Shown: positions 1 through 36,849 of the stretch, in pieces
How the letters are laid out: each line of letters begins with the position of its first letter
Numbering within the stretch: the stretch's first letter is position 1
IMG/VR virus record: IMGVR_UViG_2663763326_000006
DNA from: a virus
Taxonomy: Duplodnaviria; Heunggongvirae; Uroviricota; Caudoviricetes
Length of the DNA: 36,849 nt
Direction: 5' to 3' (one strand)
The notes under the pieces: generated by a model
What the model was told of the DNA's origin: nothing
The model's database searches: none
Seen by the model: the letters and a program-made list of their open reading frames with translations, nothing else
Made by a program: the position numbers and the translations under genes

Positions 1-390
1 TTACTCTTTTTTCTCCGTATCTGCATCGGGTTCATCAGCAAATAGCTTGCCCTGCATCCGATCCAGTTCTTCTTTTCTTACCCGCTTAACCACGCTGTAG
101 ACCCACTGAAGCGAAACACCAAATTTGCGGGCCAGTTCGTGGTGGTTGCGTCCGTTAAACTCCCTGAAGATTTCCCGGTCGCGCTGACTGACCTTCCATA
201 CCATGCCCATCGGGAAATAAACGTTTTGCCCGCCCCAGACCTGCATCATTCGGTTCGCGACGGCCTGACCAATCTGGTCGGCAACTTCGGGCTCAATATC
301 AATAATCTCGCGAACGGTCTCAGAGGTATGCTGTGCCAGTTCCACCAGGAGTTCCGGCCCCTTACTTCGAAACTGATTCAGGTCGCTCAT
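1..390 (-). CDS. mor: Mor/C-family transcription activator (129 aa)
   Basis: C-terminal HTH segment ELARKFGVSLQWVYSVVKR typical of Mor/C family; lies directly downstream of the GemA-like gene, as mor does in Mu; stop codon at window position 1-3. Confidence 0.7.
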   Translation of the reverse strand: MSDLNQFRSKGPELLVELAQHTSETVREIIDIEPEVADQIGQAVANRMMQVWGGQNVYFPMGMVWKVSQRDREIFREFNGRNHHELARKFGVSLQWVYSVVKRVRKEELDRMQGKLFADEPDADTEKKE

Positions 391-811
391 GTTTGACTCC
401 CGCAGCTCTGCGCTGCCACTTCTTCAGTTTCTCAATAACACTGCTTGCCTGTTCAGTACTGAGCCAGCGCAGGGCGCTGATGCCCGTTTCCCGCTTGATC
501 CACCTCGCTAATGCATTTTCTGAACGGTCACGAACAATGCCGGCAGCAGCCATTTCAAGCCATAGCGCACGAATTTTCCTGGACTGCGGATGGTTATCAA
601 GCGGTAAACCGGAGCTGGCTTTTCTGGCTGGTTTAACGCGAAAGCCTTTCTTTTTCATGGATTCCAGCACGCAGTTTAGTTGTGTGGTATCCATTCCTTT
701 GGTTGAGGCTTTACCGGTCAGCCCCTGTAACATCTGGCGGTAGGTGTCTTCATCCATACCCAGTTCATTACGGGCAATATGGATAAGCTGTATCAGGCGT
801 TTTTTCTGCAT
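362..811 (-). CDS. gemA: GemA-like early protein (Mu gp16 family, 149 aa)
   Basis: Size, basic C-terminus and position immediately upstream of the Mor-like gene; 29-nt overlap with the next gene suggests coupling. Confidence 0.55.
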   Translation of the reverse strand: MQKKRLIQLIHIARNELGMDEDTYRQMLQGLTGKASTKGMDTTQLNCVLESMKKKGFRVKPARKASSGLPLDNHPQSRKIRALWLEMAAAGIVRDRSENALARWIKRETGISALRWLSTEQASSVIEKLKKWQRRAAGVKHERPESVSK

Positions 812-812
812 A

Positions 813-1019
813 TCATCTCCTTTTTTTCAGTCTGTCGGCAACAATGTCGGTTGCAGCTGGCAGGGTGACTGGCCAGAACAACATGACGGCGGTCATGTAC
901 AGGATGTAATGCGCGGTGTCGTAGTGCCTGCCATAGCCCAGGGAACGATGAAGTCTTGCGCTGCATGATCCTGCGTACATATACCAGAAAAGAAAACAGA
1001 CAATGGTTTCAGTAGTCAT
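813..1019 (-). CDS. small membrane protein (68 aa)
   Basis: Start chosen at internal ATG (1017-1019) with GGAGG RBS 7 nt upstream; hydrophobic segments; the longer 120-aa ORF start has no RBS. Confidence 0.45.
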   Translation of the reverse strand: MTTETIVCFLFWYMYAGSCSARLHRSLGYGRHYDTAHYILYMTAVMLFWPVTLPAATDIVADRLKKRR

Positions 1020-1239
1020 TCTGAATACCTCCCCATTCGATATGAATATTACGGGCAGCAATGACAGGGTCGTTATTCCACCATGCACCTGACATGTATT
1101 TTTCAACCTGTTCGCGTCCGGCAATAACACCAATTGTGATCCCCGGCCTGACGTTCTTAAAAAAGGCGCGGGCAAAAAGGTATCTGGCAGATATTCGGCA
1201 GGCTTTTAATTTCCGGCTTTTACCTGATAGCGTAATCAT
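1009..1239 (-). CDS. hypothetical early-region protein (76 aa)
   Basis: ORF tightly packed in the minus-strand operon with short overlaps to both neighbours. Confidence 0.4.
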   Translation of the reverse strand: MITLSGKSRKLKACRISARYLFARAFFKNVRPGITIGVIAGREQVEKYMSGAWWNNDPVIAARNIHIEWGGIQNDY

Positions 1240-1919
1240 CTGGCCTCCAGTTTCTGTTGTTCCTGCCCACTGACCGGGCGGTGCAGTCTGACGTTCTGCC
1301 CTTCACGAAACCCCGCATAGCGCGAGGCGTCGCCATTGCGGCTTCTTCCCGGTTTACGCGCCCTGGTGGTTTGCGTCTGCGGGTATTTATGTTCCAGCCA
1401 CTGCTGCATCAGTTCACGCTCATCATCGGTCAGGGCAAAGGACTGTATTTCACTGATAACGGCCAGCACCCAGCCTTCGGCAAACTGGTCTCCACGGCTG
1501 GTGCGGGTGGCGGTTTTTATTCTTTTGTTCTGTGCACTGATATACTGCTGACGCGCCTTTTTCAGCTGACGGGCCAGCACTTCCCAGGTGTATGCAGCCA
1601 GTGCCGCACGTTCCCGGTTGCCGTAGAACCCCACAGACGGATGCGTGCCGGGGTGAATGATGGAGTTAACACCAAATACCTCGCGGATGATGTTCATCAG
1701 GCCCAGCATGTAGCGCGGTGGACGGAGACTGCCTGTCGGCCAGTAGTGACTGATGGTTTCATCAATATCACTCATAGCAATGTCGGAATGTGTGATGCCG
1801 TGAACATCCATCAGTTTACGGGCTCGGCGCAGTGCCAGAGCGGCCTCGTGCGGGTTGCCGGATGCGGCCAGCGCCAGCAACTTTTTCAGTTTCTCAATGT
1901 GTTTATTCTGGTCTGTCAT
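1236..1919 (-). CDS. DUF2786-like phage protein (about 227 aa)
   Basis: N-terminus after internal Met reads IEKLKKLLALAASGNPHEAALALRRARKLMDVHG, resembling the DUF2786 N-terminal motif; start overlaps upstream stop. Confidence 0.5.
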   Translation of the reverse strand: MTDQNKHIEKLKKLLALAASGNPHEAALALRRARKLMDVHGITHSDIAMSDIDETISHYWPTGSLRPPRYMLGLMNIIREVFGVNSIIHPGTHPSVGFYGNRERAALAAYTWEVLARQLKKARQQYISAQNKRIKTATRTSRGDQFAEGWVLAVISEIQSFALTDDERELMQQWLEHKYPQTQTTRARKPGRSRNGDASRYAGFREGQNVRLHRPVSGQEQQKLEAR

Positions 1920-2131
1920 TGTTCTGTATCTCCGGTATTTTTCTGCCGTTTCCATGCCCGGACAGCGTCGGACAGCTCTTTCAGGCTGTATGCTGCTTTA
2001 AGCTTTTCCCATAACCACTGTGTTGTTATGTGCATCAGCAGGGCAGCCAGGGCTGCCCCCGCACTGAGGCATGTCGCCAGGCCAGTAAGAATCAGTGTCC
2101 ATGCGGTGATTTCCCTGAGTATGTCAGCCAT
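1916..2131 (-). CDS. small membrane protein (71 aa)
   Basis: Single long hydrophobic stretch WTLILTGLATCLSAGAALAALLMHI; operon context. Confidence 0.45.
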   Translation of the reverse strand: MADILREITAWTLILTGLATCLSAGAALAALLMHITTQWLWEKLKAAYSLKELSDAVRAWKRQKNTGDTEQ

Positions 2132-2145
2132 TGAATGCCTCCCGG

Positions 2146-2442
2146 TTACTCGTTCGTGTAAATCACGCCCAGTCGTGCAGCCAGACGTTCCAGTTTTTTC
2201 TGTTTGTGGAAGTCAATCAGCCGGTCCATCCCCTGAAGGCGCAGTTGCTCTGTCATGATTTCCACGTCTGCCAGCTCTGCCGCGAGGTCACTTTCGCTGC
2301 CCTGTCCGTTCAGGTTGCGGGCGGCACTGGCCGCCAGTTCAGCGGCCTCTTCTGCCAGTTTCAGGGCCTGTGCGTCCGGCCCGAAACGCTGCAGGGCCAG
2401 ACGGTAGAGGGCGGTGCGGGTGAGTTCGGTGTTTCGTGTCAT
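2146..2442 (-). CDS. MazG-like nucleotide pyrophosphohydrolase domain protein (98 aa)
   Basis: EEAAEL (E-E-x-x-E) and ELADVEI motifs spaced as in MazG-like NTP-PPase domains. Confidence 0.45.
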   Translation of the reverse strand: MTRNTELTRTALYRLALQRFGPDAQALKLAEEAAELAASAARNLNGQGSESDLAAELADVEIMTEQLRLQGMDRLIDFHKQKKLERLAARLGVIYTNE

Positions 2443-2451
2443 GCCGCGCCC

Positions 2452-2724
2452 TCAGTGCTTCCGGCTGACGGTGATGTGCAGGCCGCCTTCTGCAGTGGTT
2501 TCCATCCGGTACGGCACCTCATGCTCTGCCGTGTGGGTGAGTGTGTTCATCAGTACCTGCAGGGCAGCCTCCTTTCCGTTGGTCGCCACAATGGCCTGTG
2601 TGGCCATGCTGATTAGCGCCGTCAGGACGTGCTTCACATCGGTGAGGTCGCGGCATTCACACTCGTTGACATAGTGTTCAACAAGGGTTCGGGTGCGCTG
2701 TCGTGCTTCCTGTGGGGTAATCAT
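2452..2724 (-). CDS. hypothetical early-region protein (90 aa)
   Basis: ORF with 4-nt start/stop overlap to the upstream zinc-ribbon gene. Confidence 0.4.
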   Translation of the reverse strand: MITPQEARQRTRTLVEHYVNECECRDLTDVKHVLTALISMATQAIVATNGKEAALQVLMNTLTHTAEHEVPYRMETTAEGGLHITVSRKH

Positions 2725-2915
2725 TGCGAGTCCTCCCTGTCAGGGCGGGAGAATTCCATGACGGGCACGTCTGCCGAAAAATGCTGGCTGCAGTACGGGC
2801 AGACCAGGGTGACGCGTACCGCAGGGATGTGGTATTTACCGGACATCACGGCGATGGCGCTGTGAAAACGCAGGGCTGTTATATCCCTCTCGCACTGAAT
2901 ACATTTAAATATCAT
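2721..2915 (-). CDS. zinc-ribbon protein, Com-like (64 aa)
   Basis: Two Cys pairs (CIQC ... CPYC); GAGGAG RBS upstream of the start. Confidence 0.5.
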   Translation of the reverse strand: MIFKCIQCERDITALRFHSAIAVMSGKYHIPAVRVTLVCPYCSQHFSADVPVMEFSRPDREDSQ

Positions 2916-3012
2916 GATTTAATTCTCCTCTGTTTCCGGCGTGCAGAAGCCCGCGGCGCTGACGTCGGAATAAAAAAGAAAATGTTTTTATTAAATAATT
3001 AACGTGGTGTGT

Positions 3013-3543
3013 TTACTGCACATCCTGCTCAAAAGGAATTATTGAAAAATCCTCAATGTCGCTTTTAATGGAAATACCGGGAATATTTTTCACGGCCTCT
3101 TTTTCATTCAGGATAGCGTCTTTATTTATTTCCTCTTTTACACGAATAAAGCGCTCAAGCCCCAGACGTCTCAGTAATTCAATAACATTATCCGCCCCAC
3201 GGATACTGACTGATGGCGGACGGTTTCGCCACTGCACCTCGCCGGTGGTGAGGTTAGCGAACTTCACCTTCCCGTTGCCGGTCAGTTCATCACGGTGTGC
3301 CTCACACCATGTCTGAATACCGGACTGCAGTTCGGCCATGCGTTTTTTCAGGCTCTCGGTGAGCGGGGCATAACGTGCGGTGATATCGCCAATGGCGTCA
3401 TTCATTTCTGTTTCAGCCCTGACCAGTTCACGTTGTGCGTCACCGAGTAGTCTGATTCCCTCAATGACCTCTTCACGTGTCCCCGGCACCCAGAGTGCTG
3501 CTGCGGCCTTGATACGTTTTGCACCTTTTGTACTTTTTGCCAT
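3013..3543 (-). CDS. gam: host-nuclease inhibitor Gam (Mu Gam family, 176 aa)
   Basis: N-terminus MAKSTKGAKRIKAAAALWVP, internal VSIRGADNVIELLRRLGLERFIRVKEEINKDAIL and C-terminal DFSIIPFEQ match Mu Gam pattern and length. Confidence 0.8.
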   Translation of the reverse strand: MAKSTKGAKRIKAAAALWVPGTREEVIEGIRLLGDAQRELVRAETEMNDAIGDITARYAPLTESLKKRMAELQSGIQTWCEAHRDELTGNGKVKFANLTTGEVQWRNRPPSVSIRGADNVIELLRRLGLERFIRVKEEINKDAILNEKEAVKNIPGISIKSDIEDFSIIPFEQDVQ

Positions 3544-3570
3544 TTTTTATGATTTCTCCAGTTGTGCTGA

Positions 3571-3840
3571 TTACCACAAAGATTCCGGCCACACGACGCG
3601 ACAGCCGTGCAGTTCGAAAACGCCCTGACGGAAATATCCCCTGTGGTCATGTCCGGTATACAGATAACAGGCCTTTCCCTGCTCAAGCATGCGCATGCAA
3701 TGCGCACTCCGGGAAACGCGGATGACAGGTTTGTTACCCCTGATGGTGATGCTTTGTACATCCGTGTTCGTCGCCTTAAGCGCCATAATGGCTGACTGCA
3801 CTTTGCTGATTTGCTGGTTGATACCTGTGGTGGATTTCAT
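3571..3840 (-). CDS. hypothetical protein between B and gam (89 aa)
   Basis: Fills the gap between the B-like stop and gam start; occupies the kil-like position. Confidence 0.4.
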   Translation of the reverse strand: MKSTTGINQQISKVQSAIMALKATNTDVQSITIRGNKPVIRVSRSAHCMRMLEQGKACYLYTGHDHRGYFRQGVFELHGCRVVWPESLW

Positions 3841-3842
3841 TA

Positions 3843-5009
3843 TTAAACCCCTTTGACAACGTCAGCGTTGACCTGTGGAACCCCGATTTCAGCGGCCAGA
3901 TTCATGGCGGCTATTACCAGGTTACTGACGGCCAGCGGATACAGCAGGCTGACCATATTTTTACGGTGACTTCCCGGATTGCTCAGGCGGGCACGTATGG
4001 CATCCACTGCACCGGCGTCCATAATGTCCGTCAGCTGTTTACCGGCCCGTTGCAGTTTGAACGTCAGAAATTCTTCAAGGTTATTGTCCAGAGGCAGAAG
4101 TTCGACCACCTCACAGCGCTGAACGACTTCACGGACTTCCATATTGCGTTCAGACAGTTTTGTCGCCAGTTCCGGCTGGCCAATCAGCACGATGGACAGC
4201 AGTTTTTTGAAACCGGACTCCAGCTCAAAAAAGCGTTTGAGGTGTTTCAGTGTCGGAATGGGCAGACTGTGGGCCTCCTCAATCACCAGAACGTGGCTGA
4301 ACCCCGCCTGGCTGCTGTCTTTCAGGACGCGATGCAACTGGCGAAAACGGGCGTCCTGACTGCGTCTGATGCTTTCCAGTGGTGCGATGGTACTGATAAT
4401 GGCTTCGGCAATAGCTGCTGCCTTCAGGGTTTTCCCTTTCACATCGTTGTCTTCCATAGCGATGATGTATGGCTCGATAACAATTACCGGCGCATTCTCG
4501 CGGTTGATACGTTCAGTCAGGTCGCGGCGCAGCGTGGATTTACCCGCACCGGACTCACCGATGACGGCCATAAACCCACCATGACGGGCTGTCTGGTACA
4601 GCGCCTCACGCACGTAGCGAATGTCCGGGGTGGTGAACACATCATCAGAACCCTGCATGGCTTCGTCGGCGAACGGGTCACGGAAAAGACCAAACGCTTT
4701 TTTGGTTGCTGGAAATAACACCTGTTTTTTGAGTAACATATTCTCTTCCTCACTGAGGCTCGTTTTATCTGTGGTACCCGCTGTACGGGGCGTGGCCGCG
4801 CCCTGTACAGCATCAAAACTCTTCGTTGTATCAATCCCCTGACTTTCCAGCCAGGACGCAAGACGCCGGCGCACTTCTCCGGGGCTGGTGCGGGGCCACG
4901 CGTTATGATTCACAATCTGGGCCAGCGTGGCCTCAGAAACATCGACAGCTCTCGCCACCACCGCCTGTGGAATACGGGCCTCTTTCAGTTGCTGCTTCAG
5001 TACCAGCAT
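3843..5009 (-). CDS. transposition ATPase, MuB-like AAA+ protein (about 388 aa)
   Basis: Walker A GESGAGKST, Walker-B-like HVLVIEEAH, N-terminal HTH; start at internal ATG preceded by GAGGAGG RBS overlapping the transposase stop. Confidence 0.75.
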   Translation of the reverse strand: MLVLKQQLKEARIPQAVVARAVDVSEATLAQIVNHNAWPRTSPGEVRRRLASWLESQGIDTTKSFDAVQGAATPRTAGTTDKTSLSEEENMLLKKQVLFPATKKAFGLFRDPFADEAMQGSDDVFTTPDIRYVREALYQTARHGGFMAVIGESGAGKSTLRRDLTERINRENAPVIVIEPYIIAMEDNDVKGKTLKAAAIAEAIISTIAPLESIRRSQDARFRQLHRVLKDSSQAGFSHVLVIEEAHSLPIPTLKHLKRFFELESGFKKLLSIVLIGQPELATKLSERNMEVREVVQRCEVVELLPLDNNLEEFLTFKLQRAGKQLTDIMDAGAVDAIRARLSNPGSHRKNMVSLLYPLAVSNLVIAAMNLAAEIGVPQVNADVVKGV

Positions 5010-5019
5010 GTTTCCCTCC

Positions 5020-6789
5020 TCAGTTGCCGTTAACAATGCTGATAACACTGCTGCGGGCCGGTGTGGTCAGCGTGGCCATGACTTCATCCAGTGCGGCTTC
5101 CGGTACGCCGTCCGGGTACTGTGCCGTTAACTGGCGGTAATGTTCCGGCGTCCAGGTAAGGCCGTCGGCGCTGAACTTATCGCGCAGGGCTTTCGCGGCC
5201 TCCACATGAGTCATGGGACGTTGTTCAGTGCGCGGCCCGCGTACGTCAGAGGCCTGACCACGCTTCGGCATATAGGCCGGAAGTGTGGTGTCGTCGATAT
5301 GTTTATACGGGTCAAGCCGCCCGCCGAACGGCAGCGCCTTCGCCTTGCGTGCGGCGGCTGCATCTGCGGCGTTGTCTGTACCGGTAACCAGCGCTTCGGT
5401 TTCTTTTGCCGCCATCTGTGCCGGGGTTTCCGGCAGGGCTTTGTAACTTTCGCCAAATACCGCCGCGCCTTCAGCAAAGCCAAACTCGTTCTTTCTGACC
5501 TCTTCGACCAGGAAGAACGTCTCGTGGCCGTCCTCACCGGTCAGAACCACCTGTGCCACATCGCTGCGCCATGGGTTACGGGTAATCATCAGTTTTTCAC
5601 CAACCAGTACGCCCGGTACCGTTGATACGTCAAATTCAGTGCCCCGGAACGAGACACGAAGTTTTGGCGTGACTTTGCGGAGTTCTGGTGCCGCCACAGC
5701 CAGTTCACGACATACCTCAACGGAAGGCGCTTTTTTCAGCTGCTCAGCAGTAATCTTCAGCCAGATATCCGTGCGGGTTTTACCGTGGCGGCTGTGAACA
5801 GCCGTGGCGTTAAAGTGGCTGCGCCATTTCGCGGCCAGCGCGTTGAGTTCTTCCAGACTGTGAACCGGCCGGAACTTCAGACCCGGCTCCAGCTTGCGTT
5901 CGATAATGTCACGCGCCTTTTCCACCTGTCCGGTGGCGCGGGCGTTATGCGGCTTGTGCGCTATCAGGTCGATGCCCAGTGAGCGGCACATGTTTTTCGT
6001 CATACCCGCGGTGTTTGCCGAGCCGGGGTCGAGATAGAGTATTTTCGGCACGCCGTGCAGCACGTCTGCGCCGCCACGCTCCTGCATGGCGTTGATAAGC
6101 ACAGAACACAGGTTCTCACCTGATTCCGCGCCCGTCACATACTCAACGTAAATCCAGCCGCTGGCATGGTCGGTAATCTCGTAACTCCACACGCGGTCAC
6201 TGGCGATACGGGCAAGGTTAGCGGGCTTGTTCTTGTAGAACTTCGCGCTGTCCATCACCTGCAGCCCTTTATGTCCATTGCTCAGGTAGTAAAGCGTGCA
6301 GAGTGAGGCGTCAATCTGCCAGACATGATTGGGATGCAGACTGGCCACTTCGGTATGTGGTGCAGGGGCATCCAGTTGTTCCGGGTGCAGGCCATAGTTA
6401 CGCAGAGCACGGCTGATGGCATCTTCAGACAACGGGAAAAACTCACTGGTGGTTTCATCTGTTCTGCCTGCGGTGATAAAGCCGTTAGCCCGCAGGGTTT
6501 CCACTGCATCTGCGATGGAATAGAGACGCTTACCGTTCTTGCGGGTGGCCTCACGCAGTGTGGCAGATATCAGCGCGGCTTCGTCGCGGGTCAGGGCGCT
6601 GCGCCCGGCATCGGCGCGTTTTTTGCGTTTATCAGTCACAGATACCTCCTTCAGCCTGCGCAGCAGAGTGGCGCGGGACATGCCAAGTTCAGCACAGGCA
6701 GCGTCGTATATTGCACCGCGTTTACCATGCCCCGCGTCACGTGCCGCGCGGGCTGTTTCAACCAGTTTTTCAGTCAGTGCCGGGGTCAT
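5020..6789 (-). CDS. DDE transposase, Mu A-like (rve integrase core; 589 aa)
   Basis: N-terminal HTH, HVWQIDAS catalytic-core motif; directly followed by MuB-like ATPase. Confidence 0.8.
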   Translation of the reverse strand: MTPALTEKLVETARAARDAGHGKRGAIYDAACAELGMSRATLLRRLKEVSVTDKRKKRADAGRSALTRDEAALISATLREATRKNGKRLYSIADAVETLRANGFITAGRTDETTSEFFPLSEDAISRALRNYGLHPEQLDAPAPHTEVASLHPNHVWQIDASLCTLYYLSNGHKGLQVMDSAKFYKNKPANLARIASDRVWSYEITDHASGWIYVEYVTGAESGENLCSVLINAMQERGGADVLHGVPKILYLDPGSANTAGMTKNMCRSLGIDLIAHKPHNARATGQVEKARDIIERKLEPGLKFRPVHSLEELNALAAKWRSHFNATAVHSRHGKTRTDIWLKITAEQLKKAPSVEVCRELAVAAPELRKVTPKLRVSFRGTEFDVSTVPGVLVGEKLMITRNPWRSDVAQVVLTGEDGHETFFLVEEVRKNEFGFAEGAAVFGESYKALPETPAQMAAKETEALVTGTDNAADAAAARKAKALPFGGRLDPYKHIDDTTLPAYMPKRGQASDVRGPRTEQRPMTHVEAAKALRDKFSADGLTWTPEHYRQLTAQYPDGVPEAALDEVMATLTTPARSSVISIVNGN

Positions 6790-6804
6790 AGCTTGTCTTC
6801 CCTG

Positions 6805-7122
6805 TTATCCGATTCTGGCGGCAATTTTTCTGGCGAGGTCGCACAGTGTTTCGCCATCGCAGGTTTTCACCACGGTATTTACCGGTTGCGGTGCAACTAC
6901 CGGGCGTAATGCTGACTGATTCTGCAGACGTCTTATCTGCTGCATCAGCATCACCTCCATCGTCAGTACAAACGGGTGCGTCTCCTGTGCGGGTACGCAG
7001 ATTTCACCGGAAGGGGTCACCACGCGGAAACCCTGCACCATCTCCGGCAGCAGATTACACAGTGCGTGCCCCAGTGCCTCCGGGCTGTCCATCAGGGTAT
7101 TTTGTGTGTTATTCGTATTCAT
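6805..7122 (-). CDS. hypothetical protein upstream of transposase (105 aa)
   Basis: ORF in early operon; no recognisable motif. Confidence 0.4.
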   Translation of the reverse strand: MNTNNTQNTLMDSPEALGHALCNLLPEMVQGFRVVTPSGEICVPAQETHPFVLTMEVMLMQQIRRLQNQSALRPVVAPQPVNTVVKTCDGETLCDLARKIAARIG

Positions 7123-8042
7123 TACTGCATATCCTCCGGTCGGTTGATTTCAGGTTCCGGTTCGGTCAGCCAGGCGGGGGCATCGTTACCCGATGGAGCG
7201 GCCTCAAGGTCAAACGTCTCACGTAATGCATGAACACTGCGTTCAATCTGGCAGACCAGACCGGCCATGAAATCTCTGGGGGTATCGATCATGTTTTTGG
7301 TGCAGTATTCACACAGGGTCTCAAAAACACTGGACAGCCGGACGGCGATAGCCGATTCGGCCTCAACCGCTAATGCCGTCACTTCCGCCCGCAATTTTTT
7401 CAGTTCTTCGTCTGGCGGCGGAGGTTGCAGGCGCGATTTCTTCTCCAGTTTTGTGGCCAGTTCGTTGATTTTTTCGTCCTTTCCGGCAAGCACCTGTTGC
7501 TGAGCTGCGTTGGTTTCGCGCGCTTCACGCAGGGCGGCCTTCAGTTCGCGGCTGGTCATGCGATCAATATCATCAAGCGTTGCACCGGCGACGGTTCCAC
7601 CATCAGCTAATGCGTCGAGTTCTTCGTCATCCAGAACCATCAGTTCATATAACTTGGTTTTTCCCAAAACGCTCAGCGCTGAGCGTTTTGGCTGTTCATC
7701 TCCATTGCCGAGAAATTTCACGCTGGCCTGCATCATGCGACGAGCTACCTGTGGTGCTAATCCGAGGTCGTTTTCCAGAATATTTGTGAAATCACCATGC
7801 GGTTCATTTTCTTTTAAGATGATCAGCCGCTTACCCGCTTCCAACATAGATTCAGCACTCTGCGCCATATAAAAACGTGCTTCGTGAACGATGCGTTCAC
7901 GTTCATAAGGCAGTCCATCACCAAACTGCTGCATGATCTCCATGCGATGCTGTGTCATGGCATTCAGGCTGACGTTGAGATCATCCGACAGCGGTACATC
8001 GGCGTTCAGTTCAGTGTTAATCGGTGATTTGGTACGTCCCAT
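7122..8042 (-). CDS. hypothetical early-region protein (306 aa)
   Basis: Long ORF with acidic coiled-coil central region; between regulator genes and transposase. Confidence 0.5.
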   Translation of the reverse strand: MGRTKSPINTELNADVPLSDDLNVSLNAMTQHRMEIMQQFGDGLPYERERIVHEARFYMAQSAESMLEAGKRLIILKENEPHGDFTNILENDLGLAPQVARRMMQASVKFLGNGDEQPKRSALSVLGKTKLYELMVLDDEELDALADGGTVAGATLDDIDRMTSRELKAALREARETNAAQQQVLAGKDEKINELATKLEKKSRLQPPPPDEELKKLRAEVTALAVEAESAIAVRLSSVFETLCEYCTKNMIDTPRDFMAGLVCQIERSVHALRETFDLEAAPSGNDAPAWLTEPEPEINRPEDMQ

Positions 8043-8052
8043 TGATTACTCC

Positions 8053-8367
8053 TTACAAACGACTACCTGAAATGACACGTTGGTTAATTTCGTTAATACG
8101 ATCCTGTGCACGTGCCATCTCGTTACTGTGGGCCATGGCGATCTGCAGTAACTGGATGCCCGGTGCAAAACGTCCGTTCTCCAGTTTCAGAGCCAGCCCT
8201 TCTTCAATGAGGGTGTTGAGTGCCCGGTTGATGTTTGCCGGTGACTCGTGCAGTGCTGTCGCCAGTTCACCGTTAGAAATACCGTTCAGGGCATGACCGC
8301 GCAGCGCTTTGAGTACCCGGAGGATGCGACTGCCGGAGCTTGAAACATTCGTCTTACTCATCTGCAT
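8053..8367 (-). CDS. winged-helix DNA-binding regulator, IclR-N-terminal-like (104 aa)
   Basis: Motif RILRVLKALRGHALNGISNGELATALHESPANINRALNTLIEEGL resembles an IclR-type HTH. Confidence 0.45.
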   Translation of the reverse strand: MQMSKTNVSSSGSRILRVLKALRGHALNGISNGELATALHESPANINRALNTLIEEGLALKLENGRFAPGIQLLQIAMAHSNEMARAQDRINEINQRVISGSRL

Positions 8368-8413
8368 ACCTCTTTTGCGATATGTGATAACCTTTTACAA
8401 AGACTCAAAATAT

Positions 8414-8602
8414 TTAGGCCGCCTGAGCTGTTGATTTCAGTCCCAACTTCACGGCGATTTCATGGGATTTACCGTAACGGGCTTTGGTCTGCCCGTTGAG
8501 AACGCGGTATACCTCATTGCGGTTGTAGCCGTTTTCTTCTGCCCAGCGGGTGAAAGTGATCCCGCGCTGGCGGAAGAGAGCTTTGACTTGTTCTGCAGTC
8601 AT
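8414..8602 (-). CDS. ner: Ner-like small DNA-binding protein (62 aa)
   Basis: Pattern ALFRQRGITFTRWAEENGYNRNEVYRVL...GKSHEIAVKLGLK parallels Mu Ner/Nlp; first gene of leftward operon, divergent from repressor. Confidence 0.55.
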   Translation of the reverse strand: MTAEQVKALFRQRGITFTRWAEENGYNRNEVYRVLNGQTKARYGKSHEIAVKLGLKSTAQAA

Positions 8603-8654
8603 CGTTGTCTCCTTTGTTGATGCAATGATGTTTGCCTTATATGTGTTAGATTAT

Positions 8655-8672
8655 TGCTCATAATTATGAGCA
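8655..8672. promoter_or_regulatory. perfect 18-bp palindrome TGCTCATAATTATGAGCA, putative operator
   Basis: Lies in the 93-bp AT-rich gap between the divergent Ner-like and repressor starts. Confidence 0.5.
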
Positions 8673-8695
8673 TATCAAGATAGAGATTCACTTTT

Positions 8696-9052
8696 ATGAG
8701 CAAATATATAGGAGAGCGCGTTATTTCTGTGAGGAAGAAAGCAGGGTTGAACCAGAGAGAATTTGCAGCTCGTTTAGGTATTTCTAATGGTGGTATCAGT
8801 CAGATTGAAAATGGAAAGGCGATGCCTGGAGGGGAGTTTCTGTTAAAGATGCATCAAGAGTTTAATGTTGATGTAAATTGGTTGCTCACTGGAATGAGCA
8901 CAGATGGTATGACTAGAAACCAGAATCAAATTTCCCCAGAAAAACAAAAACTAATAGATACTTTTGACGACATGACACCAGACCAACAACGCTCATTTCT
9001 TGAGATTGGGCGATTCTATACTCAGCCAAAACCAGGAAAAATCGCAGGCTGA
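8696..9052 (+). CDS. XRE-family HTH repressor (118 aa)
   Basis: N-terminal HTH LNQREFAARLGISNGGISQIENG; markedly AT-rich gene; divergent from early operon. Confidence 0.6.
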   Translation: MSKYIGERVISVRKKAGLNQREFAARLGISNGGISQIENGKAMPGGEFLLKMHQEFNVDVNWLLTGMSTDGMTRNQNQISPEKQKLIDTFDDMTPDQQRSFLEIGRFYTQPKPGKIAG

Positions 9053-9137
9053 TACTGACCCGGACACAAAGGACAGGTGGTTGATCTGGATGCTTTCAGA
9101 AAACATCGCCAGTGACATAGTGGAAGTTGTTTGGTTT

Positions 9138-9168
9138 ACCGGAAAGCATTGTGCTTTCCGGTTTTGTT
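9138..9168 (+). terminator. rho-independent terminator after repressor gene
   Basis: CCGGAAAGCA-TTGT-GCTTTCCGG stem-loop followed by TTTTGTTT. Confidence 0.6.
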
Positions 9169-9933
9169 TCAGAAGTTGCAGATTAGCAGTTCACGGCGCG
9201 GCGTGGGTTTACCCGCCAGACTGTAGTTGATATTCACTGTCTGTATGTTCAGTCCAGTGAACACCTCGCGCATCTGCGGGATGTCGTTCACCGAAATTAT
9301 CATTTTTCCTCTGATGCACCGGGCCAGCTCTGCCAGCCGCGAGTAGTTCCCTTCAGGAAAATCCACACCATAGCCTTCCGTACCCAGGTACGGTGGGTCG
9401 CAGTAGAACAGCGTGTGCGGACGATCATAACGCTCAATGCACTGTTGCCAGTCCATGTGTTCTATGACTGTTCTGGAAAGCCGCAGGTGTGCCGCTGACA
9501 GTTCTTCTTCAATACGTAGCAGGTTGAAGCGTGGCGGGGATGTGGTGGAGGTACCGAAGCTGTGCTCTGCCACCTTGCCGCCAAACGCCTGCTTCTGAAG
9601 GTAGTAGAACCGTGCCGCACGCTGGATATCCGTCAGTGTTTCTTCCGGGGTGATCTGCAGCCATTTGTAGATCTGACGGCTGACCAGCGCCCATTTGAAC
9701 TGGCGGACAAATTCTTCCAGGTGATGCTTTACCACCCGGTACAGATTCACCAGTTCACCGTTGATATCATTGATGACTTCGATCTTGCCGGGTGTCTTAA
9801 GAAAATAGAGCGCTGCTGCCCCACAAAACGGCTCCACATAACATTCATGCGCCGGAAACAGCGGCAGAATGTGTTTTGCAAGGCGGCGTTTGCCACCAAT
9901 CCACGGCACGATGGGTAATGTCTGCATTTTCAT
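9169..9933 (-). CDS. Dam-family N6-adenine DNA methyltransferase (about 254 aa)
   Basis: N-terminal PWIGGKRRL motif and catalytic DPPY (FYCDPPYLG); start chosen at MKMQTLP. Confidence 0.8.
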   Translation of the reverse strand: MKMQTLPIVPWIGGKRRLAKHILPLFPAHECYVEPFCGAAALYFLKTPGKIEVINDINGELVNLYRVVKHHLEEFVRQFKWALVSRQIYKWLQITPEETLTDIQRAARFYYLQKQAFGGKVAEHSFGTSTTSPPRFNLLRIEEELSAAHLRLSRTVIEHMDWQQCIERYDRPHTLFYCDPPYLGTEGYGVDFPEGNYSRLAELARCIRGKMIISVNDIPQMREVFTGLNIQTVNINYSLAGKPTPRRELLICNF

Positions 9934-10123
9934 AATCTGCAAGCCTTTTACAATTATTAAAAAATATGGCAGTCTGGTCAGGTCTCGCGAGACTGACTGA
10001 ACCTTGGTCGGCTCACAGCGCATTCCTGTGGGGCGATGACCAGCCCGGCTTTCGGGTGCCGGGCTGGTCGTTCTTTCATGATGCGGCAGGGATGGCGGGA
10101 TTTCTGTTAATGTGGTTTAGGGA

Positions 10124-10339
10124 TTATCCGGGGCGATTTTCTGACCTTATCCGGTCCAGGGCATAAGTAATACCTTCTGCAAAAACAGAAGTATCAAACT
10201 GCTTTTGTATTCCCTGAAAATGAAAAGCGGCACGACAGACACTCAGTTCTCCGCGGTATAACCGGATAATATCTTCCAGAACATTGTTCACTGCTTCAGC
10301 ACGGCGCTGATGTTCTGTTAACGTTAATCGGGGATTCAT
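10124..10339 (-). CDS. hypothetical small protein (71 aa)
   Basis: ORF upstream of the methyltransferase; start codon overlaps the divergent start of the 134-aa ORF. Confidence 0.35.
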   Translation of the reverse strand: MNPRLTLTEHQRRAEAVNNVLEDIIRLYRGELSVCRAAFHFQGIQKQFDTSVFAEGITYALDRIRSENRPG

Positions 10340-10742
10340 GATGCACTCCTTAAATGATGATTTTTATGTACTCACCGGCAAAATATTCTGCCGATTACTG
10401 AACACGCATCCGGCACCTCAGGTTTTGATTTATTCTGGTTTTTTCGATATCCCGGACCAGGTTGATCACGACCAGAAAAAGTGCCGGTGTTTTATTGATA
10501 CGCTGATATGGCTTCGGGATAACAGCTATATTCGTTACTCTCAGTTGCTGGCTGTGGGAGCGGCTGATGTCGTCCTCACGGAAAAAACGCTCTGTCTGCT
10601 CAATGCCATGCCGACCTTTCTGCAGCCCCGGCCCGTACCATTTAAAGAGTCACTTCTGGATGCAGTAAAAACCGGTGAAAATGCAGTCATCGCTGAATGC
10701 GTATCCCGGATTATGCGTTACGTGTTTAATGAACGTAAGTGA
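10338..10742 (+). CDS. hypothetical protein (134 aa)
   Basis: Lower-GC ORF filling the 378-bp gap in the minus-strand gene run; 25-bp convergent overlap with the NTPase gene. Confidence 0.4.
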   Translation: MMHSLNDDFYVLTGKIFCRLLNTHPAPQVLIYSGFFDIPDQVDHDQKKCRCFIDTLIWLRDNSYIRYSQLLAVGAADVVLTEKTLCLLNAMPTFLQPRPVPFKESLLDAVKTGENAVIAECVSRIMRYVFNERK

Positions 10743-11446
10743 GGTTTATCCGCTGTCTGCATAATCCCGATAGCCAGTGCGAGGGGAAGTAATTCCGGGG
10801 AAACTCTTTCAAACAGCGATGCCCATTCTCCTCTCGCCATCACTCTGTCCAGCCCGCCCTCCAGTTGCATTTCAGCAATCTTCCTGATTTCCCGGAACAA
10901 CGCCGCTTTGATCTCTTCATGCTCAGCTTTATTTTCCGGTGTCAGAAGGTATTCGTCGAAGAACCGGGGAGGCTGGTTAATCGGGATGTGTTCCTGTTTG
11001 CCGTACTTCGGGGACGAACAACATTCTGTTGACTGACCAGTGAGTTTACGTAACTCCTTCATGAGCAGCTCCTGATCGTAAACTGTCATCAGTGCCGCAA
11101 TGGTGGCATGCAGTGCATCGGGCAGTATCCAGGGTTGCCGGCCCGTGGGGCATATAACATCCAGCAGCTCATTCGTCCGACAGATACGCTCCTCGCCGTA
11201 TGACAACAGGCCCTGTCCCGTGTATTCCTCCAGCCTGATCACTGTGCCAGCCCGTGGTTTCTGCCATGTGCTCAGATCATCCCCACTCATACGGCGCTCA
11301 CCGTCCACGTCTGCGGCGTCGACAATGACGCTGTTTCCGAATTCCTGTTTCACCACTTCCTCTATTCGCGCCAGTACGTAACTTTTACCGCTGCCCACAG
11401 GACCGGACACGGTGACAGTGATGACCGGATTCAGTGTCTGCGTCAT
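10718..11446 (-). CDS. P-loop NTPase of unknown function (242 aa)
   Basis: N-terminal Walker A VSGPVGSGKSYV; the rest has no motif I can place. Confidence 0.55.
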   Translation of the reverse strand: MTQTLNPVITVTVSGPVGSGKSYVLARIEEVVKQEFGNSVIVDAADVDGERRMSGDDLSTWQKPRAGTVIRLEEYTGQGLLSYGEERICRTNELLDVICPTGRQPWILPDALHATIAALMTVYDQELLMKELRKLTGQSTECCSSPKYGKQEHIPINQPPRFFDEYLLTPENKAEHEEIKAALFREIRKIAEMQLEGGLDRVMARGEWASLFERVSPELLPLALAIGIMQTADKPHLRSLNT

Positions 11447-11516
11447 ATCGTATTCTCCTCTGTGAATAATTCATCGTTTATCCTGCACATCCCGTATCCC
11501 CGGCTCTCTTAACGCG

Positions 11517-11526
11517 CTTTAAAATC
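11517..11526 (+). promoter_or_regulatory. CTTTAAAATC motif, candidate late-promoter element upstream of lysis operon
   Basis: One of four near-identical 10-mers 31-56 bp upstream of late operon starts; flanked by GCGC. Confidence 0.35.
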
Positions 11527-11576
11527 CTTCGCGCCCTGTATTTGTGATGCTGTCTCCACCAGATAAGGAGACACAC

Positions 11577-11927
11577 ATGAAAAACCTGAAAAAATTCATT
11601 CCCCCTGTTAAAAAACCTCGCCTCAGCGGCTGGCTGCTGACCTCAGTGCTGTTGCTGGGCACCATCGCTCTGGTCTCACCACAGCAGCTGCCTGTTGTGA
11701 TCTACAAGCTGGCACTCATCACGCTGGCAGCAGTGCTGGGTTACTGGCTTGACCGTTCGCTCTTCCCCAAAGCCCGTCCCGGTCAGTACCTGAAACATGA
11801 CGACAGGCTGATGGCTGAAGGGCGTTTCCCGGTACAGACCGGCCTTCACCTGGTGTTTTCTGCTGCGTTAATCCGCCGTGCACTGATTGTTGCAGCGGTC
11901 TGCCTGGCTGTTGCGATGGGGCTTTAA
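11577..11927 (+). CDS. putative holin, three TM segments (about 116 aa)
   Basis: AAGGAG RBS 7 nt upstream of ATG at 11577; three hydrophobic helices; immediately precedes endolysin. Confidence 0.5.
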   Translation: MKNLKKFIPPVKKPRLSGWLLTSVLLLGTIALVSPQQLPVVIYKLALITLAAVLGYWLDRSLFPKARPGQYLKHDDRLMAEGRFPVQTGLHLVFSAALIRRALIVAAVCLAVAMGL

Positions 11928-11929
11928 TC

Positions 11930-12670
11930 ATGAACTGGCCGCAGATCACCTGGATTGTATGCATGTCCCTGAAACTGGCTTTCGAAGCCTTTCGGGTCTT
12001 CATCAGAACCGAACGCCTGTCAGTCCGCGCCGGGACCTTTCTGGTTCATATGGCATGGGTATTCTTTGTCGCAATGTTGCTCTGGTGTGGCGGCTTTTTC
12101 AGCCAGGCATGCGCAGCACAACCTCCGCAGGCTGCGCTGCAGTATCGCGATGATGTGATCCGTAATGCCCGGCTTGAATGGGGACTGTCTGCGCCGGTGG
12201 CCGATTTCGCCGCGCAACTGCATCAGGAAAGCGGCTGGCGACCTGATGCGATCTCGCCGGCTGGCGCTCAGGGACTGGCGCAGTTCATGCCTGCCACTGC
12301 CGACTGGATAAGCCAGTTGATACCGATGCTGAGCAGTCGTGAGCCGTTTAATCCGGCATGGGCTATCCGGGCGCTGGTCAGCTATGACCGCTGGCTGTGG
12401 CAGCGTGTCAGCGCCGCCAGTGACTGCGAGCGTATGGCCATGACACTGTCGGGCTATAACGGTGGTCTGGGCTGGGTACAACGGGACAGGCGGCTTGCAT
12501 CACAGAAAGGTCTGGACAGCACCCGCTGGTTCGGACATGTCGCCACGGTGAATGCCGGACGCAATGCGGCCAGCTGGCGGGAGAACCGCCATTATCCGCA
12601 GCGCATCCTGCGCGAACTGGCACCGCGATATCTCACATGGGGAGGCAGCAGTTGTGTGGCATCTGGTTAA
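11930..12670 (+). CDS. endolysin, SLT-domain lytic transglycosylase with N-terminal hydrophobic extension
   Basis: SLT catalytic region QLHQESGWRPDAISPAGAQGLAQFMP; N-terminal hydrophobic stretch MAWVFFVAMLLWCGGFF. Confidence 0.75.
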   Translation: MNWPQITWIVCMSLKLAFEAFRVFIRTERLSVRAGTFLVHMAWVFFVAMLLWCGGFFSQACAAQPPQAALQYRDDVIRNARLEWGLSAPVADFAAQLHQESGWRPDAISPAGAQGLAQFMPATADWISQLIPMLSSREPFNPAWAIRALVSYDRWLWQRVSAASDCERMAMTLSGYNGGLGWVQRDRRLASQKGLDSTRWFGHVATVNAGRNAASWRENRHYPQRILRELAPRYLTWGGSSCVASG

Positions 12671-13304
12671 AAAGCTGCCGTGGCGCGGCATTCTGCTGGC
12701 CATTCTTATCAATGCCTTTCTGGTCGGCCTGTATGCCATGGGATACAGAAGTGGTCATGACTCTGCAAAGCGTGACGGTGATACCGCGCTAAGTCAGTTG
12801 CAGTCAGCATTTGACGCGTACAAAACGGAGCAGGCAACGCTTGAGAATGCTGCGCTGCGGGCCTGGGCCAGACGGTATCAGGAGCAGGTGGCCGCCGGGC
12901 AGCGGGCTGAAGCCGGTTATCTTGAGCAGATTGCTCAACTGGAGAGCCGGAACAAACAACTACAGGGGCAAATTAACGATGTCACACAGCGCTGGATTGA
13001 TGAAAAAGGTAAGAGTCATCCCATTGAGTGCGTGTTTACTCGCGGTTTCGTGCGCCAGTACAACGCCGCACTCGGATATGACAACGCATCCGTCGACACC
13101 GGTCATTCAGACTCAGTTGCCGCCACTGGCACCCGCTCTGGCACAGCGACCGGGCAACCTGAAACCACTGACACCCGGTTACGCGATTCGGGTGTCTCCC
13201 AGCGTGACGTTCTCGCCAACATCATCGACAACGCATGGCAATGTCGTCGCTGGCGGAACCAGATAAACGCGCTGCTGGATGAACGGGAAGGATTACAGAA
13301 ATGA
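12654..13304 (+). CDS. Rz-like i-spanin (about 216 aa)
   Basis: GTG start with GGAGG RBS 8 nt upstream; N-terminal TM ILLAILINAFLVGLY then coiled-coil periplasmic domain. Confidence 0.55.
   Translation: MWHLVKKLPWRGILLAILINAFLVGLYAMGYRSGHDSAKRDGDTALSQLQSAFDAYKTEQATLENAALRAWARRYQEQVAAGQRAEAGYLEQIAQLESRNKQLQGQINDVTQRWIDEKGKSHPIECVFTRGFVRQYNAALGYDNASVDTGHSDSVAATGTRSGTATGQPETTDTRLRDSGVSQRDVLANIIDNAWQCRRWRNQINALLDEREGLQK
13000..13266 (+). CDS. Rz1-like o-spanin embedded in +1 frame of the i-spanin gene (88 aa)
   Basis: MKKVRVIPLSACLLAVSC lipoprotein-type signal then proline-rich mature part, wholly inside the Rz-like gene. Confidence 0.5.
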   Translation: MKKVRVIPLSACLLAVSCASTTPHSDMTTHPSTPVIQTQLPPLAPALAQRPGNLKPLTPGYAIRVSPSVTFSPTSSTTHGNVVAGGTR

Positions 13305-13627
13305 CACTGCAGGTTGAATTCTGGACGGTGGTGAGTTTTCTGCTCACCTTCATGAGGTTTGTGGGAGGGCTCGCCAAATGGTTGTTCAGTAAAACAGAAG
13401 AACGCCAGGCGGCACGATTCGCCTCCCTTGAACAGGCCCTGCAACAATCCGCCTCCAACTGGGGCGAGCTGGAAAAAGAATTTATGCGATTTAAAGCGGA
13501 TTTACCGCTGAATTATGTCCGTCGAGAGGATTATATCCGTGGCCAGACAGTCATTGAGGCCAAACTGGACGCGCTTTATAACAAACTGGAAGTGGTACAG
13601 CAGTACCGCAATACCGGAGGTCAATAA
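13301..13627 (+). CDS. membrane-anchored phage protein (108 aa)
   Basis: N-terminal TM followed by coiled-coil; start overlaps spanin stop. Confidence 0.45.
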   Translation: MTLQVEFWTVVSFLLTFMRFVGGLAKWLFSKTEERQAARFASLEQALQQSASNWGELEKEFMRFKADLPLNYVRREDYIRGQTVIEAKLDALYNKLEVVQQYRNTGGQ

Positions 13628-13938
13628 TGGTCGATATTACCCGGGTACGCCGCGAATCCCTGCGCTGGAGTCTGCTGGTTGCCCTGAACAAGACCCGCCC
13701 TTACACCGCCAGCGAGACGCTGCTGCTGGATGTGTCCCGTGCCATCTACCCGGACACCACACCGCTGGAACTGCGCCGCGAACTGGATTATCTGGCTGAC
13801 CGTAAAATGGTTGAGCTGGAGAAAAAACCTTCTGGCGACTGGTTTGCTGACCTGACCCGCCTCGGCGTAGACCTGGTGGAATACACCGTGGAATGTGGTC
13901 CGGGTATTGCCCGCCCGGAAAAGTACTGGAGTGAATAA
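13627..13938 (+). CDS. hypothetical phage protein preceding terminase genes (103 aa)
   Basis: ATGA overlap coupling with neighbours. Confidence 0.45.
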   Translation: MVDITRVRRESLRWSLLVALNKTRPYTASETLLLDVSRAIYPDTTPLELRRELDYLADRKMVELEKKPSGDWFADLTRLGVDLVEYTVECGPGIARPEKYWSE

Positions 13939-14483
13939 TGGCCAGACGCAGCACAATAGAAAAGCTGCCGGAAGACGTGCGCCGCTGGCTTGAACGGGCG
14001 CTGACTGAATCCGGCTTCAGCGGGTATAACGAGCTGGAGTCACTGTTGCGTGAGCGGGGGTACGTCATCAGCAAATCCGCTATCCATCGCTATGGACAGA
14101 AGATTGAGCGCCGCTATGGTGCTATCCGTGCGGCAACAGAAGCGGCCCGCATGCTGACCGAAGGCGCAGCAGACGATCAGGATGCGCGTTCGGAGGCTGT
14201 GATAGCCCTTATTCAGACCGAGCTGTTCGAGAGTATTGTCCAGTTGCAGGAGGCGGAAGAAGGCGAAGTCGATCCTAAAGAACGCGTGGCCCTGCTGTCG
14301 AAGGTGGCGAAGAATGTGGCTACGCTGTCCCGCGCGTCCGTCAACCTCAAAAAGTTCCAGTCTGAAGTACGGGCCAGAGCGCAGCAGGCAGCCAGCAACG
14401 CCGAGAAAATTGCCCGTAAGGGGGGACTGTCAAGCGACGCAGTACAGGCGCTTCGTCGCGAGATTCTGGGGATTGCCACATGA
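13938..14483 (+). CDS. terminase small subunit-like protein (Mu gp27 family, 181 aa)
   Basis: Immediately upstream of, and overlapping, the large terminase; N-terminal HTH-like RRSTIEKLPEDVRRWLERAL. Confidence 0.55.
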   Translation: MARRSTIEKLPEDVRRWLERALTESGFSGYNELESLLRERGYVISKSAIHRYGQKIERRYGAIRAATEAARMLTEGAADDQDARSEAVIALIQTELFESIVQLQEAEEGEVDPKERVALLSKVAKNVATLSRASVNLKKFQSEVRARAQQAASNAEKIARKGGLSSDAVQALRREILGIAT

Positions 14484-16075
14484 CAAAATCATCCGGAGTG
14501 ATTTTAAACGCCGCTGGCGGCGGCCCCGAAGGGATGAGTCCCATGGACGGGAGGAATAACCTTGCTCCCGTTTTGCCTGATACCTCGGCGCTGGATGCCC
14601 CTCCCGTTCTGTTGCCTTACCAGCAGCGCTGGGTGGCAGACACCTCTCCGCTTAAGGTGATAGAAAAGAGCCGTCGTACCGGTATTACATGGGCTGAGGC
14701 ATCCGATAACGTACTGACCGCCGCCTCTTCTGCGCCAGCAGGCGGGATGAATGTGTATTACATCGCTTATAACCAGGACATGACCGTCGAATACATTCAG
14801 GCGTGTGCGATGTGGGCACGGGCATTCAACTATGCGGCCAGTGAAATTGAAGAAGGATTCTGGGAAGAGGACGACGACGACAAACACATCAAGACTTACA
14901 CCATCAAATTTCCTGACTCCGGCTTTCGTATTGTTGCGCTCTCCAGCCGCCCGTCTAACCTGCGTGGCCGTCAGGGTATTATTGTTATCGACGAAGCGGC
15001 GTTCCATGAGCAACTGGACGAACTGCTGAAAGCGGCGCTGGCGATGCTTATCTGGGGGGGAAAGGTACGCGTTATCTCCACCCATGACGGTGACGACAAT
15101 CCGTTCAATACGCTTATCGGGGATATCCGTGCCGGACGTCAGGGAGGCAGCATACATCGCATCACTTTCCGGGAAGCCGTATCTGAGGGGCTGTTCCGGC
15201 GCGTCTGTCTGCGCACCGGGAAGGAATGGTCGGAGGCATCCGAGCAGGCCTGGATGGCATCGGTGTACAAATTCTACGGTGCCGGCGCATCCGAAGAGCT
15301 TGACTGTATTCCGGCCAACGGTGGCGGTGCCTGGCTGTCCCGTGCCCTGATAGAGTCCCGCATGTCCGCTGATACGCCGGTATTGCGTCTGACCTGCAAG
15401 GAAGGTTATGAACTGCTGTCTGATGAGGTTCGCTTCCGCGAGACGCAGGACTGGCTTGATGAGTATCTGAAACCATTGCTGGAGGCACTCCCCACTGATG
15501 CCCGCTCTTTCCTGGGGCGCGACTTTGGCCGTAGCGGTGATTTGTCGGTGGACTATCCCCTGCTGCAGGAGAAGAACCTGGTACGACGCGTGCCATTCGT
15601 ACTGGAGCTGCGTAACGTGCCGTTCAGACAGCAGGAGCAAATCACCTGGTATCTGATGGATGGCCTGCCCGGTCTGCTGGGTGCAGCGTTTGATGCCCGT
15701 GGTAATGGTGCCTATCTGGCTGAATACGCCATGCAGCGCTACGGCTCCGGCCGGGTTCAGCAGGTGATGCCAACCGAAGGCTGGTACCGGGAGCATATGC
15801 CTCCGGTCAAAGCTGCACTGGAAGACGGCAACCTGGTGGACTTACCAAAGGATGAAGACACACTGGATGACCTGCGGGCCGTTCAGGTGGTGAACGGTGT
15901 CCCCCGCGTACCGGAGCAACGCTCAAAAGCAAAGGCTGACGGTGGTAAACGCCACGGGGATTCAGCCATCGCACTGGCGCTGGCGTATTTCGCCAGCCGT
16001 GAAATTAACAAAGGGCCGGTGAAGGCAAGCTCACGCCGTCGTCGTCAGGCGGCCCGTATGCTGGAGGGATTCTGA
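14480..16075 (+). CDS. terminase large subunit (Mu gp28-like, 531 aa)
   Basis: Size, ATPase N-terminal region with acidic Walker-B-like IIVIDEAAF, synteny with portal. Confidence 0.85.
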   Translation: MTKSSGVILNAAGGGPEGMSPMDGRNNLAPVLPDTSALDAPPVLLPYQQRWVADTSPLKVIEKSRRTGITWAEASDNVLTAASSAPAGGMNVYYIAYNQDMTVEYIQACAMWARAFNYAASEIEEGFWEEDDDDKHIKTYTIKFPDSGFRIVALSSRPSNLRGRQGIIVIDEAAFHEQLDELLKAALAMLIWGGKVRVISTHDGDDNPFNTLIGDIRAGRQGGSIHRITFREAVSEGLFRRVCLRTGKEWSEASEQAWMASVYKFYGAGASEELDCIPANGGGAWLSRALIESRMSADTPVLRLTCKEGYELLSDEVRFRETQDWLDEYLKPLLEALPTDARSFLGRDFGRSGDLSVDYPLLQEKNLVRRVPFVLELRNVPFRQQEQITWYLMDGLPGLLGAAFDARGNGAYLAEYAMQRYGSGRVQQVMPTEGWYREHMPPVKAALEDGNLVDLPKDEDTLDDLRAVQVVNGVPRVPEQRSKAKADGGKRHGDSAIALALAYFASREINKGPVKASSRRRRQAARMLEGF

Positions 16076-17571
16076 TGGCGAGGGGTATCTGGGTTTCACC
16101 CGATGAATTTGTTGCTTTTTCTGAGCCTCAGAAATCACTGACCGCGCAGATTGCCTCCCGCAGCCGCGCGATCGACTTTTACGGACTGGGCATGTATCTG
16201 CCCAATCCTGATCCCATTCTCAAGGCTCAGGGACGGGATATCCGTATCTACCGCGAACTGCGCACCGACCCGCTGGTCGGGGGCTGTATCCGCAGACGTA
16301 AAGCAGCGCTCAAATCGCTGGAGCGTGGACTGGAGCGTGGTCACGCCTCTGCCCGGGTCTTCCGTTTCATCCGCGACATGCTCGACGATCTGGATCTGTC
16401 CCGCATCATCGGTGAAATGAGCGATGCCGTGCTCTACGGGTATCAGCCCTGTGAAATCATGTGGGGCCGTTCGGTCAGGTCGTGGGCGGTGACGGATATT
16501 GTCGGCAAACCGCCTGAGTGGTTTCAGTTTGATACGGACAACTGCCTGCGCTTTCGGGCGCGTGATGCGGGTGTGGAGGGTGAGCTGCTGTCACCGTCAA
16601 AATTCGTGGTGCCGGCACAGGATGCCTCGTATGACAATCCTTACGGTTTCCCGGACCTGTCCATGTGCTTCTGGCCGGTCGCCTTCAAGAAAGGCGGGAT
16701 GAAATTCTGGCTCCGCTTTGCCGAAAAGTTTGGCTCCCCGTGGGTGATCGGTAAGCACCCGAGGGGCGCAAATGATGCAGAGATTGAAAAACTGCTGGAC
16801 TCCATGGAGCAGATGGTGGAGGACGCGGTGGCCGCCATCCCCGATGACAGCAGTATTGAGCTCAGGGCAGCGGATGGCAAGGCAGACAGCAGCGAGGTAT
16901 TTCGCGAGCTGATCACACTGTCACGCAGTGAGATCTCCATTGCATTACTCGGTCAGAATCAGACCACGGAAGCGAACAGTAACAAGGCCTCTGCACAGGC
17001 CGGGCTGGAGGTAACGGCTGATATCCGCGATGCGGATGCGGACATCATTCAGGCGGCAGTGAATCAGGTCATCAGAACGGTGGTCACCCTGAACTTCGGC
17101 GATGTGCCGTGTCCGGTCTGGGCCATGTGGGAACAGGAGGCCATTGATGACACCCGTGCCACCCGCGACGAAAAACTCACCCGGGCGGGTCTGCGTCTGA
17201 CCCCGCAGTACTTCAAGCGTGAGTACCAACTGCAGGACGGCGATATTGACGAGACACCACCGTCGGAACGCCAGAATAACATGCTGCCGCTGTCATTTGC
17301 CGAGGCGATTGATGCTGATATTCAGGCTCAGCAGCAGCTTGACGACGCGCTGGACATTCTGATGAACGGAGGCGCGTTAAATGGCACGCTGGAACCCGTC
17401 CTGGCACCTCTGTTCAGGCGGGTCGAAAACGGGGTTAACCCGTCTGAGCTGCTGGGCGAACTGGCGGAGCTCTACCCTCAGATGAACACGGACGATCTGC
17501 AGGAGCGGCTGGCCCGCATTCTCTTTGTGGCAAATATCCGGGGACGTCTGCATGAGCGTGACAACGGCTGA
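16075..17571 (+). CDS. portal protein (Mu gp29-like, 498 aa)
   Basis: Size and position between terminase and F-like head morphogenesis gene. Confidence 0.8.
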   Translation: MARGIWVSPDEFVAFSEPQKSLTAQIASRSRAIDFYGLGMYLPNPDPILKAQGRDIRIYRELRTDPLVGGCIRRRKAALKSLERGLERGHASARVFRFIRDMLDDLDLSRIIGEMSDAVLYGYQPCEIMWGRSVRSWAVTDIVGKPPEWFQFDTDNCLRFRARDAGVEGELLSPSKFVVPAQDASYDNPYGFPDLSMCFWPVAFKKGGMKFWLRFAEKFGSPWVIGKHPRGANDAEIEKLLDSMEQMVEDAVAAIPDDSSIELRAADGKADSSEVFRELITLSRSEISIALLGQNQTTEANSNKASAQAGLEVTADIRDADADIIQAAVNQVIRTVVTLNFGDVPCPVWAMWEQEAIDDTRATRDEKLTRAGLRLTPQYFKREYQLQDGDIDETPPSERQNNMLPLSFAEAIDADIQAQQQLDDALDILMNGGALNGTLEPVLAPLFRRVENGVNPSELLGELAELYPQMNTDDLQERLARILFVANIRGRLHERDNG

Positions 17572-18373
17572 ACTGGCGTACTGCATGACGCTTCCCCCGA
17601 AGCGGGCAATCAACTACCTGAAGTCCAAAGGATATCAGATTACCTGGGACTGGGAAGAAATGTGGCAGGAGGCCCATGCCCGCGCCTTTACCGTTGCTAA
17701 AGTGACCCGCCTGGATATCCTGGAAGATATTCGCGGGGCACTGCAGCAGGCTGTCGATGAAGGAAAAACCGATCGCTGGTTCCGGCAGGAGCTGGAGCCG
17801 GTGCTGAAGCGTAAGGGATGGTGGGGACCACGTGACACGACTGACCCGGTAACGGGTGAGCCGGTCACCATTCAGCAGGGCAGTCCGTGGCGGCTCGATA
17901 CCATCTTTCGCACCAATATGTCCGTACTCTACAGCGCCGGTCGTTGGGCGGAACAGATGGAAAACGTCGACGACAGGCCGTACTGGATGTATACCGGCAT
18001 CAACGACAGCCATACCCGCAGGAGCCATCTGGCGCTGCATGGTCTGGTGCTGCGCTGGGATGACCCGTTCTGGCAGGCATTTTACCCGCCGAACGGCTGG
18101 CGCTGCCGCTGTAGTGTTATTGCCCTGAGTGCGGCGGATGTACGTGCCCGTGGCCTGAAGGTTATCAGCTCCGGCTCTGCCATGGGCCAGGAACTGAAAC
18201 TGGTCTCAGAGAAAACCGGCGAAATGCGGAACGTGGCCACCTTTAATACCGGCACCACGAAGGTGACCACCGACGTCGGCTGGTCTTATGCTCCGGGGGC
18301 AGCATACCGTCCCGACCTGGCCCGCTATCAGGGTACGCTTCAGCCACTGGCACAACAGGAACTGAGAGGATAA
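17552..18373 (+). CDS. head morphogenesis protein (Mu F / gp30-like)
   Basis: Follows portal; start set to ATG 17552 overlapping portal end (alternative 17525). Confidence 0.65.
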   Translation: MSVTTAELAYCMTLPPKRAINYLKSKGYQITWDWEEMWQEAHARAFTVAKVTRLDILEDIRGALQQAVDEGKTDRWFRQELEPVLKRKGWWGPRDTTDPVTGEPVTIQQGSPWRLDTIFRTNMSVLYSAGRWAEQMENVDDRPYWMYTGINDSHTRRSHLALHGLVLRWDDPFWQAFYPPNGWRCRCSVIALSAADVRARGLKVISSGSAMGQELKLVSEKTGEMRNVATFNTGTTKVTTDVGWSYAPGAAYRPDLARYQGTLQPLAQQELRG

Positions 18374-18375
18374 CA

Positions 18376-18834
18376 ATGGCTTCCGATAACCTGGTCAGTA
18401 TCACCATTAACGATAAGTCCCTGCGCCGGAGCCTCCGTGCGCTGGATCTTGCTGCCACAGACCTGGAGCCCGCGATGCGCAAAATCGCCGGAACCCTGCT
18501 GGCGGAAACACAGTTTAACTTTCTTGATGAGGGGCGTCCGGGGTGGATGCCCTCGCTGGCAGCGGAAGAACGTGACGGGCAGACACTGCAGGATACCGGG
18601 CGTCTGATGGGGTCAGTATCAACCGACCATGACGACCGGCAGGCTGTTGTGGGGACCAACGTTGTTTACGGTGCCATTCACCAGTTCGGGGGTAAAACGG
18701 GGCGTAATGAGTCTGTTGAACTTCCGGCCCGCCCGTTCCTGCCGGTGACGGGGGATGGAGAACTACAGCCTGAAGTGGTAATCCCCATCCTCGATACCAT
18801 TGTCCGCCATCTTGAATCAGCGGCCCGTCGCTGA
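18376..18834 (+). CDS. virion morphogenesis protein (Mu G-like, 152 aa)
   Basis: Size and position after F-like gene. Confidence 0.65.
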   Translation: MASDNLVSITINDKSLRRSLRALDLAATDLEPAMRKIAGTLLAETQFNFLDEGRPGWMPSLAAEERDGQTLQDTGRLMGSVSTDHDDRQAVVGTNVVYGAIHQFGGKTGRNESVELPARPFLPVTGDGELQPEVVIPILDTIVRHLESAARR

Positions 18835-18880
18835 GTTTTCTCTCTTCAGGCGGGTGATTTATCATTGCCAGCGAATGAGG

Positions 18881-18920
18881 GGCTGTATTACCTTTATAAA
18901 GGCTTTACAGCCTCTGTTTT
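18881..18920 (+). terminator. hairpin (GGCTGTA ... TACAGCC enclosing palindrome CCTTTATAAAGG) followed by TCTGTTTTAT
   Basis: Located in the 214-bp non-coding gap after the G-like gene. Confidence 0.45.
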
Positions 18921-18983
18921 ATAACCGCCTCCGGTTCACCGCATTGCTTTCCCTGTCCTTCTCCCCTGATGTTTTCTAAAGCA

Positions 18984-18993
18984 GATTAAAATC
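18984..18993 (+). promoter_or_regulatory. GATTAAAATC motif, candidate late-promoter element upstream of protease/scaffold gene
   Basis: 56 bp upstream of ATG 19049; followed by GC-rich CGCCGGGCC like the other three copies. Confidence 0.35.
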
Positions 18994-19048
18994 GCCGGGC
19001 CTGCATTTCTCACAAACTGTCTCCGACAACATAACGCGGGACAGCAAA

Positions 19049-20164
19049 ATGTCAGCCATTCACATTTTTAAAGCCGGTACTCATACCGATATGCACGGCA
19101 AAAAACTGCCGTTCACGCCAGACGATCTTGCCGCCTGCGTGAAAGCCTATGACCCGTCCGTCCATGAAGCACCACTCGTGATTGGTCATCCCAGAACGGA
19201 AGACCCGGCGTGGGGCTGGGTGAAAGCCCTGTCGCTCAGCGGCGTCGATCTGATGGCAGAGCCTGCCCAGCTGGACCCGCAGTTTGCTGAGATGGTCACC
19301 GACGGACGATTCAAAAAAGTGTCCGCCTCTTTCTACCTCCCGGATTCACCGTCCAATCCGAAGCCCGGCGTGCTCTACCTTCGCCATGTGGGCTTTCTCG
19401 GGGCACAGCCACCTTCCGTCAAGGGGCTGAAACAGGTGTCCTTCAGTGAGCAGGAAGAAGGTGTGGTGGAGTTCGCCGACTGGCAGGCCATCACGAATGC
19501 CTCCCTGTGGGGAAAGCTGCGCGATTTTCTGATCGCCCGCTTCAGTCTGGACGAGGCAGAAAAAGTCCTGCCGGAATGGCAGCTCAACAGTCTGCGCGAA
19601 GAGGCGTACCGCGACACACTGTCGCAGGATGCAGCAGGTGCACAATTCAGTGAGACAGGCCCGGGGCCGTCTTCCGCAAGTAACGAGGAATCATCGATGA
19701 CAAAAGAAGAGATTGAAGCCCTTCAGGAGGAGAACCGCCGCCTGAAGCAGCAGGCTGCTGATCGCGATGCGCGTGATGCACAGGTCAGACAGGAGCAACT
19801 GCATAAGGACAATGTGGCCTTTGCAGAAAAACTGGTCGCAGAGGGCCGTCTGGCTCCCCGCGCCTCCTCCGTGGTGGTTGCCCTGCTGGATGCCGTCGCC
19901 GGTGGCGACAAGCCGGTGGAGTTTGCTGAGGGGGAAAGCCGCACACCGCTGGCCACCGCCTTTCGTTCATTGCTCTCCGACGGGGAGCCGGTGATGAATT
20001 TCGCCGAACAGGCCACAAAAGAGCGTGTCGGCGACACGGTGAAGGTGGATGTGGCAGAGTTTGCGGAAGCCGATCCTGAGCGTCTGGCCCTGCATCAGAA
20101 AGCAGTGGCCCTGTCCAAAAAAGAAGGCATCAGCTATGAGGCTGCTGTCGCACGCTGCCTGTAA
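19049..20164 (+). CDS. head protease/scaffold protein (Mu I-like, 371 aa)
   Basis: Position immediately before major head subunit; acidic coiled-coil C-terminal half typical of scaffold domains. Confidence 0.7.
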   Translation: MSAIHIFKAGTHTDMHGKKLPFTPDDLAACVKAYDPSVHEAPLVIGHPRTEDPAWGWVKALSLSGVDLMAEPAQLDPQFAEMVTDGRFKKVSASFYLPDSPSNPKPGVLYLRHVGFLGAQPPSVKGLKQVSFSEQEEGVVEFADWQAITNASLWGKLRDFLIARFSLDEAEKVLPEWQLNSLREEAYRDTLSQDAAGAQFSETGPGPSSASNEESSMTKEEIEALQEENRRLKQQAADRDARDAQVRQEQLHKDNVAFAEKLVAEGRLAPRASSVVVALLDAVAGGDKPVEFAEGESRTPLATAFRSLLSDGEPVMNFAEQATKERVGDTVKVDVAEFAEADPERLALHQKAVALSKKEGISYEAAVARCL

Positions 20165-20178
20165 TTTAAGGAGAGAGC

Positions 20179-21132
20179 ATGTCTGATTACTTAAAAGGTA
20201 AACGTGTCGTTGATCCGGTACTGACCAGTATCGCCCGTGGCTATAAAAATGCCGCATTCATCGGCGAACGTATTTTCCCCGTCGTGCTGACGGACAAGGA
20301 AGGCGTGCGTGTACCGACCTTCGGGAAAACCGCCTTTGTGGAATATGACACCGAGCGTGCCGTCGGGGCGGACAGCAATGTTCTGGTCCGTGAAAAAACA
20401 GGCACGCTGGACCTGGTGCTGGGTGAACACGATCTGGCTGCGCCGGTGGACTATCGCGAGCAGGCGGAGTCCATGTTTAACGAAGAGAGCAAGGCCATCC
20501 GTCGCGCCACGAATGGCGTGAACCTGCGCCGTGAACTTATCGCTGCCCGTCTGGCTCAGGATGAAAAGGTCTACCGTACCGGGCACGTCAAAAAACTGAC
20601 AGCCAGTGATCGCTGGGCCGGTGGTAAGGGGGACCCCATCGGGGTGATTGAAGCCGGTATGGAAGCGGTCCGTACGGCCACGGGGCTGCGTCCTAACCTG
20701 ATGACCATGGGGGCCGGCGTGATGGCGCTGCTGAAGTTCCACCCGGCGATTCAGGCCGCCATCGGAGCCAACGAACGCAAGCGCATCACCACAGAAATCC
20801 TGCAGGACCTCTTTCAGATCGAAGAGATCGTCATCGGTGCCCCAGTCTCCCTGCCGTCCATGAAAGCGGCAATGGATAAGAACAGCGTGCCGGCGGATAT
20901 CTGGGGAGACAATCTGATGCTGCACTATGTCGGCAAACCGCAGCCGGGGGCGGACAGCGCGGACGAGAACGAGCCGTCCTTCGGCTACACCCTGCGTCGT
21001 AAGGGGATGCCTGTTGCCGACAAATACGACGGAGCCGGTGGCAAGGTGAAGTACTGCCGTTATACCGATATCTACAAAGTCGCCGTGGTTGGTGGCGATG
21101 CCGGGTATCTCATTACCGGTATCAGTAAATAA
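20179..21132 (+). CDS. major head subunit (Mu T-like, 317 aa)
   Basis: Size, strong RBS, position after protease/scaffold. Confidence 0.8.
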   Translation: MSDYLKGKRVVDPVLTSIARGYKNAAFIGERIFPVVLTDKEGVRVPTFGKTAFVEYDTERAVGADSNVLVREKTGTLDLVLGEHDLAAPVDYREQAESMFNEESKAIRRATNGVNLRRELIAARLAQDEKVYRTGHVKKLTASDRWAGGKGDPIGVIEAGMEAVRTATGLRPNLMTMGAGVMALLKFHPAIQAAIGANERKRITTEILQDLFQIEEIVIGAPVSLPSMKAAMDKNSVPADIWGDNLMLHYVGKPQPGADSADENEPSFGYTLRRKGMPVADKYDGAGGKVKYCRYTDIYKVAVVGGDAGYLITGISK

Positions 21133-21141
21133 GGAGGCGTT

Positions 21142-21927
21142 ATGGGAACCACTCAGCAGGTCATTCTGATCACAACCGTAACGGCAGGGGCAGCACTGGC
21201 ACAGCAGCGTTTTGTCGGGGCAGATAATACCCCCTGTAAAGCCGGTGCCGCAGCGCTCGGGGTTGCCGAAGTGGATGCTGTTACCGGCGACAGCACGCCG
21301 GTGAGCGTTCTGGGCATTATTGCTGTCGAGGCCGGGGCCGCTGTCAGCCGTGGTGTGGCTGTTCAGTCAGATGCTCAGGCCAGAGCCGTGCCGCAGTCCG
21401 GCGACGGTAAATCCTGTGGTATTGCACTTGATGAAGCCGGGGTGAAGGCGACGTCATTCGTATCCTGCGCGGGGTGTGACATGTACTGCACCCTGGAGGA
21501 TTTGCTTGCGCAGGTGCCGGAGCGGACGCTTATCGAGCTCACCAGTGAAGAGATGGACTTCGACTCACCTGCAACAGTGAATACCCGTGTGGTGGACAGC
21601 TGTATCCGCTATGCCGACGAGCTGATTGATGCCCATCTGCGCGGACGCTATATCCTGCCACTGGCAGAGATACCGACTGTTCTGCGGGACATTGCCATCA
21701 CGCTGGTCCGTTACCGGCTCTACGCCCGCCGCCCGGAAGGTGACCTCCCGGATACGGTGAAGGATGACCACAAAGAAGCGCTGCGGCAACTCAGGGAGTT
21801 ACGTGATAACAGGCTCACGCTGGGGCTGCCGTCCACTCAGAAAGATGTGCCTGAGCCTGGCGAGTTTCGTGTACGCAGTCGCCCGGCCACTTTCGGCGGT
21901 CGTGACGGTTTACTGGAGAAATACTGA
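21142..21927 (+). CDS. two-domain head-associated protein: DUF2190-like N-terminus fused in frame to Mu gp36-like C-terminus
   Basis: Gly/Ala/Val-rich N-terminal 112 aa; internal MYCTLEDLLAQVPERTLIELT resembles the usual start of gp36 (DUF1320) proteins. Confidence 0.5.
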   Translation: MGTTQQVILITTVTAGAALAQQRFVGADNTPCKAGAAALGVAEVDAVTGDSTPVSVLGIIAVEAGAAVSRGVAVQSDAQARAVPQSGDGKSCGIALDEAGVKATSFVSCAGCDMYCTLEDLLAQVPERTLIELTSEEMDFDSPATVNTRVVDSCIRYADELIDAHLRGRYILPLAEIPTVLRDIAITLVRYRLYARRPEGDLPDTVKDDHKEALRQLRELRDNRLTLGLPSTQKDVPEPGEFRVRSRPATFGGRDGLLEKY

Positions 21928-22391
21928 TGAACGTTCTGCCCGTCCTTGATGCGGTACTGGCCCGGTTACGCGAGAAGCTGCCGCAACTGCAGGTGGAGTA
22001 CTTCCCGGAGAAACCGGCTGAATATCGCCTGAACCATCCGGTTGGCGCGTTGCTGTTGAGCTATGCCGGTTCGCGCTTTGACAGGCCGGATGATACCGGT
22101 GCGGTGATCCAGTCTCAGACTATCCAGCTCTGCGTCACGGTGGTCTTCCGCCAGCTCAACGGTAAAAAAGGGGCGATTAATGTCCTGGATGCTGTCCGCC
22201 GCATTCTCGGTGGCCACACCCCGCCCGGCTGCCGCCGCCGTATCTGGCTGACCCGCGAGGTGTTTATCGGTGAAGTCAGGGGGCTGTGGCAGTACGCCCT
22301 CGACTTCGCGACTGAAAGCGTCTTTATCGAAGACAGCGATTTACCGTCCGGCCCGCTGTTAACCGAAGTGAACTATGAGGAAAGCGAGTGA
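21927..22391 (+). CDS. Mu gp37-like head-tail protein (154 aa)
   Basis: Synteny and overlap coupling. Confidence 0.5.
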   Translation: MNVLPVLDAVLARLREKLPQLQVEYFPEKPAEYRLNHPVGALLLSYAGSRFDRPDDTGAVIQSQTIQLCVTVVFRQLNGKKGAINVLDAVRRILGGHTPPGCRRRIWLTREVFIGEVRGLWQYALDFATESVFIEDSDLPSGPLLTEVNYEESE

Positions 22392-22642
22392 TGAAAGAAT
22401 ACCGCTATTCCGGCCCGGCCAGCGGCGTCACGCTGTCGGACGGAACCGAAATCCTGCTCTGGCCGGGGAAGACGGTTTCCCTGCCGGAGGAGCATGACTA
22501 CGTGAAGGTACTGGTGGCGCTGAAACATCTGACGCCGGTACCTGAAGAGACTAAACCCGCCGGCACACCGGCTGTGCAGTCACCAAAGCGCAGAAGCAGC
22601 AGTGACAGCGAAGTGAAAACGGAGGACACCCATGGCAGCTAA
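22388..22642 (+). CDS. Mu gp38-like small protein (84 aa)
   Basis: Synteny; overlaps neighbours. Confidence 0.45.
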   Translation: MMKEYRYSGPASGVTLSDGTEILLWPGKTVSLPEEHDYVKVLVALKHLTPVPEETKPAGTPAVQSPKRRSSSDSEVKTEDTHGS

Positions 22643-24059
22643 CTATCTGCATGGTCCCGAAACCATTGAGGTGGAAAACGGTGCCCGCCCGGTTAAAACG
22701 GTGAAATCTGCCGTTATTGGCCTGATTGGTACCGCCCCGATGGGGGATGTCAATACGCTGGTACAGTGCCTGTCTGAGAAAGACGCAGCGGCATTTGGCA
22801 GCCAGTTCACCGGCTTTACCATTCCGCAGGCGCTGGATGCGATTTATGACCATGGTGCAGGCACCGTTCTGGTCATTAACGTCCTCGACCCGGCGAAACA
22901 TAAAACGGCGATCGAGGATGAGGTGGTTACCTTTGACAAATCGACAGGGCAGGCCAGACTGGCGCATCCGGTTGTCGCTAATGTGGTGGTGAAAAACAGT
23001 GAAGGCAGCACCACCCACACGGCGAACACGGACTACCGTGTTGATGCGCAGGCGGGTGTGCTCACGAACCTGGGCAAGGCTATTGAGGCCGGTGGCAGCG
23101 TGAAGGTGAGCTATGAGTACGCGGACCCGTCGAAGGTGACTGCGGCGGACATCATCGGCGGGGTGAACAGCGCCGGAAACCGAACCGGCATGAAGCTGCT
23201 TAACGACAGCTTCAACCTGTACGGCTATTTCGCCAAAATTCTGATTGCGCCGGTGTTCTGCACCCAGAAGAGTGTCGCAGTTGAGCTTATCGCCATGGCA
23301 GAGAAGCTGGGCGCGGTAACCTACATTGATGCGCCTGTCGGTACCACCTTTGCACAGGCTCTGGCAGGTCGTGGCCCGGAAGGCACCATCAACTTCAATA
23401 CCAGCTCCGACCGCGTCCGTCTGTGCTATCCGCATGTGAAGGTATATGACCCGGTGACAAACACAGAGCGTCTGGAGCCGCTCAGCCAGCGTGCAGCAGG
23501 TCTGCGTGCCAGAGTCGATCTGGACAAGGGCTACTGGTGGTCATCCTCCAATCAGGAGATTCTGGGGATCACCGGCGTGGAGCGCCAGCTGTCCGCGATG
23601 ATTGATGACCCGCAGAGTGAGGTGAACCTGCTTAACGAACAGGGGATCACCACGGTATTCAGCAGTTACGGCAGCGGCCTTCGTCTGTGGGGTAACCGGA
23701 CGGCAGCATGGCCAACGGTCACCCATATGCGTAACTTTGAGAACGTTCGCCGCACCGGTGATGTGATCAACGAGTCCATTCGTTATTTCAGCCAGCAGTA
23801 CATCGACATGCCGATTACTCAGGCGCTGATTGATGCACTGACGGAGTCGGTCAACGCCTACGGTCGCAAAATGACTGGTGATGGTGCGGTACTGGGCTTC
23901 CGTTGCTGGTTTGATCCGGCCCGCAATCCGGAGACGGAGCTGGCCGCCGGGCACCTGTTGCTGAGCTACAAATATACGCCACCACCGCCGCTGGAGCGAC
24001 TGACGTTTGAGACTGAGATCACCTCGGAATACCTGTTAACCCTGAAAGGGGGCAACTGA
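22632..24059 (+). CDS. contractile tail sheath protein (475 aa)
   Basis: Size and position directly before the tube gene. Confidence 0.85.
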   Translation: MAANYLHGPETIEVENGARPVKTVKSAVIGLIGTAPMGDVNTLVQCLSEKDAAAFGSQFTGFTIPQALDAIYDHGAGTVLVINVLDPAKHKTAIEDEVVTFDKSTGQARLAHPVVANVVVKNSEGSTTHTANTDYRVDAQAGVLTNLGKAIEAGGSVKVSYEYADPSKVTAADIIGGVNSAGNRTGMKLLNDSFNLYGYFAKILIAPVFCTQKSVAVELIAMAEKLGAVTYIDAPVGTTFAQALAGRGPEGTINFNTSSDRVRLCYPHVKVYDPVTNTERLEPLSQRAAGLRARVDLDKGYWWSSSNQEILGITGVERQLSAMIDDPQSEVNLLNEQGITTVFSSYGSGLRLWGNRTAAWPTVTHMRNFENVRRTGDVINESIRYFSQQYIDMPITQALIDALTESVNAYGRKMTGDGAVLGFRCWFDPARNPETELAAGHLLLSYKYTPPPPLERLTFETEITSEYLLTLKGGN

Positions 24060-24580
24060 TGTCAAAGATTGAGATAAACCGCATCACGAATGCCAACATC
24101 TATCTGGATGGTACTAACCTGCTGGGACGGGCTGAGGAAGTTAAACTCCCCGATGTCTCCATGATTATGCAGGAACACAAGGCGCTGGGGATGGTGGGTA
24201 AGGTGGAACTCCCGGCTGGTTTTGACAAACTGGAAGGCGAAATCAAATGGAACAGCTTTTACCGCGATGCGATGCTGTCTGCCGCGAACCCGTACAGGTC
24301 GCTGGCACTGCAGTGTCGTTCCAGCGTCCAGCGCTACAGCTCGCAGGGGCTGATTGACGAAATCCCGCTGGTCACCTTCCTGACGATTATGTTCAAGAAG
24401 AACCCGCTGGGGACGTTCAAACAGCACGAGAACGCCGAGTTCTCCAGTAGCTTCACCTGCACGTATATCAGACAGGTACTGGATGGTGAAGAGCTGCTGC
24501 AACTGGACTATCTGGCCAACATCTTCCGGGTCGGCGGTGTTGATCAACTGACTGACTACCGTATCAATATCGGGGGCTGA
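24059..24580 (+). CDS. tail tube protein (173 aa)
   Basis: Size and ATGA overlap with sheath gene. Confidence 0.8.
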   Translation: MSKIEINRITNANIYLDGTNLLGRAEEVKLPDVSMIMQEHKALGMVGKVELPAGFDKLEGEIKWNSFYRDAMLSAANPYRSLALQCRSSVQRYSSQGLIDEIPLVTFLTIMFKKNPLGTFKQHENAEFSSSFTCTYIRQVLDGEELLQLDYLANIFRVGGVDQLTDYRINIGG

Positions 24581-24582
24581 CG

Positions 24583-24864
24583 GTGAGTGTTGAACTGACG
24601 GATAAAGGAGGACGATGTGCGGCACTGGGCATGTCAAATGGTACGTGGTTTACCCTCCTTGATATTCCGGGGGTGGAAACCCTTTTTAATACCCGTAAAA
24701 CCAATGACCCGATTGACTGCACACGTTCAAAGGCCCGCAAACTGGCGGATTTGATTGAAGCATGGGAGCCTCCCGACCACTGGTTCTCCGGCATCGGCAA
24801 ATCTGAGGGAAAGACGCTTCTCATCGCTTTCCTGCGTAACTGCAAGGGGTTTCGCACTTGCTGA
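24583..24864 (+). CDS. hypothetical protein after tail tube (93 aa, GTG start)
   Basis: ORF ends just before a terminator hairpin; no recognisable motif. Confidence 0.35.
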   Translation: MSVELTDKGGRCAALGMSNGTWFTLLDIPGVETLFNTRKTNDPIDCTRSKARKLADLIEAWEPPDHWFSGIGKSEGKTLLIAFLRNCKGFRTC

Positions 24865-24871
24865 CATCACA

Positions 24872-24895
24872 GGGGCTCCGGCCCCTTCTTCTTAA
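24872..24895 (+). terminator. rho-independent terminator GGGGC-TCCG-GCCCC followed by T-rich tract
   Basis: GC stem-loop followed by TTCTTCTT. Confidence 0.5.
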
Positions 24896-24899
24896 TCTC

Positions 24900-24909
24900 C
24901 TTTAATATC
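24900..24909 (+). promoter_or_regulatory. CTTTAATATC motif, candidate late-promoter element upstream of chaperone and tape-measure genes
   Basis: 53 bp upstream of ATG 24962, immediately after the terminator. Confidence 0.35.
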
Positions 24910-24961
24910 CGTCACGCGCTTCTCCCGACATACTGCCCTGAACTTACACAGGAGCACAATC

Positions 24962-25297
24962 ATGTCACAGACCCCATCCGATACTTTTAAATTGTCTTAT
25001 CCCTTCACCACTGCTGCAGGCACCAGAATTGAGCTGGTTGAACTGAAACGCCTGACGGTAAAAGACCTGAAGCAGGTGCGCAAAATCAGCAAAAACCCGG
25101 CAGACTGGGACGAACCGCTGATTGCCCGCAGTACTGGTCTTCTCCCGGAGGATCTCGACAATATGGATCTGGCTGATTACCTGCAGTTACAGAAACGATT
25201 TCAGCTCATCACGGGGATGGGTGAGAGCAACCAGGGCGCTGACGCAGGCGCAGGGGCTGCTGGCGAGATGGTTCCGGTTTCAGCCGGGGGAGATTGA
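24962..25297 (+). CDS. tail assembly chaperone (P2 gpE-like, 111 aa)
   Basis: Small acidic protein between tube and tape-measure genes; overlapping ORF in +1 frame encodes an acidic extension. Confidence 0.65.
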   Translation: MSQTPSDTFKLSYPFTTAAGTRIELVELKRLTVKDLKQVRKISKNPADWDEPLIARSTGLLPEDLDNMDLADYLQLQKRFQLITGMGESNQGADAGAGAAGEMVPVSAGGD

Positions 25298-25379
25298 TGC
25301 CCTCGATACTGACGATCTGGAGATGTGGCTGGAGCAGGCTGAAGAGCAAATCAAAAGCGAGTACGGCGACAAATCATAG
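25287..25379 (+). CDS. frameshift extension of the tail assembly chaperone (E-prime-like)
   Basis: +1 frame reads EIDALDTDDLEMWLEQAEEQIKSEYGDKS from a GGGGG run three codons before the chaperone stop. Confidence 0.4.
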   Translation, partial: GEIDALDTDDLEMWLEQAEEQIKSEYGDKS

Positions 25380-25454
25380 TACAGACAGCCGCCAGTAGCG
25401 GCTGTTCTGCGTTATCCCCTCACGTCTTTTCACCTTCCCCGGAGGTTAACCACT

Positions 25455-28405
25455 ATGTCGGGACAGTTTTCAGTCGGCGTTGTTATCGGCGGGATGATTG
25501 GCAGCACATTCCGTTCTGCAATGAGCGGTACCCGCCGTGCGCTTGATTCCCTGAGCGATACCTCACGCCGCCTGCAGGAACGTCAGAACGCTTTAACCCG
25601 TGCAACAGAACGTTATGGTCAACTGGGTTCTTCCCGGATGCAGCATCTCAACAGCGAGCTGCTGCGGGTAAGCCGCACCATGGAGCAAATTGAGCGCCAG
25701 CAGCGCCGTCTGTCAGCGGCATCCGCTACCAGTGATGCGCTGAAAGCTAACCGCATGGCGCTGTATGGTCAGGGGATTGAAGCGTATGGCATGGCACAGA
25801 CTGTTTATCATACGGTTTCCCCTGCCGTTCAGCAGTCCATGTCTTTTCAGGACAAAATGATTGATATGTCGATCACCGCAAAATATGACAATAAAACGCG
25901 GGATGCACTTGCCGGACAGATAAAAGGCTGGGCGCTTAAATACAATCAGTATCAGGATGAGCTGCAGGAGGCGATGGGTTCACTCATCAGCGACAATATT
26001 GATAATGTGTCAGATATCGGTTTTCTGATGCCGGATATTGCCCGCGCGGCAACGGCAACACGCACGTCTGCTCAGGACTGGGCAAAAGTGGCCGCAGTCT
26101 GGCAAAACTCCCTGAAAGGCGCGGCCAGAGATTTTGGTGCCGTTCAGAATATTATGGCTTATGCCGGTGACCAGGGGTCATTTGAAATCCCGGATCAGGT
26201 CAAGTGGATGCAGTCCCTGGCCCCAATGATGGCGGGTATTGCCAGTGGAAAAGAGGCTGTTGCTGAAATCGGGGCCAGTCTCCAGATAGCAAAAATCGGT
26301 GCAGGTTCCACCGACGAAGCAGCCAATAATTTTAAAAACTTTCTTACCAAAATTTTTGCCCGCGATACTCAGAAACAGTTTGCTGATCTGGGTATTGATT
26401 TGCAGGGATCTATTGCGAGTTATAAAGCTGCGGGGATCTCTCCGATTGAAGGGATGTTGAGTGTTATAGAACGTTACCTCAATGCCAAAAGCCCCGAAGC
26501 GCTGGCCGGCTTCAAATCAGCCATGAAAATAAAGAATGATACGGCAAGAGATGAGGCACTTCAGGCTCTGGCGAAAAACTTTGGTCTGGGCGATATGTTC
26601 GCGGATATGCAGGTCATGGCATTTATCCGCCCGATGCTGGCCAACATGGACAGATATCGAGAGATCCGTGCCGGTGCTCTCAGGGCTGCGGATAACGATT
26701 TGCTTGCCAGTGCTTATGATCAGCGGCTGAAATCTCCCCTTGAAGCCACTAAAACACTTATGGTCAGCAGTCGCGATCTGGCAATTACGCTGGGCGATCA
26801 ATTAGCTCCATCTTTTATTTCTCTGACTCAGGACTTGCTCCCACTCATTCAGGGGACAAAACACTGGGTGGCGACTCACCCGCAATTTGTCAGTGGGGCT
26901 TTTAAGCTCATCAGTGCGCTCCTTGCGATTAAGATAGCGACTGTTGGTCTCAAACTGGGGCTGAATCTCCTTATTTCCCCCTTTGTGAACGTCTGGAAAA
27001 CTGCTGTTTTACTCCGGACCAACTGGCATCGACTGACTACCGCACTCGGAGAAGGTGGCAAATTACGCTGGCTTGTCACTGGATTCAGCCGACTGACCAG
27101 CGGAGGACTGAAACTCAGCAAAGTTCTGGCGGGCAGCCTCGTTCGCGGTTTTATGAGCGCTGCACGTGCCGTTCTCTGGATTGGGCGAGCGCTGATGATG
27201 AATCCCATCGGTCTCGTTATCACCGCTGTCGCGGCAGCAGCTTACCTTATCTACCGCAACTGGGGGCAGTCAGTGGCTGGTTTAAACAGCGCTGGGCTGA
27301 CATTCAGGAAGCCTTTAACGGCGGTATCGCGGGAACTGGTAAGCTGCTGATTAACTGGTCGCCGGCAGGCCTGCTCTATAAAGCCTTTGCGGCTGCGCTG
27401 AAATATTTCGGCGTTACTCTGCCGGCAAAGTTCACCGACTTCGGTGGCCATCTTATCGACGGTTTGATTAACGGTATCAAAAACAAATGGGGGTCGCTCA
27501 AATCCAGTGTAACCGGAATGGGTGACAGCATCAGTAGCTGGTTTAAACAATGCTGGGCTGACATTCAGGAAGCCTTTAACGGCGGTATCGCGGGAACTGG
27601 TAAGCTGCTGATTAACTGGTCGCCGGCAGGTCTGCTCTATAAAGCCTTTGCAGCTGCGCTGAAATATCTTGGTGTTGATCTGCCGGCAAAGTTTACCGAC
27701 TTCGGTGGCCATCTTGTCGATGGTCTGATTAACGGTATCAAAAACAAATGGGAGTCGCTCAAATCCAGTGTAACCGGAATGGGCGACAGCATCAGTGGCT
27801 GGTTCAGCGAAAAGCTGGGCATTCATTCGCCGAGCCGCGTGTTTATGGGCTTTGGTGACAATATCGCGCAGGGGGCCGCCATTGGCCTGCAGCGGACCAC
27901 TCCGCTTGCAGCTCTGGCCGGGCAGCGAATGGCCAGTGAACTGCTCCCCAGAATGCCCGTGAGCATTCAGGGGCCAGAAATACGGGATAACACTTCAGGT
28001 GTTCGCTTCAGTATGCCGTTGCCCGATATCAATGGGTTTATGTCGTCTGCTAAAAATGCGATCGGAGCCGTAATCAATAGTTTGTCTTCCATGCCCGCTA
28101 TTCCGCTCTCCACCCGGGCATCGATTTTACCAGGGCAACGTCTGGCAAATGAGATGACACCGGATGTTCCCCGTATCCCCTCGCCTGAAATCCTGGCTGC
28201 CGGATATTCAGGCCGTGGTGCAGCTGCAACCGGCGGTGGAACGTCTGGTGGTATCCAGGTCAGCTTTAATCCTCAGTTTTTCCTCAATGGCAGGGAAACC
28301 ACAGCGCCTGCAGGACTGACTGGTGCCCTGAATATGAGTCTGCATGAGCTGGAAAAAATGCTGGAGCGTCTGCTGGCTCAGAAACAACGTAAGGAGTACC
28401 GCTGA
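25455..28405 (+). pseudogene. tail tape-measure gene split by a frame break (25455-27350 frame 0; continues in frame 2 to 28405)
   Basis: Frame 0 ends in a junk tail at 27350; frame 2 continues as a credible product from about 27267; break coincides with GGGGG at 27262-27266. Confidence 0.7.
27276..27797 (+). repeat. tandem direct duplication, 2 x 261 bp (87 codons), inside the tape-measure gene
   Basis: Two near-identical units (GCTGGTTTAAACA ... GACAGCATCAGT) differing at a handful of positions. Confidence 0.85.
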
Positions 28406-29289
28406 TGTTTGCCGTACTGGGTGATATTGAGTTTGAGCTGATTACCTACTGGGACGGCTTCGAGGCCACGTTCGGCGTCGATTATGCGGAGCATGCCCGC
28501 ATCGGGGGTAAGCCTGGTCTGCAGTTCGTCGGCGACAGGCTGGACGAAATCCAGATAACTCTGGTTTTCCATCAGCATTATTGTGTACCCGATGTGGAGC
28601 TGGCGAGACTGCGAACAGCCATGAAAGCCCATCAGGCACTGGCGCTGGTCTTCGGCAACGGTGACTATCGCGGCTGGTTCGTGATCACCGATGTGACTGC
28701 AACCAGCGAGCAGACTGACAGTACCGGCAACGTGCTGGCTGTCAGTGCCACCGTGTCTCTCCGGGAATACACCGGTGACCCGAAAAATCCTCTGCAACCA
28801 CCGGCAATACGCACGAAGCTCCCGGGTGTCGGGGCGGTCTCCGGTGCCATACCTTCACCTTCAGGGGTGGCGCAGTTCATCCGCAACGGCGTCAACTATG
28901 CGAAACAGGCGCAGTCTGTACTCCAGACCACTATCAGCGCCGTTCGGGTGACACAGAAAATGAAGGATAACCCCGTTGTCGCACTGACCCGTGTGCCGGG
29001 GCTGATGAGCGGACTGGGTAATATCTCCGGGGCTCTGGGGAAAAGTGTTCCGGCGTTTAACGCACTCTCTGAATCCATGCCCGATGCCATCAGTCTGGCC
29101 AGAACAGCCAGCGAAGCAGCCACGTATGTACAGCAGGCACAGTCTGCGCTGAGTGGTGTGGACAAAAGAAATATTGCAGGTGCTCTGGATACCGTTTCCG
29201 GGCAGCTTAACGCCGTCGGCACAGCATTCAACCGCATGTCTCCGGGATTAAGTGCAATGGCCGCCAGAATACTGACGAGGAGTGTGTGA
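28405..29289 (+). CDS. tail protein with P2 gpU-like N-terminal domain and C-terminal extension (294 aa)
   Basis: Position after tape measure in P2 gene order; start overlaps tape-measure stop. Confidence 0.45.
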   Translation: MFAVLGDIEFELITYWDGFEATFGVDYAEHARIGGKPGLQFVGDRLDEIQITLVFHQHYCVPDVELARLRTAMKAHQALALVFGNGDYRGWFVITDVTATSEQTDSTGNVLAVSATVSLREYTGDPKNPLQPPAIRTKLPGVGAVSGAIPSPSGVAQFIRNGVNYAKQAQSVLQTTISAVRVTQKMKDNPVVALTRVPGLMSGLGNISGALGKSVPAFNALSESMPDAISLARTASEAATYVQQAQSALSGVDKRNIAGALDTVSGQLNAVGTAFNRMSPGLSAMAARILTRSV

Positions 29290-29501
29290 TGTTTCTTGAA
29301 CATGTTACCCGTGACGGAGAGCGCTGGGATTCGCTGGCATGGCAGTACTACGGTGACCCGCTGGGCTATCCCCGGATTATTGCCGCCAATCCGCACGTGG
29401 CCATCACGCCGGTGCTGCCCTCCGGGCTGTTGTTACTGATCCCGGTGATTGAGGCTGAAGAAGCCCGTACAGAAGAGGATATTGCCCCATGGCTGAGATA
29501 A
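29286..29501 (+). CDS. tail protein X-like (71 aa)
   Basis: Pattern WDSLAWQYYGDPLGYPRIIAANPHVA resembles P2 gpX; precedes gpD-like gene. Confidence 0.6.
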   Translation: MMFLEHVTRDGERWDSLAWQYYGDPLGYPRIIAANPHVAITPVLPSGLLLLIPVIEAEEARTEEDIAPWLR

Positions 29502-30622
29502 ACAGCACTGCGCAAGTCACATCAGCGTTAACCGGCGTCAGCGATGTGCTGACACCGGTGTTCACTCTGTGGTATCTGCAGAAAAACATCACCTCTGATA
29601 TCGCGCCTTATGTCACCCGTGTGACCTGGAGCGATAACATCAAAAATGAGTCCGATACCATTGAGGTGGAGCTGGACGACACCGATGGCCGCTGGCTGGA
29701 TAAATGGTATCCGGGCAAGGGTGACACGCTGACGCTGAAAATGGGCTATCAGGGCGAGAAGCTGCTGTCCTGCGGTACGTTCTCTATAGACGAGATCGAA
29801 GTGAGTTCGCCCGCTTCCGTTGTTTCTATCCGTGGGGTGGCCACCTCGGTTAACAGTGCCCTGCGGACTAAAACCAGTCGTGGTTTTGAGAACACCACGC
29901 TGGCAGCTGTTGCGGGGCGGATTGCCAGAAAGCACCGGCTGAAACTGGTGGGCAGCATTGAGTCCATCAGAATCGACCGGGTGACCCAGTATGCTGAAAC
30001 CGACGTGGGTTTTCTGCGCCGGCTGGCCAGCGAGTATGGTTATGCAGTGAAAGTGGTCAGTGACCAGCTGATTTTTTCTCATCTGGCCACACTGCGCAGT
30101 CAGGAGCCGGTCAGGCAGTTAAAACCGCAGGATGTGGCCCGCTTTTCCCTGCGTGACACCATCAACCGGGTCTATAAATCTGCAAAGGTAAAACACCAGA
30201 AAAGCAGCAGTAAAAAACTGATCGTCTACGAAGCTGATGGTGGTACCCGTGAAAGCGACAAAAAGCTCAAAGGTGGTAAGGTTACCAGCGCTGACTCACT
30301 TAAAGTTAACAGCCGCGTCAGCGACCCGGACAGTGCCCGGATTAAAGCGGATTCAGCACTGGCCAGACATAACGAATACCAGCAGAACGGCTCCCTGACG
30401 CTGACGGGAACACCTCAACTGACAGCAGGCAACAAAATTGAACTGGTGAGTTTTGGGCAGTTATCCGGGCCATGGCTCATAACCACTGCCCGCCATGCGT
30501 TTGACCGTAACAGCGGCTACACCACAGAGCTGGAAGTGGCACGGGGCCAGTCACAAGAGGGAAAAAACAAAAAACTCAGAAACTCACGGTTTATCACCCG
30601 GATGGCAGTACATCGACGGTGA
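29489..30622 (+). CDS. tail protein D (P2 gpD / Mu P-like, 377 aa)
   Basis: Size and synteny between X-like and V-like genes. Confidence 0.75.
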   Translation: MAEINSTAQVTSALTGVSDVLTPVFTLWYLQKNITSDIAPYVTRVTWSDNIKNESDTIEVELDDTDGRWLDKWYPGKGDTLTLKMGYQGEKLLSCGTFSIDEIEVSSPASVVSIRGVATSVNSALRTKTSRGFENTTLAAVAGRIARKHRLKLVGSIESIRIDRVTQYAETDVGFLRRLASEYGYAVKVVSDQLIFSHLATLRSQEPVRQLKPQDVARFSLRDTINRVYKSAKVKHQKSSSKKLIVYEADGGTRESDKKLKGGKVTSADSLKVNSRVSDPDSARIKADSALARHNEYQQNGSLTLTGTPQLTAGNKIELVSFGQLSGPWLITTARHAFDRNSGYTTELEVARGQSQEGKNKKLRNSRFITRMAVHRR

Positions 30623-30638
30623 TTAAGGAGAAGAAAAA

Positions 30639-31235
30639 ATGACTGGTGTCACTCGTCAGGTCGGTACGGTCAGTGCCGTTGATGCCGACAGGGTTCAGGC
30701 CCGCGTTCGTCTGCCTGAATGCGATAACCTGCGCACAAACTGGCTTAACGTGCTGCAGCGCAATACCCAGGATAACAAAGATTACTGGCTCCCTGACGTG
30801 GGGGAGCAGGTTGAGGTGCTGCTCGATGCCAACGGCGAGGATGGTGTTATTCTGGGCGCGGTGTATTCAGACGTCGATAAACCACCGTTCAGTGACAAAA
30901 ATATCCGGGGAACCCGGTTTGCTGATGGTGCAGAGTACAGCTACAACCGGAAGACGCACACTCTGATCATCCGGGGCGGCATTGAGCATATTGTCATTGA
31001 GTGTGGTGCTGATGTGGTATTGAAAACACAGAAAGCCACGATTGACGCACCGGAAACCGAACTTACCGGAGATCTGCGTGTCAGGGGTAAGCTGATTTAC
31101 GAAGGAGGCATGGCGGGTTCTGGTGGTGAAGGTGTTACCGCGACCATCCATGGCAATATCGAGATTAAAGGGAATGTCCATGCCACGGGCAGTATGTTGT
31201 CTGATGGCGAAAACTCCAGCCACCACTCCCACTGA
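30639..31235 (+). CDS. baseplate spike/assembly protein V (198 aa)
   Basis: Size, Gly-rich C-terminus, histidine-rich end; precedes W and J. Confidence 0.75.
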   Translation: MTGVTRQVGTVSAVDADRVQARVRLPECDNLRTNWLNVLQRNTQDNKDYWLPDVGEQVEVLLDANGEDGVILGAVYSDVDKPPFSDKNIRGTRFADGAEYSYNRKTHTLIIRGGIEHIVIECGADVVLKTQKATIDAPETELTGDLRVRGKLIYEGGMAGSGGEGVTATIHGNIEIKGNVHATGSMLSDGENSSHHSH

Positions 31236-31248
31236 GCTTTTTAAACGC

Positions 31249-31258
31249 CTTTAATATC
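31249..31258 (+). promoter_or_regulatory. CTTTAATATC motif, candidate late-promoter element upstream of baseplate W
   Basis: 31 bp upstream of ATG 31289; followed by GGGGCA-ATAC-TGCCCC hairpin abutting the start codon. Confidence 0.3.
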
Positions 31259-31288
31259 AGCGTTCCCGCACGGGGGCAATACTGCCCC

Positions 31289-31635
31289 ATGAAAACAACC
31301 TCAGTATTCTGGCAACCAGCCCTGCAGGCTCCCGGCGAAATTGTCCGGGGGCTGGATGATATCCGGCAGGCGATTCAAATTATCCTGCGGACTCCCCGCG
31401 GCAGCGACCCGCATCGCCCGGAGTTCGGCAGCAATCTGCATCTTTATATCGACTGGCCTGTAGACCGGGCCATTCCGCATGTGGTGCGCGAATCCGTCGA
31501 TGCCATCCGGCGCTGGGAGCCCGCTGCCAGCTTATGTCAGTTAAACCCGCCGTCGACGGCGAACATCTTACGCTCCGGGTGAGCTGGAAAGGCTCAGACG
31601 GACAGACCCGGACTCAGGAGCTGCTATGGCGCTGA
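31289..31635 (+). pseudogene. baseplate protein W (GPW/gp25 family) with apparent single-base frame break
   Basis: Frame of ATG 31289 reads through RRWEP then junk; -1 frame continues RCQLMSVKPAVDGEHLTLRVSWKGSDGQTRTQELLWR to a stop overlapping J; break at CCC 31520-31522. Confidence 0.65.
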
Positions 31636-32729
31636 CAGAACCCGATTTTATTGAACGCGATGCCGACAAAATCACGGCAGAAATGATTGCGAAGTATGAA
31701 GCGGATACCGGCAAAACGCTGTACCCGGCACAGGCAGAACGTCTGCTGATTGATCTGTGGGCCTATCGCGAAATGCTGGTCAGGGTTGCGGTACAGGAGG
31801 CAGCAAAGCAGAATCTGGTCGCCTTTGCCCGTGAGCCGATGATTGATTACCTCGGTGAACTGGTCGGTGTATACCGTCTTGCCGCGCAGCCTGCCACCAC
31901 CACGCTCCAGTTCTCCGTAGATGAGGCACTGGCCATTGATGTGCTGATCCCGGCAGGCACCCGCGTCAGCGCTTCCGACAGCGTTATTTTTGCCACCGAT
32001 ACAGATGTGGTACTGAAGGCCGGATTGCTGCTGGTCAATGTCACGGCCACCTGTACCGAACCCGGTACCGCTGGTAACGGCTGGCAACCTGCGCAGGTCA
32101 GTCAGTTACTCGATGAGATTGATAACGTTAACCTGCTGGTGAGCAATCTGATGGCCAGTTCCGGCGGTTCAGAACAGGAAGACGATGACAGGCTCCGGGA
32201 GCGTATCAGGCTGGCCCCGGAGTCATTCACCAATGCCGGAAGCCGTGGCGCATACCGCTTTCATGCCATGCAGGCCCATCCCAACATTGTCGATGTTGCT
32301 GTGCTTTCCCCGGTTCCCGGGACCGTAGATCTGTATCCGCTGCTCAGTACCGGTCTGCCGGACGGCGGTGTTCTCACGCTGGTAGAGAGTTTCTGCTCTG
32401 ATGAGAAAGTCAGGCCACTCACTGATACAGTGCGGGCTAAAACACCAGTGAAGGTGGATTACACCATTGAAGCCAGGATTACGATCTATCGTGATCAGGA
32501 TGCCAGGTCTGTAAAAGATGCCGCTAACAGCGCCATACAGAACTGGGTGGCATCACGTGCCGCCACGCTGGGGCGCGATATTGTCCCCAGCCAGATTATC
32601 AGTGCATTGTCCGTTTCCGGGGTGTACCAGGTTGAACTGGTGACACCGGCACTGCGGGTGGTGGCAGAAAACGAATGGGCAAACTGTACGGCAATCACTC
32701 TTAACATGACTGGAGTGTCTGATGACTGA
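31626..32729 (+). CDS. baseplate protein J (367 aa)
   Basis: Size and synteny V-W-J-I-H. Confidence 0.8.
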   Translation: MALTEPDFIERDADKITAEMIAKYEADTGKTLYPAQAERLLIDLWAYREMLVRVAVQEAAKQNLVAFAREPMIDYLGELVGVYRLAAQPATTTLQFSVDEALAIDVLIPAGTRVSASDSVIFATDTDVVLKAGLLLVNVTATCTEPGTAGNGWQPAQVSQLLDEIDNVNLLVSNLMASSGGSEQEDDDRLRERIRLAPESFTNAGSRGAYRFHAMQAHPNIVDVAVLSPVPGTVDLYPLLSTGLPDGGVLTLVESFCSDEKVRPLTDTVRAKTPVKVDYTIEARITIYRDQDARSVKDAANSAIQNWVASRAATLGRDIVPSQIISALSVSGVYQVELVTPALRVVAENEWANCTAITLNMTGVSDD

Positions 32730-33300
32730 GCCATTACAACTCCCGCCACCGCTTGAGGGTGATATCAGTCTCAGGACGCTGGGAAGACTGGCAGGACGGC
32801 TGGATAACATCGACCTGAGCGTACTGATGGTCTTTCTCGTCGATATCGTCGACAGTTCCGCGCTGCCATGGCTGGGCGAGCAGTTCTCACTGTCTGGCGA
32901 TGGCTGGGAGCTGGCGGAATCGGACGATGTTCGCCGCATGCTTATAAAAGCAGCCATCGAACTGCACCGGTATAAAGGGACGCCGTGGTCAATCCGGGAA
33001 GTTATCCGCCGTTTTGGCTTTGGTGAAGTGGATCTGATTGAAGGCACAGGTCGTCTCAGTTACGACGGCAATCGCAGCTATAACGGACTGTTTGTTCATG
33101 GAGATGCAGCCGCCTGGGCAGTTTATCGCGTTATTCTGAAACAGCCCATTACTAACGATCAGGCCGCGATGCTGCGTCAGACGCTGGCTGCATTTGCACC
33201 GGCCCGCTGCCATCTGGCCAGCCTGGAGTATCAGTCTGTGGCCATTCGCTATAACAATACCGCCATCCATGATGGCAGTTATAACCACGGGAGCAGTTGA
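32722..33300 (+). CDS. tail protein I (192 aa)
   Basis: Synteny between J and tail fibre; overlapping starts. Confidence 0.65.
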   Translation: MTEPLQLPPPLEGDISLRTLGRLAGRLDNIDLSVLMVFLVDIVDSSALPWLGEQFSLSGDGWELAESDDVRRMLIKAAIELHRYKGTPWSIREVIRRFGFGEVDLIEGTGRLSYDGNRSYNGLFVHGDAAAWAVYRVILKQPITNDQAAMLRQTLAAFAPARCHLASLEYQSVAIRYNNTAIHDGSYNHGSS

Positions 33301-34550
33301 TTATGGGAAACCTGAATGAAACAGAAAAGTGGGAAGAAAATATCTATCAACTGGAGACATCAGATCCGGTTCTGGGTGGTGCAGACGGGATATCAAATCG
33401 AGCCCCCCGGCAACTGGCAAACAGGACGAAATGGCTGAAGAAGAAAACGGAGGAAGCCGCACAGTCACTGGCTGAACACGTACGTTCCCGTAACCACCCG
33501 GACGCGACACTGACAGCTAAGGGGTTCACCCAACTGAGCAGTGCCACCAACAGCACCTCTGAAACGCTGGCCGCCACACCAAAAGCGGTCAAGGCTGCAT
33601 ACGACCTGGCAGCCGGCAAGGCGCCTGCCAGCCACACTCACCCGTGGAGTCAGATAACGGGAGTGCCTGCGGCTTCACTGACGGCAAAAGGCACCGTACA
33701 ACTGAGCAGCGCCACGGACAGTCAATCAGAAACTGAGGCTGCCACGCCGAAGGCGGTCAAGGCTGCATACGACCTTGCAGCCGGCAAGGCGCCCGTCAGC
33801 CACACTCACCCGTGGAGTCAGATAACGGGAGTGCCTGCTGCCTCGCTGACGGCAAAAGGCACCGTACAATTGAGCAGTGCCATCAACAGCACGTCTGAAA
33901 TACTGGCCGCCACACCGAAAGCGGTCAAGGCTGCATACGATCTGGCAAACGGAAAACAACCGGCAGATGCCACGCTCACTGCTCTGGCAGGACTTGCCAC
34001 TGCAGCAGATCGGTTGCCTTATTTTACCGGAGCAGACCGCGCAGAGCTGGCAACCCTTACAGCTATTGGTCGCGCTATTATCGCTAAGGGCAGTATAAAA
34101 GATGTCCTCAATTACCTTGGTTTGGGGGAAGGCTCGGCGCTGCCCGTTGGTGTACCTGTTCCGTGGCCCACTGCCACACCGCCAGCAGGCTGGTTAAAGT
34201 GCGACGGGCGCGCCTTTACAAAAGAACAATATCCTGTTCTGGCCAGAGTCTACCCGACCCTCCGTCTTCCCGATTTACGCGGTGAGTTTATCCGTGGATG
34301 GGACGACGGGCGAAAAGTGGATACAGGGCGCGATCTGCTTTCACGGCAGGATGGTACAAGTTTTTCTCATTACGCAGGTAATTTTGACATTGGGTCTGGT
34401 CATTCAATCAATAACTATGACCAAATCGTTGACAACCAACCTGGATTCTCCCGTTTTTCATTTGCAGGTCCTTCGCGAGGCGATGGGGTTAATTATGTGA
34501 CCATTCGTCCCCGTAACATTGCGTTTAATTACATCGTAAGGGCGGCATAG
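33297..34550 (+). CDS. tail fibre protein with fibre repeats and C-terminal tail-collar-like domain (417 aa)
   Basis: Three tandem 56-aa repeats; C-terminal VPWPTATPPAGWLKCDGRAFTKEQYPVLARVY...LPDLRGEFIRGWDDG resembles the tail-collar domain. Confidence 0.8.
   Translation: MIMGNLNETEKWEENIYQLETSDPVLGGADGISNRAPRQLANRTKWLKKKTEEAAQSLAEHVRSRNHPDATLTAKGFTQLSSATNSTSETLAATPKAVKAAYDLAAGKAPASHTHPWSQITGVPAASLTAKGTVQLSSATDSQSETEAATPKAVKAAYDLAAGKAPVSHTHPWSQITGVPAASLTAKGTVQLSSAINSTSEILAATPKAVKAAYDLANGKQPADATLTALAGLATAADRLPYFTGADRAELATLTAIGRAIIAKGSIKDVLNYLGLGEGSALPVGVPVPWPTATPPAGWLKCDGRAFTKEQYPVLARVYPTLRLPDLRGEFIRGWDDGRKVDTGRDLLSRQDGTSFSHYAGNFDIGSGHSINNYDQIVDNQPGFSRFSFAGPSRGDGVNYVTIRPRNIAFNYIVRAA
33510..33950 (+). 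repeat. about 2.6 tandem copies of a 168-bp (56-codon) tail-fibre repeat
   Basis: Repeat units start at 33510, 33678 and 33846; encode LTAKGTVQLSSA...AATPKAVKAAYDLA. Confidence 0.85.
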
Positions 34551-34554
34551 AAAC

Positions 34555-34699
34555 GTTGGTTTAGGAGAAGGCTCGGCGCTACCCGTTGGTGTGCCTGTTC
34601 CGTGGCCCACCGCCACACCGCCAGCAGGCTGGTTAAAGTGCGACGGGCGCGCCTTTACAAAAGAACAATATCCTGTTCTGGCCAGAGTCTACCCGACCC
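34555..34699 (+). other. second tail-collar cassette fragment, direct repeat of 34115-34262, truncated by IS26
   Basis: About 145 bp roughly 95 percent identical to the start of the collar-domain region, ending at the IS26 boundary. Confidence 0.6.
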
Positions 34700-35519
34700 G
34701 GCACTGTTGCAAAGTTAGCGATGAGGCAGCCTTTTGTCTTATTCAAAGGCCTTACATTTCAAAAACTCTGCTTACCAGGCGCATTTCGCCCAGGGGATCA
34801 CCATAATAAAATGCTGAGGCCTGGCCTTTGCGTAGTGCACGCATCACCTCAATACCTTTGATGGTGGCGTAAGCCGTCTTCATGGATTTAAATCCCAGCG
34901 TGGCGCCGATTATCCGTTTCAGTTTGCCATGATCGCATTCAATCACGTTGTTCCGGTACTTAATCTGTCGGTGTTCAACGTCAGACGGGCACCGGCCTTC
35001 GCGTTTGAGCAGAGCAAGCGCGCGACCATAGGCGGGCGCTTTATCCGTGTTGATGAATCGCGGGATCTGCCACTTCTTCACGTTGTTGAGGATTTTACCC
35101 AGAAACCGGTATGCAGCTTTGCTGTTACGACGGGAGGAGAGATAAAAATCGACAGTGCGGCCCCGGCTGTCGACGGCCCGGTACAGATACGCCCAGCGGC
35201 CATTGACCTTCACGTAGGTTTCATCCATGTGCCACGGGCAAAGATCGGAAGGGTTACGCCAGTACCAGCGCAGCCGTTTTTCCATTTCAGGCGCATAACG
35301 CTGAACCCAGCGGTAAATCGTGGAGTGATCGACATTCACTCCGCGTTCAGCCAGCATCTCCTGCAGCTCACGGTAACTGATGCCGTATTTGCAGTACCAG
35401 CGTACGGCCCACAGAATGATGTCACGCTGAAAATGCCGGCCTTTGAATGGGTTCATGTGCAGCTCCATCAGCAAAAGGGGATGATAAGTTTATCACCACC
35501 GACTATTTGCAACAGTGCC
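34700..35519 (-). mobile_element. IS26 (820 bp, IS6 family), complete
   Basis: 14-bp terminal inverted repeats GGCACTGTTGCAAA at 34700-34713 and 35506-35519; flanking 8-mers CCCGACCC and GCCGCCGC differ. Confidence 0.95.
34752..35456 (-). CDS. tnpA: IS26 transposase Tnp26 (234 aa)
   Basis: Protein begins MNPFKGRHFQRDIILWAVRWYCKYGISYRELQEM, recognised as IS26 Tnp26. Confidence 0.95.
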   Translation of the reverse strand: MNPFKGRHFQRDIILWAVRWYCKYGISYRELQEMLAERGVNVDHSTIYRWVQRYAPEMEKRLRWYWRNPSDLCPWHMDETYVKVNGRWAYLYRAVDSRGRTVDFYLSSRRNSKAAYRFLGKILNNVKKWQIPRFINTDKAPAYGRALALLKREGRCPSDVEHRQIKYRNNVIECDHGKLKRIIGATLGFKSMKTAYATIKGIEVMRALRKGQASAFYYGDPLGEMRLVSRVFEM

Positions 35520-35633
35520 GGCCGCCGCCGGCATCGGCCTGGCGAACAGGAAACCCTGCACCGTGTCGCAACCCGCCTGCCGCAACCACGCAAGGCAGTC
35601 GGGTGTTTCCACACCCTCGGCTACCACCTCCAT
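35520..35633 (-). pseudogene. tnpM: Tn21-type urf2/tnpM remnant (EAL-domain C-terminal fragment), cut by IS26
   Basis: Minus strand encodes [37 protein letters not shown]; bounded by IRi on one side and IS26 on the other. Confidence 0.65.
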
Positions 35634-35658
35634 TGTCGTTTTCAGAAGACGGCTGCAC
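35634..35658. repeat. IRi, 25-bp terminal inverted repeat at the intI1 end of a class 1 integron
   Basis: Sequence TGTCGTTTTCAGAAGACGGCTGCAC. Confidence 0.85.
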
Positions 35659-35835
35659 TGAACGTCAGAAGCCGACTGCACTATAGCAGCGGAGGGGTTG
35701 GATCCATCAGGCAACGACGGGCTGCTGCCGGCCATCAGCGGACGCAGGGAGGACTTTCCGCAACCGGCCGTTCGATGCGGCACCGATGGCCTTCGCGCAG
35801 GGGTAGTGAATCCGCCAGGATTGACTTGCGCTGCC

Positions 35836-36849
35836 CTACCTCTCACTAGTGAGGGGCGGCAGCGCATCAAGCGGTGAGCGCACTCCGGCACCGCCAACTT
35901 TCAGCACATGCGTGTAAATCATCGTCGTAGAGACGTCGGAATGGCCGAGCAGATCCTGCACGGTTCGAATGTCGTAACCGCTGCGGAGCAAGGCCGTCGC
36001 GAACGAGTGGCGGAGGGTGTGCGGTGTGGCGGGCTTCGTGATGCCTGCTTGTTCTACGGCACGTTTGAAGGCGCGCTGAAAGGTCTGGTCATACATGTGA
36101 TGGCGACGCACGACACCGCTCCGTGGATCGGTCGAATGCGTGTGCTGCGCAAAAACCCAGAACCACGGCCAGGAATGCCCGGCGCGCGGATACTTCCGCT
36201 CAAGGGCGTCGGGAAGCGCAACGCCGCTGCGGCCCTCGGCCTGGTCCTTCAGCCACCATGCCCGTGCACGCGACAGCTGCTCGCGCAGGCTGGGTGCCAA
36301 GCTCTCGGGTAACATCAAGGCCCGATCCTTGGAGCCCTTGCCCTCCCGCACGATGATCGTGCCGTGATCGAAATCCAGATCCTTGACCCGCAGTTGCAAA
36401 CCCTCACTGATCCGCATGCCCGTTCCATACAGAAGCTGGGCGAACAAACGATGCTCGCCTTCCAGAAAACCGAGGATGCGAACCACTTCATCCGGGGTCA
36501 GCACCACCGGCAAGCGCCGCGACGGCCGAGGTCTTCCGATCTCCTGAAGCCAGGGCAGATCCGTGCACAGCACCTTGCCGTAGAAGAACAGCAAGGCCGC
36601 CAATGCCTGACGATGCGTGGAGACCGAAACCTTGCGCTCGTTCGCCAGCCAGGACAGAAATGCCTCGACTTCGCTGCTGCCCAAGGTTGCCGGGTGACGC
36701 ACACCGTGGAAACGGATGAAGGCACGAACCCAGTGGACATAAGCCTGTTCGGTTCGTAAACTGTAATGCAAGTAGCGTATGCGCTCACGCAACTGGTCCA
36801 GAACCTTGACCGAACGCAGCGGTGGTAACGGCGCAGTGGCGGTTTTCAT
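35836..36849 (-). CDS. intI1: class 1 integron integrase IntI1 (337 aa, complete; start codon at window end)
   Basis: Protein [40 protein letters not shown] ... [11 protein letters not shown] recognised as IntI1; R32 and H39 present. Confidence 0.97.
36734..36762 (+). promoter_or_regulatory. integron cassette promoter Pc, weak PcW variant (-35 TGGACA, 17-bp spacer, -10 TAAACT)
   Basis: Hexamers at 36734-36739 and 36757-36762 on the strand opposite intI1; no TGN directly upstream of the -10. Confidence 0.8.

What the first reader, a model, noticed from the sequence alone, without database searches (positions are those of the whole stretch)
1..34699. Transposable prophage with early module inverted relative to late genes: BcepMu-type layout, Mu-like head, P2-ordered tail
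The transposition and early genes all read leftward on the minus strand, away from the lysis and structural genes that read rightward. In Mu itself these modules are collinear. Head genes are Mu-like while the tail follows P2 order (sheath, tube, E/E-prime, T, U, X, D, V, W, J, I, H). This combination is what I recall for BcepMu-like phages. The window starts exactly at the Mor-like stop, so the left prophage end is outside the window.
Basis: partly seen in the sequence, partly recalled or inferred. Interest (0 to 1): 0.5.

Follow-up and report, generated by a model that had tools for sequence, protein, structure and literature searches.

The report
Known BcepMu-like transposable prophage, IS26-truncated
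This is a copy of a common, already catalogued E. coli prophage of the BcepMu type (a virus that inserts by transposition and combines Mu-like packaging genes with a P2-like tail); in this copy an IS26 resistance element has cut off the right end, so the finding is correct but ordinary.

Summary
Window 1-8602 is a leftward early operon: Ner-like, transposase, AAA+ partner, Gam, GemA, Mor. A rightward repressor gene sits at 8696-9052. Lysis, head and tail genes read rightward from 11577 to 34550.

The reading as a BcepMu-type phage also holds. 36 of 51 ORFs hit BcepMu in the same order and on the same strand (31-76% aa). There is no MuA or MuB homologue. Packaging and portal genes are Mu-like, and the tail genes are P2 homologues.

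It is not new. Window 1-34249 is 99.99% identical to GenBank Escherichia phage PhiKM, which is filed under Bcepmuvirus. The same prophage occurs in 640 of 5426 complete E. coli genomes.

Corrections:
- The tail gene order is BcepMu's, which parallels Mu's, not P2's physical order.
- The target duplication is 6 bp, not 5 bp.
- The capsid and protease genes are not detectably Mu-like.
- Position 34699 is not the phage end. IS26 (34700-35519) cuts the tail-fibre cassette region, so about 2.2 kb (fibre chaperone, invertase, right end) is missing.
- The left end lies 163 bp beyond window position 1.
- Five 1-nt homopolymer deletions disrupt late genes.

This copy is probably defective.

The parts
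1..390 (-). Mor/C-family late-transcription activator. It is the last gene of the leftward early operon.
   Evidence: Pfam Mor E=1e-43. 54% aa to BcepMu gp01 and 30% to Mu Mor.
362..811 (-). GemA/gp16 homologue
   Evidence: Pfam GemA E=8e-41. 44% to BcepMu gp02 and 36% to Mu gp16.
813..2915 (-). Seven small early genes of unknown function, including a DUF2786 protein at 1236-1919
   Evidence: ORFs and RefSeq annotation of the AR_0067 copy. PHROG 421, unknown function. No BcepMu, Mu or P2 hit.
3013..3543 (-). Gam host-nuclease inhibitor. It is Mu-like and absent from BcepMu.
   Evidence: 62% aa to Mu Gam over 169 aa, with no BcepMu hit.
3843..5009 (-). AAA+ transposition ATPase, the functional analogue of MuB (ExeA-type)
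   Evidence: 59% to BcepMu gp08 over 404 aa, with no Mu hit. Pfam AAA_22.
5020..6789 (-). DDE (rve) transposase of the BcepMu / Tn552-IS1604 type
   Evidence: 68% aa to BcepMu gp09 over 581 aa and no MuA hit. Pfam finds rve only. 208 species-representative genomes encode relatives.
6805..8602 (-). Promoter-proximal early genes: unknown 105 aa, DUF3102 (BcepMu gp10-like), winged-HTH (gp12-like), and a Ner/Cro-like 62-aa DNA-binding protein (gp16-like)
8603..8695 (.). Divergent control region between the early operon and the repressor gene. It is the inferred lysogeny switch.
   Evidence: Inferred from position. It is analogous to the BcepMu gene 16/17 interface described in PMC2771037. Not tested.
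8696..9052 (+). HTH_3 / CI-type repressor candidate
   Evidence: Pfam HTH_3 E=4.5e-15 and Phage_CI_repr E=2e-5.
9169..11446 (.). Accessory block on mixed strands: Dam-type orphan adenine methylase (9169-9933, minus) and three unknown genes (10124-10339 minus, 10338-10742 plus, 10718-11446 minus)
   Evidence: PHROG 56, PADLOC MTase_II, and PHROGs 4490, 2266 and 3787 of unknown function. No defence-system hit.
11577..13304 (+). Lysis cassette: holin, SLT transglycosylase endolysin, Rz-like spanin
   Evidence: Pfam Holin_2-3 and SLT. PHROG 1403 Rz-like spanin. 52%, 61% and 32% to BcepMu gp21-23.
13938..18834 (+). Mu-type packaging and head-completion genes: TerS (gp27-like), TerL (gp28-like), portal (gp29-like), F, G
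   Evidence: Pfam Phage_Mu_Gp27, Portal_Mu, Phage_Mu_F and Phage_tail_S. TerL 49%, portal 27%, F 47% and G 29% to Mu. The same genes are 44-67% to BcepMu.
19049..21132 (+). Head protease/scaffold and major capsid protein. Both are BcepMu-like and not detectably Mu-like.
   Evidence: 50% and 44% to BcepMu gp32 and gp34, with no Mu hit. PHROG 976 head maturation protease. Only a weak Phage_cap_E match for the capsid protein.
21142..22642 (+). DUF2190, gp36-like, gp37-like and gp38-like head-tail joining genes. DUF2190 and gp36 are fused here by a 1-nt deletion at 21439.
   Evidence: Pfam Phage_Mu_Gp36 and Gp37 on near-identical relatives.
22632..25379 (+). Sheath (FI), tube (FII), an unknown 93-aa gene, tail chaperone E, and an overlapping E'-like ORF in the +1 frame
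   Evidence: Pfam Phage_sheath_1, Phage_tube and Phage_TAC_7. Sheath and tube are 76% and 67% to BcepMu and 33% and 29% to P2 FI and FII. Three-frame translation shows the E' ORF and a G5 run at 25286-25290 (position).
25455..28405 (+). Tape-measure gene, split into 631-aa and 313-aa ORFs by a 1-nt deletion at 27262
   Evidence: Pfam PhageMin_Tail. A single 983-aa gene in AR_0067. Indel list.
28405..33300 (+). P2-type U, X, D, V, W, J and I baseplate/tail genes. D is truncated by a deletion at 30543 and W by one at 31520.
   Evidence: Pfam GpU, Tail_X, GPD, base_V and Baseplate_J. GPW_gp25 and Tail_P2_I on relatives. 25-35% to the P2 homologues and 46-68% to BcepMu.
33297..34550 (+). Tail fibre H (417 aa) with a variable C-terminal cassette after the crossover repeat 34197-34260
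   Evidence: Pfam Phage_fiber_2 x3 and Collar. 49% to P2 H. Repeat seen.
34551..34699 (+). Start of a second, directly oriented fibre cassette. It is cut 11 nt past the conserved 53-bp repeat core (copy 34636-34688); the window's two copies stay identical for 64 bp, right up to the cut (34636-34699 = 34197-34260).
   Evidence: The same H-plus-cassette arrangement continues in E. coli S7.
34700..35519 (.). IS26, 820 bp with intact inverted repeats. It is not part of the phage.
   Evidence: 100% matches to IS26. Inverted repeats at 34700 and 35506. The flanking 8-mers differ, CCCGACCC versus GGCCGCCG.
35836..36849 (-). intI1, the class 1 integron integrase. It is not part of the phage.
   Evidence: The IS26-intI1 segment is 100% identical to many resistance plasmids.

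Best explanation
Window 1-34699 is most of one copy of a temperate, transposable myovirus of the BcepMu type that is widespread in E. coli.

Inferred working of intact copies:
- A CI-type repressor (8696-9052) holds the divergent early promoter shut.
- On induction, the leftward operon makes a Ner-like regulator, a Tn552-type DDE transposase, its AAA+ partner, Gam, GemA and finally Mor.
- The transposase binds paired 9-bp sites, 12 and 35 nt from each TGA...TCA terminus. It inserts the genome at many different sites with 6-bp target duplications (five distinct sites were seen), and by analogy with BcepMu and Mu it replicates by transposition.
- Mor then turns on the rightward lysis, head and tail operons.
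- A Mu-type terminase and portal package headfuls from integrated copies.
- A P2-homologous contractile tail is built, and a Gin-type invertase shuffles the fibre cassettes.

This particular copy has lost the right-hand ~2.2 kb to an IS26 / class 1 integron junction. The lost part includes the fibre chaperone, the invertase and the right transposase-binding end. The copy also carries five frameshifting 1-nt deletions in late genes. It is therefore most likely an immobile, defective remnant.
For: - Identity: 99.99% to phage PhiKM, which GenBank files under Bcepmuvirus.
- Prevalence: present in 640 of 5426 complete E. coli genomes.
- Similarity to BcepMu: collinear, same-strand protein matches for 36 of 51 ORFs, and all 13 nucleotide HSPs are collinear.
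- Domains: Pfam and PHROG assignments agree.
- Ends and duplications in relatives: TTTCAG|TGATTAG...GCGCATCA|TTTCAG inside fliZ, and TTCTTC|...|TTCTTC between ycaL and aroA.
- Further insertion sites: yeiB, beside pepN, and an Fe2+ ABC permease gene.
- End motifs: G(A/C)GATA(A/T)(A/T)T at nt 12 and 35 of both ends. My reading of the BcepMu end sequences printed puts the motif at the same positions there.
- Layout across species: among 59 species-representative loci with both genes, TerL is divergent from the transposase in 55.
- Truncation: the IS26 inverted repeat starts at 34700, and neither phage end nor the invertase is present in the window.
- Frameshifts.
- Literature: the BcepMu-like genus is described in PMC2771037. 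A Bcepmuvirus prophage is reported in ST131 genomes in bioRxiv 10.1101/2022.05.07.487787.
Against: - Nothing in the window shows transposition directly. Both ends lie outside it, so the end structure and duplications come from near-identical copies elsewhere.
- Replicative transposition, Mor-dependent late transcription and headful packaging are inferred from BcepMu and Mu. They were not tested.
- The missing right part could lie beyond the resistance region, outside the window.
- Four of the five frameshifts are private to this sequence, and all five are G/C homopolymer deletions. They stand against only one substitution relative to PhiKM, which looks like sequencing error. 'Defective' therefore rests mainly on the IS26 cut.
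Confidence: 0.93

Rival explanations
1. The prophage is complete and functional. The IS26 / class 1 integron region is a simple insertion into the fibre cassette region, the rest of the phage follows beyond the window, and the five frameshifts are sequencing errors.
For: - The window ends inside the resistance region, so the far side is unseen.
- All five frameshifts are G/C homopolymer deletions, against only one substitution versus PhiKM.
Against: - The 8-mers flanking the visible IS26 differ.
- Even a simple insertion of IS26 plus an integron would separate the second fibre cassette and the right end from the rest by several kb. From what is known of Mu headful packaging, that is likely to exceed capsid capacity.
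- The phage|IS26 junction was found in no other genome, plasmid or metagenome contig searched.
Confidence: 0.12
2. The phage|IS26 join is an assembly chimera across a multicopy IS26. In that case the real prophage is intact and the integron lies elsewhere.
For: - IS26 occurs at a median of 6-7 places per E. coli genome that has it.
- The homopolymer deletions hint at error-prone reads.
- The junction is unique to this window.
Against: - The phage sequence stops in the middle of a cassette, exactly at the IS26 inverted repeat, as a true insertion or deletion junction would.
- A repeat-collapse chimera still needs a real IS26 copy at that phage position.
Confidence: 0.06
3. The region is two adjacent, unrelated elements rather than one phage: a Mu-like early/head remnant next to a P2-like tail cluster or tailocin.
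For: The modules have different nearest classical relatives: Mu for packaging, P2 for the tail.
Against: - The whole unit is bounded by one pair of inverted ends and one 6-bp duplication at two independent sites.
- It is collinear with BcepMu throughout.
- There is no P2 integrase, cos site or P2 capsid gene.
Confidence: 0.01

Closest known systems
Escherichia phage PhiKM (GenBank PQ738613, partial genome, filed under Bcepmuvirus), and the same prophage in E. coli genomes such as AR_0067, LS4, 4/1-1 and S7
   Same: - Window 1-34249 is 99.99% identical to PhiKM: one substitution and five 1-nt indels.
- It is 99.3% identical to the AR_0067 copy over window 1-33947, with the same genes and order in the AR_0067, LS4 and 4/1-1 copies.
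   Different: - The window lacks the left 163 bp because of the window edge.
- It lacks the right ~2.2 kb, which is replaced by IS26-intI1.
- It carries five homopolymer deletions.
- It contains the 186 bp that PhiKM has as a 100-N gap.
- PhiKM's record joins the fibre repeat to a host Fe2+ ABC permease fragment and then to the left end.
Burkholderia phage BcepMu (NC_005882), type of the BcepMu-like viruses / Bcepmuvirus
   Same: - Early operon on the bottom strand, ending in GemA-Mor at the left end.
- Tn552-type rve transposase (68% aa) and an ExeA-type ATPase (59%).
- Repressor and Cro-like genes at the strand switch.
- Lysis cassette of holin, SLT and Rz.
- Mu-type TerS, TerL, portal, F and G.
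- Tail gene order FI-FII-E-T-U-X-D-V-W-J-I-H.
- TGA...TCA termini, with the 9-bp motif at nt 12 and 35.
   Different: - Only about 21% nucleotide similarity (32% aligned at 68% identity).
- This phage adds a Mu-like Gam, a Dam methylase and different small early genes.
- Intact copies have a Mu-like invertible multi-cassette fibre region with a Gin-type invertase, which BcepMu is stated to lack (PMC2771037).
- There is no homologue of the BcepMu gp53 acyltransferase.
Escherichia phage Mu (NC_000929)
   Same: - Transposable temperate myovirus.
- Same internal order of the early operon (ner-like, transposase, ATPase, gam, gemA, mor).
- Homologous Gam, GemA, Mor, TerL, portal, F and G.
- Parallel order of tail functions.
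- Invertible fibre segment in intact copies.
   Different: - The early operon is inverted relative to the late genes.
- The transposase and ATPase are not MuA or MuB homologues.
- The target duplication is 6 bp, not 5 bp.
- Capsid, protease and nearly all tail proteins are unrelated at BLAST level.
- There is no separate C activator and no mom gene.
Enterobacteria phage P2 (NC_001895)
   Same: Homologues of FI, FII, E, U, X, D, V, W, J, I and H by tblastn or Pfam family (the tape-measure gene matches only a generic Pfam family). Identities where tblastn hits are 25-49%. Order within each of the two P2 tail operons is kept.
   Different: - The two operon blocks are swapped and X is relocated.
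- Head, lysis, replication, integration (tyrosine integrase, cos ends) and regulation genes are all unrelated.

Membership tests
BcepMu-like transposable phages (as described by Lavigne et al. 2009, PMC2771037) | Transposase of the Tn552/IS1604 rve type, unrelated to MuA | tested here: met
   68% aa identity to BcepMu gp09 over 581 aa and no tblastn hit to Mu at E<1e-3. Pfam finds rve only.
BcepMu-like transposable phages (as described by Lavigne et al. 2009, PMC2771037) | Two gene clusters: early/transposition genes on the bottom strand, lysis/head/tail genes on the top strand, with the lysogeny control genes at the interface | tested here: met
   The same divergent arrangement is seen in 55 of 59 related loci from other species.
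BcepMu-like transposable phages (as described by Lavigne et al. 2009, PMC2771037) | TerL homologous to Mu TerL, with Mu-type head-completion genes | tested here: met
   TerL is 49% to Mu gp28. Pfam finds Portal_Mu, Phage_Mu_F and Phage_Mu_Gp27.
BcepMu-like transposable phages (as described by Lavigne et al. 2009, PMC2771037) | Tail cassette related to P2 in sequence | tested here: met
   Nine P2 tail proteins are hit by tblastn. Pfam finds the P2 families GpU, X, GPD, V and J in window proteins (W and I on near-identical relatives). The gene order equals BcepMu's, not P2's physical map.
BcepMu-like transposable phages (as described by Lavigne et al. 2009, PMC2771037) | TG...CA termini, insertion at many different sites, and host DNA on virion ends | tested here: inconclusive
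   - Both ends lie outside the window.
- In near-identical copies the termini are TGA...TCA, with 6-bp duplications at two sites and five distinct insertion loci in all.
- Host DNA on virion ends cannot be tested here.
Genus Bcepmuvirus under the ICTV nucleotide criterion (about 70% identity over the genome; recalled from memory) | At least ~70% genome-wide nucleotide similarity to BcepMu | tested here: not met
   32% of 34,699 nt aligns at 68% identity, giving about 21%. GenBank nevertheless files the identical PhiKM under Bcepmuvirus. It is therefore a family-level relative and probably a separate genus.
Muvirus (Mu proper) | MuA/MuB transposition proteins and a collinear early-middle-late map | tested here: not met
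   No MuA or MuB hit, and the early operon is inverted.
Peduoviridae (P2-like) | P2-type capsid, terminase and portal (Q, P, O, N, M), cos ends, and a tyrosine integrase | tested here: not met
   No hit to any P2 head, packaging or integrase gene from the phage part. The only integrase-family hit is intI1, which lies outside the phage.

The most novel reading that the evidence does not exclude
The 1-nt deletions in G/C runs of the late genes may be real and recurrent rather than sequencing errors. The D 377-aa form occurs in three other assemblies and the W 97-aa form in eight other contigs, each time on its own. That would mean homopolymer slippage repeatedly knocks out, or phase-varies, tail genes of this very common E. 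coli prophage. This copy would then be caught after IS26 immobilised it and decay set in.
Probability: 0.1. Interest if true: 0.3.

Novelty: already known. Interest (0 to 1): 0.12.

Why it matters
It matters little for discovery. The phage type was described in 2004-2009, an essentially identical phage is in GenBank, and prophage finders routinely label this element 'BcepMu' in uropathogenic and ST131 E. coli.

The practical value is in annotation:
- It is a transposable prophage, not a site-specific one. Its position differs between strains and it disrupts genes such as fliZ and yeiB.
- In this genome it has served as a landing site for an IS26 / class 1 integron resistance region, which probably immobilised it.

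Tried and rejected
- **Finding the source contig and its flanks.** Exact-protein look-ups of the frameshifted W and D products found other assemblies carrying one deletion each, but none with IS26. Exact scans for the 40-nt phage|IS26 junction in genome contigs and metagenome contigs found nothing. BLAST against complete E. coli genomes and plasmids found no record spanning the junction.
- **Literature on 'PhiKM'.** The search returned only unrelated phiKMV-type hits. The original BcepMu paper (PubMed 15184022) is not held, so its reported duplication length could not be checked.
- **Defence genes in the accessory block 9169-11446.** PADLOC found only the orphan methylase.
- **tRNA-linked integration.** There are no tRNA genes in the window.
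- **'Site-specific integrase' next to Mor in AR_0067.** I considered that this pseudogene marks a second element. I rejected that: it lies beside tcyJ, where the missing fliZ C-terminus is expected, and the same 6-bp duplication flanks both ends of the prophage.
- **A -1 E/E' frameshift as in P2.** The E' ORF is in the +1 frame and no X XXY YYZ heptamer was found in the overlap.


Full report
**What is in the window**

The ORF map was read against the RefSeq annotation of a 99.3% identical prophage in E. coli AR_0067.
- A leftward operon runs from 8602 down to position 1. It encodes a 62-aa Ner/Cro-like protein, a winged-HTH protein, DUF3102, a 589-aa transposase, a 388-aa AAA+ protein, Gam, several small unknowns, GemA and Mor.
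- A CI-type HTH gene (8696-9052) diverges from this operon.
- A mixed-strand accessory block (9169-11446) holds a Dam-type methylase and three genes of unknown function.
- From 11577 to 34550 everything reads rightward:
  - lysis: holin, SLT endolysin, spanin;
  - packaging and head: TerS, TerL, portal, F, G, protease/scaffold, capsid, DUF2190, gp36, gp37, gp38;
  - tail: sheath, tube, E (with an overlapping E'-like ORF), tape measure, U, X, D, V, W, J, I, H.
- Pfam and PHROG assignments agree with these names.
- Position 1 is the last base of the Mor stop codon, and the last base of the window is the A of the intI1 ATG. Both window edges are therefore gene-boundary cuts, not biological ends.

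**Is it BcepMu-type?**

tblastn of 51 phage ORFs against BcepMu, Mu and P2 gave the following.
- *BcepMu.* 36 ORFs hit, all in the same order and on the same strand, at 31-76% identity. Examples are transposase 68% over 581 aa, ATPase 59% and sheath 76%.
- *Mu.* Only Mor (30%), GemA (36%), Gam (62%), TerL (49%), portal (27%), F (47%), G (29%) and J/gp47 (28%) hit. Nothing hits MuA or MuB, and Pfam sees only an rve core in the transposase.
- *P2.* FI, FII, U, D, V, W, J, I and H hit at 25-49%.
- All 13 nucleotide HSPs to BcepMu are collinear.

This matches the published description of BcepMu-like viruses: bottom-strand genes 1-13, top-strand genes 17-52, a Tn552/IS1604-type transposase, a Mu-like TerL and a P2-like tail (PMC2771037).

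The layout is a family trait. Eighty loci from species-representative genomes encode a 50-94% identical transposase. TerL was detectable in 59 of them. It lies upstream on the opposite strand in 55 and downstream on the same strand in 4.

1. The tail order is not P2's physical order. P2 has X at 6.5 kb, V-W-J-I-H-G at 10.3-15.3 kb and FI-FII-E-T-U-D at 17.6-24 kb. Here the F block precedes the V block and X lies between U and D. That is BcepMu's order, and it parallels Mu's sheath-to-fibre order.
2. 'Mu-like head' holds for the gp27, 28, 29, F, G, 36 and 37 homologues. The protease/scaffold and the major capsid protein have no Mu hit, and the capsid protein has only a weak Phage_cap_E match.
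3. The target duplication is 6 bp, not 5 bp.

**Ends and mobility, read from near-identical copies**

Neither phage end is in the window.
- In AR_0067 the element is 36,954 bp and sits inside fliZ: ...TTTCAG|TGATTAGACTTGAG...GCGCATCA|TTTCAG...
- In LS4 and 4/1-1 it is 37,045 bp and lies between ycaL and aroA, flanked by TTCTTC on both sides.
- Further sites are yeiB in strain S7, beside pepN in a metagenome contig, and an Fe2+ ABC permease gene in the PhiKM record.
- The left end lies 163 bp beyond window position 1.
- Both ends carry the motif G(A/C)GATA(A/T)(A/T)T at nt 12 and 35. My reading of the BcepMu end sequences printed puts the motif at the same positions there, which points to conserved transposase-binding sites.
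- The 'site-specific integrase' pseudogene next to Mor in AR_0067 is best read as the C-terminal piece of the disrupted fliZ. That reading is my inference, resting partly on the known integrase-like domain of FliZ.

**The right boundary**

- Phage DNA stops at 34699 because IS26 (34700-35519, intact inverted repeats) begins there. IS26 is followed by a Tn21-type remnant and intI1 (35836-36849, minus strand).
- The cut lies 11 nt past the conserved 53-bp repeat core at the start of a second, directly oriented fibre cassette (copy at 34636-34688). The window's two copies stay identical for 64 bp, up to the cut itself (34197-34260 = 34636-34699).
- In strain S7, which has the same cassette arrangement, the next ~2.2 kb carries the rest of that cassette, a fibre assembly chaperone, an inverted cassette, a Gin-type invertase and the right end. 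None of this is present in the window.
- The 8-mers on either side of IS26 differ.
- The phage|IS26 junction occurs in no searched collection.
- The IS26-intI1 segment itself is 100% identical to many resistance plasmids.

**Frameshifts**

Relative to PhiKM, AR_0067, LS4 and 4/1-1, the window has 1-nt deletions in G/C runs at 21439, 27262, 30543, 31285 and 31520.
- They fuse DUF2190 to gp36.
- They split the tape-measure gene.
- They truncate D (377 versus 384 aa) and W (97 versus 115 aa).
- The W form recurs in eight other contigs and the D form in three other assemblies, each alone.
- Against PhiKM there is only one substitution in 34 kb, so sequencing error is the likelier cause for most of them. 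Real decay is not excluded.

**What is already known**

- Window 1-34249 is 99.99% identical to Escherichia phage PhiKM from a uropathogenic isolate, filed under Bcepmuvirus.
- It is 86-87% identical to 'Klebsiella phage KP12 clone KP12_2' and to Phi06_2974 B.
- The first 3 kb occurs in 640 of 5426 complete E. coli genomes, with 715 of 716 places on chromosomes.
- A UPEC genome paper lists a 36.8-kb 'BcepMu' region (PMC10955171).
- The ST131 wound-isolate study lists a Bcepmuvirus prophage. One of its strains, 4/1-1, is among the genomes examined here.
- Nucleotide similarity to BcepMu itself is only about 21%. Under the usual 70% genus rule (recalled from memory) it would be a sister genus rather than Bcepmuvirus proper.

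**How it most likely works**

- Shown here: gene content, homologies, the strand layout, and (in sister copies) the end structure, the 6-bp duplications and the multiple insertion sites.
- Inferred from BcepMu and Mu biology:
  - repressor control at the divergent promoter;
  - transposase plus AAA+ partner driving integration and replicative transposition;
  - Mor as the single activator of the distant late operons;
  - headful packaging;
  - invertase-driven fibre switching.
- For this copy: loss of the right end and invertase, and possibly the frameshifts, makes it most likely an immobile remnant next to a resistance region.

**Verdict**

The element is already known, so interest is low.

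Noticed in passing
window 34700-36849: IS26 (820 bp) followed by a 316-bp Tn21-type remnant and a complete intI1 on the minus strand. A class 1 integron resistance region therefore abuts the truncated prophage. The phage|IS26 junction was found in no other genome, plasmid or metagenome contig searched.
   Followed up: partly
window 21439, 27262, 30543, 31285, 31520: Five 1-nt deletions in G/C homopolymers relative to PhiKM and three complete genomes. Four disrupt DUF2190/gp36, the tape measure, D and W; the fifth (31285) lies just upstream of the W start. The D and W variants recur singly in other public assemblies, and the other three were absent from every comparator that covers the site.
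   Followed up: partly
L047, L049, L053, L079 (related loci): Four loci with the same BcepMu-type transposase have TerS and TerL downstream on the same strand. In L047 the order is Tnp-B-Gam-GemA-Mor-holin-SLT-TerS-TerL, which is a Mu-like collinear map. Both orientations of the early module therefore exist within this transposase family.
   Followed up: no
window 33297-34699; L002 36308-39713; L096 2315-6550: Intact relatives carry a multi-cassette tail-fibre region with a Gin-type invertase, and the cassette number and orientation differ between strains. BcepMu is reported to lack any fibre inversion system. The window has two cassettes in direct orientation that share a 64-bp repeat.
   Followed up: partly
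window 24962-25379: The E'-like ORF lies in the +1 frame relative to E. There is a G5 run at 25286-25290 and no classical -1 slippery heptamer, unlike the -1 frameshift annotated for P2 E/E'.
   Followed up: partly
L001 (PQ738613) 20234-20576: The PhiKM record joins the fibre crossover repeat to 343 bp of a host Fe2+ ABC permease gene and then to the phage left end. It also has a 100-N gap in the tape-measure gene. The deposited 'phage genome' is a permuted, partly chimeric assembly.
   Followed up: partly
L015 (OM835952, Klebsiella phage KP12 clone KP12_2): An 86-87% identical BcepMu-like element is filed in GenBank under Vequintavirinae. It looks like a co-sequenced prophage filed under the wrong taxon.
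   Followed up: no
one search hits H45, H46, H49 (E. coli AR_0067, AR_0086, AR_0081): Some genomes have 2-3 places matching the first 3 kb of the prophage, which suggests more than one copy per chromosome.
   Followed up: no
L002 2584-2838: PGAP labels the C-terminal fragment of the phage-disrupted fliZ as an 'incomplete site-specific integrase'. This could mislead readers into inferring site-specific integration.
   Followed up: partly

Follow-up and report, generated by a model that had tools for sequence, protein, structure and literature searches.

Predicted operators of the 434/P22 type and an exchanged immunity cassette in the Mu-style switch of a BcepMu-like Escherichia coli prophage

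Introduction

The switch regions of phages 434 and P22 carry dyad-symmetric operators in which the outer bases are conserved and the A/T-rich centre varies. Several graded, neighbouring operators lie over the lytic promoter and the start of the repressor gene, and immunity specificity is exchanged as a module. The repressors themselves, 434 cI and P22 c2, combine an HTH domain with an S24 autocleavage/oligomerisation domain. In lambdoid phages, Cro-type proteins share operators with cI. In phage Mu, the repressor gene c is divergent from an early operon encoding a small negative DNA-binding regulator (Ner), the transposase A and the ATPase B, with the promoters Pe and Pc; there are three operators, one of them covering Pe, and these consist of clustered 11-bp repeats. 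BcepMu has a divergent pair formed by gp16 and an XRE-type 'cro/cI' gene, gp17. In SinR, an HTH domain is followed by a C-terminal helical hook which serves in oligomerisation and antagonist binding. The literature that we searched contains no operator-level work on BcepMu-like phages (BcepMu included) or on the ST131 prophage considered here, nor, for any of these phages, experiments on binding, footprints or transcription starts.

We have analysed the switch region of a prophage contained in a 36,849-nt stretch of DNA (the window). Its 118-aa repressor has an HTH domain homologous to those of 434 cI and P22 c2. The locus also resembles these two systems in the composition of the predicted operators to which the repressor would bind, in their graded arrangement over the lytic promoter and the repressor start, and in the modular exchange of specificity. 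It differs from them in several respects. The S24 domain is replaced by a two-helix hairpin of ~30 aa and a tail, the operator spacing is 30 bp instead of the ~20–24 bp of 434 and P22, the repressor gene itself contains a third site, and the operon under control is one for transposition and replication. In addition, the gp16 protein appears, from comparison of the loci, to have a site of its own, unlike the operator sharing of the lambdoid phages.

With Mu, the locus has in common the logic and the gene order, as well as three operators of which one covers Pe. However, the repressor is unrelated to Mu c, the gp16 protein is unrelated in sequence to Mu Ner, and the operators are simple palindromes instead of clustered repeats. 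With BcepMu it shares the divergent gp16 and XRE genes, the downstream early genes and the lysis genes, whereas the HTH domain of BcepMu gp17 is only 23% identical to that of the repressor and the operator sequence and the immunity class are different. In length, and in predicted domain layout, the repressor is comparable to SinR. In functional terms, a repressor and operators in the style of 434/P22 are here combined with a switch built like that of Mu; the result is of an ordinary kind, and not a new mechanism or regulatory principle.

Results

The divergent gene pair of a BcepMu-like prophage

Gene content and nucleotide identity place the window among the BcepMu-like (Bcepmuvirus) transposable prophages of E. 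coli. Over positions 8053-9170 the identity to Escherichia phage PhiKM, a member of Bcepmuvirus, is 99.9%, and this region is present at an identity of at least 99% in ~390 of 5,426 complete E. coli genomes, many of which are ST131. The general layout is that of Bcepmuvirus, with a divergent gp16/XRE pair, a leftward operon carrying an rve-type transposase and an AAA+ ATPase, and a rightward lysis and structural block. The leftward operon encodes the 62-aa protein, the IclR-like winged-HTH protein, a DUF3102 protein, a 105-aa protein, the rve-type (DDE) transposase and the AAA+ (MuB-like) ATPase, with gam further on. No RNA gene was detected in the whole window, either in an Rfam scan at gathering thresholds or in a tRNA scan. 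The spacer between the two divergent genes has a GC content of 32.3% and the repressor gene one of 40.6%, compared with 55.3% for the window, so that both are AT-rich, as a preliminary description of the region had it. The features discussed below are collected in Table 1.

Table 1. Coordinates of genes, promoters and predicted sites in the switch region (positions in the window)
Feature	Position	Strand	Basis or remark
IclR-like winged-HTH gene	8053-8367		leftward early operon
gp16-family small HTH gene ('Ner-like'), 62 aa	8414-8602	-	first gene of early operon
Divergent spacer, 93 bp	8603-8695		between 62-aa and 118-aa genes
Conserved box CAAACATCATTGCATCAA	8617-8634	-	early 5'UTR; candidate gp16 site or RNA element
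Candidate Pc, extended -10 TGtTAGATT	8644-8652	+	predicted; overlaps Pe -10
Pe -10 hexamer AATAAT	8650-8655	-	promoter scan; starts on the first base of O1
O1, predicted primary operator, perfect 18-bp palindrome TGCTCA-TAATTA-TGAGCA	8655-8672	none	TGCTCATAATTATGAGCA, with halves TGCTCATAA and TTATGAGCA
Immunity specificity cassette, ~275 bp	8655 to ~8930	none	O1, O2, HTH domain, O3 and linker; from homology breakpoints
Pe -35 hexamer TTGATA	8673-8678	-	promoter scan; abuts O1; TTG invariant in 7 same-class loci
Alternative Pc -10 GAGATT	8683-8688	+	predicted, weaker; 7 nt 5' of ATG, leaderless mRNA
O2, predicted weaker second operator, GATTCA-CTTTTA-TGAGCA	8685-8702	none	30 bp from O1
Repressor gene, 118 aa	8696-9052	+	divergent from gp16/transposase operon
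O3, predicted intragenic operator, TGCTCA-CTGGAA-TGAGCA	8883-8900	none	repressor codons 63-68 (W-L-L-T-G-M-S); 228 bp from O1
Intrinsic terminator of repressor transcription unit	9138-9170	+	11-bp stem (6 GC pairs), then TTTTGTTT

A palindrome in the spacer of the early promoter

The perfect 18-bp palindrome reported in the preliminary description between the divergent genes is present with the sequence and coordinates given there. It is not centred in the spacer as had been stated: its centre is at 8663.5 and that of the spacer at 8649, a displacement to the repressor side. With up to 3 mismatches allowed, this sequence has no other match in the 36.8-kb window (0.03 expected). Perfect palindromes of 18 bp occurred in 0.045% (~4.5e-4) of composition-preserving shuffles of the 93-bp spacer, and block shuffles of the whole window gave 0.18 of them per window.

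A sigma-70 scan identified a single promoter in the region, on the minus strand (TTGATA-17-AATAAT). Its 17-bp spacer is O1, so that a bound repressor would be expected to exclude RNA polymerase. Since the scan is not significant by itself (1 site against 1.4 expected), we relied instead on conservation across loci. With the window and the variants from E. coli added, eighty gp16 loci from gamma- and beta-proteobacteria provided 78 non-redundant upstream regions, and a clear promoter and a palindrome were both present in 58 of them. In 36 of these 58 loci, which are not phylogenetically independent, the best palindrome was centred within 3 bp of the centre of the promoter spacer, compared with ~6% expected by chance. 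About 20 distinct palindrome sequences were found at this same position, and in most related loci a TTGACA-like hexamer directly adjoins the palindrome. The distance from the NATAAT hexamer to the gp16 ATG is fixed, at 47 nt in Enterobacterales and 67 nt in Pseudomonas. BcepMu conforms to this arrangement, with TTGACA-17-CATACT and a GGTA-N10-TACC inverted repeat in the spacer.

The repressor and the exchanged cassette

The 118-aa protein matches Pfam HTH_3 (4.5e-15, 55.9 bits for a cutoff of 23) and has the five helices of that family. Among sequence matches are the 434 repressor (E = 3.9e-8) and P22 c2. A structure model shows an HTH domain like that of 434 cI and P22 c2 (residues 3-65), a disordered linker, a two-helix hairpin (81-109) and the tail QPKPGKIAG. 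Foldseek aligned the model with P22 c2 (TM 0.88, rmsd 1.2 Å) and with the 434 repressor (rmsd 1.4 Å, 41% identity). A sequence match to SinR extends over residues 5-106 (E = 2.2e-4); SinR also ranked fourth by fold, with a poor whole-chain rmsd of 12.6 Å. No Peptidase_S24 domain was matched in Pfam. The claim of an XRE-type HTH protein unlike the Mu repressor stands, since BLASTP against Mu c (NP_050605) gave only E = 0.54 over 6 residues, and the top matches of the fold search were all of the XRE type, with no Mu-type winged helix among them. The C-terminal domain is conserved across repressor classes (EKQKLxDxFDxMxPEQxRxxLExG....QPKPxKxAG, with a tail QPKPxK-F/I/L-AG).

Comparison with heteroimmune relatives located the breakpoints. 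Homology stops at 8654-8656 in 10 BLAST comparisons and, in the variants L003 and L004, resumes at 8928-8938. In the heteroimmune E. coli relatives the gp16-side spacer is kept through ...TAGATTAT, and divergence is total from the point where the palindrome begins. At the O1 position every one of them carries a repeat of its own, directly followed by a -35-like hexamer, for example TATCCCAAAAATGGGATA, TGAGAACCATTGTTCTCA, ATACACAAACGTGTAT or the asymmetric GTGCAGA-N4-CTCAC. Outside the cassette, gp16, the -10 region of the promoter and the C-terminal domain of the repressor are conserved. The conserved C-terminal domains and the breakpoints together indicate that the exchanged unit is a cassette of ~275 bp, made of the operators, the HTH domain and the linker. 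The preliminary description had taken the difference from Mu as a sign of an exchanged immunity module. This is not so relative to Mu, as BcepMu itself has the XRE-type gp17 and repressors of the XRE type are usual in the BcepMu family; exchange is found at the finer scale of the ~275-bp cassette among relatives.

One could suppose that the XRE protein binds the palindrome without being the repressor that maintains lysogeny, and that it acts in establishment only or as a moron-type product, immunity being encoded elsewhere. Such a role would fit a protein devoid of a RecA-cleavable S24 domain in a region encoding other HTH proteins, like that of the IclR-like gene. We nevertheless consider it improbable. 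The XRE gene is the only one divergent from the transposase operon and has its own terminator, and BcepMu gp17 occupies the same position. Moreover, prophages that are nearly identical elsewhere differ in the DNA-binding cassette, as is characteristic of immunity specificity, and the IclR-like protein is identical in the heteroimmune variants L003 and L004.

Sites at the start of and within the repressor gene

A search for half-sites elsewhere in the prophage, suggested in the preliminary description, yielded two more sites, O2 and O3. An exact third copy of the half-site TTATGAGCA is found at 8694-8702, in the right half of O2, which holds the repressor ATG (8696) and codon 2. An offset of 29-34 bp between O1 and O2 is seen in at least 6 specificity classes unrelated to each other, among them the asymmetric class of L004, and in 4 classes the repressor start codon lies inside O2. 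Near-matches to TGCTCA-N6-TGAGCA at 13341, 23059 and 33523 were rejected, since 2.0 such sites are expected by chance when up to 2 mismatches are allowed. A possible fourth site, a near-match at the 3' end of the repressor gene of L009, has no counterpart in the window. A symmetric variant, TGTTCA-N6-TGAACA, is present at 9246-9263, at the 3' end of dam.

The set of loci of the same class as the window comprises seven members (the window, L009 and L088-L092), the repressors of which have 57-78% amino acid identity. In all seven, both hexamers of O3 are exact, while the third positions of its central 6 bp vary freely. A codon comparison covered the initial 72 codons of these seven genes. Among 39 degenerate codons with an invariant amino acid, only 4 were also invariant as codons: Ser2 AGC in O2, and Leu63 TTG, Leu64 CTC and Ser68 AGC in O3. 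All four fall in the hexamers of the two sites. Ser2 in particular is AGC in 7/7 homologues, despite six possible serine codons. The chance of obtaining exactly these 4 of 39 codons is 1/C(39,4), that is 1/82,251 or ~1.2e-5, when phylogenetic structure is ignored. The conservation of O3 is partly confounded by that of the protein motif W-L-L-T-G-x-S. Intragenic copies of the operator were also found in the GAGAAC and ATCCCA classes. Depending on the class, O1 and O3 are 175, 228 or ~255 bp apart, with no common helical phase, and this inconsistent phasing makes looping speculative. Judging from the codons, O3 is under selection at the DNA level, with a possible role in looping or as a roadblock.

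Two candidates were considered for the repressor promoter Pc. The extended -10 motif TG-N-TAGATT is kept in all Enterobacterales immunity classes and lies on the conserved side of the cassette boundary. In the GAGAAC class, a Shine-Dalgarno sequence (GAGG) is found between O1 and the start codon, which implies that in this class the transcript starts upstream of it. In the seven same-class loci there is no conserved Shine-Dalgarno sequence upstream of the ATG at 8696. The alternative -10 hexamer reads GAGATT, GATATT or TATGTT among these loci, and A2 and T6 are kept in 6/7 (in L088, TATGTT is offset by one base). It conflicts with the position of O1, which covers its -35 region. We take a start at ~8659 as the likeliest for Pc. 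Both candidates would be closed under occupancy of O1 or O2, which is awkward for continued repressor synthesis in a lysogen.

An action at the RNA level was also considered, in which, in a repressor mRNA begun upstream, the left half of O1 would pair with the O2 half-site and hide the AUG as a translational control, and O3 would form a hairpin in the mRNA. The predicted RNA fold of 8650-8710 indeed pairs 8654-8663 with 8694-8703 (-13.8 kcal/mol, z = -2.9), and any TGCTCA-N6-TGAGCA sequence is able to form a 6-bp stem. Yet the same hexamer is strictly invariant at the three sites in the 7 homologues and shows no compensatory changes, whereas an RNA stem would tolerate covariation. The palindrome is locked to the spacer of a promoter of the opposite strand in ~20 classes, the L004 class has an asymmetric direct-repeat site incapable of such a hairpin, and a transcript starting at the likeliest position of Pc would be deprived of part of the left arm of O1. 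An RNA-level role is accordingly very improbable in our opinion.

The O1 sequence follows the repressor HTH domain

The 62-aa protein was previously described as 'Ner-like'. This designation is right as to position and general fold, and wrong as to family. The protein belongs to TIGR04111, the BcepMu gp16 family (97.4 bits for a cutoff of 34), and to phrog_925, and is 46% identical to BcepMu gp16 (E = 3e-18). Its predicted fold has five helices as in 434 Cro and repressor (pLDDT 85). By contrast, it remained below threshold for the Pfam Ner family (PF13693 HTH_35, 17.9 bits for a cutoff of 25) and showed no similarity to Mu Ner by BLASTP (E = 5.9). A sequence search of the PDB with gp16 returned no matches, and a fold search only weak, generic Cro/XRE matches (E of at least 0.2), with Mu Ner outside the top 50. 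'Ner-like' therefore speaks of the position of the protein and not of its family.

Being a small HTH protein of predicted 434 Cro-like fold whose gene lies beside the palindrome, gp16 could be expected to bind it, either alone or in common with the repressor, in the manner of lambda cI and Cro. The distribution of the sequences argues otherwise. The gp16 protein of L004 is 100% identical to that of the window, and yet the repressor HTH domain and the sequence at the O1 position are unrelated to those of the window. Likewise, the gp16 proteins of L003, L005 and L008 are 75-87% identical to it, while the sequences at the O1 position are unrelated and track the HTH class of the repressor. Conversely, in all seven same-class loci TGCTCA-N6-TGAGCA is found at the O1 position, with a single G for A in L090, and the central 6 bp are variable, mostly A/T. 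Six of the seven repressors have the same recognition helix, SNGGISQIE, and L092 has SSGGISQIE. Pseudomonas operators of the TGCTCA type (L024, L025 and L058) were rejected as members of this specificity class, as they are paired with unrelated HTH domains. An identical gp16 with a different O1 and a shared HTH domain with a shared O1 imply that the site tracks the DNA-binding domain of the repressor and not gp16. We thus give very little credence to the palindrome as a gp16 site or as a site common to both regulators.

The element co-conserved with gp16 is a different one, the box in the early leader. TTTGCATCA(C/A) is located just 5' of the Shine-Dalgarno sequence in most of the gp16 loci compared, in both gamma- and beta-proteobacteria, and the box is missing where an unrelated ORF replaces gp16. 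On these comparative grounds, gp16 probably acts away from O1, at this box, as a counter-regulator of the Cro/Ner type, and it is predicted to leave the palindrome unbound.

Finally, that the palindrome is a functionless chance feature of AT-rich intergenic DNA, where short palindromes are enriched and where the promoter scan alone carries no significance, is effectively refuted by its rarity in shuffles (4.5e-4), its conservation in 7 diverged loci, the recurrence of palindromes at the same position across classes and the codon-level constraint on the matching sites O2 and O3. The suggestion that the palindrome is the operator of the switch finds support in the comparisons, as it fills the spacer of the early promoter and co-varies with the HTH domain of the repressor. 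From the sequence comparisons, O1 is very likely to be the primary operator of the 118-aa repressor.

Discussion

The arrangement of sites suggests how the switch might function. A repressor dimer would read the outer hexamers TGCTCA and TGAGCA of O1, with the A/T-rich central 6 bp probably uncontacted, as in the 434/P22 mode. By occluding Pe, it would silence the leftward operon, which includes gp16, the winged-HTH regulator, the DUF3102 protein, the DDE transposase, the MuB-like ATPase and gam. Another dimer could occupy the weaker O2, three helical turns away and over the repressor start, most likely providing cooperativity and negative autoregulation. The intragenic O3, 228 bp downstream, might serve either as a looping partner or as a roadblock in such a scheme.

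A more elaborate version can be envisaged, in which oligomers formed through the C-terminal hairpin would hold O1/O2 and O3 in a looped complex, and the conserved C-terminal domain would be a shared handle for induction. We regard it as possible but rather unlikely. If it were true, a single inducer, either an antirepressor or a protease of the host, could act on the C-terminal domain throughout, and prophages of different immunity could be switched on by the same signal. The ~20 palindrome classes would then amount to as many natural orthogonal repressor-operator pairs on one common promoter scaffold.

The analysis adds to a switch of known type a precise operator map, an immunity cassette defined at the level of domains and the codon-level footprint of an intragenic site. 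It predicts that the palindrome is bound by the repressor only, and that gp16 binds at a different site. In the wider BcepMu/B3-like group, immunity diversifies by swaps of cassettes of ~275 bp, with a breakpoint exactly at the operator edge. Such information may be used for prophage annotation, for the prediction of cross-immunity and as a source of orthogonal repressor-operator pairs. It also assigns exact coordinates to the operators and the early promoter of a prophage present in hundreds of clinical E. coli genomes. In the GenBank record of PhiKM, the repressor gene is missing from the annotation.

Conserved elements flanking the exchanged immunity cassette

The C-terminal two-helix hairpin of the repressor and its tail, QPKPGKIAG, are kept across heteroimmune cassettes. 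In two heteroimmune relatives, L003 and L004, the flank resuming at 8928-8938 shows 88-91% nucleotide identity to the window. This layout is similar to that of SinR. The 118-aa repressor lacks a RecA-cleavage domain, and its C-terminal region could serve as a dimerisation module and as a handle for a protease or an antirepressor.

A second conserved element, the early 5′UTR box, precedes the Shine-Dalgarno sequence of gp16 by 2-4 nt. Most of the compared gp16 loci, which come from Enterobacterales, Pseudomonas, Xanthomonadales and beta-proteobacteria, keep the core of the box, TTTGCATCA(C/A). The box is missing from 2 loci where an unrelated 74-aa ORF takes the place of gp16. It may be bound by gp16 or may act as an RNA element.

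In one relative of the same immunity, L088 (its repressor is 78% identical to that of the window), a 182-aa Mor-family gene (L088 859-1407) opens the leftward operon. This gene is placed between those of gp16 and the repressor, with O1, the putative primary repressor operator, and the same conserved leader ahead of it.

Features within and around the early and immunity regions
Feature	Window position	Strand	Sequence or content
Perfect 24-bp palindrome, DUF3102 gene	7666-7689		AAAACGCTCAGCGCTGAGCGTTTT
Early 5′UTR box, core conserved in most gp16 loci compared	8617-8634	minus-strand sense	CAAACATCATTGCATCAA
Potential O1/O2 RNA pairing	8650-8710	+	O1 left arm and O2 half-site
Repressor C-terminal region	8936-9049		residues ~81-118; two-helix hairpin and tail
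Perfect dyad, dam gene	9246-9263		TGTTCAGTCCAGTGAACA

Palindromes and potential RNA structures

Besides O1, the sole perfect palindrome of at least 18 bp in the whole window is the one in the early operon's DUF3102 gene. Its RNA form folds into a 12-bp stem with A and U runs on its flanks (-19 kcal/mol, z = -3.6). Two compensating base changes (CAGCGCTG to CAACGTTG) leave the palindrome perfect in the related locus L006, at the price of an Ala to Thr substitution, and its counterpart in L013 carries 1 mismatch. The palindrome could act as an attenuator or terminator before the transposase genes, or as a protein-binding site; its core, GCTCA-N4-TGAGC, is similar to the operator half-site, with a different spacing.

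In a transcript that includes it, the left arm of O1 can pair with the O2 half-site (-13.8 kcal/mol, z = -2.9), a fold that can sequester the repressor AUG. This pairing is an automatic consequence of the match between the three half-sites, and whether it is relevant depends on the start point of the repressor mRNA.

The dyad in the 3′-terminal part of dam, at a distance of 363 bp from O3 (the putative operator inside the repressor gene), is one symmetric C to T change away from the operator hexamers. It may have arisen by chance: when up to 2 mismatches are allowed, a window is expected to hold about 2 such sites.

Annotation of the repressor gene

The 118-aa repressor gene is unannotated in the GenBank record of phage PhiKM (L001, PQ738613), which instead annotates a 41-aa ORF on the other strand (6941-7066, corresponding to window ~8993-9118). 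RefSeq E. coli records do annotate the gene, with a start codon over-extended into the operator or the gp16 gene in some variants (the heteroimmune L004 and L005).

Follow-up and report, generated by a model that had tools for sequence, protein, structure and literature searches.

The analyzed window, a 36,849-nt stretch of DNA, represents a BcepMu-like transposable prophage and is identical to Escherichia phage PhiKM and the ST131 prophage Phi2. Within this window, the block at positions 9169–11446 holds four ORFs between the immunity region and the lysis genes, as the preliminary description had placed them, and all four represent real gene families. The genes and features of the block and its immediate neighbors are as follows:

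8696–9052: HTH_3 repressor gene (EC958_1102), left neighbor of the block
9138–9162, (+) strand: strong hairpin terminator (11-bp stem, then a T run) downstream of the repressor gene
9169–9933, (−) strand: orphan D12-class N6-adenine DNA methyltransferase (PF02086), 254 aa from M31
9934–10123, no strand assigned: structured spacer separating the 71-aa and methylase genes, with a hairpin and weak facing promoters
10124–10339, (−) strand: 71-aa protein (phrog_4490), small partner of a divergent pair
10338–10742, (+) strand: 134-aa predicted winged-helix protein (phrog_2266), with its start at 10338 or 10341
10718–11446, (−) strand: 242-aa protein (phrog_3787, 5e-170)
10763–10918, (−) strand: C-terminal module of the 242-aa protein (residues 177–228), 46% identical to a Serratia 89-aa protein (E-value of 2e-11)
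11030–11203, (−) strand: middle module of the 242-aa protein (residues 82–139), matching proteins P0037 and P0039 at 41–48% identity
11219–11446, (−) strand: N-terminal Walker-A mini-domain of the 242-aa protein (~76 residues; strand, GPVGSGKS, helix, strand, strand)
11480–11551, no strand assigned: candidate bidirectional, late-activator-dependent promoter (dyad with mirrored −10-like elements)
11577 onwards: holin and SLT lysis genes, right neighbors of the block

Over the block, the sequence agrees fully (100%) with that of PhiKM (Bcepmuvirus), and its identity to strain EC958, for which all four ORFs carry an annotation in RefSeq, is 99.9%. At least 80% of the cassette was found in 481 of the 5426 complete E. 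coli genomes (~9%). A scan of genome contigs yielded only three loci. The content of the slot varies among related BcepMu-like prophages, with BcepMu itself carrying unrelated genes there, which agrees with the accessory nature originally proposed for the block. Positions 9169–11446 thus make up the part of a common Mu-like E. coli prophage, Phi2 of the ST131 clone, in which accessory genes vary. On the left side, transcription of the repressor is kept apart from the methylase gene, which converges on it, by the terminator at 9138–9162. A search of positions 8300–11700 against Rfam returned no RNA family match, and other genes of the BcepMu-like slot had no match among defense models. According to published TraDIS data, the numbers of insertion sites in the four genes are 30, 39, 27, and 78, compared with 1 in the neighboring repressor, which was scored essential; all four block genes tolerate insertions, which had neither a growth phenotype nor a serum phenotype (PMC3789825 supplement).

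The GC content of the block is 51.4% compared with 55.3% for the window, placing it within the lowest 9.4% of stretches of the same size. This low GC comes from two genes alone, the 71-aa gene (44%; GC3 35%) and the 134-aa gene (46%), and only these two are marked as foreign. In comparison, the methylase gene (53%; GC3 63%) and the 242-aa gene (53%; GC3 59%) are like the remaining phage genes, and the most AT-rich gene is the neighboring repressor (41% GC). The preliminary description had suggested that the whole block is an AT-rich, horizontally acquired moron; this holds for the pair of small genes, which combines low GC with recurrence in a hotspot of P2-like prophages (see below), but not for the two phage-like genes.

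The open frame of the methylase extends to 10023 (9169–10023, (−) strand; 284 aa), and translation probably starts at M31 (9933), giving a product of 254 aa, since the RefSeq start is located there and both the ribosome-binding site (RBS) and the start are kept in a Serratia relative. The assignment to the Dam family stands: the protein exceeds the cutoffs of PF02086 (8.7e-29; 101.4 bits, cutoff 22) and, marginally, of TIGR00571 (116.0 bits, cutoff 114.85). Its translation contains the catalytic DPPY motif (LFYCDPPYLG) and the SAM-binding FCGAA (EPFCGAAALYF), PADLOC-DB v2 classifies it as MTase_II (9e-112), and the solved structures closest to it, DpnM and E. coli Dam, are both distant (E-values of 1e-17 to 1e-14). 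Its neighbors, i.e., the repressor and the 71-aa, winged-helix, and mosaic proteins, lack a nuclease domain, making it an orphan enzyme. The methylase is the already catalogued M.EcoMIV (EC958_1101; COG0338/PF02086), which Forde et al. (2015, PMC4659465) reported as an orphan methyltransferase encoded by prophage Phi2 of ST131. This publication and the presence of the cassette in 9% of complete E. coli genomes contradict the earlier suggestion that the block may be a previously undescribed system. [quoted passage not shown]

The spacer upstream of the methylase gene contains a perfect 12-bp hairpin (10038–10069) with a T-rich tail on the (+) strand only as well as weak sigma-70-like sites that face each other (9927–9981), and its fold z-scores are −4.2 on the (−) strand and −4.4 on the (+) strand. 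A hairpin of the same position and polarity, although of different sequence, occurs in a Serratia prophage (L004). The hairpin with its (+)-strand T tail and the weak facing promoters suggest additional control between the 71-aa gene and the methylase gene.

Dam methylation takes part in the control of transposable elements, e.g., Mu mom, IS10, and Tn5. The methylase could serve phage regulation, by methylating promoters or transposon ends or by supporting lysogeny as in 933W, instead of protecting DNA from restriction. Such a role would fit both the use of Dam methylation in transposable-element control (discussed in PMC4659465) and the conserved position of the gene in the slot of E. coli, Serratia, and Klebsiella relatives. 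However, insertions are tolerated in lysogens, Dam is already supplied by the host, and the gene is absent from several related prophages (L083–L088 and L090) and is thus not core, which makes a regulatory function rather unlikely.

The 71-aa and 134-aa genes form a divergent pair whose start codons overlap in the sequence CATG (10337–10340). The RBS of the 71-aa gene (AAGGAG) sits within the first codons of the 134-aa gene, and the RBS of the 134-aa gene sits within the 71-aa gene. We searched each gene for a sigma-70-like promoter serving its partner and found none. The 71-aa protein (phrog_4490, 7e-53) has a Serratia orthologue (31% identity; E-value of 3e-11), and profile searches recognized no domain in it. 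A Com-like role for this protein was rejected, as cysteines of a zinc finger are missing from it and the methylase RBS is not covered by the hairpin. The name "DUF2513," attached to the Serratia homologue in UniRef, was not reproduced by Pfam and is not mentioned in the literature. For the 134-aa protein (phrog_2266, 3e-44), a winged-helix fold is predicted, extended by helices at the C-terminus; at the sequence level, no membership in the MarR, PadR, Rrf2, or IclR families was found. An 18-bp near-palindrome (10376–10393) lies in the 134-aa gene and is uninformative because it falls within codons of a conserved peptide.

The geometry of this pair is kept at ~60 loci in BcepMu-like and P2-like prophages, all of which (~60) retain the CATG overlap. 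Neither BLASTP nor hhalign detected homology of the small partner in one phage lineage to that in the other. In P2-like prophages, the pair is present without the methylase and without the 242-aa protein, and at nearly all of these loci it lies ~530 bp from cos, between the portal and gpA genes. In one case (L025), terminators flank the pair on both sides. We found that the pair behaves like a horizontally acquired moron, given its GC content (44–46% versus 55%), its presence in both BcepMu-like and P2-like phages, and the terminators at L025. In L008 and similar loci, the methylase gene is divergent from a gene for a 126-aa winged-helix paralogue, in the manner of a target and its regulator. 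For P2-like phages, we dropped the possibility that two divergent operons of cargo genes begin with the pair, because the small gene is followed by a strong terminator and is separated from the leftward cargo by cos. The architecture of the pair is the sole unusual feature of a region that is otherwise ordinary.

Two other explanations of the pair were weighed. It could be a stand-alone two-gene anti-phage defense or anti-defense moron, composed of a winged-helix sensor or regulator and a small effector: it is autonomous, terminator-bounded, and low in GC, and it has moved between unrelated phage lineages. Moreover, it resides in the gpQ-gpA hotspot, in which many genes of unknown function proved defensive (PMC9122126, PMC13586616), and the defense cargo around it at the sampled P2-like loci includes retron type VI, PDC-S04, PDC-M48, and HEC-06. 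While this setting is compatible with a defense role, neither gene has a PADLOC match, an enzymatic or membrane effector domain is absent, and the paralogue pairs directly with a methylase gene. In addition, the P2-like pair is constant at a fixed distance from cos while the surrounding defense cargo is variable, which fits an anchor or regulator better than cargo. We therefore regard a defense moron as possible but doubtful. A toxin–antitoxin or addiction module would likewise consist of two small proteins carried on mobile elements, one of them with a DNA-binding-like fold as in many antitoxins, but it appears barely tenable: the genes are divergent without co-transcription, no toxin or antitoxin family was matched, and both genes take insertions at normal density in EC958 (27 sites in the 71-aa gene and 39 in the 134-aa gene), each being classified as "not essential" (PMC3789825 supplement).

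The 242-aa protein, whose gene shares the 25 nt of its 3′ end at 10718–10742 with the 3′ end of the 134-aa gene, had been described as an orphan P-loop NTPase. The Walker A motif is indeed present (GPVGSGKS, residues 15–22), but it belongs to an element of only 75 residues with no conserved Walker B. Specifically, G20, K21, and W61 are invariant in this domain, with G20 and K21 retained across 16 diverse homologues, whereas some family members have GKN rather than GK[ST]. We found no conserved Walker B acid, the candidate column at D43 being occupied by D, E, I, V, T, or K. In a phmmer search against 1.84 billion representatives, 51 of the 58 listed proteins that were compared by BLASTP share only the N-terminal domain, which also exists as stand-alone proteins of 78–86 aa. 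A profile search of the PDB aligned the strand/P-loop/helix element only (positions 10–50, E-value of ~1e-4), and the matches comprised ABC ATPases, kinases, PilT, and designed phosphate-loop proteins. All Pfam P-loop matches fell below threshold and covered ~30–40 residues each. A structure model built from a shallow alignment was unusable (pLDDT 45.7).

The remainder of the protein is modular. The middle module is located at the C-terminus in two other family members (P0037 and P0039), so the order of modules has been shuffled, and it is deleted in 182-aa E. coli variants. The C-terminal module corresponds to the stand-alone 89-aa protein encoded in the equivalent position of Serratia prophages. 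An active P-loop NTPase effector, e.g., an exclusion or abortive-infection ATPase, would agree with the invariant G and K of Walker A, the profile alignment to the P-loop of real ATPases, and the label "ABC transporter ATPase" that NCBI gives to the shortened forms. Against this stand the small size of the domain, its stand-alone forms, the GKN variants, the sub-threshold Pfam matches, and the shuffled remainder, and we consider an active effector unlikely. Because the widespread part is only the first ~75 residues, and these are without a conserved Walker B, the 242-aa protein is not a demonstrable NTPase; it is a mosaic in which a ~75-residue phosphate-loop domain is fused to shuffled modules, and not a classical NTPase. 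The mosaic family headed by this minimal P-loop domain is always the first gene opposite the lysis promoter.

That promoter region contains a dyad, TTAACGCGCTTTAA (11509–11522), between two −10-like elements. The first of these, GATGCT (11546–11551), points rightward to the holin gene, and its mirrored counterpart, CAGGAT (11485–11480), points leftward to the 242-aa gene; each begins 30.5 nt from the center of the dyad. The leftward element agrees with the rightward −10 elements only at two key positions. The dyad and the mirrored blocks are kept in six relatives, and the same dyad occurs with AATACT at identical spacing before a baseplate gene at 31241. In KP12, which has no leftward gene at this promoter, the left block is absent; it is found only where a leftward gene exists. 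The methylase of KP12 must use its own promoter. In another relative (L089), a second dyad is positioned directly in front of the methylase. In Mu-type phages, Mor/C-dependent late promoters lack a −35, have a weak −10, and carry a dyad ~43 bp upstream of the start. A Mor-family activator is encoded at positions 1–390 of the window on the (−) strand.

Comparison of relatives revealed that the parts of the block come and go independently. The gene order in Serratia relatives is methylase, 73-aa gene, 139-aa gene, 89-aa gene, and holin; in L092, a protein with the N-terminal domain is followed directly by the methylase with no pair in between; L083 and L090 have neither the pair nor the methylase; and KP12 has the methylase alone. 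The four genes are thus three separable modules and not a single new defense system. The preliminary description had favored one anti-restriction, exclusion, or defense system, which would be expressed from the prophage, and several features are in its favor: the accessory slot adjoins the immunity region, the methylase is joined with proteins of unknown function, and pair homologues reside in the P2 defense hotspot. However, the pair, the N-terminal domain, and the methylase each occur without the others, and the block mixes parts of native and foreign composition. A PADLOC scan for defense profiles detected only the generic methylase, with no match for the 71-aa and 134-aa proteins and P-loop noise for the 242-aa protein (E-value of at least 0.003). 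Furthermore, lysogens contain hardly any M.EcoMIV transcript, and expression in the lytic phase is indicated by the promoter dyad and by the orientation of the genes, leaving a single system highly improbable. The observations named beforehand as speaking against it were thus made in part: no methylation motif was attributable to M.EcoMIV in lysogens, and insertions in the four genes had no growth or serum phenotype.

We instead propose, with an even chance of being right, that this is an accessory slot of three modules: a late leftward unit with the methylase, an antagonistic two-gene moron, and the mosaic 242-aa protein. Flanked by the immunity switch on one side and the late lysis operon on the other, the slot would contain an ancestral leftward unit that starts beside the holin promoter and runs from the 242-aa gene through to the methylase. 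The candidate dyad is the likely site of a Mor/C-type late activator, midway between the mirrored weak −10 elements, which means that the leftward unit is probably switched on with the lysis genes and silent in the lysogen. Under such late timing, the methylase could modify replicating phage DNA before packaging, so that progeny would escape restriction in the next host, a task equivalent to that of mom in Mu or dam in P1 and T4. If the enzyme targets GATC, a Dam+ host would already provide its activity, and any gain against restriction would be uncertain. The low-GC moron would have been inserted into this leftward unit. Because its two genes have overlapping starts, with the RBS of each placed within the initial codons of the other, the mRNAs would be complementary across both initiation regions and should necessarily antagonize each other, and leftward late transcription would run antisense through the entire winged-helix gene. 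We suggest that the winged-helix protein is a local DNA-binding regulator of the divergent leftward gene or genes and that the pair may constitute a self-contained either/or switch. Several observations weigh against the proposal: the limited agreement of the leftward −10 element, the separate promoter needed by the KP12 methylase, the hairpin and weak facing promoters in front of the methylase gene, the negative promoter search within the pair, the lack of detectable homology of the small partners across the two lineages, and the P2 hotspot setting of the pair.

More tentatively, as a minor possibility, the pair could act as an antisense switch that is portable and mutually exclusive, or else as a compact two-gene defense or anti-defense unit, and the Walker-A domain could be a natural minimal phosphate-loop module. 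The pair may have been put by two unrelated temperate phage lineages at the edge of an accessory/defense slot, where it would gate neighboring cargo; the Walker-A domain, in turn, may be the constant head of a polymorphic, module-shuffled phage protein family. Since the pandemic ST131 clone is among the ~9% of complete E. coli genomes with the cassette, it is useful to know what the cassette does not do. The pair, with mutually antisense starts and RBSs preserved by two phage lineages beside defense cargo, may deserve follow-up, as may the mosaic family with its minimal P-loop head. If the late-promoter reading is true, this phage group has exchanged the Mom of Mu for a Dam-type methylase, and one could then test whether phages have converged on protecting their own DNA late in infection.

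Among known systems, the closest to the methylase is M.EcoMIV, which is the same gene and lies beside the essential HTH repressor EC958_1102. The late, C-activated com-mom operon of Mu shares with the slot a Mu-type phage, a DNA-modification enzyme, a small ORF before the enzyme gene, and, in the candidate promoter, a dyad placed as for Mor/C-type activators (approximately −42.5). It differs in that the enzyme here is a D12 methylase and not Mom, the 71-aa protein lacks a Com-like zinc finger, and com-mom is located at the right end of the genome, whereas the methylase gene lies near the lysis genes and is proposed to be expressed late. The Dam enzymes of P1, T4, and 933W are likewise phage-borne, of the D12 class, with DPPY and no cognate nuclease, but the methylase is only distantly related to solved GATC enzymes (E-values of 1e-14 to 1e-17). 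In common with the face-to-face promoters of P2 and 186 (C/Cox and CI/Apl) and with "excludons," the pair has divergent genes and, as proposed here, 5′ transcript overlap and mutual interference; in contrast to the P2/186 switches, its overlap reaches the start codons and both RBSs with no intergenic operator, and its proteins are unrelated to C, Cox, CI, and Apl. MarR, PadR, Rrf2, and IclR regulators resemble the 134-aa protein in having a predicted winged helix and a gene divergent from the presumed target, while restriction–modification controller (C) proteins are HTH_3 and not winged-helix proteins. Finally, the Walker-A domain shares the strand/GxxGxGK[ST]/helix element with minimal phosphate-loop proteins and P-loop NTPases, and its profile matches the designed phosphate-loop protein 6c2u and real ATPases equally; it differs from P-loop NTPases as a natural 75-residue domain that lacks Walker B and a complete core and is fused to other modules.

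Over the 2.6 kb around the cassette, identity is 100% to Escherichia phage PhiKM, a Bcepmuvirus, and 99.9–100% to many E. coli chromosomes, that of the ST131 strain EC958 among them. Part of the region is carried by 626 of the 5,426 complete genomes, and at least 80% of it by 481. The genes are arranged as in a BcepMu-like transposable phage, with the cassette in the gap between the repressor and holin genes; in BcepMu, the same gap holds gp18 to gp20, three unrelated rightward genes.

Early operon, leftward: Ner-like, IclR-type HTH, DUF3102, transposase, MuB-like, Gam, GemA, and Mor genes
8696–9052, rightward: HTH_3 repressor
9169–11446: cassette, with genes for the methylase (−), a 71-aa protein (−), a 134-aa protein (+), and a 242-aa protein (−)
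From 11577, rightward: holin, SLT, and late genes

The PhiKM annotation also has a 41-aa ORF at 8993–9118 (−), on the strand opposite the repressor gene and overlapping its 3′ end; this ORF lacks a PHROG match and is unlikely to be a gene.

The preliminary description was largely correct in its observation, and all four ORFs that it had placed between the immunity region and the lysis genes were found in the repressor–holin gap. Each has a full-length family match, PF02086 for the methylase and phrog_4490, phrog_2266, and phrog_3787, all families of unknown function, for the other three. The 134-aa ORF (+) is missing from the PhiKM annotation; it is present in RefSeq and conserved elsewhere. 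The GC content of the cassette is 51.4% versus 55.3% for the window, within the lowest 9.4% of windows of equal size. Specifically, the low GC content claimed for the whole block holds for the 71-aa (44%) and 134-aa (46%) genes but not for the methylase and 242-aa genes, whose GC and GC3 are typical of the phage. The proposed horizontal acquisition as a moron likewise fits the portable, GC-deviant two-gene pair but not its two phage-typical neighbors.

The further proposal of a single novel defense or anti-restriction system was not borne out, since the genes are separable in relatives and the methylase is already known. Serratia relatives have the genes in the order repressor, methylase, 73-aa, 139-aa, 89-aa, and holin, the 89-aa protein being the counterpart of the C-terminal module seen in the 242-aa protein. 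The methylase stands alone in Klebsiella phage KP12, and in some enteric BcepMu-like prophages (L092) a protein with the N-terminal domain of the 242-aa protein is followed directly by the methylase, with the pair absent; loci L083–L088 and L090 combine an N-terminal-domain protein with unrelated genes and lack the methylase. The sole constant is that the gene for the N-terminal-domain protein, where present, is the first gene divergent from holin. Defense models gave zero matches to the alternative genes of this slot in enteric BcepMu-like prophages, some of which encode lipoproteins. As an accessory slot of a prophage, the region is both ordinary and widespread. Its occupants are an already known orphan methylase, a portable moron of two genes, and a mosaic protein headed by a minimal P-loop domain. 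Neither the pair nor the mini-domain family has been characterized, and both are mildly interesting; nothing in the cassette is categorically new.

The methylase is, as first described, a clear Dam-family enzyme, with DPPY and SAM-binding motifs and matches to D12-class models. PADLOC assigns it to a generic type II methylase model, no nuclease partner is present at the locus, and solved GATC enzymes are only distant relatives. Its most likely start is M31 (position 9933), giving 254 aa; RefSeq uses M31, and the RBS and start are kept in Serratia. The protein is M.EcoMIV (EC958_1101) of the EC958 prophage Phi2. This mapping is confirmed by the TraDIS (transposon-insertion) table of Phan et al., where EC958_1101 is a 746-nt COG0338 methylase gene whose neighbors are a 200-nt gene, a 383-nt gene, and the HTH repressor EC958_1102. 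Forde et al. could not assign a motif to M.EcoMIV, found none with a known site among its homologues of >65% identity, and reported that log-phase lysogens transcribe it significantly less than host dam (PMC4659465).

In the data of Phan et al., insertion sites number 30, 39, 27, and 78 in the four cassette genes, which were scored non-essential; the repressor carries a single insertion and was scored essential, and serum selection had no effect for any cassette gene. This tolerance argues against an addiction or toxin–antitoxin module and against any cassette function required for growth in the lysogen phase. EC958_1112 and EC958_1114 belong to the EC958 serum resistome, with an altered O-antigen pattern in the EC958_1112 mutant (Phan et al.); they lie about ten genes past the methylase and thus probably within the early region of the window prophage (about 1–3500).

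Close homologues of the 242-aa protein are confined to E. coli. An exhaustive phmmer search showed that only residues 1–76 are widespread, and 51 of the 58 proteins compared by BLASTP have only this N-terminal domain in common with it. The proteins listed by phmmer span ~40 to 364 aa, the shortest probably being fragments, and complete stand-alone forms of 78–86 aa exist. Beyond the shared domain, these proteins are mosaic: the middle module (residues 82–139) is C-terminal in two other family members, and 182-aa variants lack residues 52–124. The domain profile matches only the strand/P-loop/helix element of true ATPases and designed phosphate-loop proteins. G20, K21, and W61 are invariant, no conserved Walker B is present in the domain alignment, and every Pfam match falls below threshold, which leaves the "NTPase" part of the earlier assignment unproven. 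The protein is better described as a phosphate-loop mini-domain fused to shuffled modules.

The remaining two genes form a divergent pair (71-aa, 10124–10339, −; 134-aa, 10338–10742, +). Homologues of the 134-aa protein, a predicted winged-helix protein, fall into 88 clusters, all from Enterobacterales and none with a Pfam domain, and split into BcepMu-like and P2-like groups with ~31% identity between them. All of the ~60 loci have a divergent small ORF of 63–73 aa; both start codons overlap in CATG, and each RBS sits within the first codons of the partner gene. This antisense start-codon architecture is unusual and conserved. No homology is detectable between the BcepMu-like small partners and the P2-like ones. 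P2-like prophages carry the pair between portal and gpA, a known defense hotspot (PMC9122126, PMC13586616). The P2 cohesive-end sequence GGCGAGGCGGGGAAAGCAC occurs with 0–3 mismatches ~530 bp left of the pair (P2-like loci L025–L068), a distance constant in nearly all of these loci, so that the pair is the first gene unit encountered from the right end of the genome. Defense cargo is inserted on either side, and the variable genes nearby include a type VI retron, PDC-S04, PDC-M48, an HEC-06/Orf5 protein, and an AriA-like ATPase; terminators flank the pair in L025, the sole locus scanned for them. Some E. coli prophages have a second version of the winged-helix protein, a 126-aa paralogue (hhalign probability, 98.6%) encoded between the 71-aa gene and the methylase (L008, 7188–7857; also L009, L019, and L077). 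It was inserted along with a duplicate of the methylase 5′ end, is oriented divergently to the methylase, and lacks a small partner. Taken together, distribution, geometry, hotspot context, and paralogue lead us to favor a local predicted winged-helix regulator with a divergently transcribed target. No convincing sigma-70 promoter was found inside the pair. Given its anatomy, the two mRNAs must be complementary over both initiation regions, and expression of either gene would be expected to block its partner.

The spacer that separates the 71-aa gene from the methylase (9934–10123) is strongly structured (z ~ −4.3, both strands).

10038–10069: perfect 12-bp GC-rich hairpin, with a T-tail on the (+) strand only, antisense to the methylase leader

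The hairpin has no Rfam match and is kept in position and polarity, with a different sequence, in Serratia (L004, 5741–5770). It may act as an insulator terminator that keeps rightward read-through out of the winged-helix gene, or may form the end of a short antisense RNA of ~120 nt starting near 9961.

The window start coincides with the stop codon of the Mor-family activator gene (1–390, −), which puts the left end of the prophage outside the window; in BcepMu, ~360 bp lie beyond this gene. At the other side, 34697–36849 is non-phage DNA, namely IS26 and the class 1 integron integrase gene intI1 (35836–36849, −; 337 aa; local GC up to 62%). Sequences identical to this segment occur in thousands of E. 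coli replicons, both plasmids and chromosomes, indicating that a resistance element either interrupts the right end of the prophage or lies directly against it.

The 130 bp separating the 242-aa gene from holin contain blocks conserved in six relatives.

11509–11522: dyad TTAACGCGCTTTAA, conserved block
GATGCT (rightward) and CAGGAT (leftward): each starting 30.5 nt from the dyad center

The dyad pattern has 7 matches versus a mean of 0.9 in shuffled sequence, and is thus far commoner than by shuffling. KP12 lacks both the left block and a leftward gene, and in locus L089 a second dyad lies directly in front of the methylase. The window has another dyad copy, TTAAACGCCTTTAA, at 31241–31254, with the −10-like AATACT 30.5 nt from its center; this region looks like a putative second late promoter, and we take the ORF from 31290, just downstream, as a baseplate gene. 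The phage encodes a Mor-family activator, and in Mu, Mor and C bind dyads centered near −43 at promoters without a −35 element. From this position rule, we infer a candidate bidirectional late promoter between the 242-aa gene and holin, which would account for the low methylase transcription in lysogens. If so, the methylase would be the functional counterpart of Mom in phage Mu.

Follow-up and report, generated by a model that had tools for sequence, protein, structure and literature searches.

Predicted Mor-dependent late promoters with a Mu Pm-like dyad in a BcepMu-type prophage of Escherichia coli

The stretch of DNA analysed here (the window; 36,849 nucleotides) is a BcepMu-type transposable (Mu-like) prophage of E. 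coli, 4.9% of which is non-coding. Its late genes include those for a holin (Pfam Holin_2-3; ATG at 11577), a tail chaperone (Phage_TAC_7) and the baseplate protein W (GPW_gp25), labels from an initial annotation that are backed by these Pfam assignments, and a head protease/scaffold gene, which has no Pfam match and whose label is backed by 51% identity to BcepMu gp32, the equivalent of Mu I. Three further genes are listed below.

1..390, minus strand: gene for a 129-aa transcription activator of the Mor family, placed last in the leftward early operon
362-811: gemA-like gene, overlapping the Mor-family gene
9169-10023: Dam-type methylase ORF, downstream of promoter S5 (see below)

The product of the gene at 1-390 matches the Pfam Mor family (PF08765) with 147.8 bits (cut-off 24.9; E 1.3e-43) and the PDB entries of Mu C and Mu Mor (E ~4e-9), and it is 31% identical to Mu Mor, although it does not have the N-terminal extension of about 20 residues found in Mu Mor and C. 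A tblastn search with seven family members found no second Mor/C homologue in the window, which confirms the earlier view of this minus-strand gene as the sole member of its family there. Residues G53, G54, Y58, P60 and Y98 are invariant between the prophage Mor and Mu Mor and C. In Mu C, mutations of Y75 and Y115 nearly abolish activity, and P77 touches DNA in the C-TAC (bioRxiv 10.1101/2025.05.02.651988); the prophage counterparts of Y75, Y115 and P77 are Y58, Y98 and P60. Additionally, the prophage shares with Mu the gene order gemA-mor; in both phages, the activator gene closes the early operon, just past gemA.

The 10-bp motif CTTTAAWATC had been described upstream of four late operons, and all four sites are real. 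Three exact copies (starting at 11517, 24900 and 31249) occur, on the plus strand only, against 0.06 expected, a count reached in 0 of 100 shuffles, and the fourth copy, GATTAAAATC at 18984, carries two mismatches, as originally given. The gaps between the motif end and the ATG are 50, 55, 52 and 30 nt (S1, S2, S3 and S4, respectively), in agreement with the 31-56 bp reported before. The motif is the promoter-proximal half of a larger element that, because of an upstream half-site, is a 16-bp dyad with the core TAA-N6-TTA and the consensus TTTAAAGCGCTTTAAA in the prophage. When both strands are scanned, the extended pattern TAA-N6-TTAAWATC-N23-CTG has exactly four matches, all intergenic and on the plus strand, among them the copy at 18984 despite its mismatches. 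Downstream of the dyad lies a -10-like hexamer, and five promoters are predicted:

10070..10121, minus strand: S5, upstream of the methylase ORF, the best matrix match in the window (score 33.8); dyad CCTAAACCACATTAAC at 10121-10106, hexamer CATCAT at 10083-10078, predicted +1 at 10071/10070
11508..11559, plus strand: S1, before the holin and lysis genes (score 32.4); dyad CTTAACGCGCTTTAAA at 11508-11523, TGn and hexamer GATGCT at 11546-11551, predicted +1 at 11558/11559; exact CTTTAAWATC at 11517-11526
18975..19026, plus strand: S2, before the head protease/scaffold gene (score 31.7); dyad TCTAAAGCAGATTAAA at 18975-18990, hexamer CAAACT at 19013-19018, ATG at 19049
24891..24942, plus strand: S3, before the tail assembly chaperone and tape measure genes (score 25.9); dyad CTTAATCTCCTTTAAT at 24891-24906, hexamer CATACT at 24929-24934, ATG at 24962
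31240..31290, plus strand: S4, before baseplate W (score 16.3); dyad TTTAAACGCCTTTAAT at 31240-31255, hexamer AATACT at 31278-31283, ATG at 31289

The scores are those of a 52-nt weight matrix trained solely on 22 protease-upstream sites of other genomes. Its top five matches in the window are these five sites, all within the non-coding fraction, and the sixth-best score (10.9) is the S1 palindrome read in reverse; the null, taken as the per-shuffle maximum over 200 shuffles, averages 7.3 (sd 3.0) and peaks at 17.5. The four sites noted originally occupy ranks 2-5 and stand as such, whereas four does not hold as a total: the first rank belongs to S5 on the minus strand (32.5 when rescored against a both-strand background), which the initial annotation overlooked together with the upstream half-site and the fixed-distance -10 hexamer. 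The score of S4 is borderline against the null maximum in this window, and support for this site rests mainly on its orthologues, which score 19.6 in KP12, 22.6 in Ralstonia and 26.9 in Pasteurella. The S4 hexamer is separated from the ATG by 5 nt here and by 6 nt in the intact copy L001, and a leaderless W mRNA is therefore predicted.

The hexamers of S1-S5 (nAnnnT) match the -10 consensus at 3-4 of 6 positions, with A2 and T6 invariant, and start at a fixed 30.5 nt from the dyad centre. At spacers of 15-19 nt, the best -35 match in S1-S5 does not exceed 3/6, and a canonical sigma-70 scan made no call at the four sites scanned (S5 and S1-S3). Given the missing -35, host sigma-70 RNA polymerase alone would fail at these promoters, the -10 hexamers of which are weak. 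The Mu Pm promoter reads TAAAGCCGGTTAAT, then N, then TATCCT; its footprinted Mor-site dyad extends from -51 to -36 (centre -43.5), and Pm has no -35 and is inactive without Mor (PMC4287176). The register used for Pm was checked by the published KMnO4-reactive positions, all of which are A on the top strand given +1 = 9224. Like Pm, the prophage sites combine a 16-bp imperfect dyad, the TAA-N6-TTA core, a predicted centre at -43.5 and a hexamer at the same 30.5 nt, without a -35, although their half-sites are longer (TTTAA, then ATC or AGC), and Pm scores only 5.2 with this clade's matrix. The late sites are closer to the Mor site of Pm than to the C sites of Mu late promoters, which the matrix does not pick up (highest score in Mu, 8.9). 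The likeness to Mu late promoters proposed earlier holds for the activator-dependent anatomy, but not for C-type sites.

The element precedes the lysis, head protease, tail chaperone and baseplate W genes in Mu-like phages of Klebsiella, Burkholderia, Ralstonia, Pasteurella and Neisseria, and its G+C-rich centre and fixed spacing are kept across genera of very different base composition. The four gene junctions that carry it are the same in KP12, BcepMu, phiE255, Ralstonia YO107_2 and Pasteurella AFS-2018a, in spite of diverged flanks, and the Pasteurella phage has a perfect 16-bp palindrome at three of the four sites. In KP12, the S5 orthologue retains the dyad, and its hexamer lies one nt farther off. 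Across 80 related GTDB loci, many of which have a site orthologous to S2, 120 matches fall on the late-gene strand versus 7 on the opposite one, recurring before the protease gene, further upstream and about 5.7 kb downstream, positions of which the latter two correspond in annotated phages to the lysis genes and the tail chaperone. The element is present in 14 of 14 loci where a Mor of this clade is visible (at least 74 bits) and in 0 of 9 with only a divergent Mor-like gene, a co-occurrence that is confounded by phylogeny and whose scoring leaves out BcepMu-type loci, the mor gene of which lies beyond their fetched flanks. Phage JBD25, with a Mor 41% identical, carries a related, shifted motif (TTCCAAAAGAC) in front of its Mu I gene, its tape-measure gene and its lysis region.

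Several hairpins and inverted repeats accompany the promoters:

10038..10069, minus strand: S5 leader hairpin, 12-bp (-28.9 kcal/mol, z -5.8)
11551..11573, plus strand: S1 inverted repeat TGTCTCC / GGAGACA (-9.6 kcal/mol, z -3.3)
18817-18834 and 18900-18913, plus strand: terminator-like hairpins that close the S1 operon upstream of S2, each with a T-run behind it
19019..19042, plus strand: S2 leader hairpin (-7.1 kcal/mol, z -2.2; -1.8 kcal/mol from the predicted +1)
24871..24886, plus strand: terminator-like hairpin that closes the S2 operon, with a T-run extending into the left S3 half-site
24935..24955, plus strand: S3 leader hairpin (-7.7 kcal/mol, z -3.7; 0 kcal/mol from the predicted +1)
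31273..31288, plus strand: S4 inverted repeat GGGGGC / GCCCC(C) (-11.7 kcal/mol, z -2.6)

The terminator-like hairpins, of which that at 24871-24886 is the first entry in the list of such candidates, bear out the earlier observation that two sites (18984 and 24900) lie behind structures of this kind. The hairpins across the predicted start sites overlap the ribosome-binding site or end next to the start codon. At S1, the space between the -10 hexamer and +1 contains the 5' arm, and the 3' arm is the holin Shine-Dalgarno, with just -0.5 kcal/mol of folding left from the predicted +1; at S2, the 5' arm begins directly after the hexamer and the 3' arm spans a GGGA Shine-Dalgarno-like region; at S3, the 3' arm spans the CAGGAG Shine-Dalgarno; and at S4, the repeat surrounds the -10 hexamer and stops at the W start codon. 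The S4 stems covary, with 56 of 66 positions pairing within a sequence versus about 29 of 66 across lineages (reached in 0 of 10000 permutations). The S5 hairpin, whose stem shows a compensatory change in KP12, begins at about +2/+3 and is therefore within the predicted transcript. In the Neisseria and Pasteurella phages, the hairpin also resembles an intrinsic terminator. This arrangement suggests insulation from read-through transcripts. A 'fold-back inhibition' that protects IS10 and IS50 from outside transcription was reportedly described by Davis, Simons and Kleckner in 1985. As in these elements, the 5' arm precedes the native transcript start, in the prophage a predicted one, and the 3' arm lies over translation start signals, so that here, too, only read-through RNA is predicted to fold and mask the ribosome-binding site; unlike in IS10/IS50, where the transposase gene is concerned, the prophage repeats sit at putative activator-dependent late promoters.

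The best explanation of these observations, and in our judgement a highly probable one, is that S1-S5 are Mor-dependent late promoters of a two-tier cascade. The proposal that the late promoters depend on an activator is supported computationally by the missing -35, the Pm-like dyad, its conservation, the link to the Mor clade and the single candidate activator; from these we infer Mor binding, the start sites and activation itself. During lytic growth, transcription of the leftward early operon would let Mor accumulate and bind the imperfect dyad, the centre of which lies about 43.5 bp before the start at S5, S1, S2, S3 and S4. As Mu Mor does at Pm, the bound protein would recruit polymerase via the alpha C-terminal domain and sigma region 4, turning on the four late units and the S5 methylase. 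The S1 unit would comprise the lysis genes plus packaging and head genes; the S2 unit, the head protease and then capsid to tail tube; the S3 unit, tail chaperone to baseplate V; and the S4 unit, baseplate W and the tail fibres, while S5 would serve the Dam-type methylase. As Mor itself would drive the late units, the cascade would have two tiers (early, Mor, late), with no Mu-type C step.

It is improbable that the dyad is instead an operator or architectural site for another protein, such as the prophage repressor, Ner-like or IclR-like early regulators, GemA, IHF or Fis. Further helix-turn-helix proteins (8696-9052, 8414-8602 and 8053-8367) and GemA are indeed encoded in the window, but the early control region (8603-8695) contains no copy of the element and no matrix match, the element is always on the late-gene strand, a fixed distance ahead of a -10 hexamer, it corresponds to the Mor site of Pm, and it is retained where early regulators differ, e.g., between Pasteurella and BcepMu. 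Ordinary, activator-independent sigma-70 promoters, with the AT-rich TTTAAA blocks serving as UP elements for the alpha C-terminal domain, are very improbable. The half-sites, at about -36 to -51, do lie partly within the UP-element zone, where they could contribute as UP-like elements, and S1 has an extended -10 TGn; against this, the -35 and -10 matches are as poor as described above, a precise dyad with G+C-rich centre and fixed spacing is kept in genera of varied composition, its core is identical to that of a footprinted Mor site in a promoter inactive without Mor, and loci with a divergent Mor gene lack the element. A chance or compositional repeat, or the mere T-rich tail of upstream terminators, as the overlap of the left S3 half-site with a hairpin T-run might suggest, is effectively refuted by the motif counts, by matrix scores well beyond the shuffles and by orthologous sites across genera, and S1, S4 and S5 have no terminator immediately upstream.

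The late promoters of P2, 186 and P4 are activated by Ogr/Delta zinc-finger proteins, and the P2 system has four late operons with an upstream dyad, TGT-N12-ACA, centred near -55, and a weak -35 box. The prophage likewise has four late operons with an upstream dyad and at most a poor -35 match, and its tail and baseplate genes (V, W, J, I) are P2-like; its dyad differs from that of P2 in sequence and position and, unlike in P2/186/P4, no Ogr-type gene is annotated in it.

The C-dependent late promoters of Mu have a -10 hexamer, no -35 and a dyad centred at -43.5 (PMC2582627), an anatomy that recurs in the several late promoters predicted here, and C belongs to the same protein family as the prophage Mor. 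Positions before the lysis genes, protease I and a DNA-modification gene, as well as inside the tail/baseplate genes, are shared with Mu late promoters, although Mu PP precedes P (baseplate hub), whereas the prophage sites precede the tail chaperone and W, and the modification gene is a Dam-type methylase rather than mom/com. The prophage would represent a simpler version of the regulatory scheme of Mu, one not mapped before, although the original BcepMu paper may already mention these promoters. In Mu, Mor drives a single promoter, the product of which is C, and the additional step from Mor to C is required; in the prophage, a Mor-type site lies before five units, including all late operons, and the predicted cascade would proceed without C.

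The window represents an E. coli prophage of the transposable, Mu-like kind. Over positions 1-34327 it shares 99.96% identity with the prophage between ycaL and aroA of strain 4/1-1 (locus L001, an intact copy), and a 10-kb piece of the prophage finds a match in some 642 of the 5426 complete E. coli genomes. Its gene order is of the BcepMu type, and related phages are present in Klebsiella, Burkholderia, Ralstonia, Neisseria and Pasteurellaceae. The right end (34698-36849) is non-phage DNA, namely IS26 and, after it, intI1, the integrase gene of a class 1 integron, with 100% identical copies on many E. coli plasmids. Since the tail-fibre and invertase end of the prophage is intact in L001, the window copy is interrupted there, and it is probably defective. 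Additionally, there are five single-base deletions in G/C runs relative to L001 (21438, 27261, 30542, 31284 and 31519). Through them genes are fused or split, namely DUF2190/gp436, the tape measure gene (now 25455-27350 and 27464-28405) and gene D, and baseplate W is truncated to 97 aa versus 115 in L001. The deletions are probably homopolymer assembly errors, otherwise pseudogenisation. The features on which the argument draws are the following.

Features of the window
Early operon, minus strand, leftward: Ner-like and IclR-like regulators, transposase A, B-like ATPase, Gam, GemA and, last, the Mor-family gene
362-811, minus strand, GemA-family ORF of the early operon, overlapping the mor start
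5020-6789, minus strand, transposase A, early operon
8696-9052, plus strand, repressor-like gene
9169-10023, minus strand, Dam-type adenine methylase (Pfam MethyltransfD12)
10124-10339 (minus), 10338-10742 (plus) and 10718-11446 (minus), ORFs without assigned function between the methylase and lysis genes
From 11577, rightward, late genes, beginning with the holin
35836-36849, minus strand, intI1 (Pfam Phage_integrase)

ORF 10718-11446 has a weak AAA-like match only, and the stretch 10124-11446 differs between relatives (KP12, BcepMu), which gives it the look of an accessory region.

The initial annotation had drawn attention to a 10-bp motif recurring ahead of the late operons. Exact CTTTAAWATC occurs three times against 0.06 expected, at 11517 (S1, the candidate promoter before the holin), 24900 (S3, before the tail chaperone) and 31249 (S4, before baseplate W), while the copy at 18984 (S2, before the head protease) is near-identical, with two mismatches. 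The distances from motif to start codon (50, 55, 52 and 30 nt), the identities of the four downstream genes and the terminator-like hairpins preceding 18984 and 24900 all agree with that description. The 10-mer is part of a longer unit, TAA-N6-TTAAWATC-N23-CTG, which has exactly four occurrences when both strands are scanned, all of them intergenic and on the plus strand. Each site carries a 16-bp imperfect dyad with the invariant core TAA-N6-TTA, which in a Pasteurella phage becomes the perfect palindrome TTTAAAGCGCTTTAAA at three of four sites. A -10-like hexamer (GATGCT, CAAACT, CATACT and AATACT at S1-S4) begins 19 nt past the 10-mer, i.e., 30.5 nt past the dyad centre; these hexamers match the -10 consensus at 3-4 of 6 positions, with position 2 always A and position 6 always T. 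A -35 hexamer sought at spacers of 15-19 nt gave at best 3 of 6 matches to TTGACA, and a canonical sigma-70 scan, which covered S1, S2, S3 and S5 (the fifth site, described below), returned no promoter at any of them. The G+C-rich stretch previously noted after the motif corresponds to the -35 region directly 3' of the dyad; in Mu, bases directly downstream of the dyad are also required for activation (PMC2582627).

A 52-nt weight matrix, trained only on protease-upstream sites from 22 other genomes, was next run across the window. Its best five scores fell on S5 (33.8), S1 (32.4), S2 (31.7), S3 (25.9) and S4 (16.3), all within the non-coding 4.9% of the prophage, and the sixth match (10.9) was the S1 palindrome read in reverse. 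The maximum score over 200 Markov shuffles had a mean of 7.3 (sd 3.0) and reached 17.5 at the highest, so that S4 is borderline on its own in the window; its orthologues score 19.6-26.9. The four sites originally listed are thus joined by a fifth, and this previously unnoticed minus-strand site (10076-10127) is the top match. S5 reads TAAACCACATTAACAGA, 19 nt, then CATCAT, and sits between a 71-aa ORF ending at 10124 and the methylase ORF, whose in-frame ATG at 10023 would make the protein 30 residues longer than does the start annotated in L001 (9933). The reverse reading of S1 is without an A2/T6 hexamer in the window. In KP12-like phages it scores about 19-20 and has a correctly spaced -10-like hexamer, CAGAAT (24015-24066, plus strand, in locus L002; near 2511-2525, minus strand, in loci L012, L015 and L017). 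One S1 dyad may serve a second, divergent promoter in KP12-like phages, where no gene start was found close behind it.

Comparison with Mu indicates which kind of activator site this is. The expectation of activator-dependent late promoters of the Mu kind is supported by the sequence comparisons, and in site sequence the C-dependent promoters of Mu proved unlike those of the window: in a matrix scan of Mu the highest score was 8.9, Plys, PI, PP and Pmom (all dependent on C) were unmatched, and their upstream sequences are without a TTTAAA-type dyad. A reading of the window sites as C-type binding sites was rejected on this ground. The Mor-dependent middle promoter Pm, on the other hand, reads AGTAAAGCCGGTTAAT, then N, then TATCCT, and shares the TAA-N6-TTA core with all five window sites. 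The Mor dyad of Pm spans -51 to -36, centred at -43.5, and the promoter has a -10 hexamer and is without a -35 (PMC4287176). Its register was set here by the published KMnO4-reactive T positions of the bottom strand (-12, -4, -1, +1, +3 and +4), which all correspond to top-strand A only if +1 is nucleotide 9224 of NC_000929. The distance from dyad centre to -10 hexamer is then 30.5 nt in Pm and in the five window sites alike, the start sites in the window being predicted. Given the shared Pm core and spacing and the lack of matches at C promoters, the window sites are Pm-like (Mor-type) rather than C-type.

The candidate activator is encoded by ORF 1-390 (minus strand), which was proposed to be the only Mor/C-family protein of this phage. 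Indeed, when the window was searched by tblastn, using seven members of the family as queries, no second copy emerged, nor, at E values up to 10, any Mor/C paralogue that could be the equivalent of C. Its match to Pfam Mor (PF08765) scores 147.8 bits against a gathering score of 24.9, residues 9-116 span model positions 1-107 of 107, and its PDB matches are 9l0x (C; E 3.5e-9) and 1rr7 (Mor; E 3.8e-9). Judged from this alignment, ORF 1-390 is a full-length Mor-family protein. Residues G53, G54, Y58, P60 and Y98 are invariant in an alignment with Mu Mor and C, so that the beta-strand linker (GG..Y.P) and the helix-turn-helix tyrosine are conserved. According to cryo-EM work on Mor/C activation complexes, Y75 and Y115 mutants of Mu C are nearly inactive and P77 touches DNA (bioRxiv 10.1101/2025.05.02.651988); the counterparts in the window protein are the conserved Y58, Y98 and P60. 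The recognition-helix region (ELARKFGVSLQWVY) is conserved among phages with the TTTAAA-type dyad and differs in Mu Mor and Mu C. The mor gene comes last in the early operon, immediately behind gemA, the same order as in Mu (gemA 8233-8784, mor 8781-9170).

The element is conserved where the surrounding DNA is not. It precedes the same four genes in Klebsiella phage KP12, BcepMu, phiE255, Ralstonia YO107_2 and Pasteurella AFS-2018a, in which flanking DNA has diverged and Mor identity to the window protein is 92% (KP12), 57% (YO107_2), 54% (BcepMu and phiE255) and 46% (AFS-2018a). Scores of at least 15 occur at all four boundaries in KP12, YO107_2 and AFS-2018a; BcepMu and phiE255 reach them at three, their W site being under threshold. 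Apart from one S1 reverse reading in KP12, these five phages yielded no further matrix matches. Among 80 loci fetched around protease homologues in GTDB genomes, those of Enterobacterales, Burkholderia, Neisseriaceae, Pasteurellaceae and a few more groups have the element upstream of the protease, and those of distant alpha- and deltaproteobacterial relatives are without it. Over all loci, matches of at least 15 number 120 on the late-gene strand versus 7 on the opposite strand, 5 of which are the S1 palindrome in reverse. Where a Mor gene was visible inside the fetched flanks, the element was found in 14 of 14 loci with a Mor of the window clade (at least 74 bits) and in 0 of 9 with only a weak Mor-like match; the element thus appears to track the Mor clade, a supportive result among loci that are related by descent and hence phylogenetically non-independent. 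Pseudomonas phage JBD25 (L089; Mor 41%) gave no match in the matrix scan. A variant peculiar to this phage, TTTTcGC-N3-TTCCAAAAGAC, recurs upstream of its genes for Mu I and the tape measure and before its lysis region (13325, 21700-21790 and 27242), with a hexamer at the same 19-nt gap at the Mu I site, where this was checked. This variant suggests that Mor proteins and their putative sites have co-evolved across Mu-like phages. As regards the position of mor itself, the gene lies directly 5' of the protease promoter in Neisseria Mu-like prophages (L036, L040-L042, L062, L078 and L079, about 9440-9770). In AFS-2018a (L006, about 7880-7900) a dyad-like ATTAAAATGCGCTTTAGATC is separated by only about 18 nt from the ATG of ORF12, which follows mor; this distance is shorter than the usual site geometry allows.

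These observations bear on what else the element could be. The dyad could be bound by another regulator, but this is unlikely because the early control region is without a copy and because, on the late-gene strand, the element keeps a constant distance to the -10 hexamer. A reading as plain promoters whose AT blocks are UP-like leaves unaccounted for the lack of a -35 box, the conservation of a dyad that is G+C-rich at its centre, the identity to Pm's Mor site and the association of the element with the Mor clade. Recurrence by chance or as terminator tails is excluded by the excess of the 10-mer, the matrix scores versus shuffles and the conservation in related phages.

The anatomy, specificity and conservation of the sites, like the family membership and uniqueness of the activator, are established in sequence, and from them we infer Mor binding at the dyads, the start sites and the Mor dependence of the five promoters. 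The early operon would be transcribed through to its end, allowing Mor to accumulate, to bind the dyads at about -43.5 and to recruit sigma-70 RNA polymerase to promoters that are without a -35 box. Five units would then fire: the methylase (S5); lysis, packaging and head morphogenesis (S1); protease through tail tube (S2); tail chaperone through V (S3); and W through the tail fibres (S4). The predicted start sites are at about 11558 (S1), 19025/6 (S2), 24941/2 (S3), 31289 (S4, the A of the W ATG) and, on the minus strand, 10070/1 (S5). Between the first three rightward units lie the terminator-like hairpins of 18817-18913 and 24871-24886, which separate them.

The sequence between the -10 hexamer and the first gene of these units holds a second feature. 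At S1-S3 an inverted repeat starts at or just past the last base of the hexamer and ends 4-6 nt before the start codon, covering the Shine-Dalgarno sequence (arms TGTCTCC and GGAGACA at S1). The folding energies are -9.6, -7.1 and -7.7 kcal/mol at S1, S2 and S3 (z -3.3, -2.2 and -3.7), as compared with only -0.5, -1.8 and 0 kcal/mol for RNA starting at the predicted +1. In line with this, 104 non-identical leader sites average -9.4 kcal/mol from hexamer end to ATG and -2.3 from the predicted +1, versus -4.3 and -3.0 for shuffled sequences, and the 5' arm begins at the first base past the hexamer in 80 of 103 sites. The median structure z is -2.65 for site leaders (n=68) versus 0.13 for leaders of other genes in the same loci (n=313), which show no excess structure (Mann-Whitney p 1e-24, for sequences that are unique but related). 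The leader hairpins do not belong to a curated RNA, as the window gave no family at Rfam gathering thresholds. For Mu PI, published oligos extend 20 nt beyond the S1-mapped start (PMC4461284), and the +1 implied by this design lies 7-8 nt past CAAACT, inside the 5' arm of a hairpin of -14.7 kcal/mol (z -4.0).

S4 represents a different arrangement. A GGGGGC/GCCCC(C) repeat brackets the hexamer and extends up to the start codon of W. This codon is 5-8 nt past the hexamer without a Shine-Dalgarno sequence (31278-31291); one of the single-base deletions sits in the C-run separating the two. With the start codon 5-6 nt past the hexamer at S4, a leaderless mRNA is predicted. The protease start codon of Burkholderia and Ralstonia phages is likewise 5-8 nt past the hexamer and without a Shine-Dalgarno sequence; starts of this type beyond the window occur in L003, L004, L006 and L031-L033. 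For this class of 15 sites, 11 distinct sequences were compared without gaps, with the hexamer as anchor: within a sequence, 56 of 66 positions pair, versus about 29 of 66 across lineages, and none of 10000 permutations reached 56, i.e., the arms covary between lineages. In Neisseria and Pasteurella phages, the hairpin between -10 hexamer and ATG is followed by a U-run and has the look of an intrinsic terminator; in Neisseria the U-run hairpin lies directly 5' of the protease ATG.

A role of the hairpins as 5'-terminal stabilisers of promoter-initiated RNA fits S5 only, where a 12-bp hairpin begins at the predicted +2/+3, inside the predicted transcript, and is possibly a 5' stabiliser. It is rejected at S1-S3 because the stem directly follows the -10 hexamer, too close for a sigma-70 start. 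As a tentative alternative, which the predicted start sites make conceivable if somewhat short of probable, Mor-type late promoters of Mu-like phages could be built inside a hairpin that insulates the late genes against read-through. The 5' arm would lie between the -10 hexamer and +1, or just before the hexamer in the leaderless class, and the 3' arm over the Shine-Dalgarno sequence or ending at the start codon. Promoter-initiated transcripts would then be without the 5' arm and translatable, leaderless for W and the Burkholderia/Ralstonia protease, whereas read-through from upstream operons or host genes would fold and mask the ribosome-binding site, or would terminate at the U-run hairpin in the versions of Neisseria and Pasteurella. 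Such an insulator would couple the first late gene's translation to initiation at the activator-dependent promoter of that gene. If true, it would be useful to a phage that inserts randomly into transcribed host genes, and would offer transposable phages a general means to silence lethal late genes despite read-through transcription.

For Mu, the dependence of promoters on Mor/C is textbook knowledge, and the existing annotation of BcepMu gp01 is that of a Mor/C-like late activator. In the literature covered, which does not include the original BcepMu paper (PMID 15184022), no description was found of a binding motif or of mapped late promoters in BcepMu-like phages. Two modest additions are made here, namely a proposed two-tier cascade with Mor-type sites directly at the late promoters, and hairpins straddling the predicted start sites. 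The analysis provides a concrete candidate late regulon for a widespread E. coli prophage type, with five promoters and a predicted binding site and start sites. The sites could serve as Mor-inducible promoters and could help to predict the inducibility of such prophages, which carry lysis genes and in the window copy adjoin IS26 and a class 1 integron.

The proposed insulation, in which the hairpin would be formed solely by read-through transcripts, resembles IS10 fold-back inhibition. Compared with Mu, the window sites occupy positions like those of the C-dependent promoters, preceding the lysis, head, tail and DNA-modification units, and a Dam-type methylase with a Mor-type promoter parallels Mu mom, which is late and activator-dependent. 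Within the family, the widespread form of DNA specificity appears to be that of Mu Mor (TAA-N6-TTA at -43.5); on this view Mu seems to have added its C step to a simpler cascade of two tiers.

Follow-up and report, generated by a model that had tools for sequence, protein, structure and literature searches.

A conserved CGA_UUU_C motif as a candidate +1 frameshift site in the tail assembly chaperone gene of BcepMu-like prophages

Comparison of related tail assembly chaperone genes indicates that the gene described here very probably undergoes a programmed change of reading frame upstream of position 25218, whereby the chaperone domain (E) would be joined to a conserved extension (E') encoded in the +1 frame. 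All coordinates refer to the window, by which we mean the whole stretch of 36,849 nucleotides of viral DNA that was analysed (IMG/VR record IMGVR_UViG_2663763326_000006). Within the gene the shift probably takes place exactly at CGA_UUU_C, by +1 P-site slippage of tRNA-Phe from UUU to UUC, and this candidate (TTT_C at 25199-25202 in the DNA) lies ~85 bases upstream of the G5 run on which the original prediction had placed it. We lean, with somewhat less confidence, towards the broader view that CGA_UUU_C represents a conserved cassette for programmed +1 ribosomal frameshifting, independent of any stop codon or RNA structure.

The chaperone gene and its prophage context

Judged by its sequence, the window contains a prophage of the BcepMu type whose tail module is that of P2-type phages (Table 1). 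The segment 24000-26000 is 100% identical to Escherichia phage PhiKM (genus Bcepmuvirus), and Klebsiella phage KP12 and Escherichia phage Phi06_2974 B are ~86% identical to it. The ORF for E is flanked by the tail tube gene on its 5' side and the tape-measure gene on its 3' side, which is the position expected for a chaperone, and residues 8-81 of its product match PF10109 (Phage_TAC_7; E 5.5e-21, 74.8 bits with a cutoff of 25), a family described as 'Phage tail assembly chaperone proteins, E, or 41 or 14'. Both this match and the gene's place between tube and tape measure confirmed that the ORF encodes a tail assembly chaperone, as the original prediction had proposed, and the TGA listed in Table 1 puts the end of the ORF at 25297, likewise as predicted. 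The 111-aa E is presumably the short, abundant product of the gene.

The ORF is labelled 'tail protein E' in the PhiKM record and 'phage tail assembly protein' in RefSeq (WP_000084213.1). PGAP calls the 111-aa protein only, some phage records list E' as a 'hypothetical protein' (phrog_8286), and the long product E+E' was unannotated in the GenBank and RefSeq records examined. The record of the BcepMu type genome gives the G/T roles to gp42 and gp43; homology identifies gp41 as E and gp42 as E'. As a separate observation on the neighbouring tape-measure gene, this gene is present in the window as two ORFs, split by a one-base deletion in a G6 run: the run at 27262-27266 is G5 in the window vs G6 in PhiKM and E. 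coli AR_0086, which may reflect either a sequencing error or a defective prophage.

Table 1. Positions of the chaperone gene, its proposed recoding elements and the neighbouring genes in the window.
Feature	Position	Strand	Remarks
Sheath gene	22632-24059		Pfam sheath domains
Tail tube gene	24059-24580	+	PF04985, E 2.9e-53
93-aa ORF between tube gene and E	24583-24864		phrog_1239
Zero-frame chaperone ORF (E)	24962-25297	+	111 aa, ~12.0 kDa; TGA at 25295-25297
Proposed +1 shift cassette CGA_TTT_C	25196-25202	+	predicted: CGA in E site, TTT (Phe80) in P site, C 25202 skipped
E' extension, +1 frame	25203-25379	+	58 codons, SSSRGWVRATRALTQAQGLLARWFRFQPGEIDALDTDDLEMWLEQAEEQIKSEYGDKS, then TAG at 25377-25379
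Conserved +1-frame Trp codon TGG	25218-25220	+	sixth residue after the proposed shift
Core E' motif LLARWFRFQPGEID	25257-25298	+	+1 frame; best-conserved part of the extension, spans the G run
G5 run	25286-25290	+	part of Pro-Gly-Glu codons in +1 frame; indel hotspot
Tape-measure gene	25455-28405	+	PF10145
P2 gpU-like gene	28405-29289		PF06995

A conserved extension in the +1 frame

Zero-frame codons of the gene start at positions with a remainder of 2 after division by three and those of the extension at positions with a remainder of 0, which corresponds to the +1 (or -2) frame. It is in this frame that the acidic peptide ...EIDALDTDDLEMWLEQAEEQIKSEYGDKS is read. This frame stays open between 25122 and 25379; it runs across the 3' end of E and stops just 5' of the tape-measure gene, and together with residues 1-80 of E the extension would form a 138-aa E+E' protein with a computed mass of ~15.9 kDa. 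The -1 frame reads RRRRGCWRDGSGFSRGRLMPS..., an Arg-rich and stop-interrupted junk sequence. Frame arithmetic and comparative conservation thus upheld the original prediction in its reading of a conserved acidic extension that ends at 25379 in the +1 (= -2) frame, and of the -1 frame as Arg-rich junk. Its placement of the start of the extension within GGGGGAG was wrong, as the +1 frame is conserved upstream of the G run as well as open from 25122. Conservation of the +1 frame at the protein level is apparent from at least 25218-25220, and it is very strong from LLARWFRFQP at 25257 onwards.

The E' peptide matches phrog_8286 (E 2.7e-34), and a profile of the E' family aligned with the E' peptide of P2 with an hhalign probability of 90.7% (E 1.2e-6). 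When searched alone against PF06528, the E' peptide of the window scored E 0.01 and 15.8 bits, below the cutoff of 23; among E' family members, 18 of 21 matched PF06528 at E <=0.1 (best 6.2e-6). NCBIfam gave no match for the fused protein or for E', and a sequence search of the PDB gave none either. At the Trp codon 25218-25220 the entropy is 0.13-0.14 at its three bases vs ~1.9 in the adjoining columns. The Trp itself is at least 90% conserved in the alignment of +1-frame peptides, and the zero-frame residues at this place vary (Leu, Met or Val, then Gly, Asp, Ala or Val). The core motif further downstream has the consensus LLARWFRFQP(S/G)EID; at 25256-25264, 33 substitutions were synonymous only in the +1 frame and 0 only in the zero frame.

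For the comparison 59 genome loci, 80 IMG/VR loci and 9 phage loci were gathered, and the E and E' domains were placed separately in each locus by tblastn. E' was found in the +1 frame relative to E in 142 of 149 related loci (Enterobacterales, Burkholderiales and Pseudomonas). Three loci scored as in-frame, as a result of indels, and four as -1. The latter consist of three Pasteurellaceae loci, the only relatives with a canonical -1 heptamer (G_GGA_AAG), and of L151, a KP12-like G5-to-G4 deletion variant that we count among the indel variants because TTT_C is still present. In the overlap of the window a canonical -1 slippery heptamer of the type X_XXY_YYZ is absent, and the frame needed is +1/-2. 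With 142 of the 149 loci at +1 and only junk in the -1 frame, the direction that had been predicted, +1/-2 rather than -1, was borne out.

Stop codons and a conserved Trp codon bound the shift

Positions relative to the candidate site are counted from the first T of the Phe80 codon (25199 in the window). Seven betaproteobacterial and Pseudomonas loci contain a +1-frame TGA at -11 to -9, and the shift would therefore lie at or after -8. Downstream, zero-frame stops occur at +30 (Pseudomonas phage Bise), +33 and +45, and protein conservation provides an upper bound in the form of the +1-frame Trp codon TGG at +19 to +21. Stop codons and the conserved Trp together confine the predicted shift to 25191-25217 (-8 to +18). 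We also considered GCA_GGG_GCT (25250-25258) as a site and rejected it, as two of the zero-frame stops come before it, the one at +30 in Bise and the one at +45 in the Symbiopectobacterium/Arsenophonus group.

As an independent check, we traced the substitutions on a minimum-spanning tree of 101 unique sequences and tallied those that are synonymous in just one of the two frames. In the upstream part, which encodes the E domain, 495 substitutions were synonymous only in the zero frame vs 70 only in the +1 frame; at +37 to +74 the corresponding numbers were 20 and 97. The switch in synonymous phase falls between -7 and +30, and since the phasing is ambiguous from -6 to +29, TTT_C is not pinpointed by phasing alone.

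TTT_C is invariant within these bounds

The only invariant slip-prone motif inside 25191-25217 is TTT_C. Among the unique +1 genes whose E alignment reaches the Phe80 column, TTT followed by C was present in 107 of 107, with an entropy of 0 at all four positions, a count that overstates independence because the sequences are phylogenetically related. The zero-frame codon after TTT varies (CAG, CAA, CAT, CTG, CGC, CGT or CGG, for Gln, His, Leu or Arg), and its first base is always C. Elsewhere in the same genes 49% of the Phe codons are TTT, and TTT at this column is kept even in the high-GC phages of Burkholderia, Ralstonia and Pseudomonas, with BcepMu reading TCC TTT CGC. The preceding codon is similarly biased: where it encodes Arg, it is CGA in 98 of 100 unique genes, vs 25 of 432 (6%) Arg codons elsewhere.

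Outside this column the E genes of the set contain TTT_C at 21 further places that are not conserved, from which it follows that the tetranucleotide alone is not strongly avoided. In addition, a divergent +1 homologue from a Gallionellaceae MAG (L067) has no Phe at this column and a Mu-like CGG_GGG_C instead, so the TTT_C site is not universal in the wider family. We found neither an upstream Shine-Dalgarno-like element near TTT_C nor a conserved RNA structure downstream of it; the RNAalifold consensus of 13 diverse homologues was a weak GU-rich hairpin (-4.3 kcal/mol, covariation term -0.08). The fold of the window sequence by itself (z = -2.6) was rejected as evidence for a stimulatory structure, as it is not conserved among homologues. 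A point against the site is that the zero-frame codon after UUU is mostly CAG, which is not slow. Given this, together with the results for a Shine-Dalgarno-like element and a conserved structure, the efficiency of the shift would rest on the intrinsic shiftiness of UUU_C.

Other explanations for the two frames

The original prediction was accurate in describing GGGGG at 25286-25290 with a stop three codons past the start of the run, and it proposed a +1/-2 shift on GCC_GGG_GGA_G (25286-25292), three codons before that stop; the junction peptide expected from such a shift would be ...EMVPVSAG(G)EIDALDTDDLEMWLEQAEEQIK. The zero frame of the window does reach the run and the +1 frame does go on from there, and a precedent exists in Mu, where a -2 shift has been verified on the G5 run of CGG_GGG_CGA just before a stop; the Mu-like CGG_GGG_C of L067 likewise lies at the domain boundary. 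However, in 53 of 101 unique +1 homologues the run is missing, with GCC GAG TGA in its place (Pro-Ser-Glu in the +1 frame), and in 28 of the 101, namely KP12, Phi06_2974 B and 26 other unique sequences that are the nearest relatives, the zero frame has a TAG (equivalent to 25274-25276 of the window) upstream of the run. In KP12 and Phi06_2974 B this stop arises where TTC CGG has become TTT AGA, by three substitutions, each of them silent in the +1 frame and damaging to frame 0. A shift at the run would moreover leave out the best-conserved stretch of E', with LLARWFRFQP and the Trp at 25218-25220, a region that is under +1-frame constraint (97 +1-only vs 20 zero-only substitutions at +37 to +74). 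On this comparative evidence the G5 run is not the shift site and simply encodes Pro-Gly-Glu of the conserved E' motif LLARWFRFQP(S/G)EID in which it sits; we consider a shift there very unlikely. A better case, if still an unlikely one, can be made for another position within 25191-25217 in the lineage of the window, for instance GGG_A at 25214-25217, with TTT_C conserved for a different reason. The stop and Trp bounds permit any position from -8 to +18, synonymous phasing is ambiguous in this stretch, a Gly precedes the conserved Trp in both frames, and the sequence of the window would allow tRNA-Gly (UCC) to re-pair from GGG to GGA. Yet the codon at 25214-25216 varies (GGG, GGT, GGC, AGC or TGG) and is followed by A, C, G or T, so that re-pairing would be impossible in most lineages, and such a site leaves the invariant TTT plus C, with its CGA bias, with no other explanation.

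It is also conceivable that E' is a separate small protein with its own start codon, such as the GTG at 25221, which has a G-rich stretch directly upstream. E' has indeed been annotated as an independent ORF (phrog_8286, BcepMu gp42, phiE255 gp16 and Komp_PAO1_1 CDS0016), and gene callers have called it often enough to form a PHROG. Nevertheless, even the best start-codon columns are filled in only 36-40 of the 101 unique sequences and none is conserved, 10 of the 101 lack any ATG, GTG or TTG ahead of LLARW, GTG 25221 comes only after the conserved Trp, and the homologous E' of P2 is produced as an E+E' fusion, all of which makes a separate start improbable. Hardly credible, finally, is an artefact or mutation, that is, a one-base insertion in the G run of a continuous ORF, or slippage of RNA polymerase on a homopolymer. 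Frame-fusing G4 variants do exist (L013, L072, L151 and a few Logan assemblies, P0003-P0005 and P0007-P0009), and the tape-measure gene of the window has its own one-base deletion in a G6 run. However, 637 of 5426 complete E. coli genomes contain a match to the 561-nt region that surrounds the gene, with >=99% identity in 576, and this region is 100% identical in the best E. coli genomes among the matches listed, which stem from many different projects. The 111-aa and related short forms occur on >1,400 contigs vs ~20 for the G4 forms, deletion of one G gives a protein that lacks the conserved LLARWFRFQP, and homologues without any G run retain the +1 offset. The insertion error that the original prediction had named as its alternative is thus contradicted by the identical sequence from many projects and by the offset seen without a G run. 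As for transcriptional slippage, the longest homopolymer in the shift window measures only 3 nt in 40 of the 101 sequences, and this mechanism is unlikely because such homopolymers are too short. Natural in-frame E-E' fusions were tried as markers of the junction and set aside; their junctions lie at several different places and on few contigs, which makes them look like sporadic indels.

A model for +1 slippage at CGA_UUU_C

The model that we infer for a shift at CGA_UUU_C covers its ribosomal nature, its exact position on UUU_C, its efficiency and the roles of the two domains. One start codon would give rise to two proteins. Most ribosomes would read 24962-25297 and release the 111-aa E, and a minority would shift +1 at CGA_UUU_C. 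There, peptidyl-tRNA-Phe (anticodon GAA), paired with the P-site UUU through a G:U wobble, would slip one base forward to UUC, a full Watson-Crick match. Decoding would restart at AGC (25203) and continue to the TAG of the extension, yielding E+E'. The rare CGA codon in the E site, decoded by a weak I:A wobble, may promote the slip. On the pattern of lambda G/GT and P2 E/E+E', the N-terminal domain common to both products would serve to coat the tape-measure protein and the E' domain to recruit the tube protein, and the efficiency of frameshifting would set the ratio of E to E+E'.

If this is true, the cassette is used by a whole clade of BcepMu-like prophages with P2-type tails, a clade that is found in ~12% of complete E. 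coli genomes and also in Salmonella, Pectobacterium, Burkholderia, Ralstonia and Pseudomonas. It would then join prfB in the very small set of natural +1 recoding sites known from E. coli, and at one and the same domain boundary the PF10109 family would have alternated between shifts of -1 (P2, Pasteurellaceae), -2 (Mu) and +1. A corrected annotation would give hundreds of genomes an essential tail-assembly protein, and the deeply conserved CGA_UUU_C would offer a natural and easily assayed model of +1 slippage at UUU_Y with a possible E-site contribution. For locating such a shift site, comparative stop-codon bounds in both frames served far better than the spotting of homopolymers.

Comparison with known systems

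Frameshifting is already known for the tail-chaperone class, in which -1, -2 or +1 shifts are each used by different tailed phages, with Mu using -2 (Atkins et al. 2016, PMC5009743). The direction seen here will therefore not surprise specialists. When the original prediction called it unusual, it was right that the shift is not -1 and overstated the rest, given that all three directions are documented (PMC5009743) and the -2 shift of Mu is verified (AF083977). In the literature searched we found no paper on a +1 shift in BcepMu-like chaperones, and one may exist. The paradigm for the class is lambda gpG/gpGT, with a -1 shift on a heptamer (PMC5009743). It has no sequence similarity to the gene of the window; likewise, however, two nested products share one start, and the chaperone gene lies directly upstream of the tape-measure gene. 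[quoted passage not shown]

Sites of the UUU_Y type offer the closest parallel to the proposed mechanism. Shift-prone bacterial examples are Y. pestis YopN-TyeA and a +1 shift at UUU in an ICE, the cassette of influenza PA-X is UCC_UUU_CGU, and in prfB weaker E-site pairing favours +1 shifting (PMC5009743). These sites share with the window a zero-frame UUU followed by a pyrimidine, no need for a stop codon and a relevant E-site codon; in the window the +1 frame is open and productive from TTT 25199-25201 and C 25202, and TCC_TTT_CGC of BcepMu nearly copies the PA-X cassette. They differ in gene context, and the candidate in the window has a conserved CGA in the E site.

Among the relatives, P2 gpE/gpE+E' uses a programmed -1 frameshift at T_TTT_TTG (Christie et al. 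2002, as cited in PMC3931495). The P2 gene shares with that of the window the PF10109 chaperone domain, a homologous E' domain in an alternative frame (through the hhalign and PF06528 matches given above) and the gene order sheath, tube, E/E', tape measure, U, X, D, and in a protein alignment its slip codon (GGT_TTT_TTG) falls at the same domain boundary, in the Phe80 column. It differs in that P2 shifts -1 on T6G, whereas the window gene has no T6G and would shift +1 on CGA_TTT_C; unlike P2, the window also has the extra 93-aa ORF between the tube gene and E. For Mu gp41/gp41-42 a -2 frameshift has been verified by experiment (Xu, Hendrix & Duda 2004, PMID 15469818, as annotated in AF083977). 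Its extension is in the +1/-2 frame, as in the window, gp41 is covered by the same Pfam family name (Phage_TAC_7, 'E, or 41 or 14'), and the gene likewise lies upstream of the tape-measure gene. Mu shifts on the G5 run of CGG_GGG_CGA eight codons before the stop, whereas the G5 run of the window is unconserved and falls within the extension domain; a Pfam scan of the E' peptides together with the Mu extension gave no match for the latter, and the -2 shift of Mu contrasts with the +1 P-site slippage proposed here. The window gene is thus without the defining slip-site features of P2 (T6G, -1) and of Mu (G5, -2). Altogether, our analysis is consistent with the view that this gene would function as lambda G/GT and P2 E/E+E' do, with the domains of P2 and a direction of shift like that of Mu.

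Single-base indels in the chaperone and tape-measure genes

Across the related loci, the zero-frame chaperone ORF (E) and its +1-frame extension (E') are sporadically fused or broken by one-base indels, which fall at differing places in L012 (Apirhabdus), L013 (Erwinia tracheiphila), L072, L151, and the fused proteins P0001-P0011. The deletion in L012 lies five codons 5' of the TTT of the proposed shift site, and the loss in P0001 is inside a G3 run. The G5 run within the E' motif is shortened to G4 in L013, L072, L151, and P0003-P0005. This run is an indel hotspot, and the sporadic indels look like errors or signs of decaying prophages.

The tape-measure gene of the window is divided over two ORFs because an internal G run has 5 Gs, versus 6 Gs in E. 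coli AR_0086 and Escherichia phage PhiKM; the AR_0086 protein is intact (983 aa). For a 161-nt stretch around this run, the best match among complete E. coli genomes was 99.4% identical, with one gap that is the difference itself. The 5-G run is either a homopolymer sequencing error or the mark of a defective prophage. The same gene carries a tandem duplication of 261 nt (87 codons; copies 94% identical), which would make the tape measure longer than that of Klebsiella phage KP12 (821 aa), and presumably the tail as well.

Features around the chaperone and tape-measure genes
Feature	Position	Remarks
Conserved 93-aa ORF	from 24583	separates the tube gene from the chaperone gene; match to phrog_1239 (E 4.7e-48); DUF7739 sub-threshold
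Terminator-like hairpin, T-rich tail	24871-24886	after the 93-aa ORF
Inverted repeat	25384-25403	immediately 3' of E' stop, 5' of tape-measure start
Tape-measure ORFs	25455-27350 and 27464-28405	
Tape-measure G run	27262-27266	
Tandem duplication	27270-27791	

The inverted repeat (CAGCCGCC-AGTA-GCGGCTG) has a stem that is kept in KP12 and Escherichia phage Phi06_2974 B, with variation in the loop and adjoining bases. Its poor T tail kept it from being scored as a terminator.

Comparison with other chaperone frameshift systems

P2 lacks a gene where the 93-aa ORF lies. In the BcepMu type genome (L010, AY539836, 4603-5364) the lambda G/T roles are annotated on gp42/gp43, a frameshift call that is probably wrong. 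By homology, gp41 is the E-like chaperone and gp42 its +1-frame E' extension, putatively reached via TCC_TTT_CGC. Homologues of the same chaperone in a Pasteurellaceae phage and prophages (L006, L069, L070) use the -1 frame, with a canonical heptamer G_GGA_AAG a few codons downstream of the TTT_C column of the BcepMu-like clade; the frameshift direction has therefore switched within one protein family at the same domain boundary. A divergent +1-frame homologue from a Gallionellaceae MAG (L067, about 1430-1455) has no Phe/TTT_C and carries CTT_CGG_GGG_CTT directly 5' of the stop, which includes the CGG_GGG_C context of the verified -2 site of Mu.

Follow-up and report, generated by a model that had tools for sequence, protein, structure and literature searches.

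In the DNA studied here the tail tape-measure gene of a prophage cannot be read in a single frame and carries a long tandem repeat just behind the point at which the frame changes, which raises the question whether the gene is truly broken and what the repeat is. The stretch analysed, referred to as the window, comprises the 36,849 nucleotides of IMG/VR record IMGVR_UViG_2663763326_000006. On its forward strand, the 5' part of the gene is an open reading frame of 631 residues (25455..27350), the last 27 of which, after Gly604, are out of frame; according to the list of open reading frames and their translations, its stop comes 28 codons past a GGGGG run on the same strand (27262..27266), the site of the frame change. 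Beyond this run the sensible tape-measure reading lies in another frame of the forward strand (27266..28405), from GCA, which encodes Ala605, up to the stop codon at 28403-28405.

The broken gene is a phage tail tape-measure gene, as seen from profile matches and operon position. Pfam family PF10145 matches residues 159-340 of the protein with 74.6 bits against a cut-off of 33.2, and PHROG 28, annotated as 'tail length tape measure protein', matches the product with an E-value of 1e-135. The gene lies 3' of the genes for the sheath, the tube and a frameshifted chaperone pair and 5' of the gpU, gpX and gpD homologues, and the order of the tail-operon genes is the same in the E. coli strains EC958 and JJ1886 and on other contigs. 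A sequence search of the PDB gave no match to a solved structure related to the tape-measure protein. As read in the window the gene has 2,951 bases; insertion in silico of one G at 27262-27266 yields one open reading frame of 2,952 nt and 983 residues, and the repaired protein does not differ at a single residue from the RefSeq protein of EC958, WP_000016538.1. The preliminary description, made from the letters of the window, was thus right in its assignment of the gene, in placing the frame switch at the GGGGG run and in expecting that one additional G would restore an open reading frame of roughly 980 residues.

A comparison with EC958, which belongs to E. coli ST131, showed 99.95% identity over 34.3 kb to a Mu-like prophage beside aroA, on the side towards ycaL. 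On these grounds we identify the window as Phi2, a Mu-like prophage of E. coli ST131 that was so named by Forde et al. 2014, with a 2,067-bp invertible tail-fibre segment (PMC4134206). EC958 and JJ1886 both have the tape-measure gene as an intact CDS of 983 residues (WP_000016538.1), and the Phi2 prophages of these strains have in common with the window the same gene bar one G, the same neighbouring genes, the position on the aroA side and the invertible tail-fibre segment. The window differs from them in the G5 run, in four more homopolymer deletions, in the orientation of the invertible segment and in a right end made up of IS26 and intI1. The invertible segment, located at approximately 34114-34700 of the window, is flipped relative to EC958, the crossover reading GGTTTGGGGGAA in the window and GGTTTAGGAGAA in EC958. 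The Phi2 prophage of JJ1886 itself contains an insertion of ISEc23, an IS66-family element, at 26363-28779 of locus L034, which neither the window nor EC958 has.

The right end of the window (34697-36849) contains IS26 and, behind it, intI1, the integrase gene of class 1 integrons; the two adjoin the cut-off tail-fibre module and take the place of the tail-fibre assembly gene, the invertase and the right end of the prophage. The junction of Phi2 with IS26 was found in no complete RefSeq E. coli genome and is either a private insertion of a resistance island or a misjoin of the contig. Through this replacement, which had escaped the preliminary description, the prophage may be defective or free to decay. 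A literature search on phage PhiKM, a close relative, and on the induction of ST131 Phi2 returned nothing relevant.

Over the whole length of the 2,951-base gene, the sole difference between the window and EC958 is the G run, with five bases in the former and six in the latter. The run is G6 in EC958, in JJ1886, on 13 IMG/VR contigs and in all other relatives examined, except for one (L004), which has G5 like the window, and the B7A prophage, in which the run is interrupted and reads TGGGGCGCT. Because of this interruption we do not regard the run as a conserved signal. Nor is the two-frame arrangement conserved: the homologues examined are in one frame with G6, save for L004 with its G5, for B7A with its interrupted run and for the complete genome of HS1496 (NZ_CP142382.1), in which a different G run of the same gene has a frameshift of its own. 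There, G5 has become G4 at gene position 2036, corresponding to window 27489-27493, and PGAP marks the gene as 'frameshifted'.

Searches of larger collections gave a consistent picture. A 100-base probe with the G5 run was searched against 5,426 complete E. coli genomes; 625 of them have the region, and in none of these did we find the G5 allele: the best matches had 99.0% identity with a span of 101 bases, equivalent to G6, and none had 100%. The corresponding G6 probe did give 100% matches in the complete E. coli genomes. A 30-mer with G5 had no matches in IMG/VR, in the species-representative genomes or in the JGI metagenomes, and its G6 counterpart matched 13 IMG/VR contigs. Neither G5 nor G7 alleles occurred among the best-ranked matches, where G6 was invariant over hundreds of genomes. 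Besides the window, the exact G5 product was present in one assembly (GCA_901669805.1), the contig of which has zero mismatches to EC958 and a set of indels unlike that of the window, without the IS26 junction and without the window's other four deletions. Tested for inheritance, the G5 lesion is not common to related genomes by descent.

The deletion in the tape-measure gene has company. Over 34 kb, the private differences of the window from both EC958 and JJ1886 consist of one substitution (position 8705) and five single-base deletions, all five in G or C runs of reference length 4-6; a further 3-bp difference, GTA at 10206, is peculiar to EC958 and not to the window. Four of the five deletions break late genes. 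The first, from G5 to G4 at 21439-21442, fuses the DUF2190 gene and the Mu-gp36-like gene into an open reading frame of 261 residues (21142-21927), and the second, from G6 to G5 at 27262-27266, breaks the frame of the tape-measure gene. A deletion from G5 to G4 at 30543-30546 changes gpD from 384 to 377 residues, and one from C4 to C3 at 31520-31522 changes gpW from 115 to 97 residues. The remaining one, from C5 to C4 at 31285-31288, lies just 5' of the gpW start codon, where it alters the spacer. Even though runs of at least five bases are mostly A/T in the window (97, versus 33 G/C), the deletions hit no A/T run.

Two of the other lesions recur elsewhere. The fused 261-residue reading frame is present on eight contigs and the 377-residue gpD on three, and on these contigs the other genes, including the 983-residue tape-measure gene, are intact wherever the contig covers them. 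The deletions at 21439-21442 and 30543-30546 recur singly and in unrelated assemblies, and exact-product look-ups of the three broken reading frames found no assembly with the same combination of lesions as the window.

In wild-type E. coli, substitutions exceed indels by about 10:1. Given this ratio, at least five indels in six events have a probability of P ~5e-5, and five homopolymer deletions against one substitution in 34 kb would be a very improbable spectrum for natural decay. We considered a mismatch-repair mutator as the cause and judged it unlikely from the ratio of indels to substitutions, measured against general E. coli mutation spectra. Sequencing error offers a closer likeness: long-read-only bacterial assemblies typically retain errors in homopolymer length (PMC8812927, PMC9262707), and the long-read and 454-type errors described there and in PMC4134206 are, like the lesions of the window, single-base, confined to homopolymers, gene-fragmenting and accompanied by nearly no substitutions. 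The likeness to 454 data has a limit, since the 454 errors in EC958 (Table 2 of PMC4134206) are mostly in A/T runs, whereas the lesions of the window are deletions only and affect G/C runs only.

From these comparisons we consider it probable, at roughly 0.8, that G5 is a consensus under-call of G6 and that the tape-measure gene is intact in the organism and not a pseudogene. The consensus would read G6 as G5 at this site and would likewise under-call the four other G/C runs of the prophage, and the real gene would be the ordinary 983-residue ST131 allele, probably intact. This reading is favoured because the G5 allele is in no complete genome that has the region and because five private G/C-run deletions stand against one substitution; sporadic, non-inherited and site-specific lesions form the pattern of long-read-only or flow-chemistry assemblies. 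The preliminary description had left the choice between a defective tail and a homopolymer miscall. Comparative evidence favours the second, and a tail made defective by the frameshift loses ground, the G5 allele being private.

A true mutation, in which slippage removed one G and a decaying cryptic prophage was left with a pseudogene and no tails, seems unlikely to us, but it has arguments in its favour. With the right end replaced by IS26 and intI1 from 34697 onward, purifying selection on the prophage may already be gone, and the lesions affect four late genes. Slippage is naturally frequent in homopolymer runs, G/C runs included, and runs at least as long as those affected were not under-called in the window, where G6 at 14420, G7 at 15054 and C6 at 33403 keep their full length. 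The occurrence of G5 in two assemblies could in principle reflect shared descent, but the second contig has neither the IS26 junction nor the other four deletions. Against decay also speak the absence of G5 from the 625 complete genomes, the recurrence of single sites in unrelated, error-laden assemblies, and the spectrum itself: five events that are without exception deletions in G/C runs, with a ratio to substitutions that would be unlikely even in a mismatch-repair mutator. That the G run is instead a functional site, either phase-variable, so that a change between G5 and G6 switches the tape measure off and on, or slippery, so that -1 slippage rescues the full-length protein, we regard as very improbable. 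A -1 slip of tRNA-Gly on U-GGG-GG would indeed rebuild the wild-type sequence NWGAVSGWF, and compensatory frameshifting on G runs is known from herpesvirus thymidine kinase (PMC5009743). However, the run is not kept as a run in B7A, a stretch of six bases is short for phase variation, and the best-ranked matches show the same G6 throughout. A genuine G5 allele, for which a low level of -1 slippage would restore the wild-type product, is a lesser possibility than the length cassette discussed below.

The operon does contain a likely recoding site, one gene 5' of the tape measure. The tail assembly chaperone pair (24962..25379, forward strand) consists of an open reading frame with PF10109 (24962-25297) and an overlapping GpE-like frame that extends to 25379 in the +1 (equivalent to -2) frame. 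The overlap centres on a G5 run at 25286-25290, where the two frames would be joined if tRNA-Gly slipped by -2 from GGA to GGG. This arrangement resembles that of phage Mu, for which a -2 chaperone frameshift has been reported (PMC5009743), and programmed frameshifts such as those of lambda G/GT and Mu are real recoding sites located in the same operon. They differ from the case at hand in that the chaperone arrangement is conserved and sited in the chaperone gene, whereas the shift in the tape-measure gene has no counterpart as a conserved arrangement in relatives.

Under the preferred reading of an under-called G6, the repeat behind the run belongs to an intact gene. Tandem Repeats Finder reports it at 27270-27804 with a period of 261, 2.0 copies, 93% matches, no indels and a score of 958, starting 4 bases 3' of the G run. 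On the forward strand, unit A (27278..27538) and unit B (27539..27799) have 87 codons each and read WFKQRWADIQ...DSISS and WFKQCWADIQ...DSISG, respectively; of the two, unit B comes nearest to the unit found in the commonest ST131-like allele with one copy, whose signature is RLDVEG. The units differ at 16 of 261 nucleotides and at 6 of 87 residues, with eight synonymous and six non-synonymous codon changes. The repeat is far beyond chance, though diverged, so that the 2 x 261 bp tandem duplication of the preliminary description holds in size and place but not as 'near-perfect'.

Both edges of the repeat are formed by the same 13-nt sequence, TCAGTGGCTGGTT, at 27270..27282 on the left and, as a second identical copy, at 27792..27804 on the right, both on the forward strand. 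The first duplication probably started from this microhomology, through slippage or illegitimate recombination. We also considered whether the G run is linked to the repeat edge only four bases away and found no link; the junction of the duplication is the 13-nt sequence and not the run.

We further asked whether the repeat could be an artefact of assembly. The region is evidently hard to assemble, as the record of phage PhiKM, at 99.2% identity, shows a sequencing gap right within the repeat, and the one-copy allele P0103 is found mostly on draft contigs. But the two units differ at 16 positions with the frame kept, the same 2,952-nt gene is present in hundreds of complete genomes from many laboratories, and both unit types, A and B, are orthologous from one allele to another, which leaves an artefact with hardly any probability. 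Contrary to its earlier framing as a notable event of this prophage, the duplication is the standard ST131 allele, old and shared by hundreds of genomes.

The repeat appears to vary in copy number. In protein searches, intact tape-measure proteins fall into length classes of 896, 983 and 1070 residues, corresponding to one, two and three units with an exact spacing of 87 residues and with the repeat in register. For an estimate of their frequencies, we took an evenly spaced sample of 60 from the 636 matching complete-genome records and checked four of them by translation. The majority (42) have the two-unit gene of 2,952 nt, HS1496 among them with 2,951 nt and its own frameshift. Eleven show the three-unit pattern, the two that were checked being intact open reading frames of 3,213 nt and 1070 residues; one has an intact one-unit gene of 2,691 nt and 896 residues, and the remaining six are more divergent.

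Diagnostic residues show how these alleles are related. One-copy alleles (R-LDVEG, for example) begin with type A residues and end with those of type B, the breakpoint taking several different positions, and the reciprocal A/B chimera forms the middle unit of three-copy alleles, C-FAIGS for instance. In the three-copy alleles, 1 nt separates unit 1 from unit 2, whereas unit 3 differs from both by 15-16 nt. Since each of the two types, A and B, has its orthologues in the various alleles, the duplication that gave rise to them is old; more distant relatives, namely the B7A prophage and a contig of Klebsiella phage KP12 (62% identity), have a single unit. The chimeric units indicate that later gains and losses were recent and recurrent, by unequal crossing-over. 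We picture a history in which a single event, probably between two copies of the 13-nt microhomology, duplicated the 87-codon block that follows directly on the hydrophobic segment, and unequal homologous recombination would then have expanded and contracted the repeat, giving in-frame alleles with one, two or three units. Alleles that differ by whole units, together with chimeric units such as RLDVEG and CFAIGS, are what we found of a repeat with variable copy number.

Some of the one-copy calls may be the result of repeat collapse: the commonest one-copy allele is located mostly on draft contigs and has its breakpoint in the longest stretch that is identical between the units, where a collapse is also expected. 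Intact one-copy and three-copy reading frames exist in complete chromosomes. In two of the genomes with intact three-unit reading frames, SCU-101 (L016, 1501-4713) and MS20675 (L017, 1501-4713), PGAP calls two pseudogene fragments labelled 'incomplete; partial'; this split is an artefact of annotation that results from the additional repeat unit. The protein has a second in-frame length difference, a block of 71 residues (approximately 27938-28150 of the window, residues 829-899 of the repaired protein), which is found in tape measures of the ST131 type and is absent from B7A and KP12; the motifs on its two sides, GQRMAS and GQRLAN, resemble each other.

The tape measure's length sets the length of the tail (PMC9022992). 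In TP901-1, removal of 347 residues from the tape-measure protein shortened the tail from 118 to 65 nm, or about 0.15 nm per residue, and a duplication lengthened it (PMC5099701); at this rate, each 87-residue unit would add about 13 nm of tail. The preliminary description's expectation that the duplication, if expressed, would lengthen the tail is in accord with this ruler model. The tape measures gpH of lambda (Katsura 1987, cited in PMC9022992) and that of TP901-1 (PMC5099701) resemble the protein studied here in being long, in their PF10145 region, in hydrophobic segments at the centre and in internal repeats, and their in-frame deletions and duplications alter tail length in proportion. 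Yet lambda and TP901-1 are siphoviruses with engineered alleles, whereas here a Mu-like myovirus has a natural series of one, two and three copies of an 87-residue block.

For prophage annotation, the case of the G run is a caution that a gene of broken appearance does not amount to decay when the lesions are all single-base deletions in G/C runs and none is found in related genomes. The repeat sets two further traps, as assemblies from short reads have a gap within the 261-bp repeat or may collapse its units, and PGAP turns intact three-copy alleles into partial pseudogenes. The two-unit allele as such is already in RefSeq from hundreds of genomes, and a ruler protein whose length varies through repeats is textbook knowledge. 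The series of one, two and three copies is nevertheless a modest but usable natural resource on the control of tail length in myoviruses. We tentatively suggest, while thinking the opposite somewhat the likelier, that the 87-residue block is a natural length cassette: recurrent unequal crossing-over would supply this widespread family of Mu-like prophages with a standing set of one-, two- and three-unit tape measures, which would change the tail in steps of about 13 nm, maybe matched to different host envelopes or capsules. If so, the alleles could serve directly as a series on which to test the ruler model in a phage with a contractile tail.

Follow-up and report, generated by a model that had tools for sequence, protein, structure and literature searches.

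In contractile tails related to the one considered here, the sheath initiator sits on the core bundle of the baseplate wedge, where, through beta-sheet augmentation, it serves as an anchor for the termini of the sheath's first ring (PMC10457771). R-pyocin PA0617, T4 gp25, P2 gpW and the Afp9/Pvc9 sheath initiators are the described proteins that W resembles; the likeness is one of sequence homology, and the structural role would be assigned to W by analogy. The nearest described copy of the gene is found in BcepMu-like prophages of the E. coli ST131 type and in Escherichia phage PhiKM (PQ738613, genus Bcepmuvirus); its product is WP_000859111.1, the annotated W ("GPW/gp25 family protein") of E. 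coli 4/1-1. In these elements W has the neighbors gpD, V, W, J, I and fibre, and it overlaps J by 10 nt. The other relevant precedent concerns sequence determination: PacBio-only assemblies are reported to lose single bases systematically, mostly G or C, within homopolymers of 4-6 nt, which generates false frameshifts despite high coverage (PMC8574707). Both the W gene and the type of artefact that most likely lies behind its break are already known.

The window, i.e. the whole stretch of 36,849 nucleotides that was analysed, contains a BcepMu-like transposable prophage, recognizable by the Mor, GemA, Gam and DDE transposase genes, by portal and head genes of Mu type and by a P2-like tail module (gpD, V, W, J, I, fibre). 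Of 5,426 complete E. coli genomes, about 590-640 have a near-identical prophage, many ST131 strains among them, and PhiKM is near-identical as well. W lies on the plus strand between the spike gene V (30639-31235, plus strand), which is intact in the ORF list and annotated in relatives as phage baseplate assembly protein V, and the gp6-like wedge gene J (31626-32729, plus strand), identified by its Baseplate_J domains; the placement is the one expected for the family, and the order gpD-V-W-J-I-fibre is as in annotated relatives. Upstream, the tape-measure gene (25455-28405) contains internal tandem repeats of about 261 nt, at about 27266-27804, and among relatives its product measures 983, 1070 or 1157 aa, in steps of 87 aa (1070 aa in contig L005); such repeat-step lengths would imply tail-length variants within this phage group. 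Position 8705 (ORF 8696-9052) carries the only substitution that, the fibre region excepted, distinguishes the window from the ST131 reference, a D4Y change in an HTH repressor-like protein; since this variant is common to 11 contigs, it is a subclade marker and a real SNP, not noise.

The W ORF, as written, runs from the ATG at 31289 to the TGA at 31580-31582 and encodes 97 aa. Codons 1-78 (31289-31522) are in frame and end in RRWEP; they are followed in the same frame by an unrelated tail, AASLCQLNPPSTANILRSG and then TGA (31523-31582), with no Pfam match past residue 78. The remainder of W, R79-R115 plus TGA (31523-31635), is found only in the -1 frame, where the DNA after the CCC at 31520-31522 encodes RCQLMSVKPAVDGEHLTLRVSWKGSDGQTRTQELLWR up to the stop TGA at 31633-31635, so that the end of W and the start of J (ATG 31626) share 10 nt. 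Addition of one C to the run at 31520-31522 gives a 115-aa protein, 100% identical to WP_000859111.1. This run is C3 in the window and C4 in each relative examined; indeed, in a 450-nt DNA alignment with two relatives the sole differences are two missing C's, C4 to C3 within W and C5 to C4 immediately before its ATG. The two-frame layout of W is not a chance reading-frame pattern. The first-pass annotation had called the gene baseplate W, placed its C-terminus in the -1 frame with a stop overlapping the J start, ended the first 78 residues at RRWEP and proposed that one extra C at 31520-31522 would restore a 115-aa protein; the ORF translation, the coordinates of the W stop and the J start, the identity of the repaired product to the annotated W protein, the Pfam match and the structural homologues bear out each of these points.

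The family assignment rests on both forms of the protein. The 97-aa ORF matches Pfam PF04965 (GPW_gp25) with 36.4 bits over profile positions 3-61 of 96, above the curated cut-off of 27.2, while the repaired or reference W reaches 45.9 bits over positions 3-85 of 96. The break splits P from R in the conserved RWEPR and removes the last 37 residues of W, corresponding to profile positions 62-85; unlike the sheath initiators, the window ORF as written thus keeps no W sequence from the R of E-P-R on. A full-length GPW/gp25 domain with a W-E-P-R stretch is therefore absent from the letters as they stand, which read WEPA, and appears once one C is restored. The closest solved structure is the R-pyocin sheath initiator PA0617 (PDB 6u5b; E 1e-10), with the RWEPR stretch aligned; T4 gp25 is more distant (5iw9, 5iv5; E 5e-4). 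The conservation of WEPR was judged from these PDB alignments, as no description of an "EPR motif" in gp25 was found in the papers searched. By homology and gene order, 31289-31635 is an ordinary W gene, coding a gp25-type baseplate wedge protein, the presumptive sheath initiator. A genuinely truncated W would very probably be non-functional.

The missing C in W is not an isolated event. Over 34,332 aligned columns, comparison of the window with the prophage of E. coli 4/1-1 revealed five gaps, each a 1-nt deletion in the window and each in a G/C homopolymer, with no insertions and a single substitution outside the invertible fibre region. On the plus strand, the first deletion shortens G5 to G4 (21439-21442) near the end of the DUF2190/cement gene, which thereby becomes joined in frame to the Mu gp36-like gene in one 261-aa ORF (21142-21927) that retains both Pfam domains. 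The second, G6 to G5 (27262-27266), divides the 983-aa tape measure into ORFs of 631 and 313 aa, and the third, G5 to G4 (30543-30546), lies near the 3' end of gpD, whose product becomes 377 aa (29489-30622) instead of 384 aa. The last two are those already mentioned, C5 to C4 in the V-W spacer (31285-31288), intergenic and abutting the W ATG, and C4 to C3 in W (31520-31522). Thus, the first-pass statement that W is the second structural gene with a one-base deficit at a homopolymer was correct but understated the case: there are five such deletions, four of them altering structural genes. Since one of the five is intergenic, the pattern tracks run composition and not gene content. Indeed, 4 of 36 G/C runs of at least 5 nt are shortened, compared with none of the 97 A/T runs of at least 5 nt and 1 of the 158 G/C runs of 4 nt (Fisher p about 0.005 per contrast). 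G/C runs of at least 4 nt make up 2.4% of the sequence, and the probability that five random events would all fall inside them is about 8e-9. All five deletions lie within 21.4-31.5 kb, the first 19 kb being free of errors; this clustering was considered as a local signal and discarded, as it is not significant and most of the long G/C runs sit there.

Single-base indels in one direction only, confined to homopolymers and accompanied by hardly any substitution, are what is expected of homopolymer under-calling. On this explanation the C4 run in W would have been under-called by one base during sequencing or assembly, as one of five like errors, all single-base deletions in G/C runs of 4-6 nt; the real DNA most likely reads CCCC and encodes an intact W of 115 aa with its stop overlapping the J start. 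The errors would have originated in a long-read, PacBio-like consensus. The 454, Ion Torrent and nanopore platforms could produce similar errors, usually affecting A/T runs too. Moreover, the window passes through the 820-bp IS26 without interruption, pointing to a long-read or finished assembly. Of the events in the window, 5 of 5 are of the kind published for PacBio CLR consensus errors, single-base deletions in G/C runs (PMC8574707).

The decisive result came from an assembly that shares the junction between the prophage and IS26. Exact-sequence look-up of a small ORF crossing this junction (34591-34806) returned one record, LORP02000008.1 (GCA_001471815.2), a contig of 327 kb. Aligned to positions 24595-36849 of the window over 12,259 bp, it has exactly 4 gaps and no mismatch, and the alignment spans the arrangement of the fibre cassettes, IS26 and the integrase gene intI1. 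The gaps, at 27261, 30542, 31284 and 31519, correspond to the four window deletions that the record covers, and in each case LORP02000008.1 has the full-length run, including C5 before the W ATG and CCCC in W; its products are intact, with a tape measure of 983 aa, gpD of 384 aa and W of 115 aa. LORP02000008.1 is evidently an independent determination of the clone from which the window derives, as judged by the shared junction and the absence of mismatches; the same isolate and a sister isolate are not distinguished by these data. An independent assembly of this clone would thus have full-length runs at all four places, and the combination of 0 mismatches with 4 homopolymer gaps favors the under-call. 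A Logan contig (SRR2820648) also carries the clone-specific substitution at 8705 (D4Y) and is 100% identical to window positions 1-19052. Carriers of the 261-aa fusion allele include neither LORP02 nor the SRR2820648 sample, and the fifth run, at 21439, is presumably full length in both. Taken together, these assembled sequences make homopolymer under-calling the highly probable cause of the frame break in W, with an intact gene in the real DNA. The choice between sequencing errors and real mutations, which the first-pass annotation had left open, can now be made, the evidence pointing strongly toward error on account of both the deletion pattern and the full-length runs of the same-junction assembly.

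The distribution of the short-run alleles was then considered in other sequences. Among complete E. coli genomes that carry this prophage, the CCC allele of W is absent from all 589 that gave a match (646 places), W being a single ORF in each of them; likewise, the intergenic C4 allele before the W ATG is missing from all 590 considered, and the G4 allele at about 21439 from all 596. In IMG/VR no contig has CCC in W, compared with 15 that have CCCC and a single-ORF W, and no CCC copy was found in GTDB species representatives, JGI metagenomes, the phage collection or plasmids. In addition, the aberrant products were looked up by exact protein sequence in a collection of 15 billion proteins: the 97-aa W occurs on 8 contigs, the 377-aa gpD on 3, the 261-aa cement/gp36 fusion on 8 and the 631-aa tape-measure fragment on 1, each intact counterpart being present on at least 1000 contigs. 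In these look-ups the four aberrant products were never seen together in any other assembly. Some of the assemblies that carry one of them are clean, while others are visibly noisy, with extra homopolymer deletions, such as contig L013, where 5.3 kb contain 4 deletions, G5 to G4 in three cases, and contig L018, with 5 indels in 13 kb; the look-ups alone did not separate error from real mutation. The 261-aa fusion allele is on 8 other contigs with at least three sequence backgrounds, and some of these are otherwise clean (L012, L014 and L011, the last with 0 mismatches in 20.8 kb); the G5 run at 21439 is a site of either recurrent error or recurrent real variation.

Two alternatives would attribute a function to the two-frame layout or to the run itself. 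According to the former, W would be produced by programmed -1 ribosomal frameshifting or by transcriptional slippage. The C-terminal part of W does lie in the -1 frame, and 24 nt past the break the zero frame contains a formal heptamer of the X_XXY_YYZ type, A_AAC_CCG (31543). However, the junction itself, G_GAG_CCC_G, contains no slippery sequence, and the heptamer is at chance level, with about 0.3 expected in the overlap zone, and in register only in the mutant; even its use would replace the conserved R of E-P-R and seven more residues. Folding of the downstream RNA is no better than that of shuffled sequences (z -0.13 and -0.51), an A/T run at which the polymerase could slip is absent, and relatives have a single-ORF W throughout, in the complete genomes as well as in the 15 IMG/VR contigs. 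The scan for heptamers and runs and the RNA folding were both at chance, and the two-frame layout is not conserved, apart from the lineage of contig L004 described below; programmed frameshifting was thus rejected as a candidate, and recoding in either form is extremely improbable. According to the latter, the C run would be a contingency tract, switching W, and hence tail production, on and off by phase variation. In its favor, C4 is shortened to C3 in at least two backgrounds besides the window (contigs L004-6 and L007). Useful switching at contingency tracts occurs at about 7 nt or more, and a run of 4 nt is far below this length. In addition, neither C5 nor any other length variant was seen, the putative off allele is limited to 8 contigs compared with at least 1000 intact ones and is missing from all 646 places in the complete genomes, and L007 is a noisy contig, with another deletion within 1.3 kb. 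Phase variation of W can hence be given almost no credence.

A third explanation deserves more attention, namely that the deletions are real, having arisen by slipped-strand events in G/C runs of a decaying, IS26-disrupted prophage, possibly in a mismatch-repair-deficient host, with inactivation or alteration of W, gpD, tape measure and cement gene. The IS26 element and the class 1 integron cut the invertible fibre segment, so that selection on the tail genes may be gone and neutral decay tolerated, and -1 deletions in homopolymers are a natural class of mutation. Furthermore, another lineage, represented in several datasets, has this W allele as its sole lesion. The allele is found in contigs L004 (4970-5263), L005 (10001-10294) and L006 (3569-3862), with an identical 97-aa product and as the sole indel with respect to the reference; the sequences of the three contigs agree fully over 5.9 kb, with about 0.4-0.6% substitutions relative to the window. 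Their prophage adjoins pepN/pncB, whereas the type in the window lies between aroA and ycaL, and all their other tail genes are intact; they come from several independent metagenome or SRA datasets, apparently as short-read assemblies. The frameshift in this lineage is probably genuine, and the prophage would be W-null. The CCC allele as sole lesion thus indicates that this mutation can be real elsewhere; the window has the same allele, but as one of five indels. Extending this observation, the C4 tract in the E-P-R codons might be a genuine site of recurrent mutation, where loss of the sheath initiator might repeatedly disarm Mu-like prophages or be tolerated via low-level -1 slippage at A_AAC_CCG, a proposal to which only a very slim chance is assigned.

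For the window itself, the balance of indels and substitutions is against real deletions. Mutator or neutral mutation spectra consist mostly of substitutions, whereas the window has five indels and at most one substitution, and zero substitutions over the 12.26 kb shared with LORP02000008.1. Assuming that indels are 10-20% of real mutations, 6 differences would include at least 5 indels with a probability of 5e-5 to 2e-3. If LORP02 and the window represented sister isolates, five deletions and no substitution would be required since their divergence. Moreover, each allele occurs on at most 8 contigs compared with at least 1000 intact ones, they are never together elsewhere, and the three that were tested are absent from about 590 complete genomes. 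Finally, the occurrence of five of five deletions in G/C runs only is the published long-read signature (PMC8574707). Real deletions in the window are accordingly unlikely, though less so than recoding or phase variation.

The 3' end of the window shows a different kind of event. An IS26 element (34700-35519), recognized by its terminal repeats and by the Pfam match of its transposase, interrupts the invertible tail-fibre segment within a second C-terminal fibre cassette, whose start is at about 34553; after it comes intI1, the integrase gene of a class 1 integron (35836-36849, minus strand). This prophage/IS26 junction is found in no complete RefSeq E. coli genome. In LORP02000008.1 the integron extends into DHFR, AadA and Pterin_bind-type (sul-like) genes. 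IS26 and the integron are a chromosomal resistance region lodged in the Mu-like prophage. As for the fibre segment, positions 34117-34699 are in the opposite inversion state with respect to the reference genome L003, matching it at 96.6% on the other strand, and seven substitutions are found at 34124-34319, at the crossover of the fibre segment; the invertase gene is located beyond IS26, outside the window. The organization of the fibre C-terminal region is consistent with a host-range segment invertible by a Gin/Cin-type system.

The value of these findings is mainly one of data hygiene. Read at face value, the window would lead to mis-annotation of W, gpD, tape measure and cement/gp36 as pseudogenes or fusions, and the tail module would be scored as decayed. 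Under-calling as the favored explanation corresponds to about one error per 7 kb; if this rate holds genome-wide, hundreds of false frameshifts may be present in the source assembly. The real biological disruption of this prophage is the insertion of IS26 and the class 1 integron in the fibre segment, not the frameshifts.

Follow-up and report, generated by a model that had tools for sequence, protein, structure and literature searches.

A very probable tail-fibre-tip inversion switch, truncated by IS26, in prophage Phi2 of Escherichia coli ST131

The stretch of phage DNA analysed here (36,849 nucleotides, hereafter called the window) carries on its plus strand a tail-fibre gene of 415 codons (33303–34550), which was recognised as an open reading frame and is also called as a gene in the matching contig LORP02000008.1. 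Its start is most likely the ATG at 33303, as in that gene call, and not the TTG at 33297; its stop codon is TAG (34548–34550). The gene consists of a constant N-terminal part (33303–34117) and a variable part, cassette A (34118–34550). Tandem 168-bp repeats and a C-terminal collar domain had been described for this fibre in the original prediction, and this organisation was confirmed by TRF, a repeat search and Pfam, the latter two showing three repeat copies. TRF reported a period of 168 with 2.5 copies and 84% matches at 33531–33947, while the in-register copies revealed by the repeat search extend over 33508–34011 on the plus strand with identities of 100, 83 and 65%. Each of them encodes 56 amino acids of the fibre shaft with one Phage_fiber_2 motif (PF03406, E = 4.6e-56), and the Collar domain (PF07484) comprises fibre residues 283–330. 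Comparison with PDB sequences revealed similarity to the tip of T4 gp37 (2xgf, 6.4e-15) and to fibre protein S of phage Mu (5yvq, 7.3e-06). The fibre gene is 100% identical in many ST131 genomes.

The beginning of the Collar domain is present twice in direct orientation. The two copies (34114–34260 and 34553–34699) are 147 nt long, lie 439 nt apart and are 96% identical with six mismatches, and the second one begins 3 nt past the fibre stop codon; a direct repeat of about 145 bp with a few mismatches right after this stop had been correctly noticed before. The first copy (plus strand) is the conserved collar-domain start within cassette A. The second (plus strand) was assigned by repeat comparison and intact relatives to a silent cassette B, of which only a stump with the first ~48–49 collar-domain codons, in frame from 34552, is retained before the DNA is cut by IS26 at 34699/34700. 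No ATG was found in this second copy, the sole in-frame start being a GTG at 34591, which agrees with the earlier claim that the second cassette lacks a start of its own and is interrupted by IS26.

This GTG could be taken as the start of an independent small collar-domain tail-protein gene truncated by IS26. Indeed, RefSeq contains a protein of this kind (WP_001486917.1, 160 aa), predicted as a PGAP coding sequence in intact genomes, with a Collar domain that is complete from residue 1. Such a gene is highly unlikely, because the in-frame homology to the fibre reaches back beyond the GTG by 38 nt, as far as the crossover core described below, inspection of the sequence revealed no Shine-Dalgarno motif at a proper distance before this codon, and the same DNA continues the fibre N-terminus in frame, both in E. 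coli EC958, at 100% identity, and in 327 genomes matched at a coverage of at least 80%. The RefSeq annotation breaks the fibre itself into pseudogene fragments and lists each silent cassette as a “phage tail protein” gene of its own; Forde et al. (PMC4134206) call such fragments annotation artefacts.

The element which cuts cassette B occupies 34700–35519 on the minus strand (820 bp), with its transposase encoded at 34752–35456 on the same strand and terminal repeats GGCACTGTTGCAAA and TTTGCAACAGTGCC. It was identified by hits of 99–100% identity annotated as IS26 family transposase and by the Pfam domains DDE_Tnp_IS240 and rve. IS26, a member of the IS6 family, measures 820 bp, ends in terminal inverted repeats of 14 bp and encodes one DDE transposase only. 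Joined to it on the minus strand are two non-phage reading frames, namely an EAL-domain gene fragment (35520–35835, Pfam EAL), which we take to be tnpM of Tn21, and the class 1 integron integrase gene intI1 (35836–36849, Pfam Phage_integrase). In LORP02000008.1, intI1 is followed by genes with DHFR, AadA_C and Pterin_bind domains. No complete E. coli genome covered at least 80% of a query made of the exact fibre/IS26 junction; a look-up of the chimeric reading frame 34591–34806 revealed one draft contig sharing the junction, LORP02000008.1. The 10 kb beyond the junction in this contig contain neither the rest of cassette B nor an assembly gene, a cassette C or an invertase gene; they are still resistance-region DNA without a second IS26.

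The source prophage adjoins aroA and was recognised as Phi2 of E. coli ST131; it is transposable and of the BcepMu type. Its genes encode Mor, Gam, a MuB-like ATPase and a DDE transposase, and a matching phage record is classified as Bcepmuvirus. Intact relatives are 100% identical over 33297–34699. There, the fibre gene is followed by the remainder of cassette B, an assembly gene of the Caudo_TAP type, collar cassette C in inverted orientation and a recombinase gene, with aroA adjoining. In the relatives without IS26, the inverted third cassette and a serine invertase gene are found within 1.4 kb. The repeat seen in the window is 229 nt long there (~230 bp, 94% identity), and the intact cassette B comprises 517 nt followed by the tail-fibre assembly gene. 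The comparison with relatives free of IS26, which had been proposed as a check, thus revealed that the repeat begins an alternative collar cassette and that the assembly gene comes only after this cassette; a repeat opening the assembly gene, named beforehand as the result that would refute the prediction, was not encountered. The variable middles distinguish cassette A from cassette B (69% protein identity). A single Caudo_TAP gene is present, which lies downstream of B, and none accompanies cassettes A and C.

The invertase of the relatives comprises 190 amino acids with the Pfam domains Resolvase and HTH_7, and its residues 1–181 match the structures of the Mu invertase Gin with E = 2e-93 (4m6f) and 9.6e-93 (3uj3). 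The third crossover site (site C) and the start of the invertase gene align with gixR and gin of Mu and are similarly spaced (55 versus 57 nt). Over its first ~210 nt, the gene is visibly close to gin, and the mean identity is 82% over 306 columns including the flank. The gin gene contains in its 5′ part a Fis-dependent recombinational enhancer acting in cis. A shufflon of the R64 type was rejected on account of the serine resolvase/invertase and the phage tail fibre as target; the R64 shufflon employs the tyrosine recombinase Rci and 19-bp sfx sites and acts on pilV. A tblastn search of the window itself detected no homologues of the invertase, the assembly protein or cassette C and only two collar copies; the absence of an invertase gene had also been noted in the original prediction. 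Its further statement that the locus is not a Mu-type invertible G segment has to be abandoned: the relatives hold an inverted third cassette and a Gin-like invertase, the prophage itself is a Mu-like phage of the BcepMu type, and the geometry of site and invertase gene is that of gixR and gin.

A degenerate pattern search of the window revealed two crossover sites (0.15 matches expected), both located on the plus strand and thus in direct orientation to each other; a third or inverted site was not found in the window by this search. Site 1 (34105–34130) reads TCCTCAATTACC TT GGTTTGGGGGAA with the core TT at 34117–34118. It forms the boundary of the constant fibre part and the cassette, and it shares its left arm with the Phi2_5prime site published for EC958 (Table 3 of Forde et al. 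2014, PMC4134206). Site 2 (34544–34569) reads GGCATAGAAACG TT GGTTTAGGAGAA with the core TT at 34556–34557; it shows no mismatch to the site pattern, and its outer half holds the stop codon of cassette A. The relatives contain three 26-bp sites, located at the cassette-proximal (upstream) ends of the ~230-bp repeats, and site C is inverted relative to sites A and B. With their 2-bp core flanked by two imperfect inverted half-sites of 12 bp, the sites agree with the Din type of site architecture. The cassette-side half-site is conserved at each cassette start as GGTTT(G/A)GG(G/A)GAA, whereas, of the partner half-sites, F belongs to the fibre end, Ae to the end of cassette A and I to the DNA adjoining the invertase gene, so that site 1 has the arms F/A and site 2 the arms Ae/B. 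These outer half-sites fit the family consensus poorly, F being the worst (GGTAATTGAGGA on the other strand).

Four arrangements of these arms, termed isomers 1 to 4, were all found at 100% identity in complete E. coli genomes. Isomer 1 (F/A, Ae/B, I/C) is the arrangement of the window, isomer 2 is F/C, Ae/B, I/A, isomer 3 (F/B, Ae/C, I/A) is that of the EC958 assembly, and isomer 4 is F/A, Ae/C, I/B. In four loci, one per isomer, the arms F, Ae and I reassort exactly with cassettes A, B and C. The predicted junctions F/C, F/B and I/B were constructed by connecting the arms precisely at the TT core and used as queries. For each of these queries, full-length matches of 100% identity were obtained. 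At a query coverage of at least 80%, they matched 202 (F/C), 327 (F/B) and 300 (I/B) complete genomes. A query of the window type (fibre, cassette A and start of B) matched 267 genomes at this coverage, a number which should also include isomer 4. The I/B count exceeds the F/A count, hence junction totals are not simply additive, and the former probably includes related prophages with another fibre N-terminus or two-cassette variants. Core to core, the inversions comprise 2043 and 1604 bp. Both alternative fusions to the constant fibre part are in frame, which gives three alternative fibre tips in proteins of 415, 443 and 426 amino acids. The suggestion that the second copy is an alternative receptor-binding module which can be swapped in by recombination is borne out by these in-frame fusions in relatives.

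The same genomes bear on the possibility that the duplication is false and arose by the wrong merging of a contig in alternative orientation. Forde et al. (PMC4134206) warn of exactly this risk, and four homopolymer indels in the window suggest an imperfect consensus quality. Nevertheless, such an artefact is the least probable explanation and close to negligible: cassettes A and B, with their different variable middles, are not one sequence present twice, the order A then B occurs at 100% identity in at least 30 independent complete genomes and is matched at a coverage of at least 80% by the 267 genomes mentioned above, and the IS26 junction recurs in the independent contig LORP02000008.1.

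Alternatively, the cassettes might work independently of an invertase, with the downstream direct copy replacing the tip by homologous recombination or gene conversion. The window taken by itself is compatible with this explanation, as its two copies of 147 nt run in the same direction with 96% identity, it lacks an invertase gene, and a RecA-dependent deletion between the copies is physically possible. We nevertheless consider it very improbable. Intact relatives possess the invertase gene and the inverted third cassette, and the observed rearrangements are all inversions with the exchange confined to the core of the 26-bp site. At junctions with cassette B, the exchange is limited to the 7 nt TTGGTTT, and polymorphisms 6 nt from the core stay with their own cassette. 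Moreover, a deletion between the copies would here join the fibre to the 49-codon stump, which runs into IS26, and lead to a dead fibre.

Our preferred interpretation, to which we assign a probability of roughly 0.93, is that the region represents the left part of a tail-fibre-tip inversion switch of the Gin/Cin/Pin type (Din family) in Phi2, truncated by IS26. The evidence for inversion originates from relatives and the literature, and the window alone shows no inversion. In the intact system, the constant part, consisting of a baseplate-binding N-terminus and the three Phage_fiber_2 repeats, ends at a 26-bp crossover site. Cassettes A, B and C, devoid of promoter and start, can each be fused in frame to this part; every cassette is built from a conserved collar start of ~78 aa, a hypervariable middle of 50–80 aa and, as its conserved end, RPRNIAFNYIVRAA. 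Just outside the segment lies the gene of the Gin-like serine invertase, which is predicted to exchange strands at the TT core between inverted sites, and inversion between any two inverted sites would generate the four isomers and thereby three alternative fibre tips. The window represents isomer 1, with A expressed and the silent B directly behind it, in which IS26 together with a class 1 integron region has cut cassette B after ~49 codons. The two repeat copies are direct because a three-site system was caught in isomer 1, and the invertase gene is missing from the window because IS26 cut the locus. By analogy to Mu, this gene should also carry the cis enhancer, which would be absent together with it. 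Homology to Gin suggests both the catalytic mechanism and the dependence on Fis and the enhancer, and a role of the fibre tips in host range is likewise inferred. As the sole assembly gene points away from the fibre in isomers 2 and 4, tips A and C can be regarded only as putatively functional. If A and C are built in these isomers without a co-oriented assembly gene, collar-type tips may not need a chaperone.

This switch is not new. Forde et al. (2014, PLoS One 9:e104400, PMC4134206) described for Phi2 of E. coli O25b:H4-ST131 EC958 the sites Phi2_5prime and Phi2_3prime, which they matched to the Sandmeier consensus, bounding a 2067-bp invertible segment, both orientations of which they observed among the PacBio reads from a single culture. 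Window and EC958 share this prophage and its place (adjoining aroA/serC), with an identical constant fibre part and identical cassettes, invertase protein (WP_000904922.1) and crossover-site sequences. The EC958 prophage is intact and present as isomer 3 (fibre-B), whereas the window shows isomer 1 (fibre-A) cut by IS26 in cassette B. Table 3 of that study (PMC4134206) gives the two outer sites only, and the internal site behind the direct repeat is not listed.

The locus shares with the G segment and Gin of Mu the location of the constant fibre part outside and of the variable C-terminal parts inside the segment, sites of 26 bp (2-bp core) where the two parts meet, an equally spaced invertase gene directly outside the segment and a Mu-like transposable phage as host element. 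However, it has three sites and three cassettes where Mu has two, one assembly gene instead of the U/U′ pair, a TT/AA core instead of GA/TC (TC on the fibre strand) and repeats of ~230 bp instead of 34 bp; furthermore, the collar-domain tips are unrelated to Mu Sv, and the phage backbone is BcepMu-like. No assembly or chaperone gene for each variable part, as in the U, U′ type, was found, and the recombination system is not defined by such a pairing. Taking the relatives into account, an adjoining invertase of the Gin/Hin subfamily, 26-bp crossover sites, inverted bounding sites, both orientations and in-frame fusions were found, as in Din-type systems; the window fragment alone has two direct sites only and no inverted bounding sites. 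Three sites and four isomers also place the locus among multiple-inversion systems with more than two of each. Min and Cin are Din-family invertases which use more than two crossover sites and shuffle the 3′ segments of tail-fibre genes. In P1, the crossover sites lie at the ends of long inverted repeats, and Min, borne by a plasmid or phage-plasmid, has six sites and many more isomers; its cassettes are presumably not homologous to the collar cassettes of Phi2. The Min system of p15B and the C segment of P1 with Cin were reportedly treated by Sandmeier, Iida and Arber in 1992 (J Bacteriol 174:3936). A “shufflon-like” tail-fibre locus was described in a P2-like prophage of the enteropathogenic E. 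coli (EPEC) strain E2348/69 (Goldberg et al. 2014, Genome Med 6:112, PMC4272514). Three repeats homologous to each other are present there as well, together with a larger and a smaller inversion (~2200 and ~1800 bp versus 2043 and 1604 bp here) and four coexisting variants with three alternative C-termini of one protein. Strain and prophage are different, and the likeness concerns architecture and logic (PMC4272514).

Only two sites, both direct, are left in the window, from which invertase gene, assembly gene and cassette C are missing; within the sequence available, the switch of the source strain is therefore probably frozen with tip A. It is rather unlikely that the distal half of the switch survives beyond the resistance island, an island of at least 10 kb then lying inside a still-active invertible segment. 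If it did, the resistance island would flip together with the fibre cassettes at every tip switch. In the case of a simple insertion, IS26 should be followed by CCCGACCC and TCCGTCTTCCCGATTTACGCGG, i.e. the 8-bp target duplication and the rest of cassette B.

The system is an ordinary and already described one, found here in a broken state. That tail fibres switch host range through DNA inversion stands in the textbooks, and the Phi2 locus was published in 2014; the biological value of the finding is therefore modest, and its practical value is larger. A cut by IS26 can mask the identity of such a system, since the remnant deprived of invertase and inverted partner looks like an odd direct duplication. 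Near-identical ST131 genomes differ at this locus by isomer state only (267, 327 and 202 genomes for queries with tips A, B and C, respectively), and these differences can show up as spurious SNP clusters or seeming “translocations” when genomes are compared. The prophage of the source strain has probably lost its switch and, if the cut represents a deletion, probably also its right end and thereby the ability to transpose.

The tail-fibre gene of the window occupies nucleotides 33297/33303–34550 of the plus strand (ORF map). A repeat search located three tandem 168-nt shaft units in register (100/83/65% identity) at 33508–34011 (+), and TRF reported 33531–33947 with a period of 168, 2.5 copies and 84% matches. 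These units correspond to three Pfam Phage_fiber_2 repeats, C-terminal to which lies a Pfam Collar domain (fibre residues 283–330). The shaft repeats match Mu protein S in a sequence search of the structure database, and the collar region matches the T4 gp37 tip structure 2xgf (6.4e-15). A 147-nt segment (34114–34260) recurs in direct orientation at 34553–34699 with 6 mismatches, as found by repeat search and alignment. The second copy begins 3 nt past the fibre stop codon (TAG, 34548–34550) and contains no ATG; its sole in-frame start is a GTG located 38 nt inside the homology, which ends at 34699, directly before an IS26 element of 820 bp (34700–35519). The original prediction had described tandem 168-bp fibre repeats with a C-terminal collar-like domain, the start of which is repeated directly after the fibre stop with few mismatches in a start-less cassette cut by IS26; this description of the region is right on every point.

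The 1403-nt fibre region was found in 267 complete E. coli genomes at ≥80% coverage, at least 30 of which matched with 100% identity over the full length. Examination of the DNA following the fibre gene in two IS26-free relatives (loci L001 and L002) showed the rest of cassette B (160 aa counted from the GTG) 3′ of the fibre. It is followed by a Caudo_TAP tail-fibre assembly gene of 204 aa (L001 8777–9391), a third collar cassette, C, on the strand opposite to the fibre (L001 9398–9859), a recombinase of 190 aa and aroA. The recombinase carries Pfam Resolvase and HTH_7 domains, and its residues 1–181 match two Gin crystal structures (E = 2e-93 and 9.6e-93). In these loci, the repeat occurs in three copies of 229–244 nt, two direct and one inverted. 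In the RefSeq annotation of relatives' loci L001–L005, PGAP calls the fibre two or three 'incomplete' pseudogene fragments and gives the silent cassettes 'phage tail protein' CDSs of their own with GTG or TTG starts, so that an invertible locus is systematically mis-annotated.

Alignment of the repeat starts revealed that the homology of all three copies begins at one common point. Sites A (34105–34130, +; TCCTCAATTACC TT GGTTTGGGGGAA), B (34544–34569, +; GGCATAGAAACG TT GGTTTAGGAGAA) and, on the reverse strand in the relatives, C (GAGAGATAAACG TT GGTTTGGGGGAA) are 26-bp Din-type crossover sites. A degenerate site pattern gave 2 matches in the window, both on the plus strand, compared with 0.15 expected by chance. 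Site C and the beginning of the invertase gene could be aligned with Mu gixR and gin, at nearly equal spacing (55 nt here, 57 nt in Mu). Two of the site sequences are verbatim Phi2_5prime and Phi2_3prime in Table 3 of Forde et al. 2014 (PMC4134206).

Strand exchange at the TT core would let the upstream arms F (fibre end), Ae (end of cassette A) and I (DNA beside the invertase gene) pair with cassette arms A, B and C; because two sites are direct and one is inverted, exactly four isomers are reachable. The predicted junctions F/C, F/B and I/B were made by joining arms at the TT core and searched in complete genomes. Each junction had full-length matches of 100% identity, and at ≥80% query coverage they occurred in 202, 327 and 300 genomes, respectively. 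The F/C and F/B fusions are in frame and yield fibres of 426 and 443 aa, the fibre with tip A having 415 aa. Four loci, one per isomer, were scanned for crossover sites: L001, like the window, for isomer 1 (F/A, Ae/B, I/C), strain H105 for isomer 2 (F/C, Ae/B, I/A), EC958 for isomer 3 (F/B, Ae/C, I/A) and strain 4/4 for isomer 4 (F/A, Ae/C, I/B). Position −1 distinguishes arm F from Ae and I, and position +6 distinguishes cassette B from A and C; at junctions with B, the exchange must therefore have occurred within the 7 nt TTGGTTT. Such a narrow zone indicates site-specific recombination and speaks against homologous recombination. The window is isomer 1, with tip A on the fibre and silent cassette B behind it; its repeats are direct because isomer 1 places B after A in the same orientation.

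The proposed alternative receptor-binding cassette is thus borne out by intact relatives, in-frame fusions and junctions in complete genomes, whereas the exclusion of a Mu-type invertible G segment is contradicted by the inverted cassette C, the Gin-like invertase and the four isomers in relatives, so that the original interpretation is partly supported. By ≥80% coverage counts, I/B was more frequent than F/A (267 genomes), although isomer 4 requires both junctions; this excess points to relatives of the prophage that have a different fibre N-terminus or only two cassettes.

In the protein alignment, the cassettes are 69% identical to cassette A, with a mean column identity of 73%. Almost all of the ~78 collar residues at the start and the ~13 residues at the end are invariant; between them lies a hypervariable stretch whose length is not the same in A, B and C, an arrangement that fits a receptor-binding tip. 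The single assembly gene accompanies cassette B only and, in isomers 2 and 4, points away from the fibre and runs antisense to its operon, so that tips A and C may form with no chaperone of their own. In L001, the assembly gene is convergent with cassette C, 6 nt separating their stop codons; both genes are absent from the window.

A relative's prophage encodes Mor, gp16/GemA, Gam, a MuB-like ATPase and a DDE transposase, its head genes are Mu-like and its tail genes P2-like, and a matching phage record is classed as Bcepmuvirus. The early genes, the Mu-like head genes and the Bcepmuvirus match identify the window as a Mu-like transposable prophage, in which the fibre-switch locus occupies the position that the G segment has in Mu. 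The BcepMu-like prophage sits between ycaL and aroA (L006, a relative's prophage region; window 1–26300). Its early operon (Ner-like protein, DDE transposase, MuB-like ATPase, Gam, gp16, Mor) reads leftwards and the late genes read oppositely, with a DNA adenine methylase gene in between; the first bases of the window are the end of the Mor gene. Off-diagonal blastn matches revealed an internal direct duplication of ~250–290 bp (~92–93% identity) in the tape-measure gene (27266–27804). Compared with L001 and the draft contig L009, the window has four single-base deletions, all in G or C homopolymer runs. By their positions on the ORF map, three of them (27261, 30542 and 31519) would put the tape-measure, gpD-like and gpW-like genes out of frame; the fourth, at 31284, falls a short distance 5′ of the gpW-like ORF that the window shows. 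Since no mismatches apart from them were seen over 12 kb, the deletions are probably assembly consensus errors and the frameshifted genes probably not real pseudogenes.

Knowledge of multi-site Din systems dates back to the Min system of p15B. The present prophage is the one that Forde et al. 2014 (PMC4134206) described as Phi2 of EC958, with a 2067-bp invertible segment and two outer sites, and for which they found both segment orientations in PacBio reads from one culture; this segment equals the 2043 bp measured here from core to core plus the site halves. The same architecture of three repeats, four variants and three C-termini was reported for a prophage of EPEC E2348/69 (Goldberg et al. 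2014, PMC4272514). A preprint on bone isolates of ST131 reports a tail-fibre 'translocation' in a 'Burkho_phiE255'-like prophage, possibly another instance of this switching.

In the window, IS26 cuts cassette B after ~49 codons. Beyond it, at 35520–36849, lie an EAL-domain gene fragment, presumably Tn21 tnpM-like, and intI1 (ORFs; Pfam in L009). L009 (LORP02000008.1) carries the identical fibre/IS26 junction, which was absent from the complete E. coli genomes searched. Its 10 kb past the junction contain IS26, the EAL fragment, intI1, genes with DHFR, AadA and Pterin_bind (sul1-type) domains and resistance-region DNA, with no phage remainder found there; 10930–20216 also includes a PadR-domain gene besides the dfrA-like, aadA-like (AadA_C) and sul1-like (Pterin_bind) genes. 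This gene content is typical of a class 1 integron resistance region, which now resides in the chromosome. IS26 also lies directly beside tail-cassette, assembly or invertase genes of like kind in other E. coli records (strains EC0585 and 14EC017 and a plasmid of AVS0973), which suggests independent insertions in such loci.

What the window holds at this locus is a truncated form of a system that is already known, with nothing new in kind. Neither invertase, assembly gene and cassette C (tblastn) nor an inverted site (degenerate pattern) was found in the window. Gin requires inverted sites and a cis enhancer within the invertase gene; by analogy, the two direct sites of the window, having neither an inverted partner nor the enhancer, should be inert. 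A rare deletion between them would join the fibre to a stump running into IS26. The switch should thus be frozen with tip A, with the caveat that its distal half might survive beyond the resistance island.
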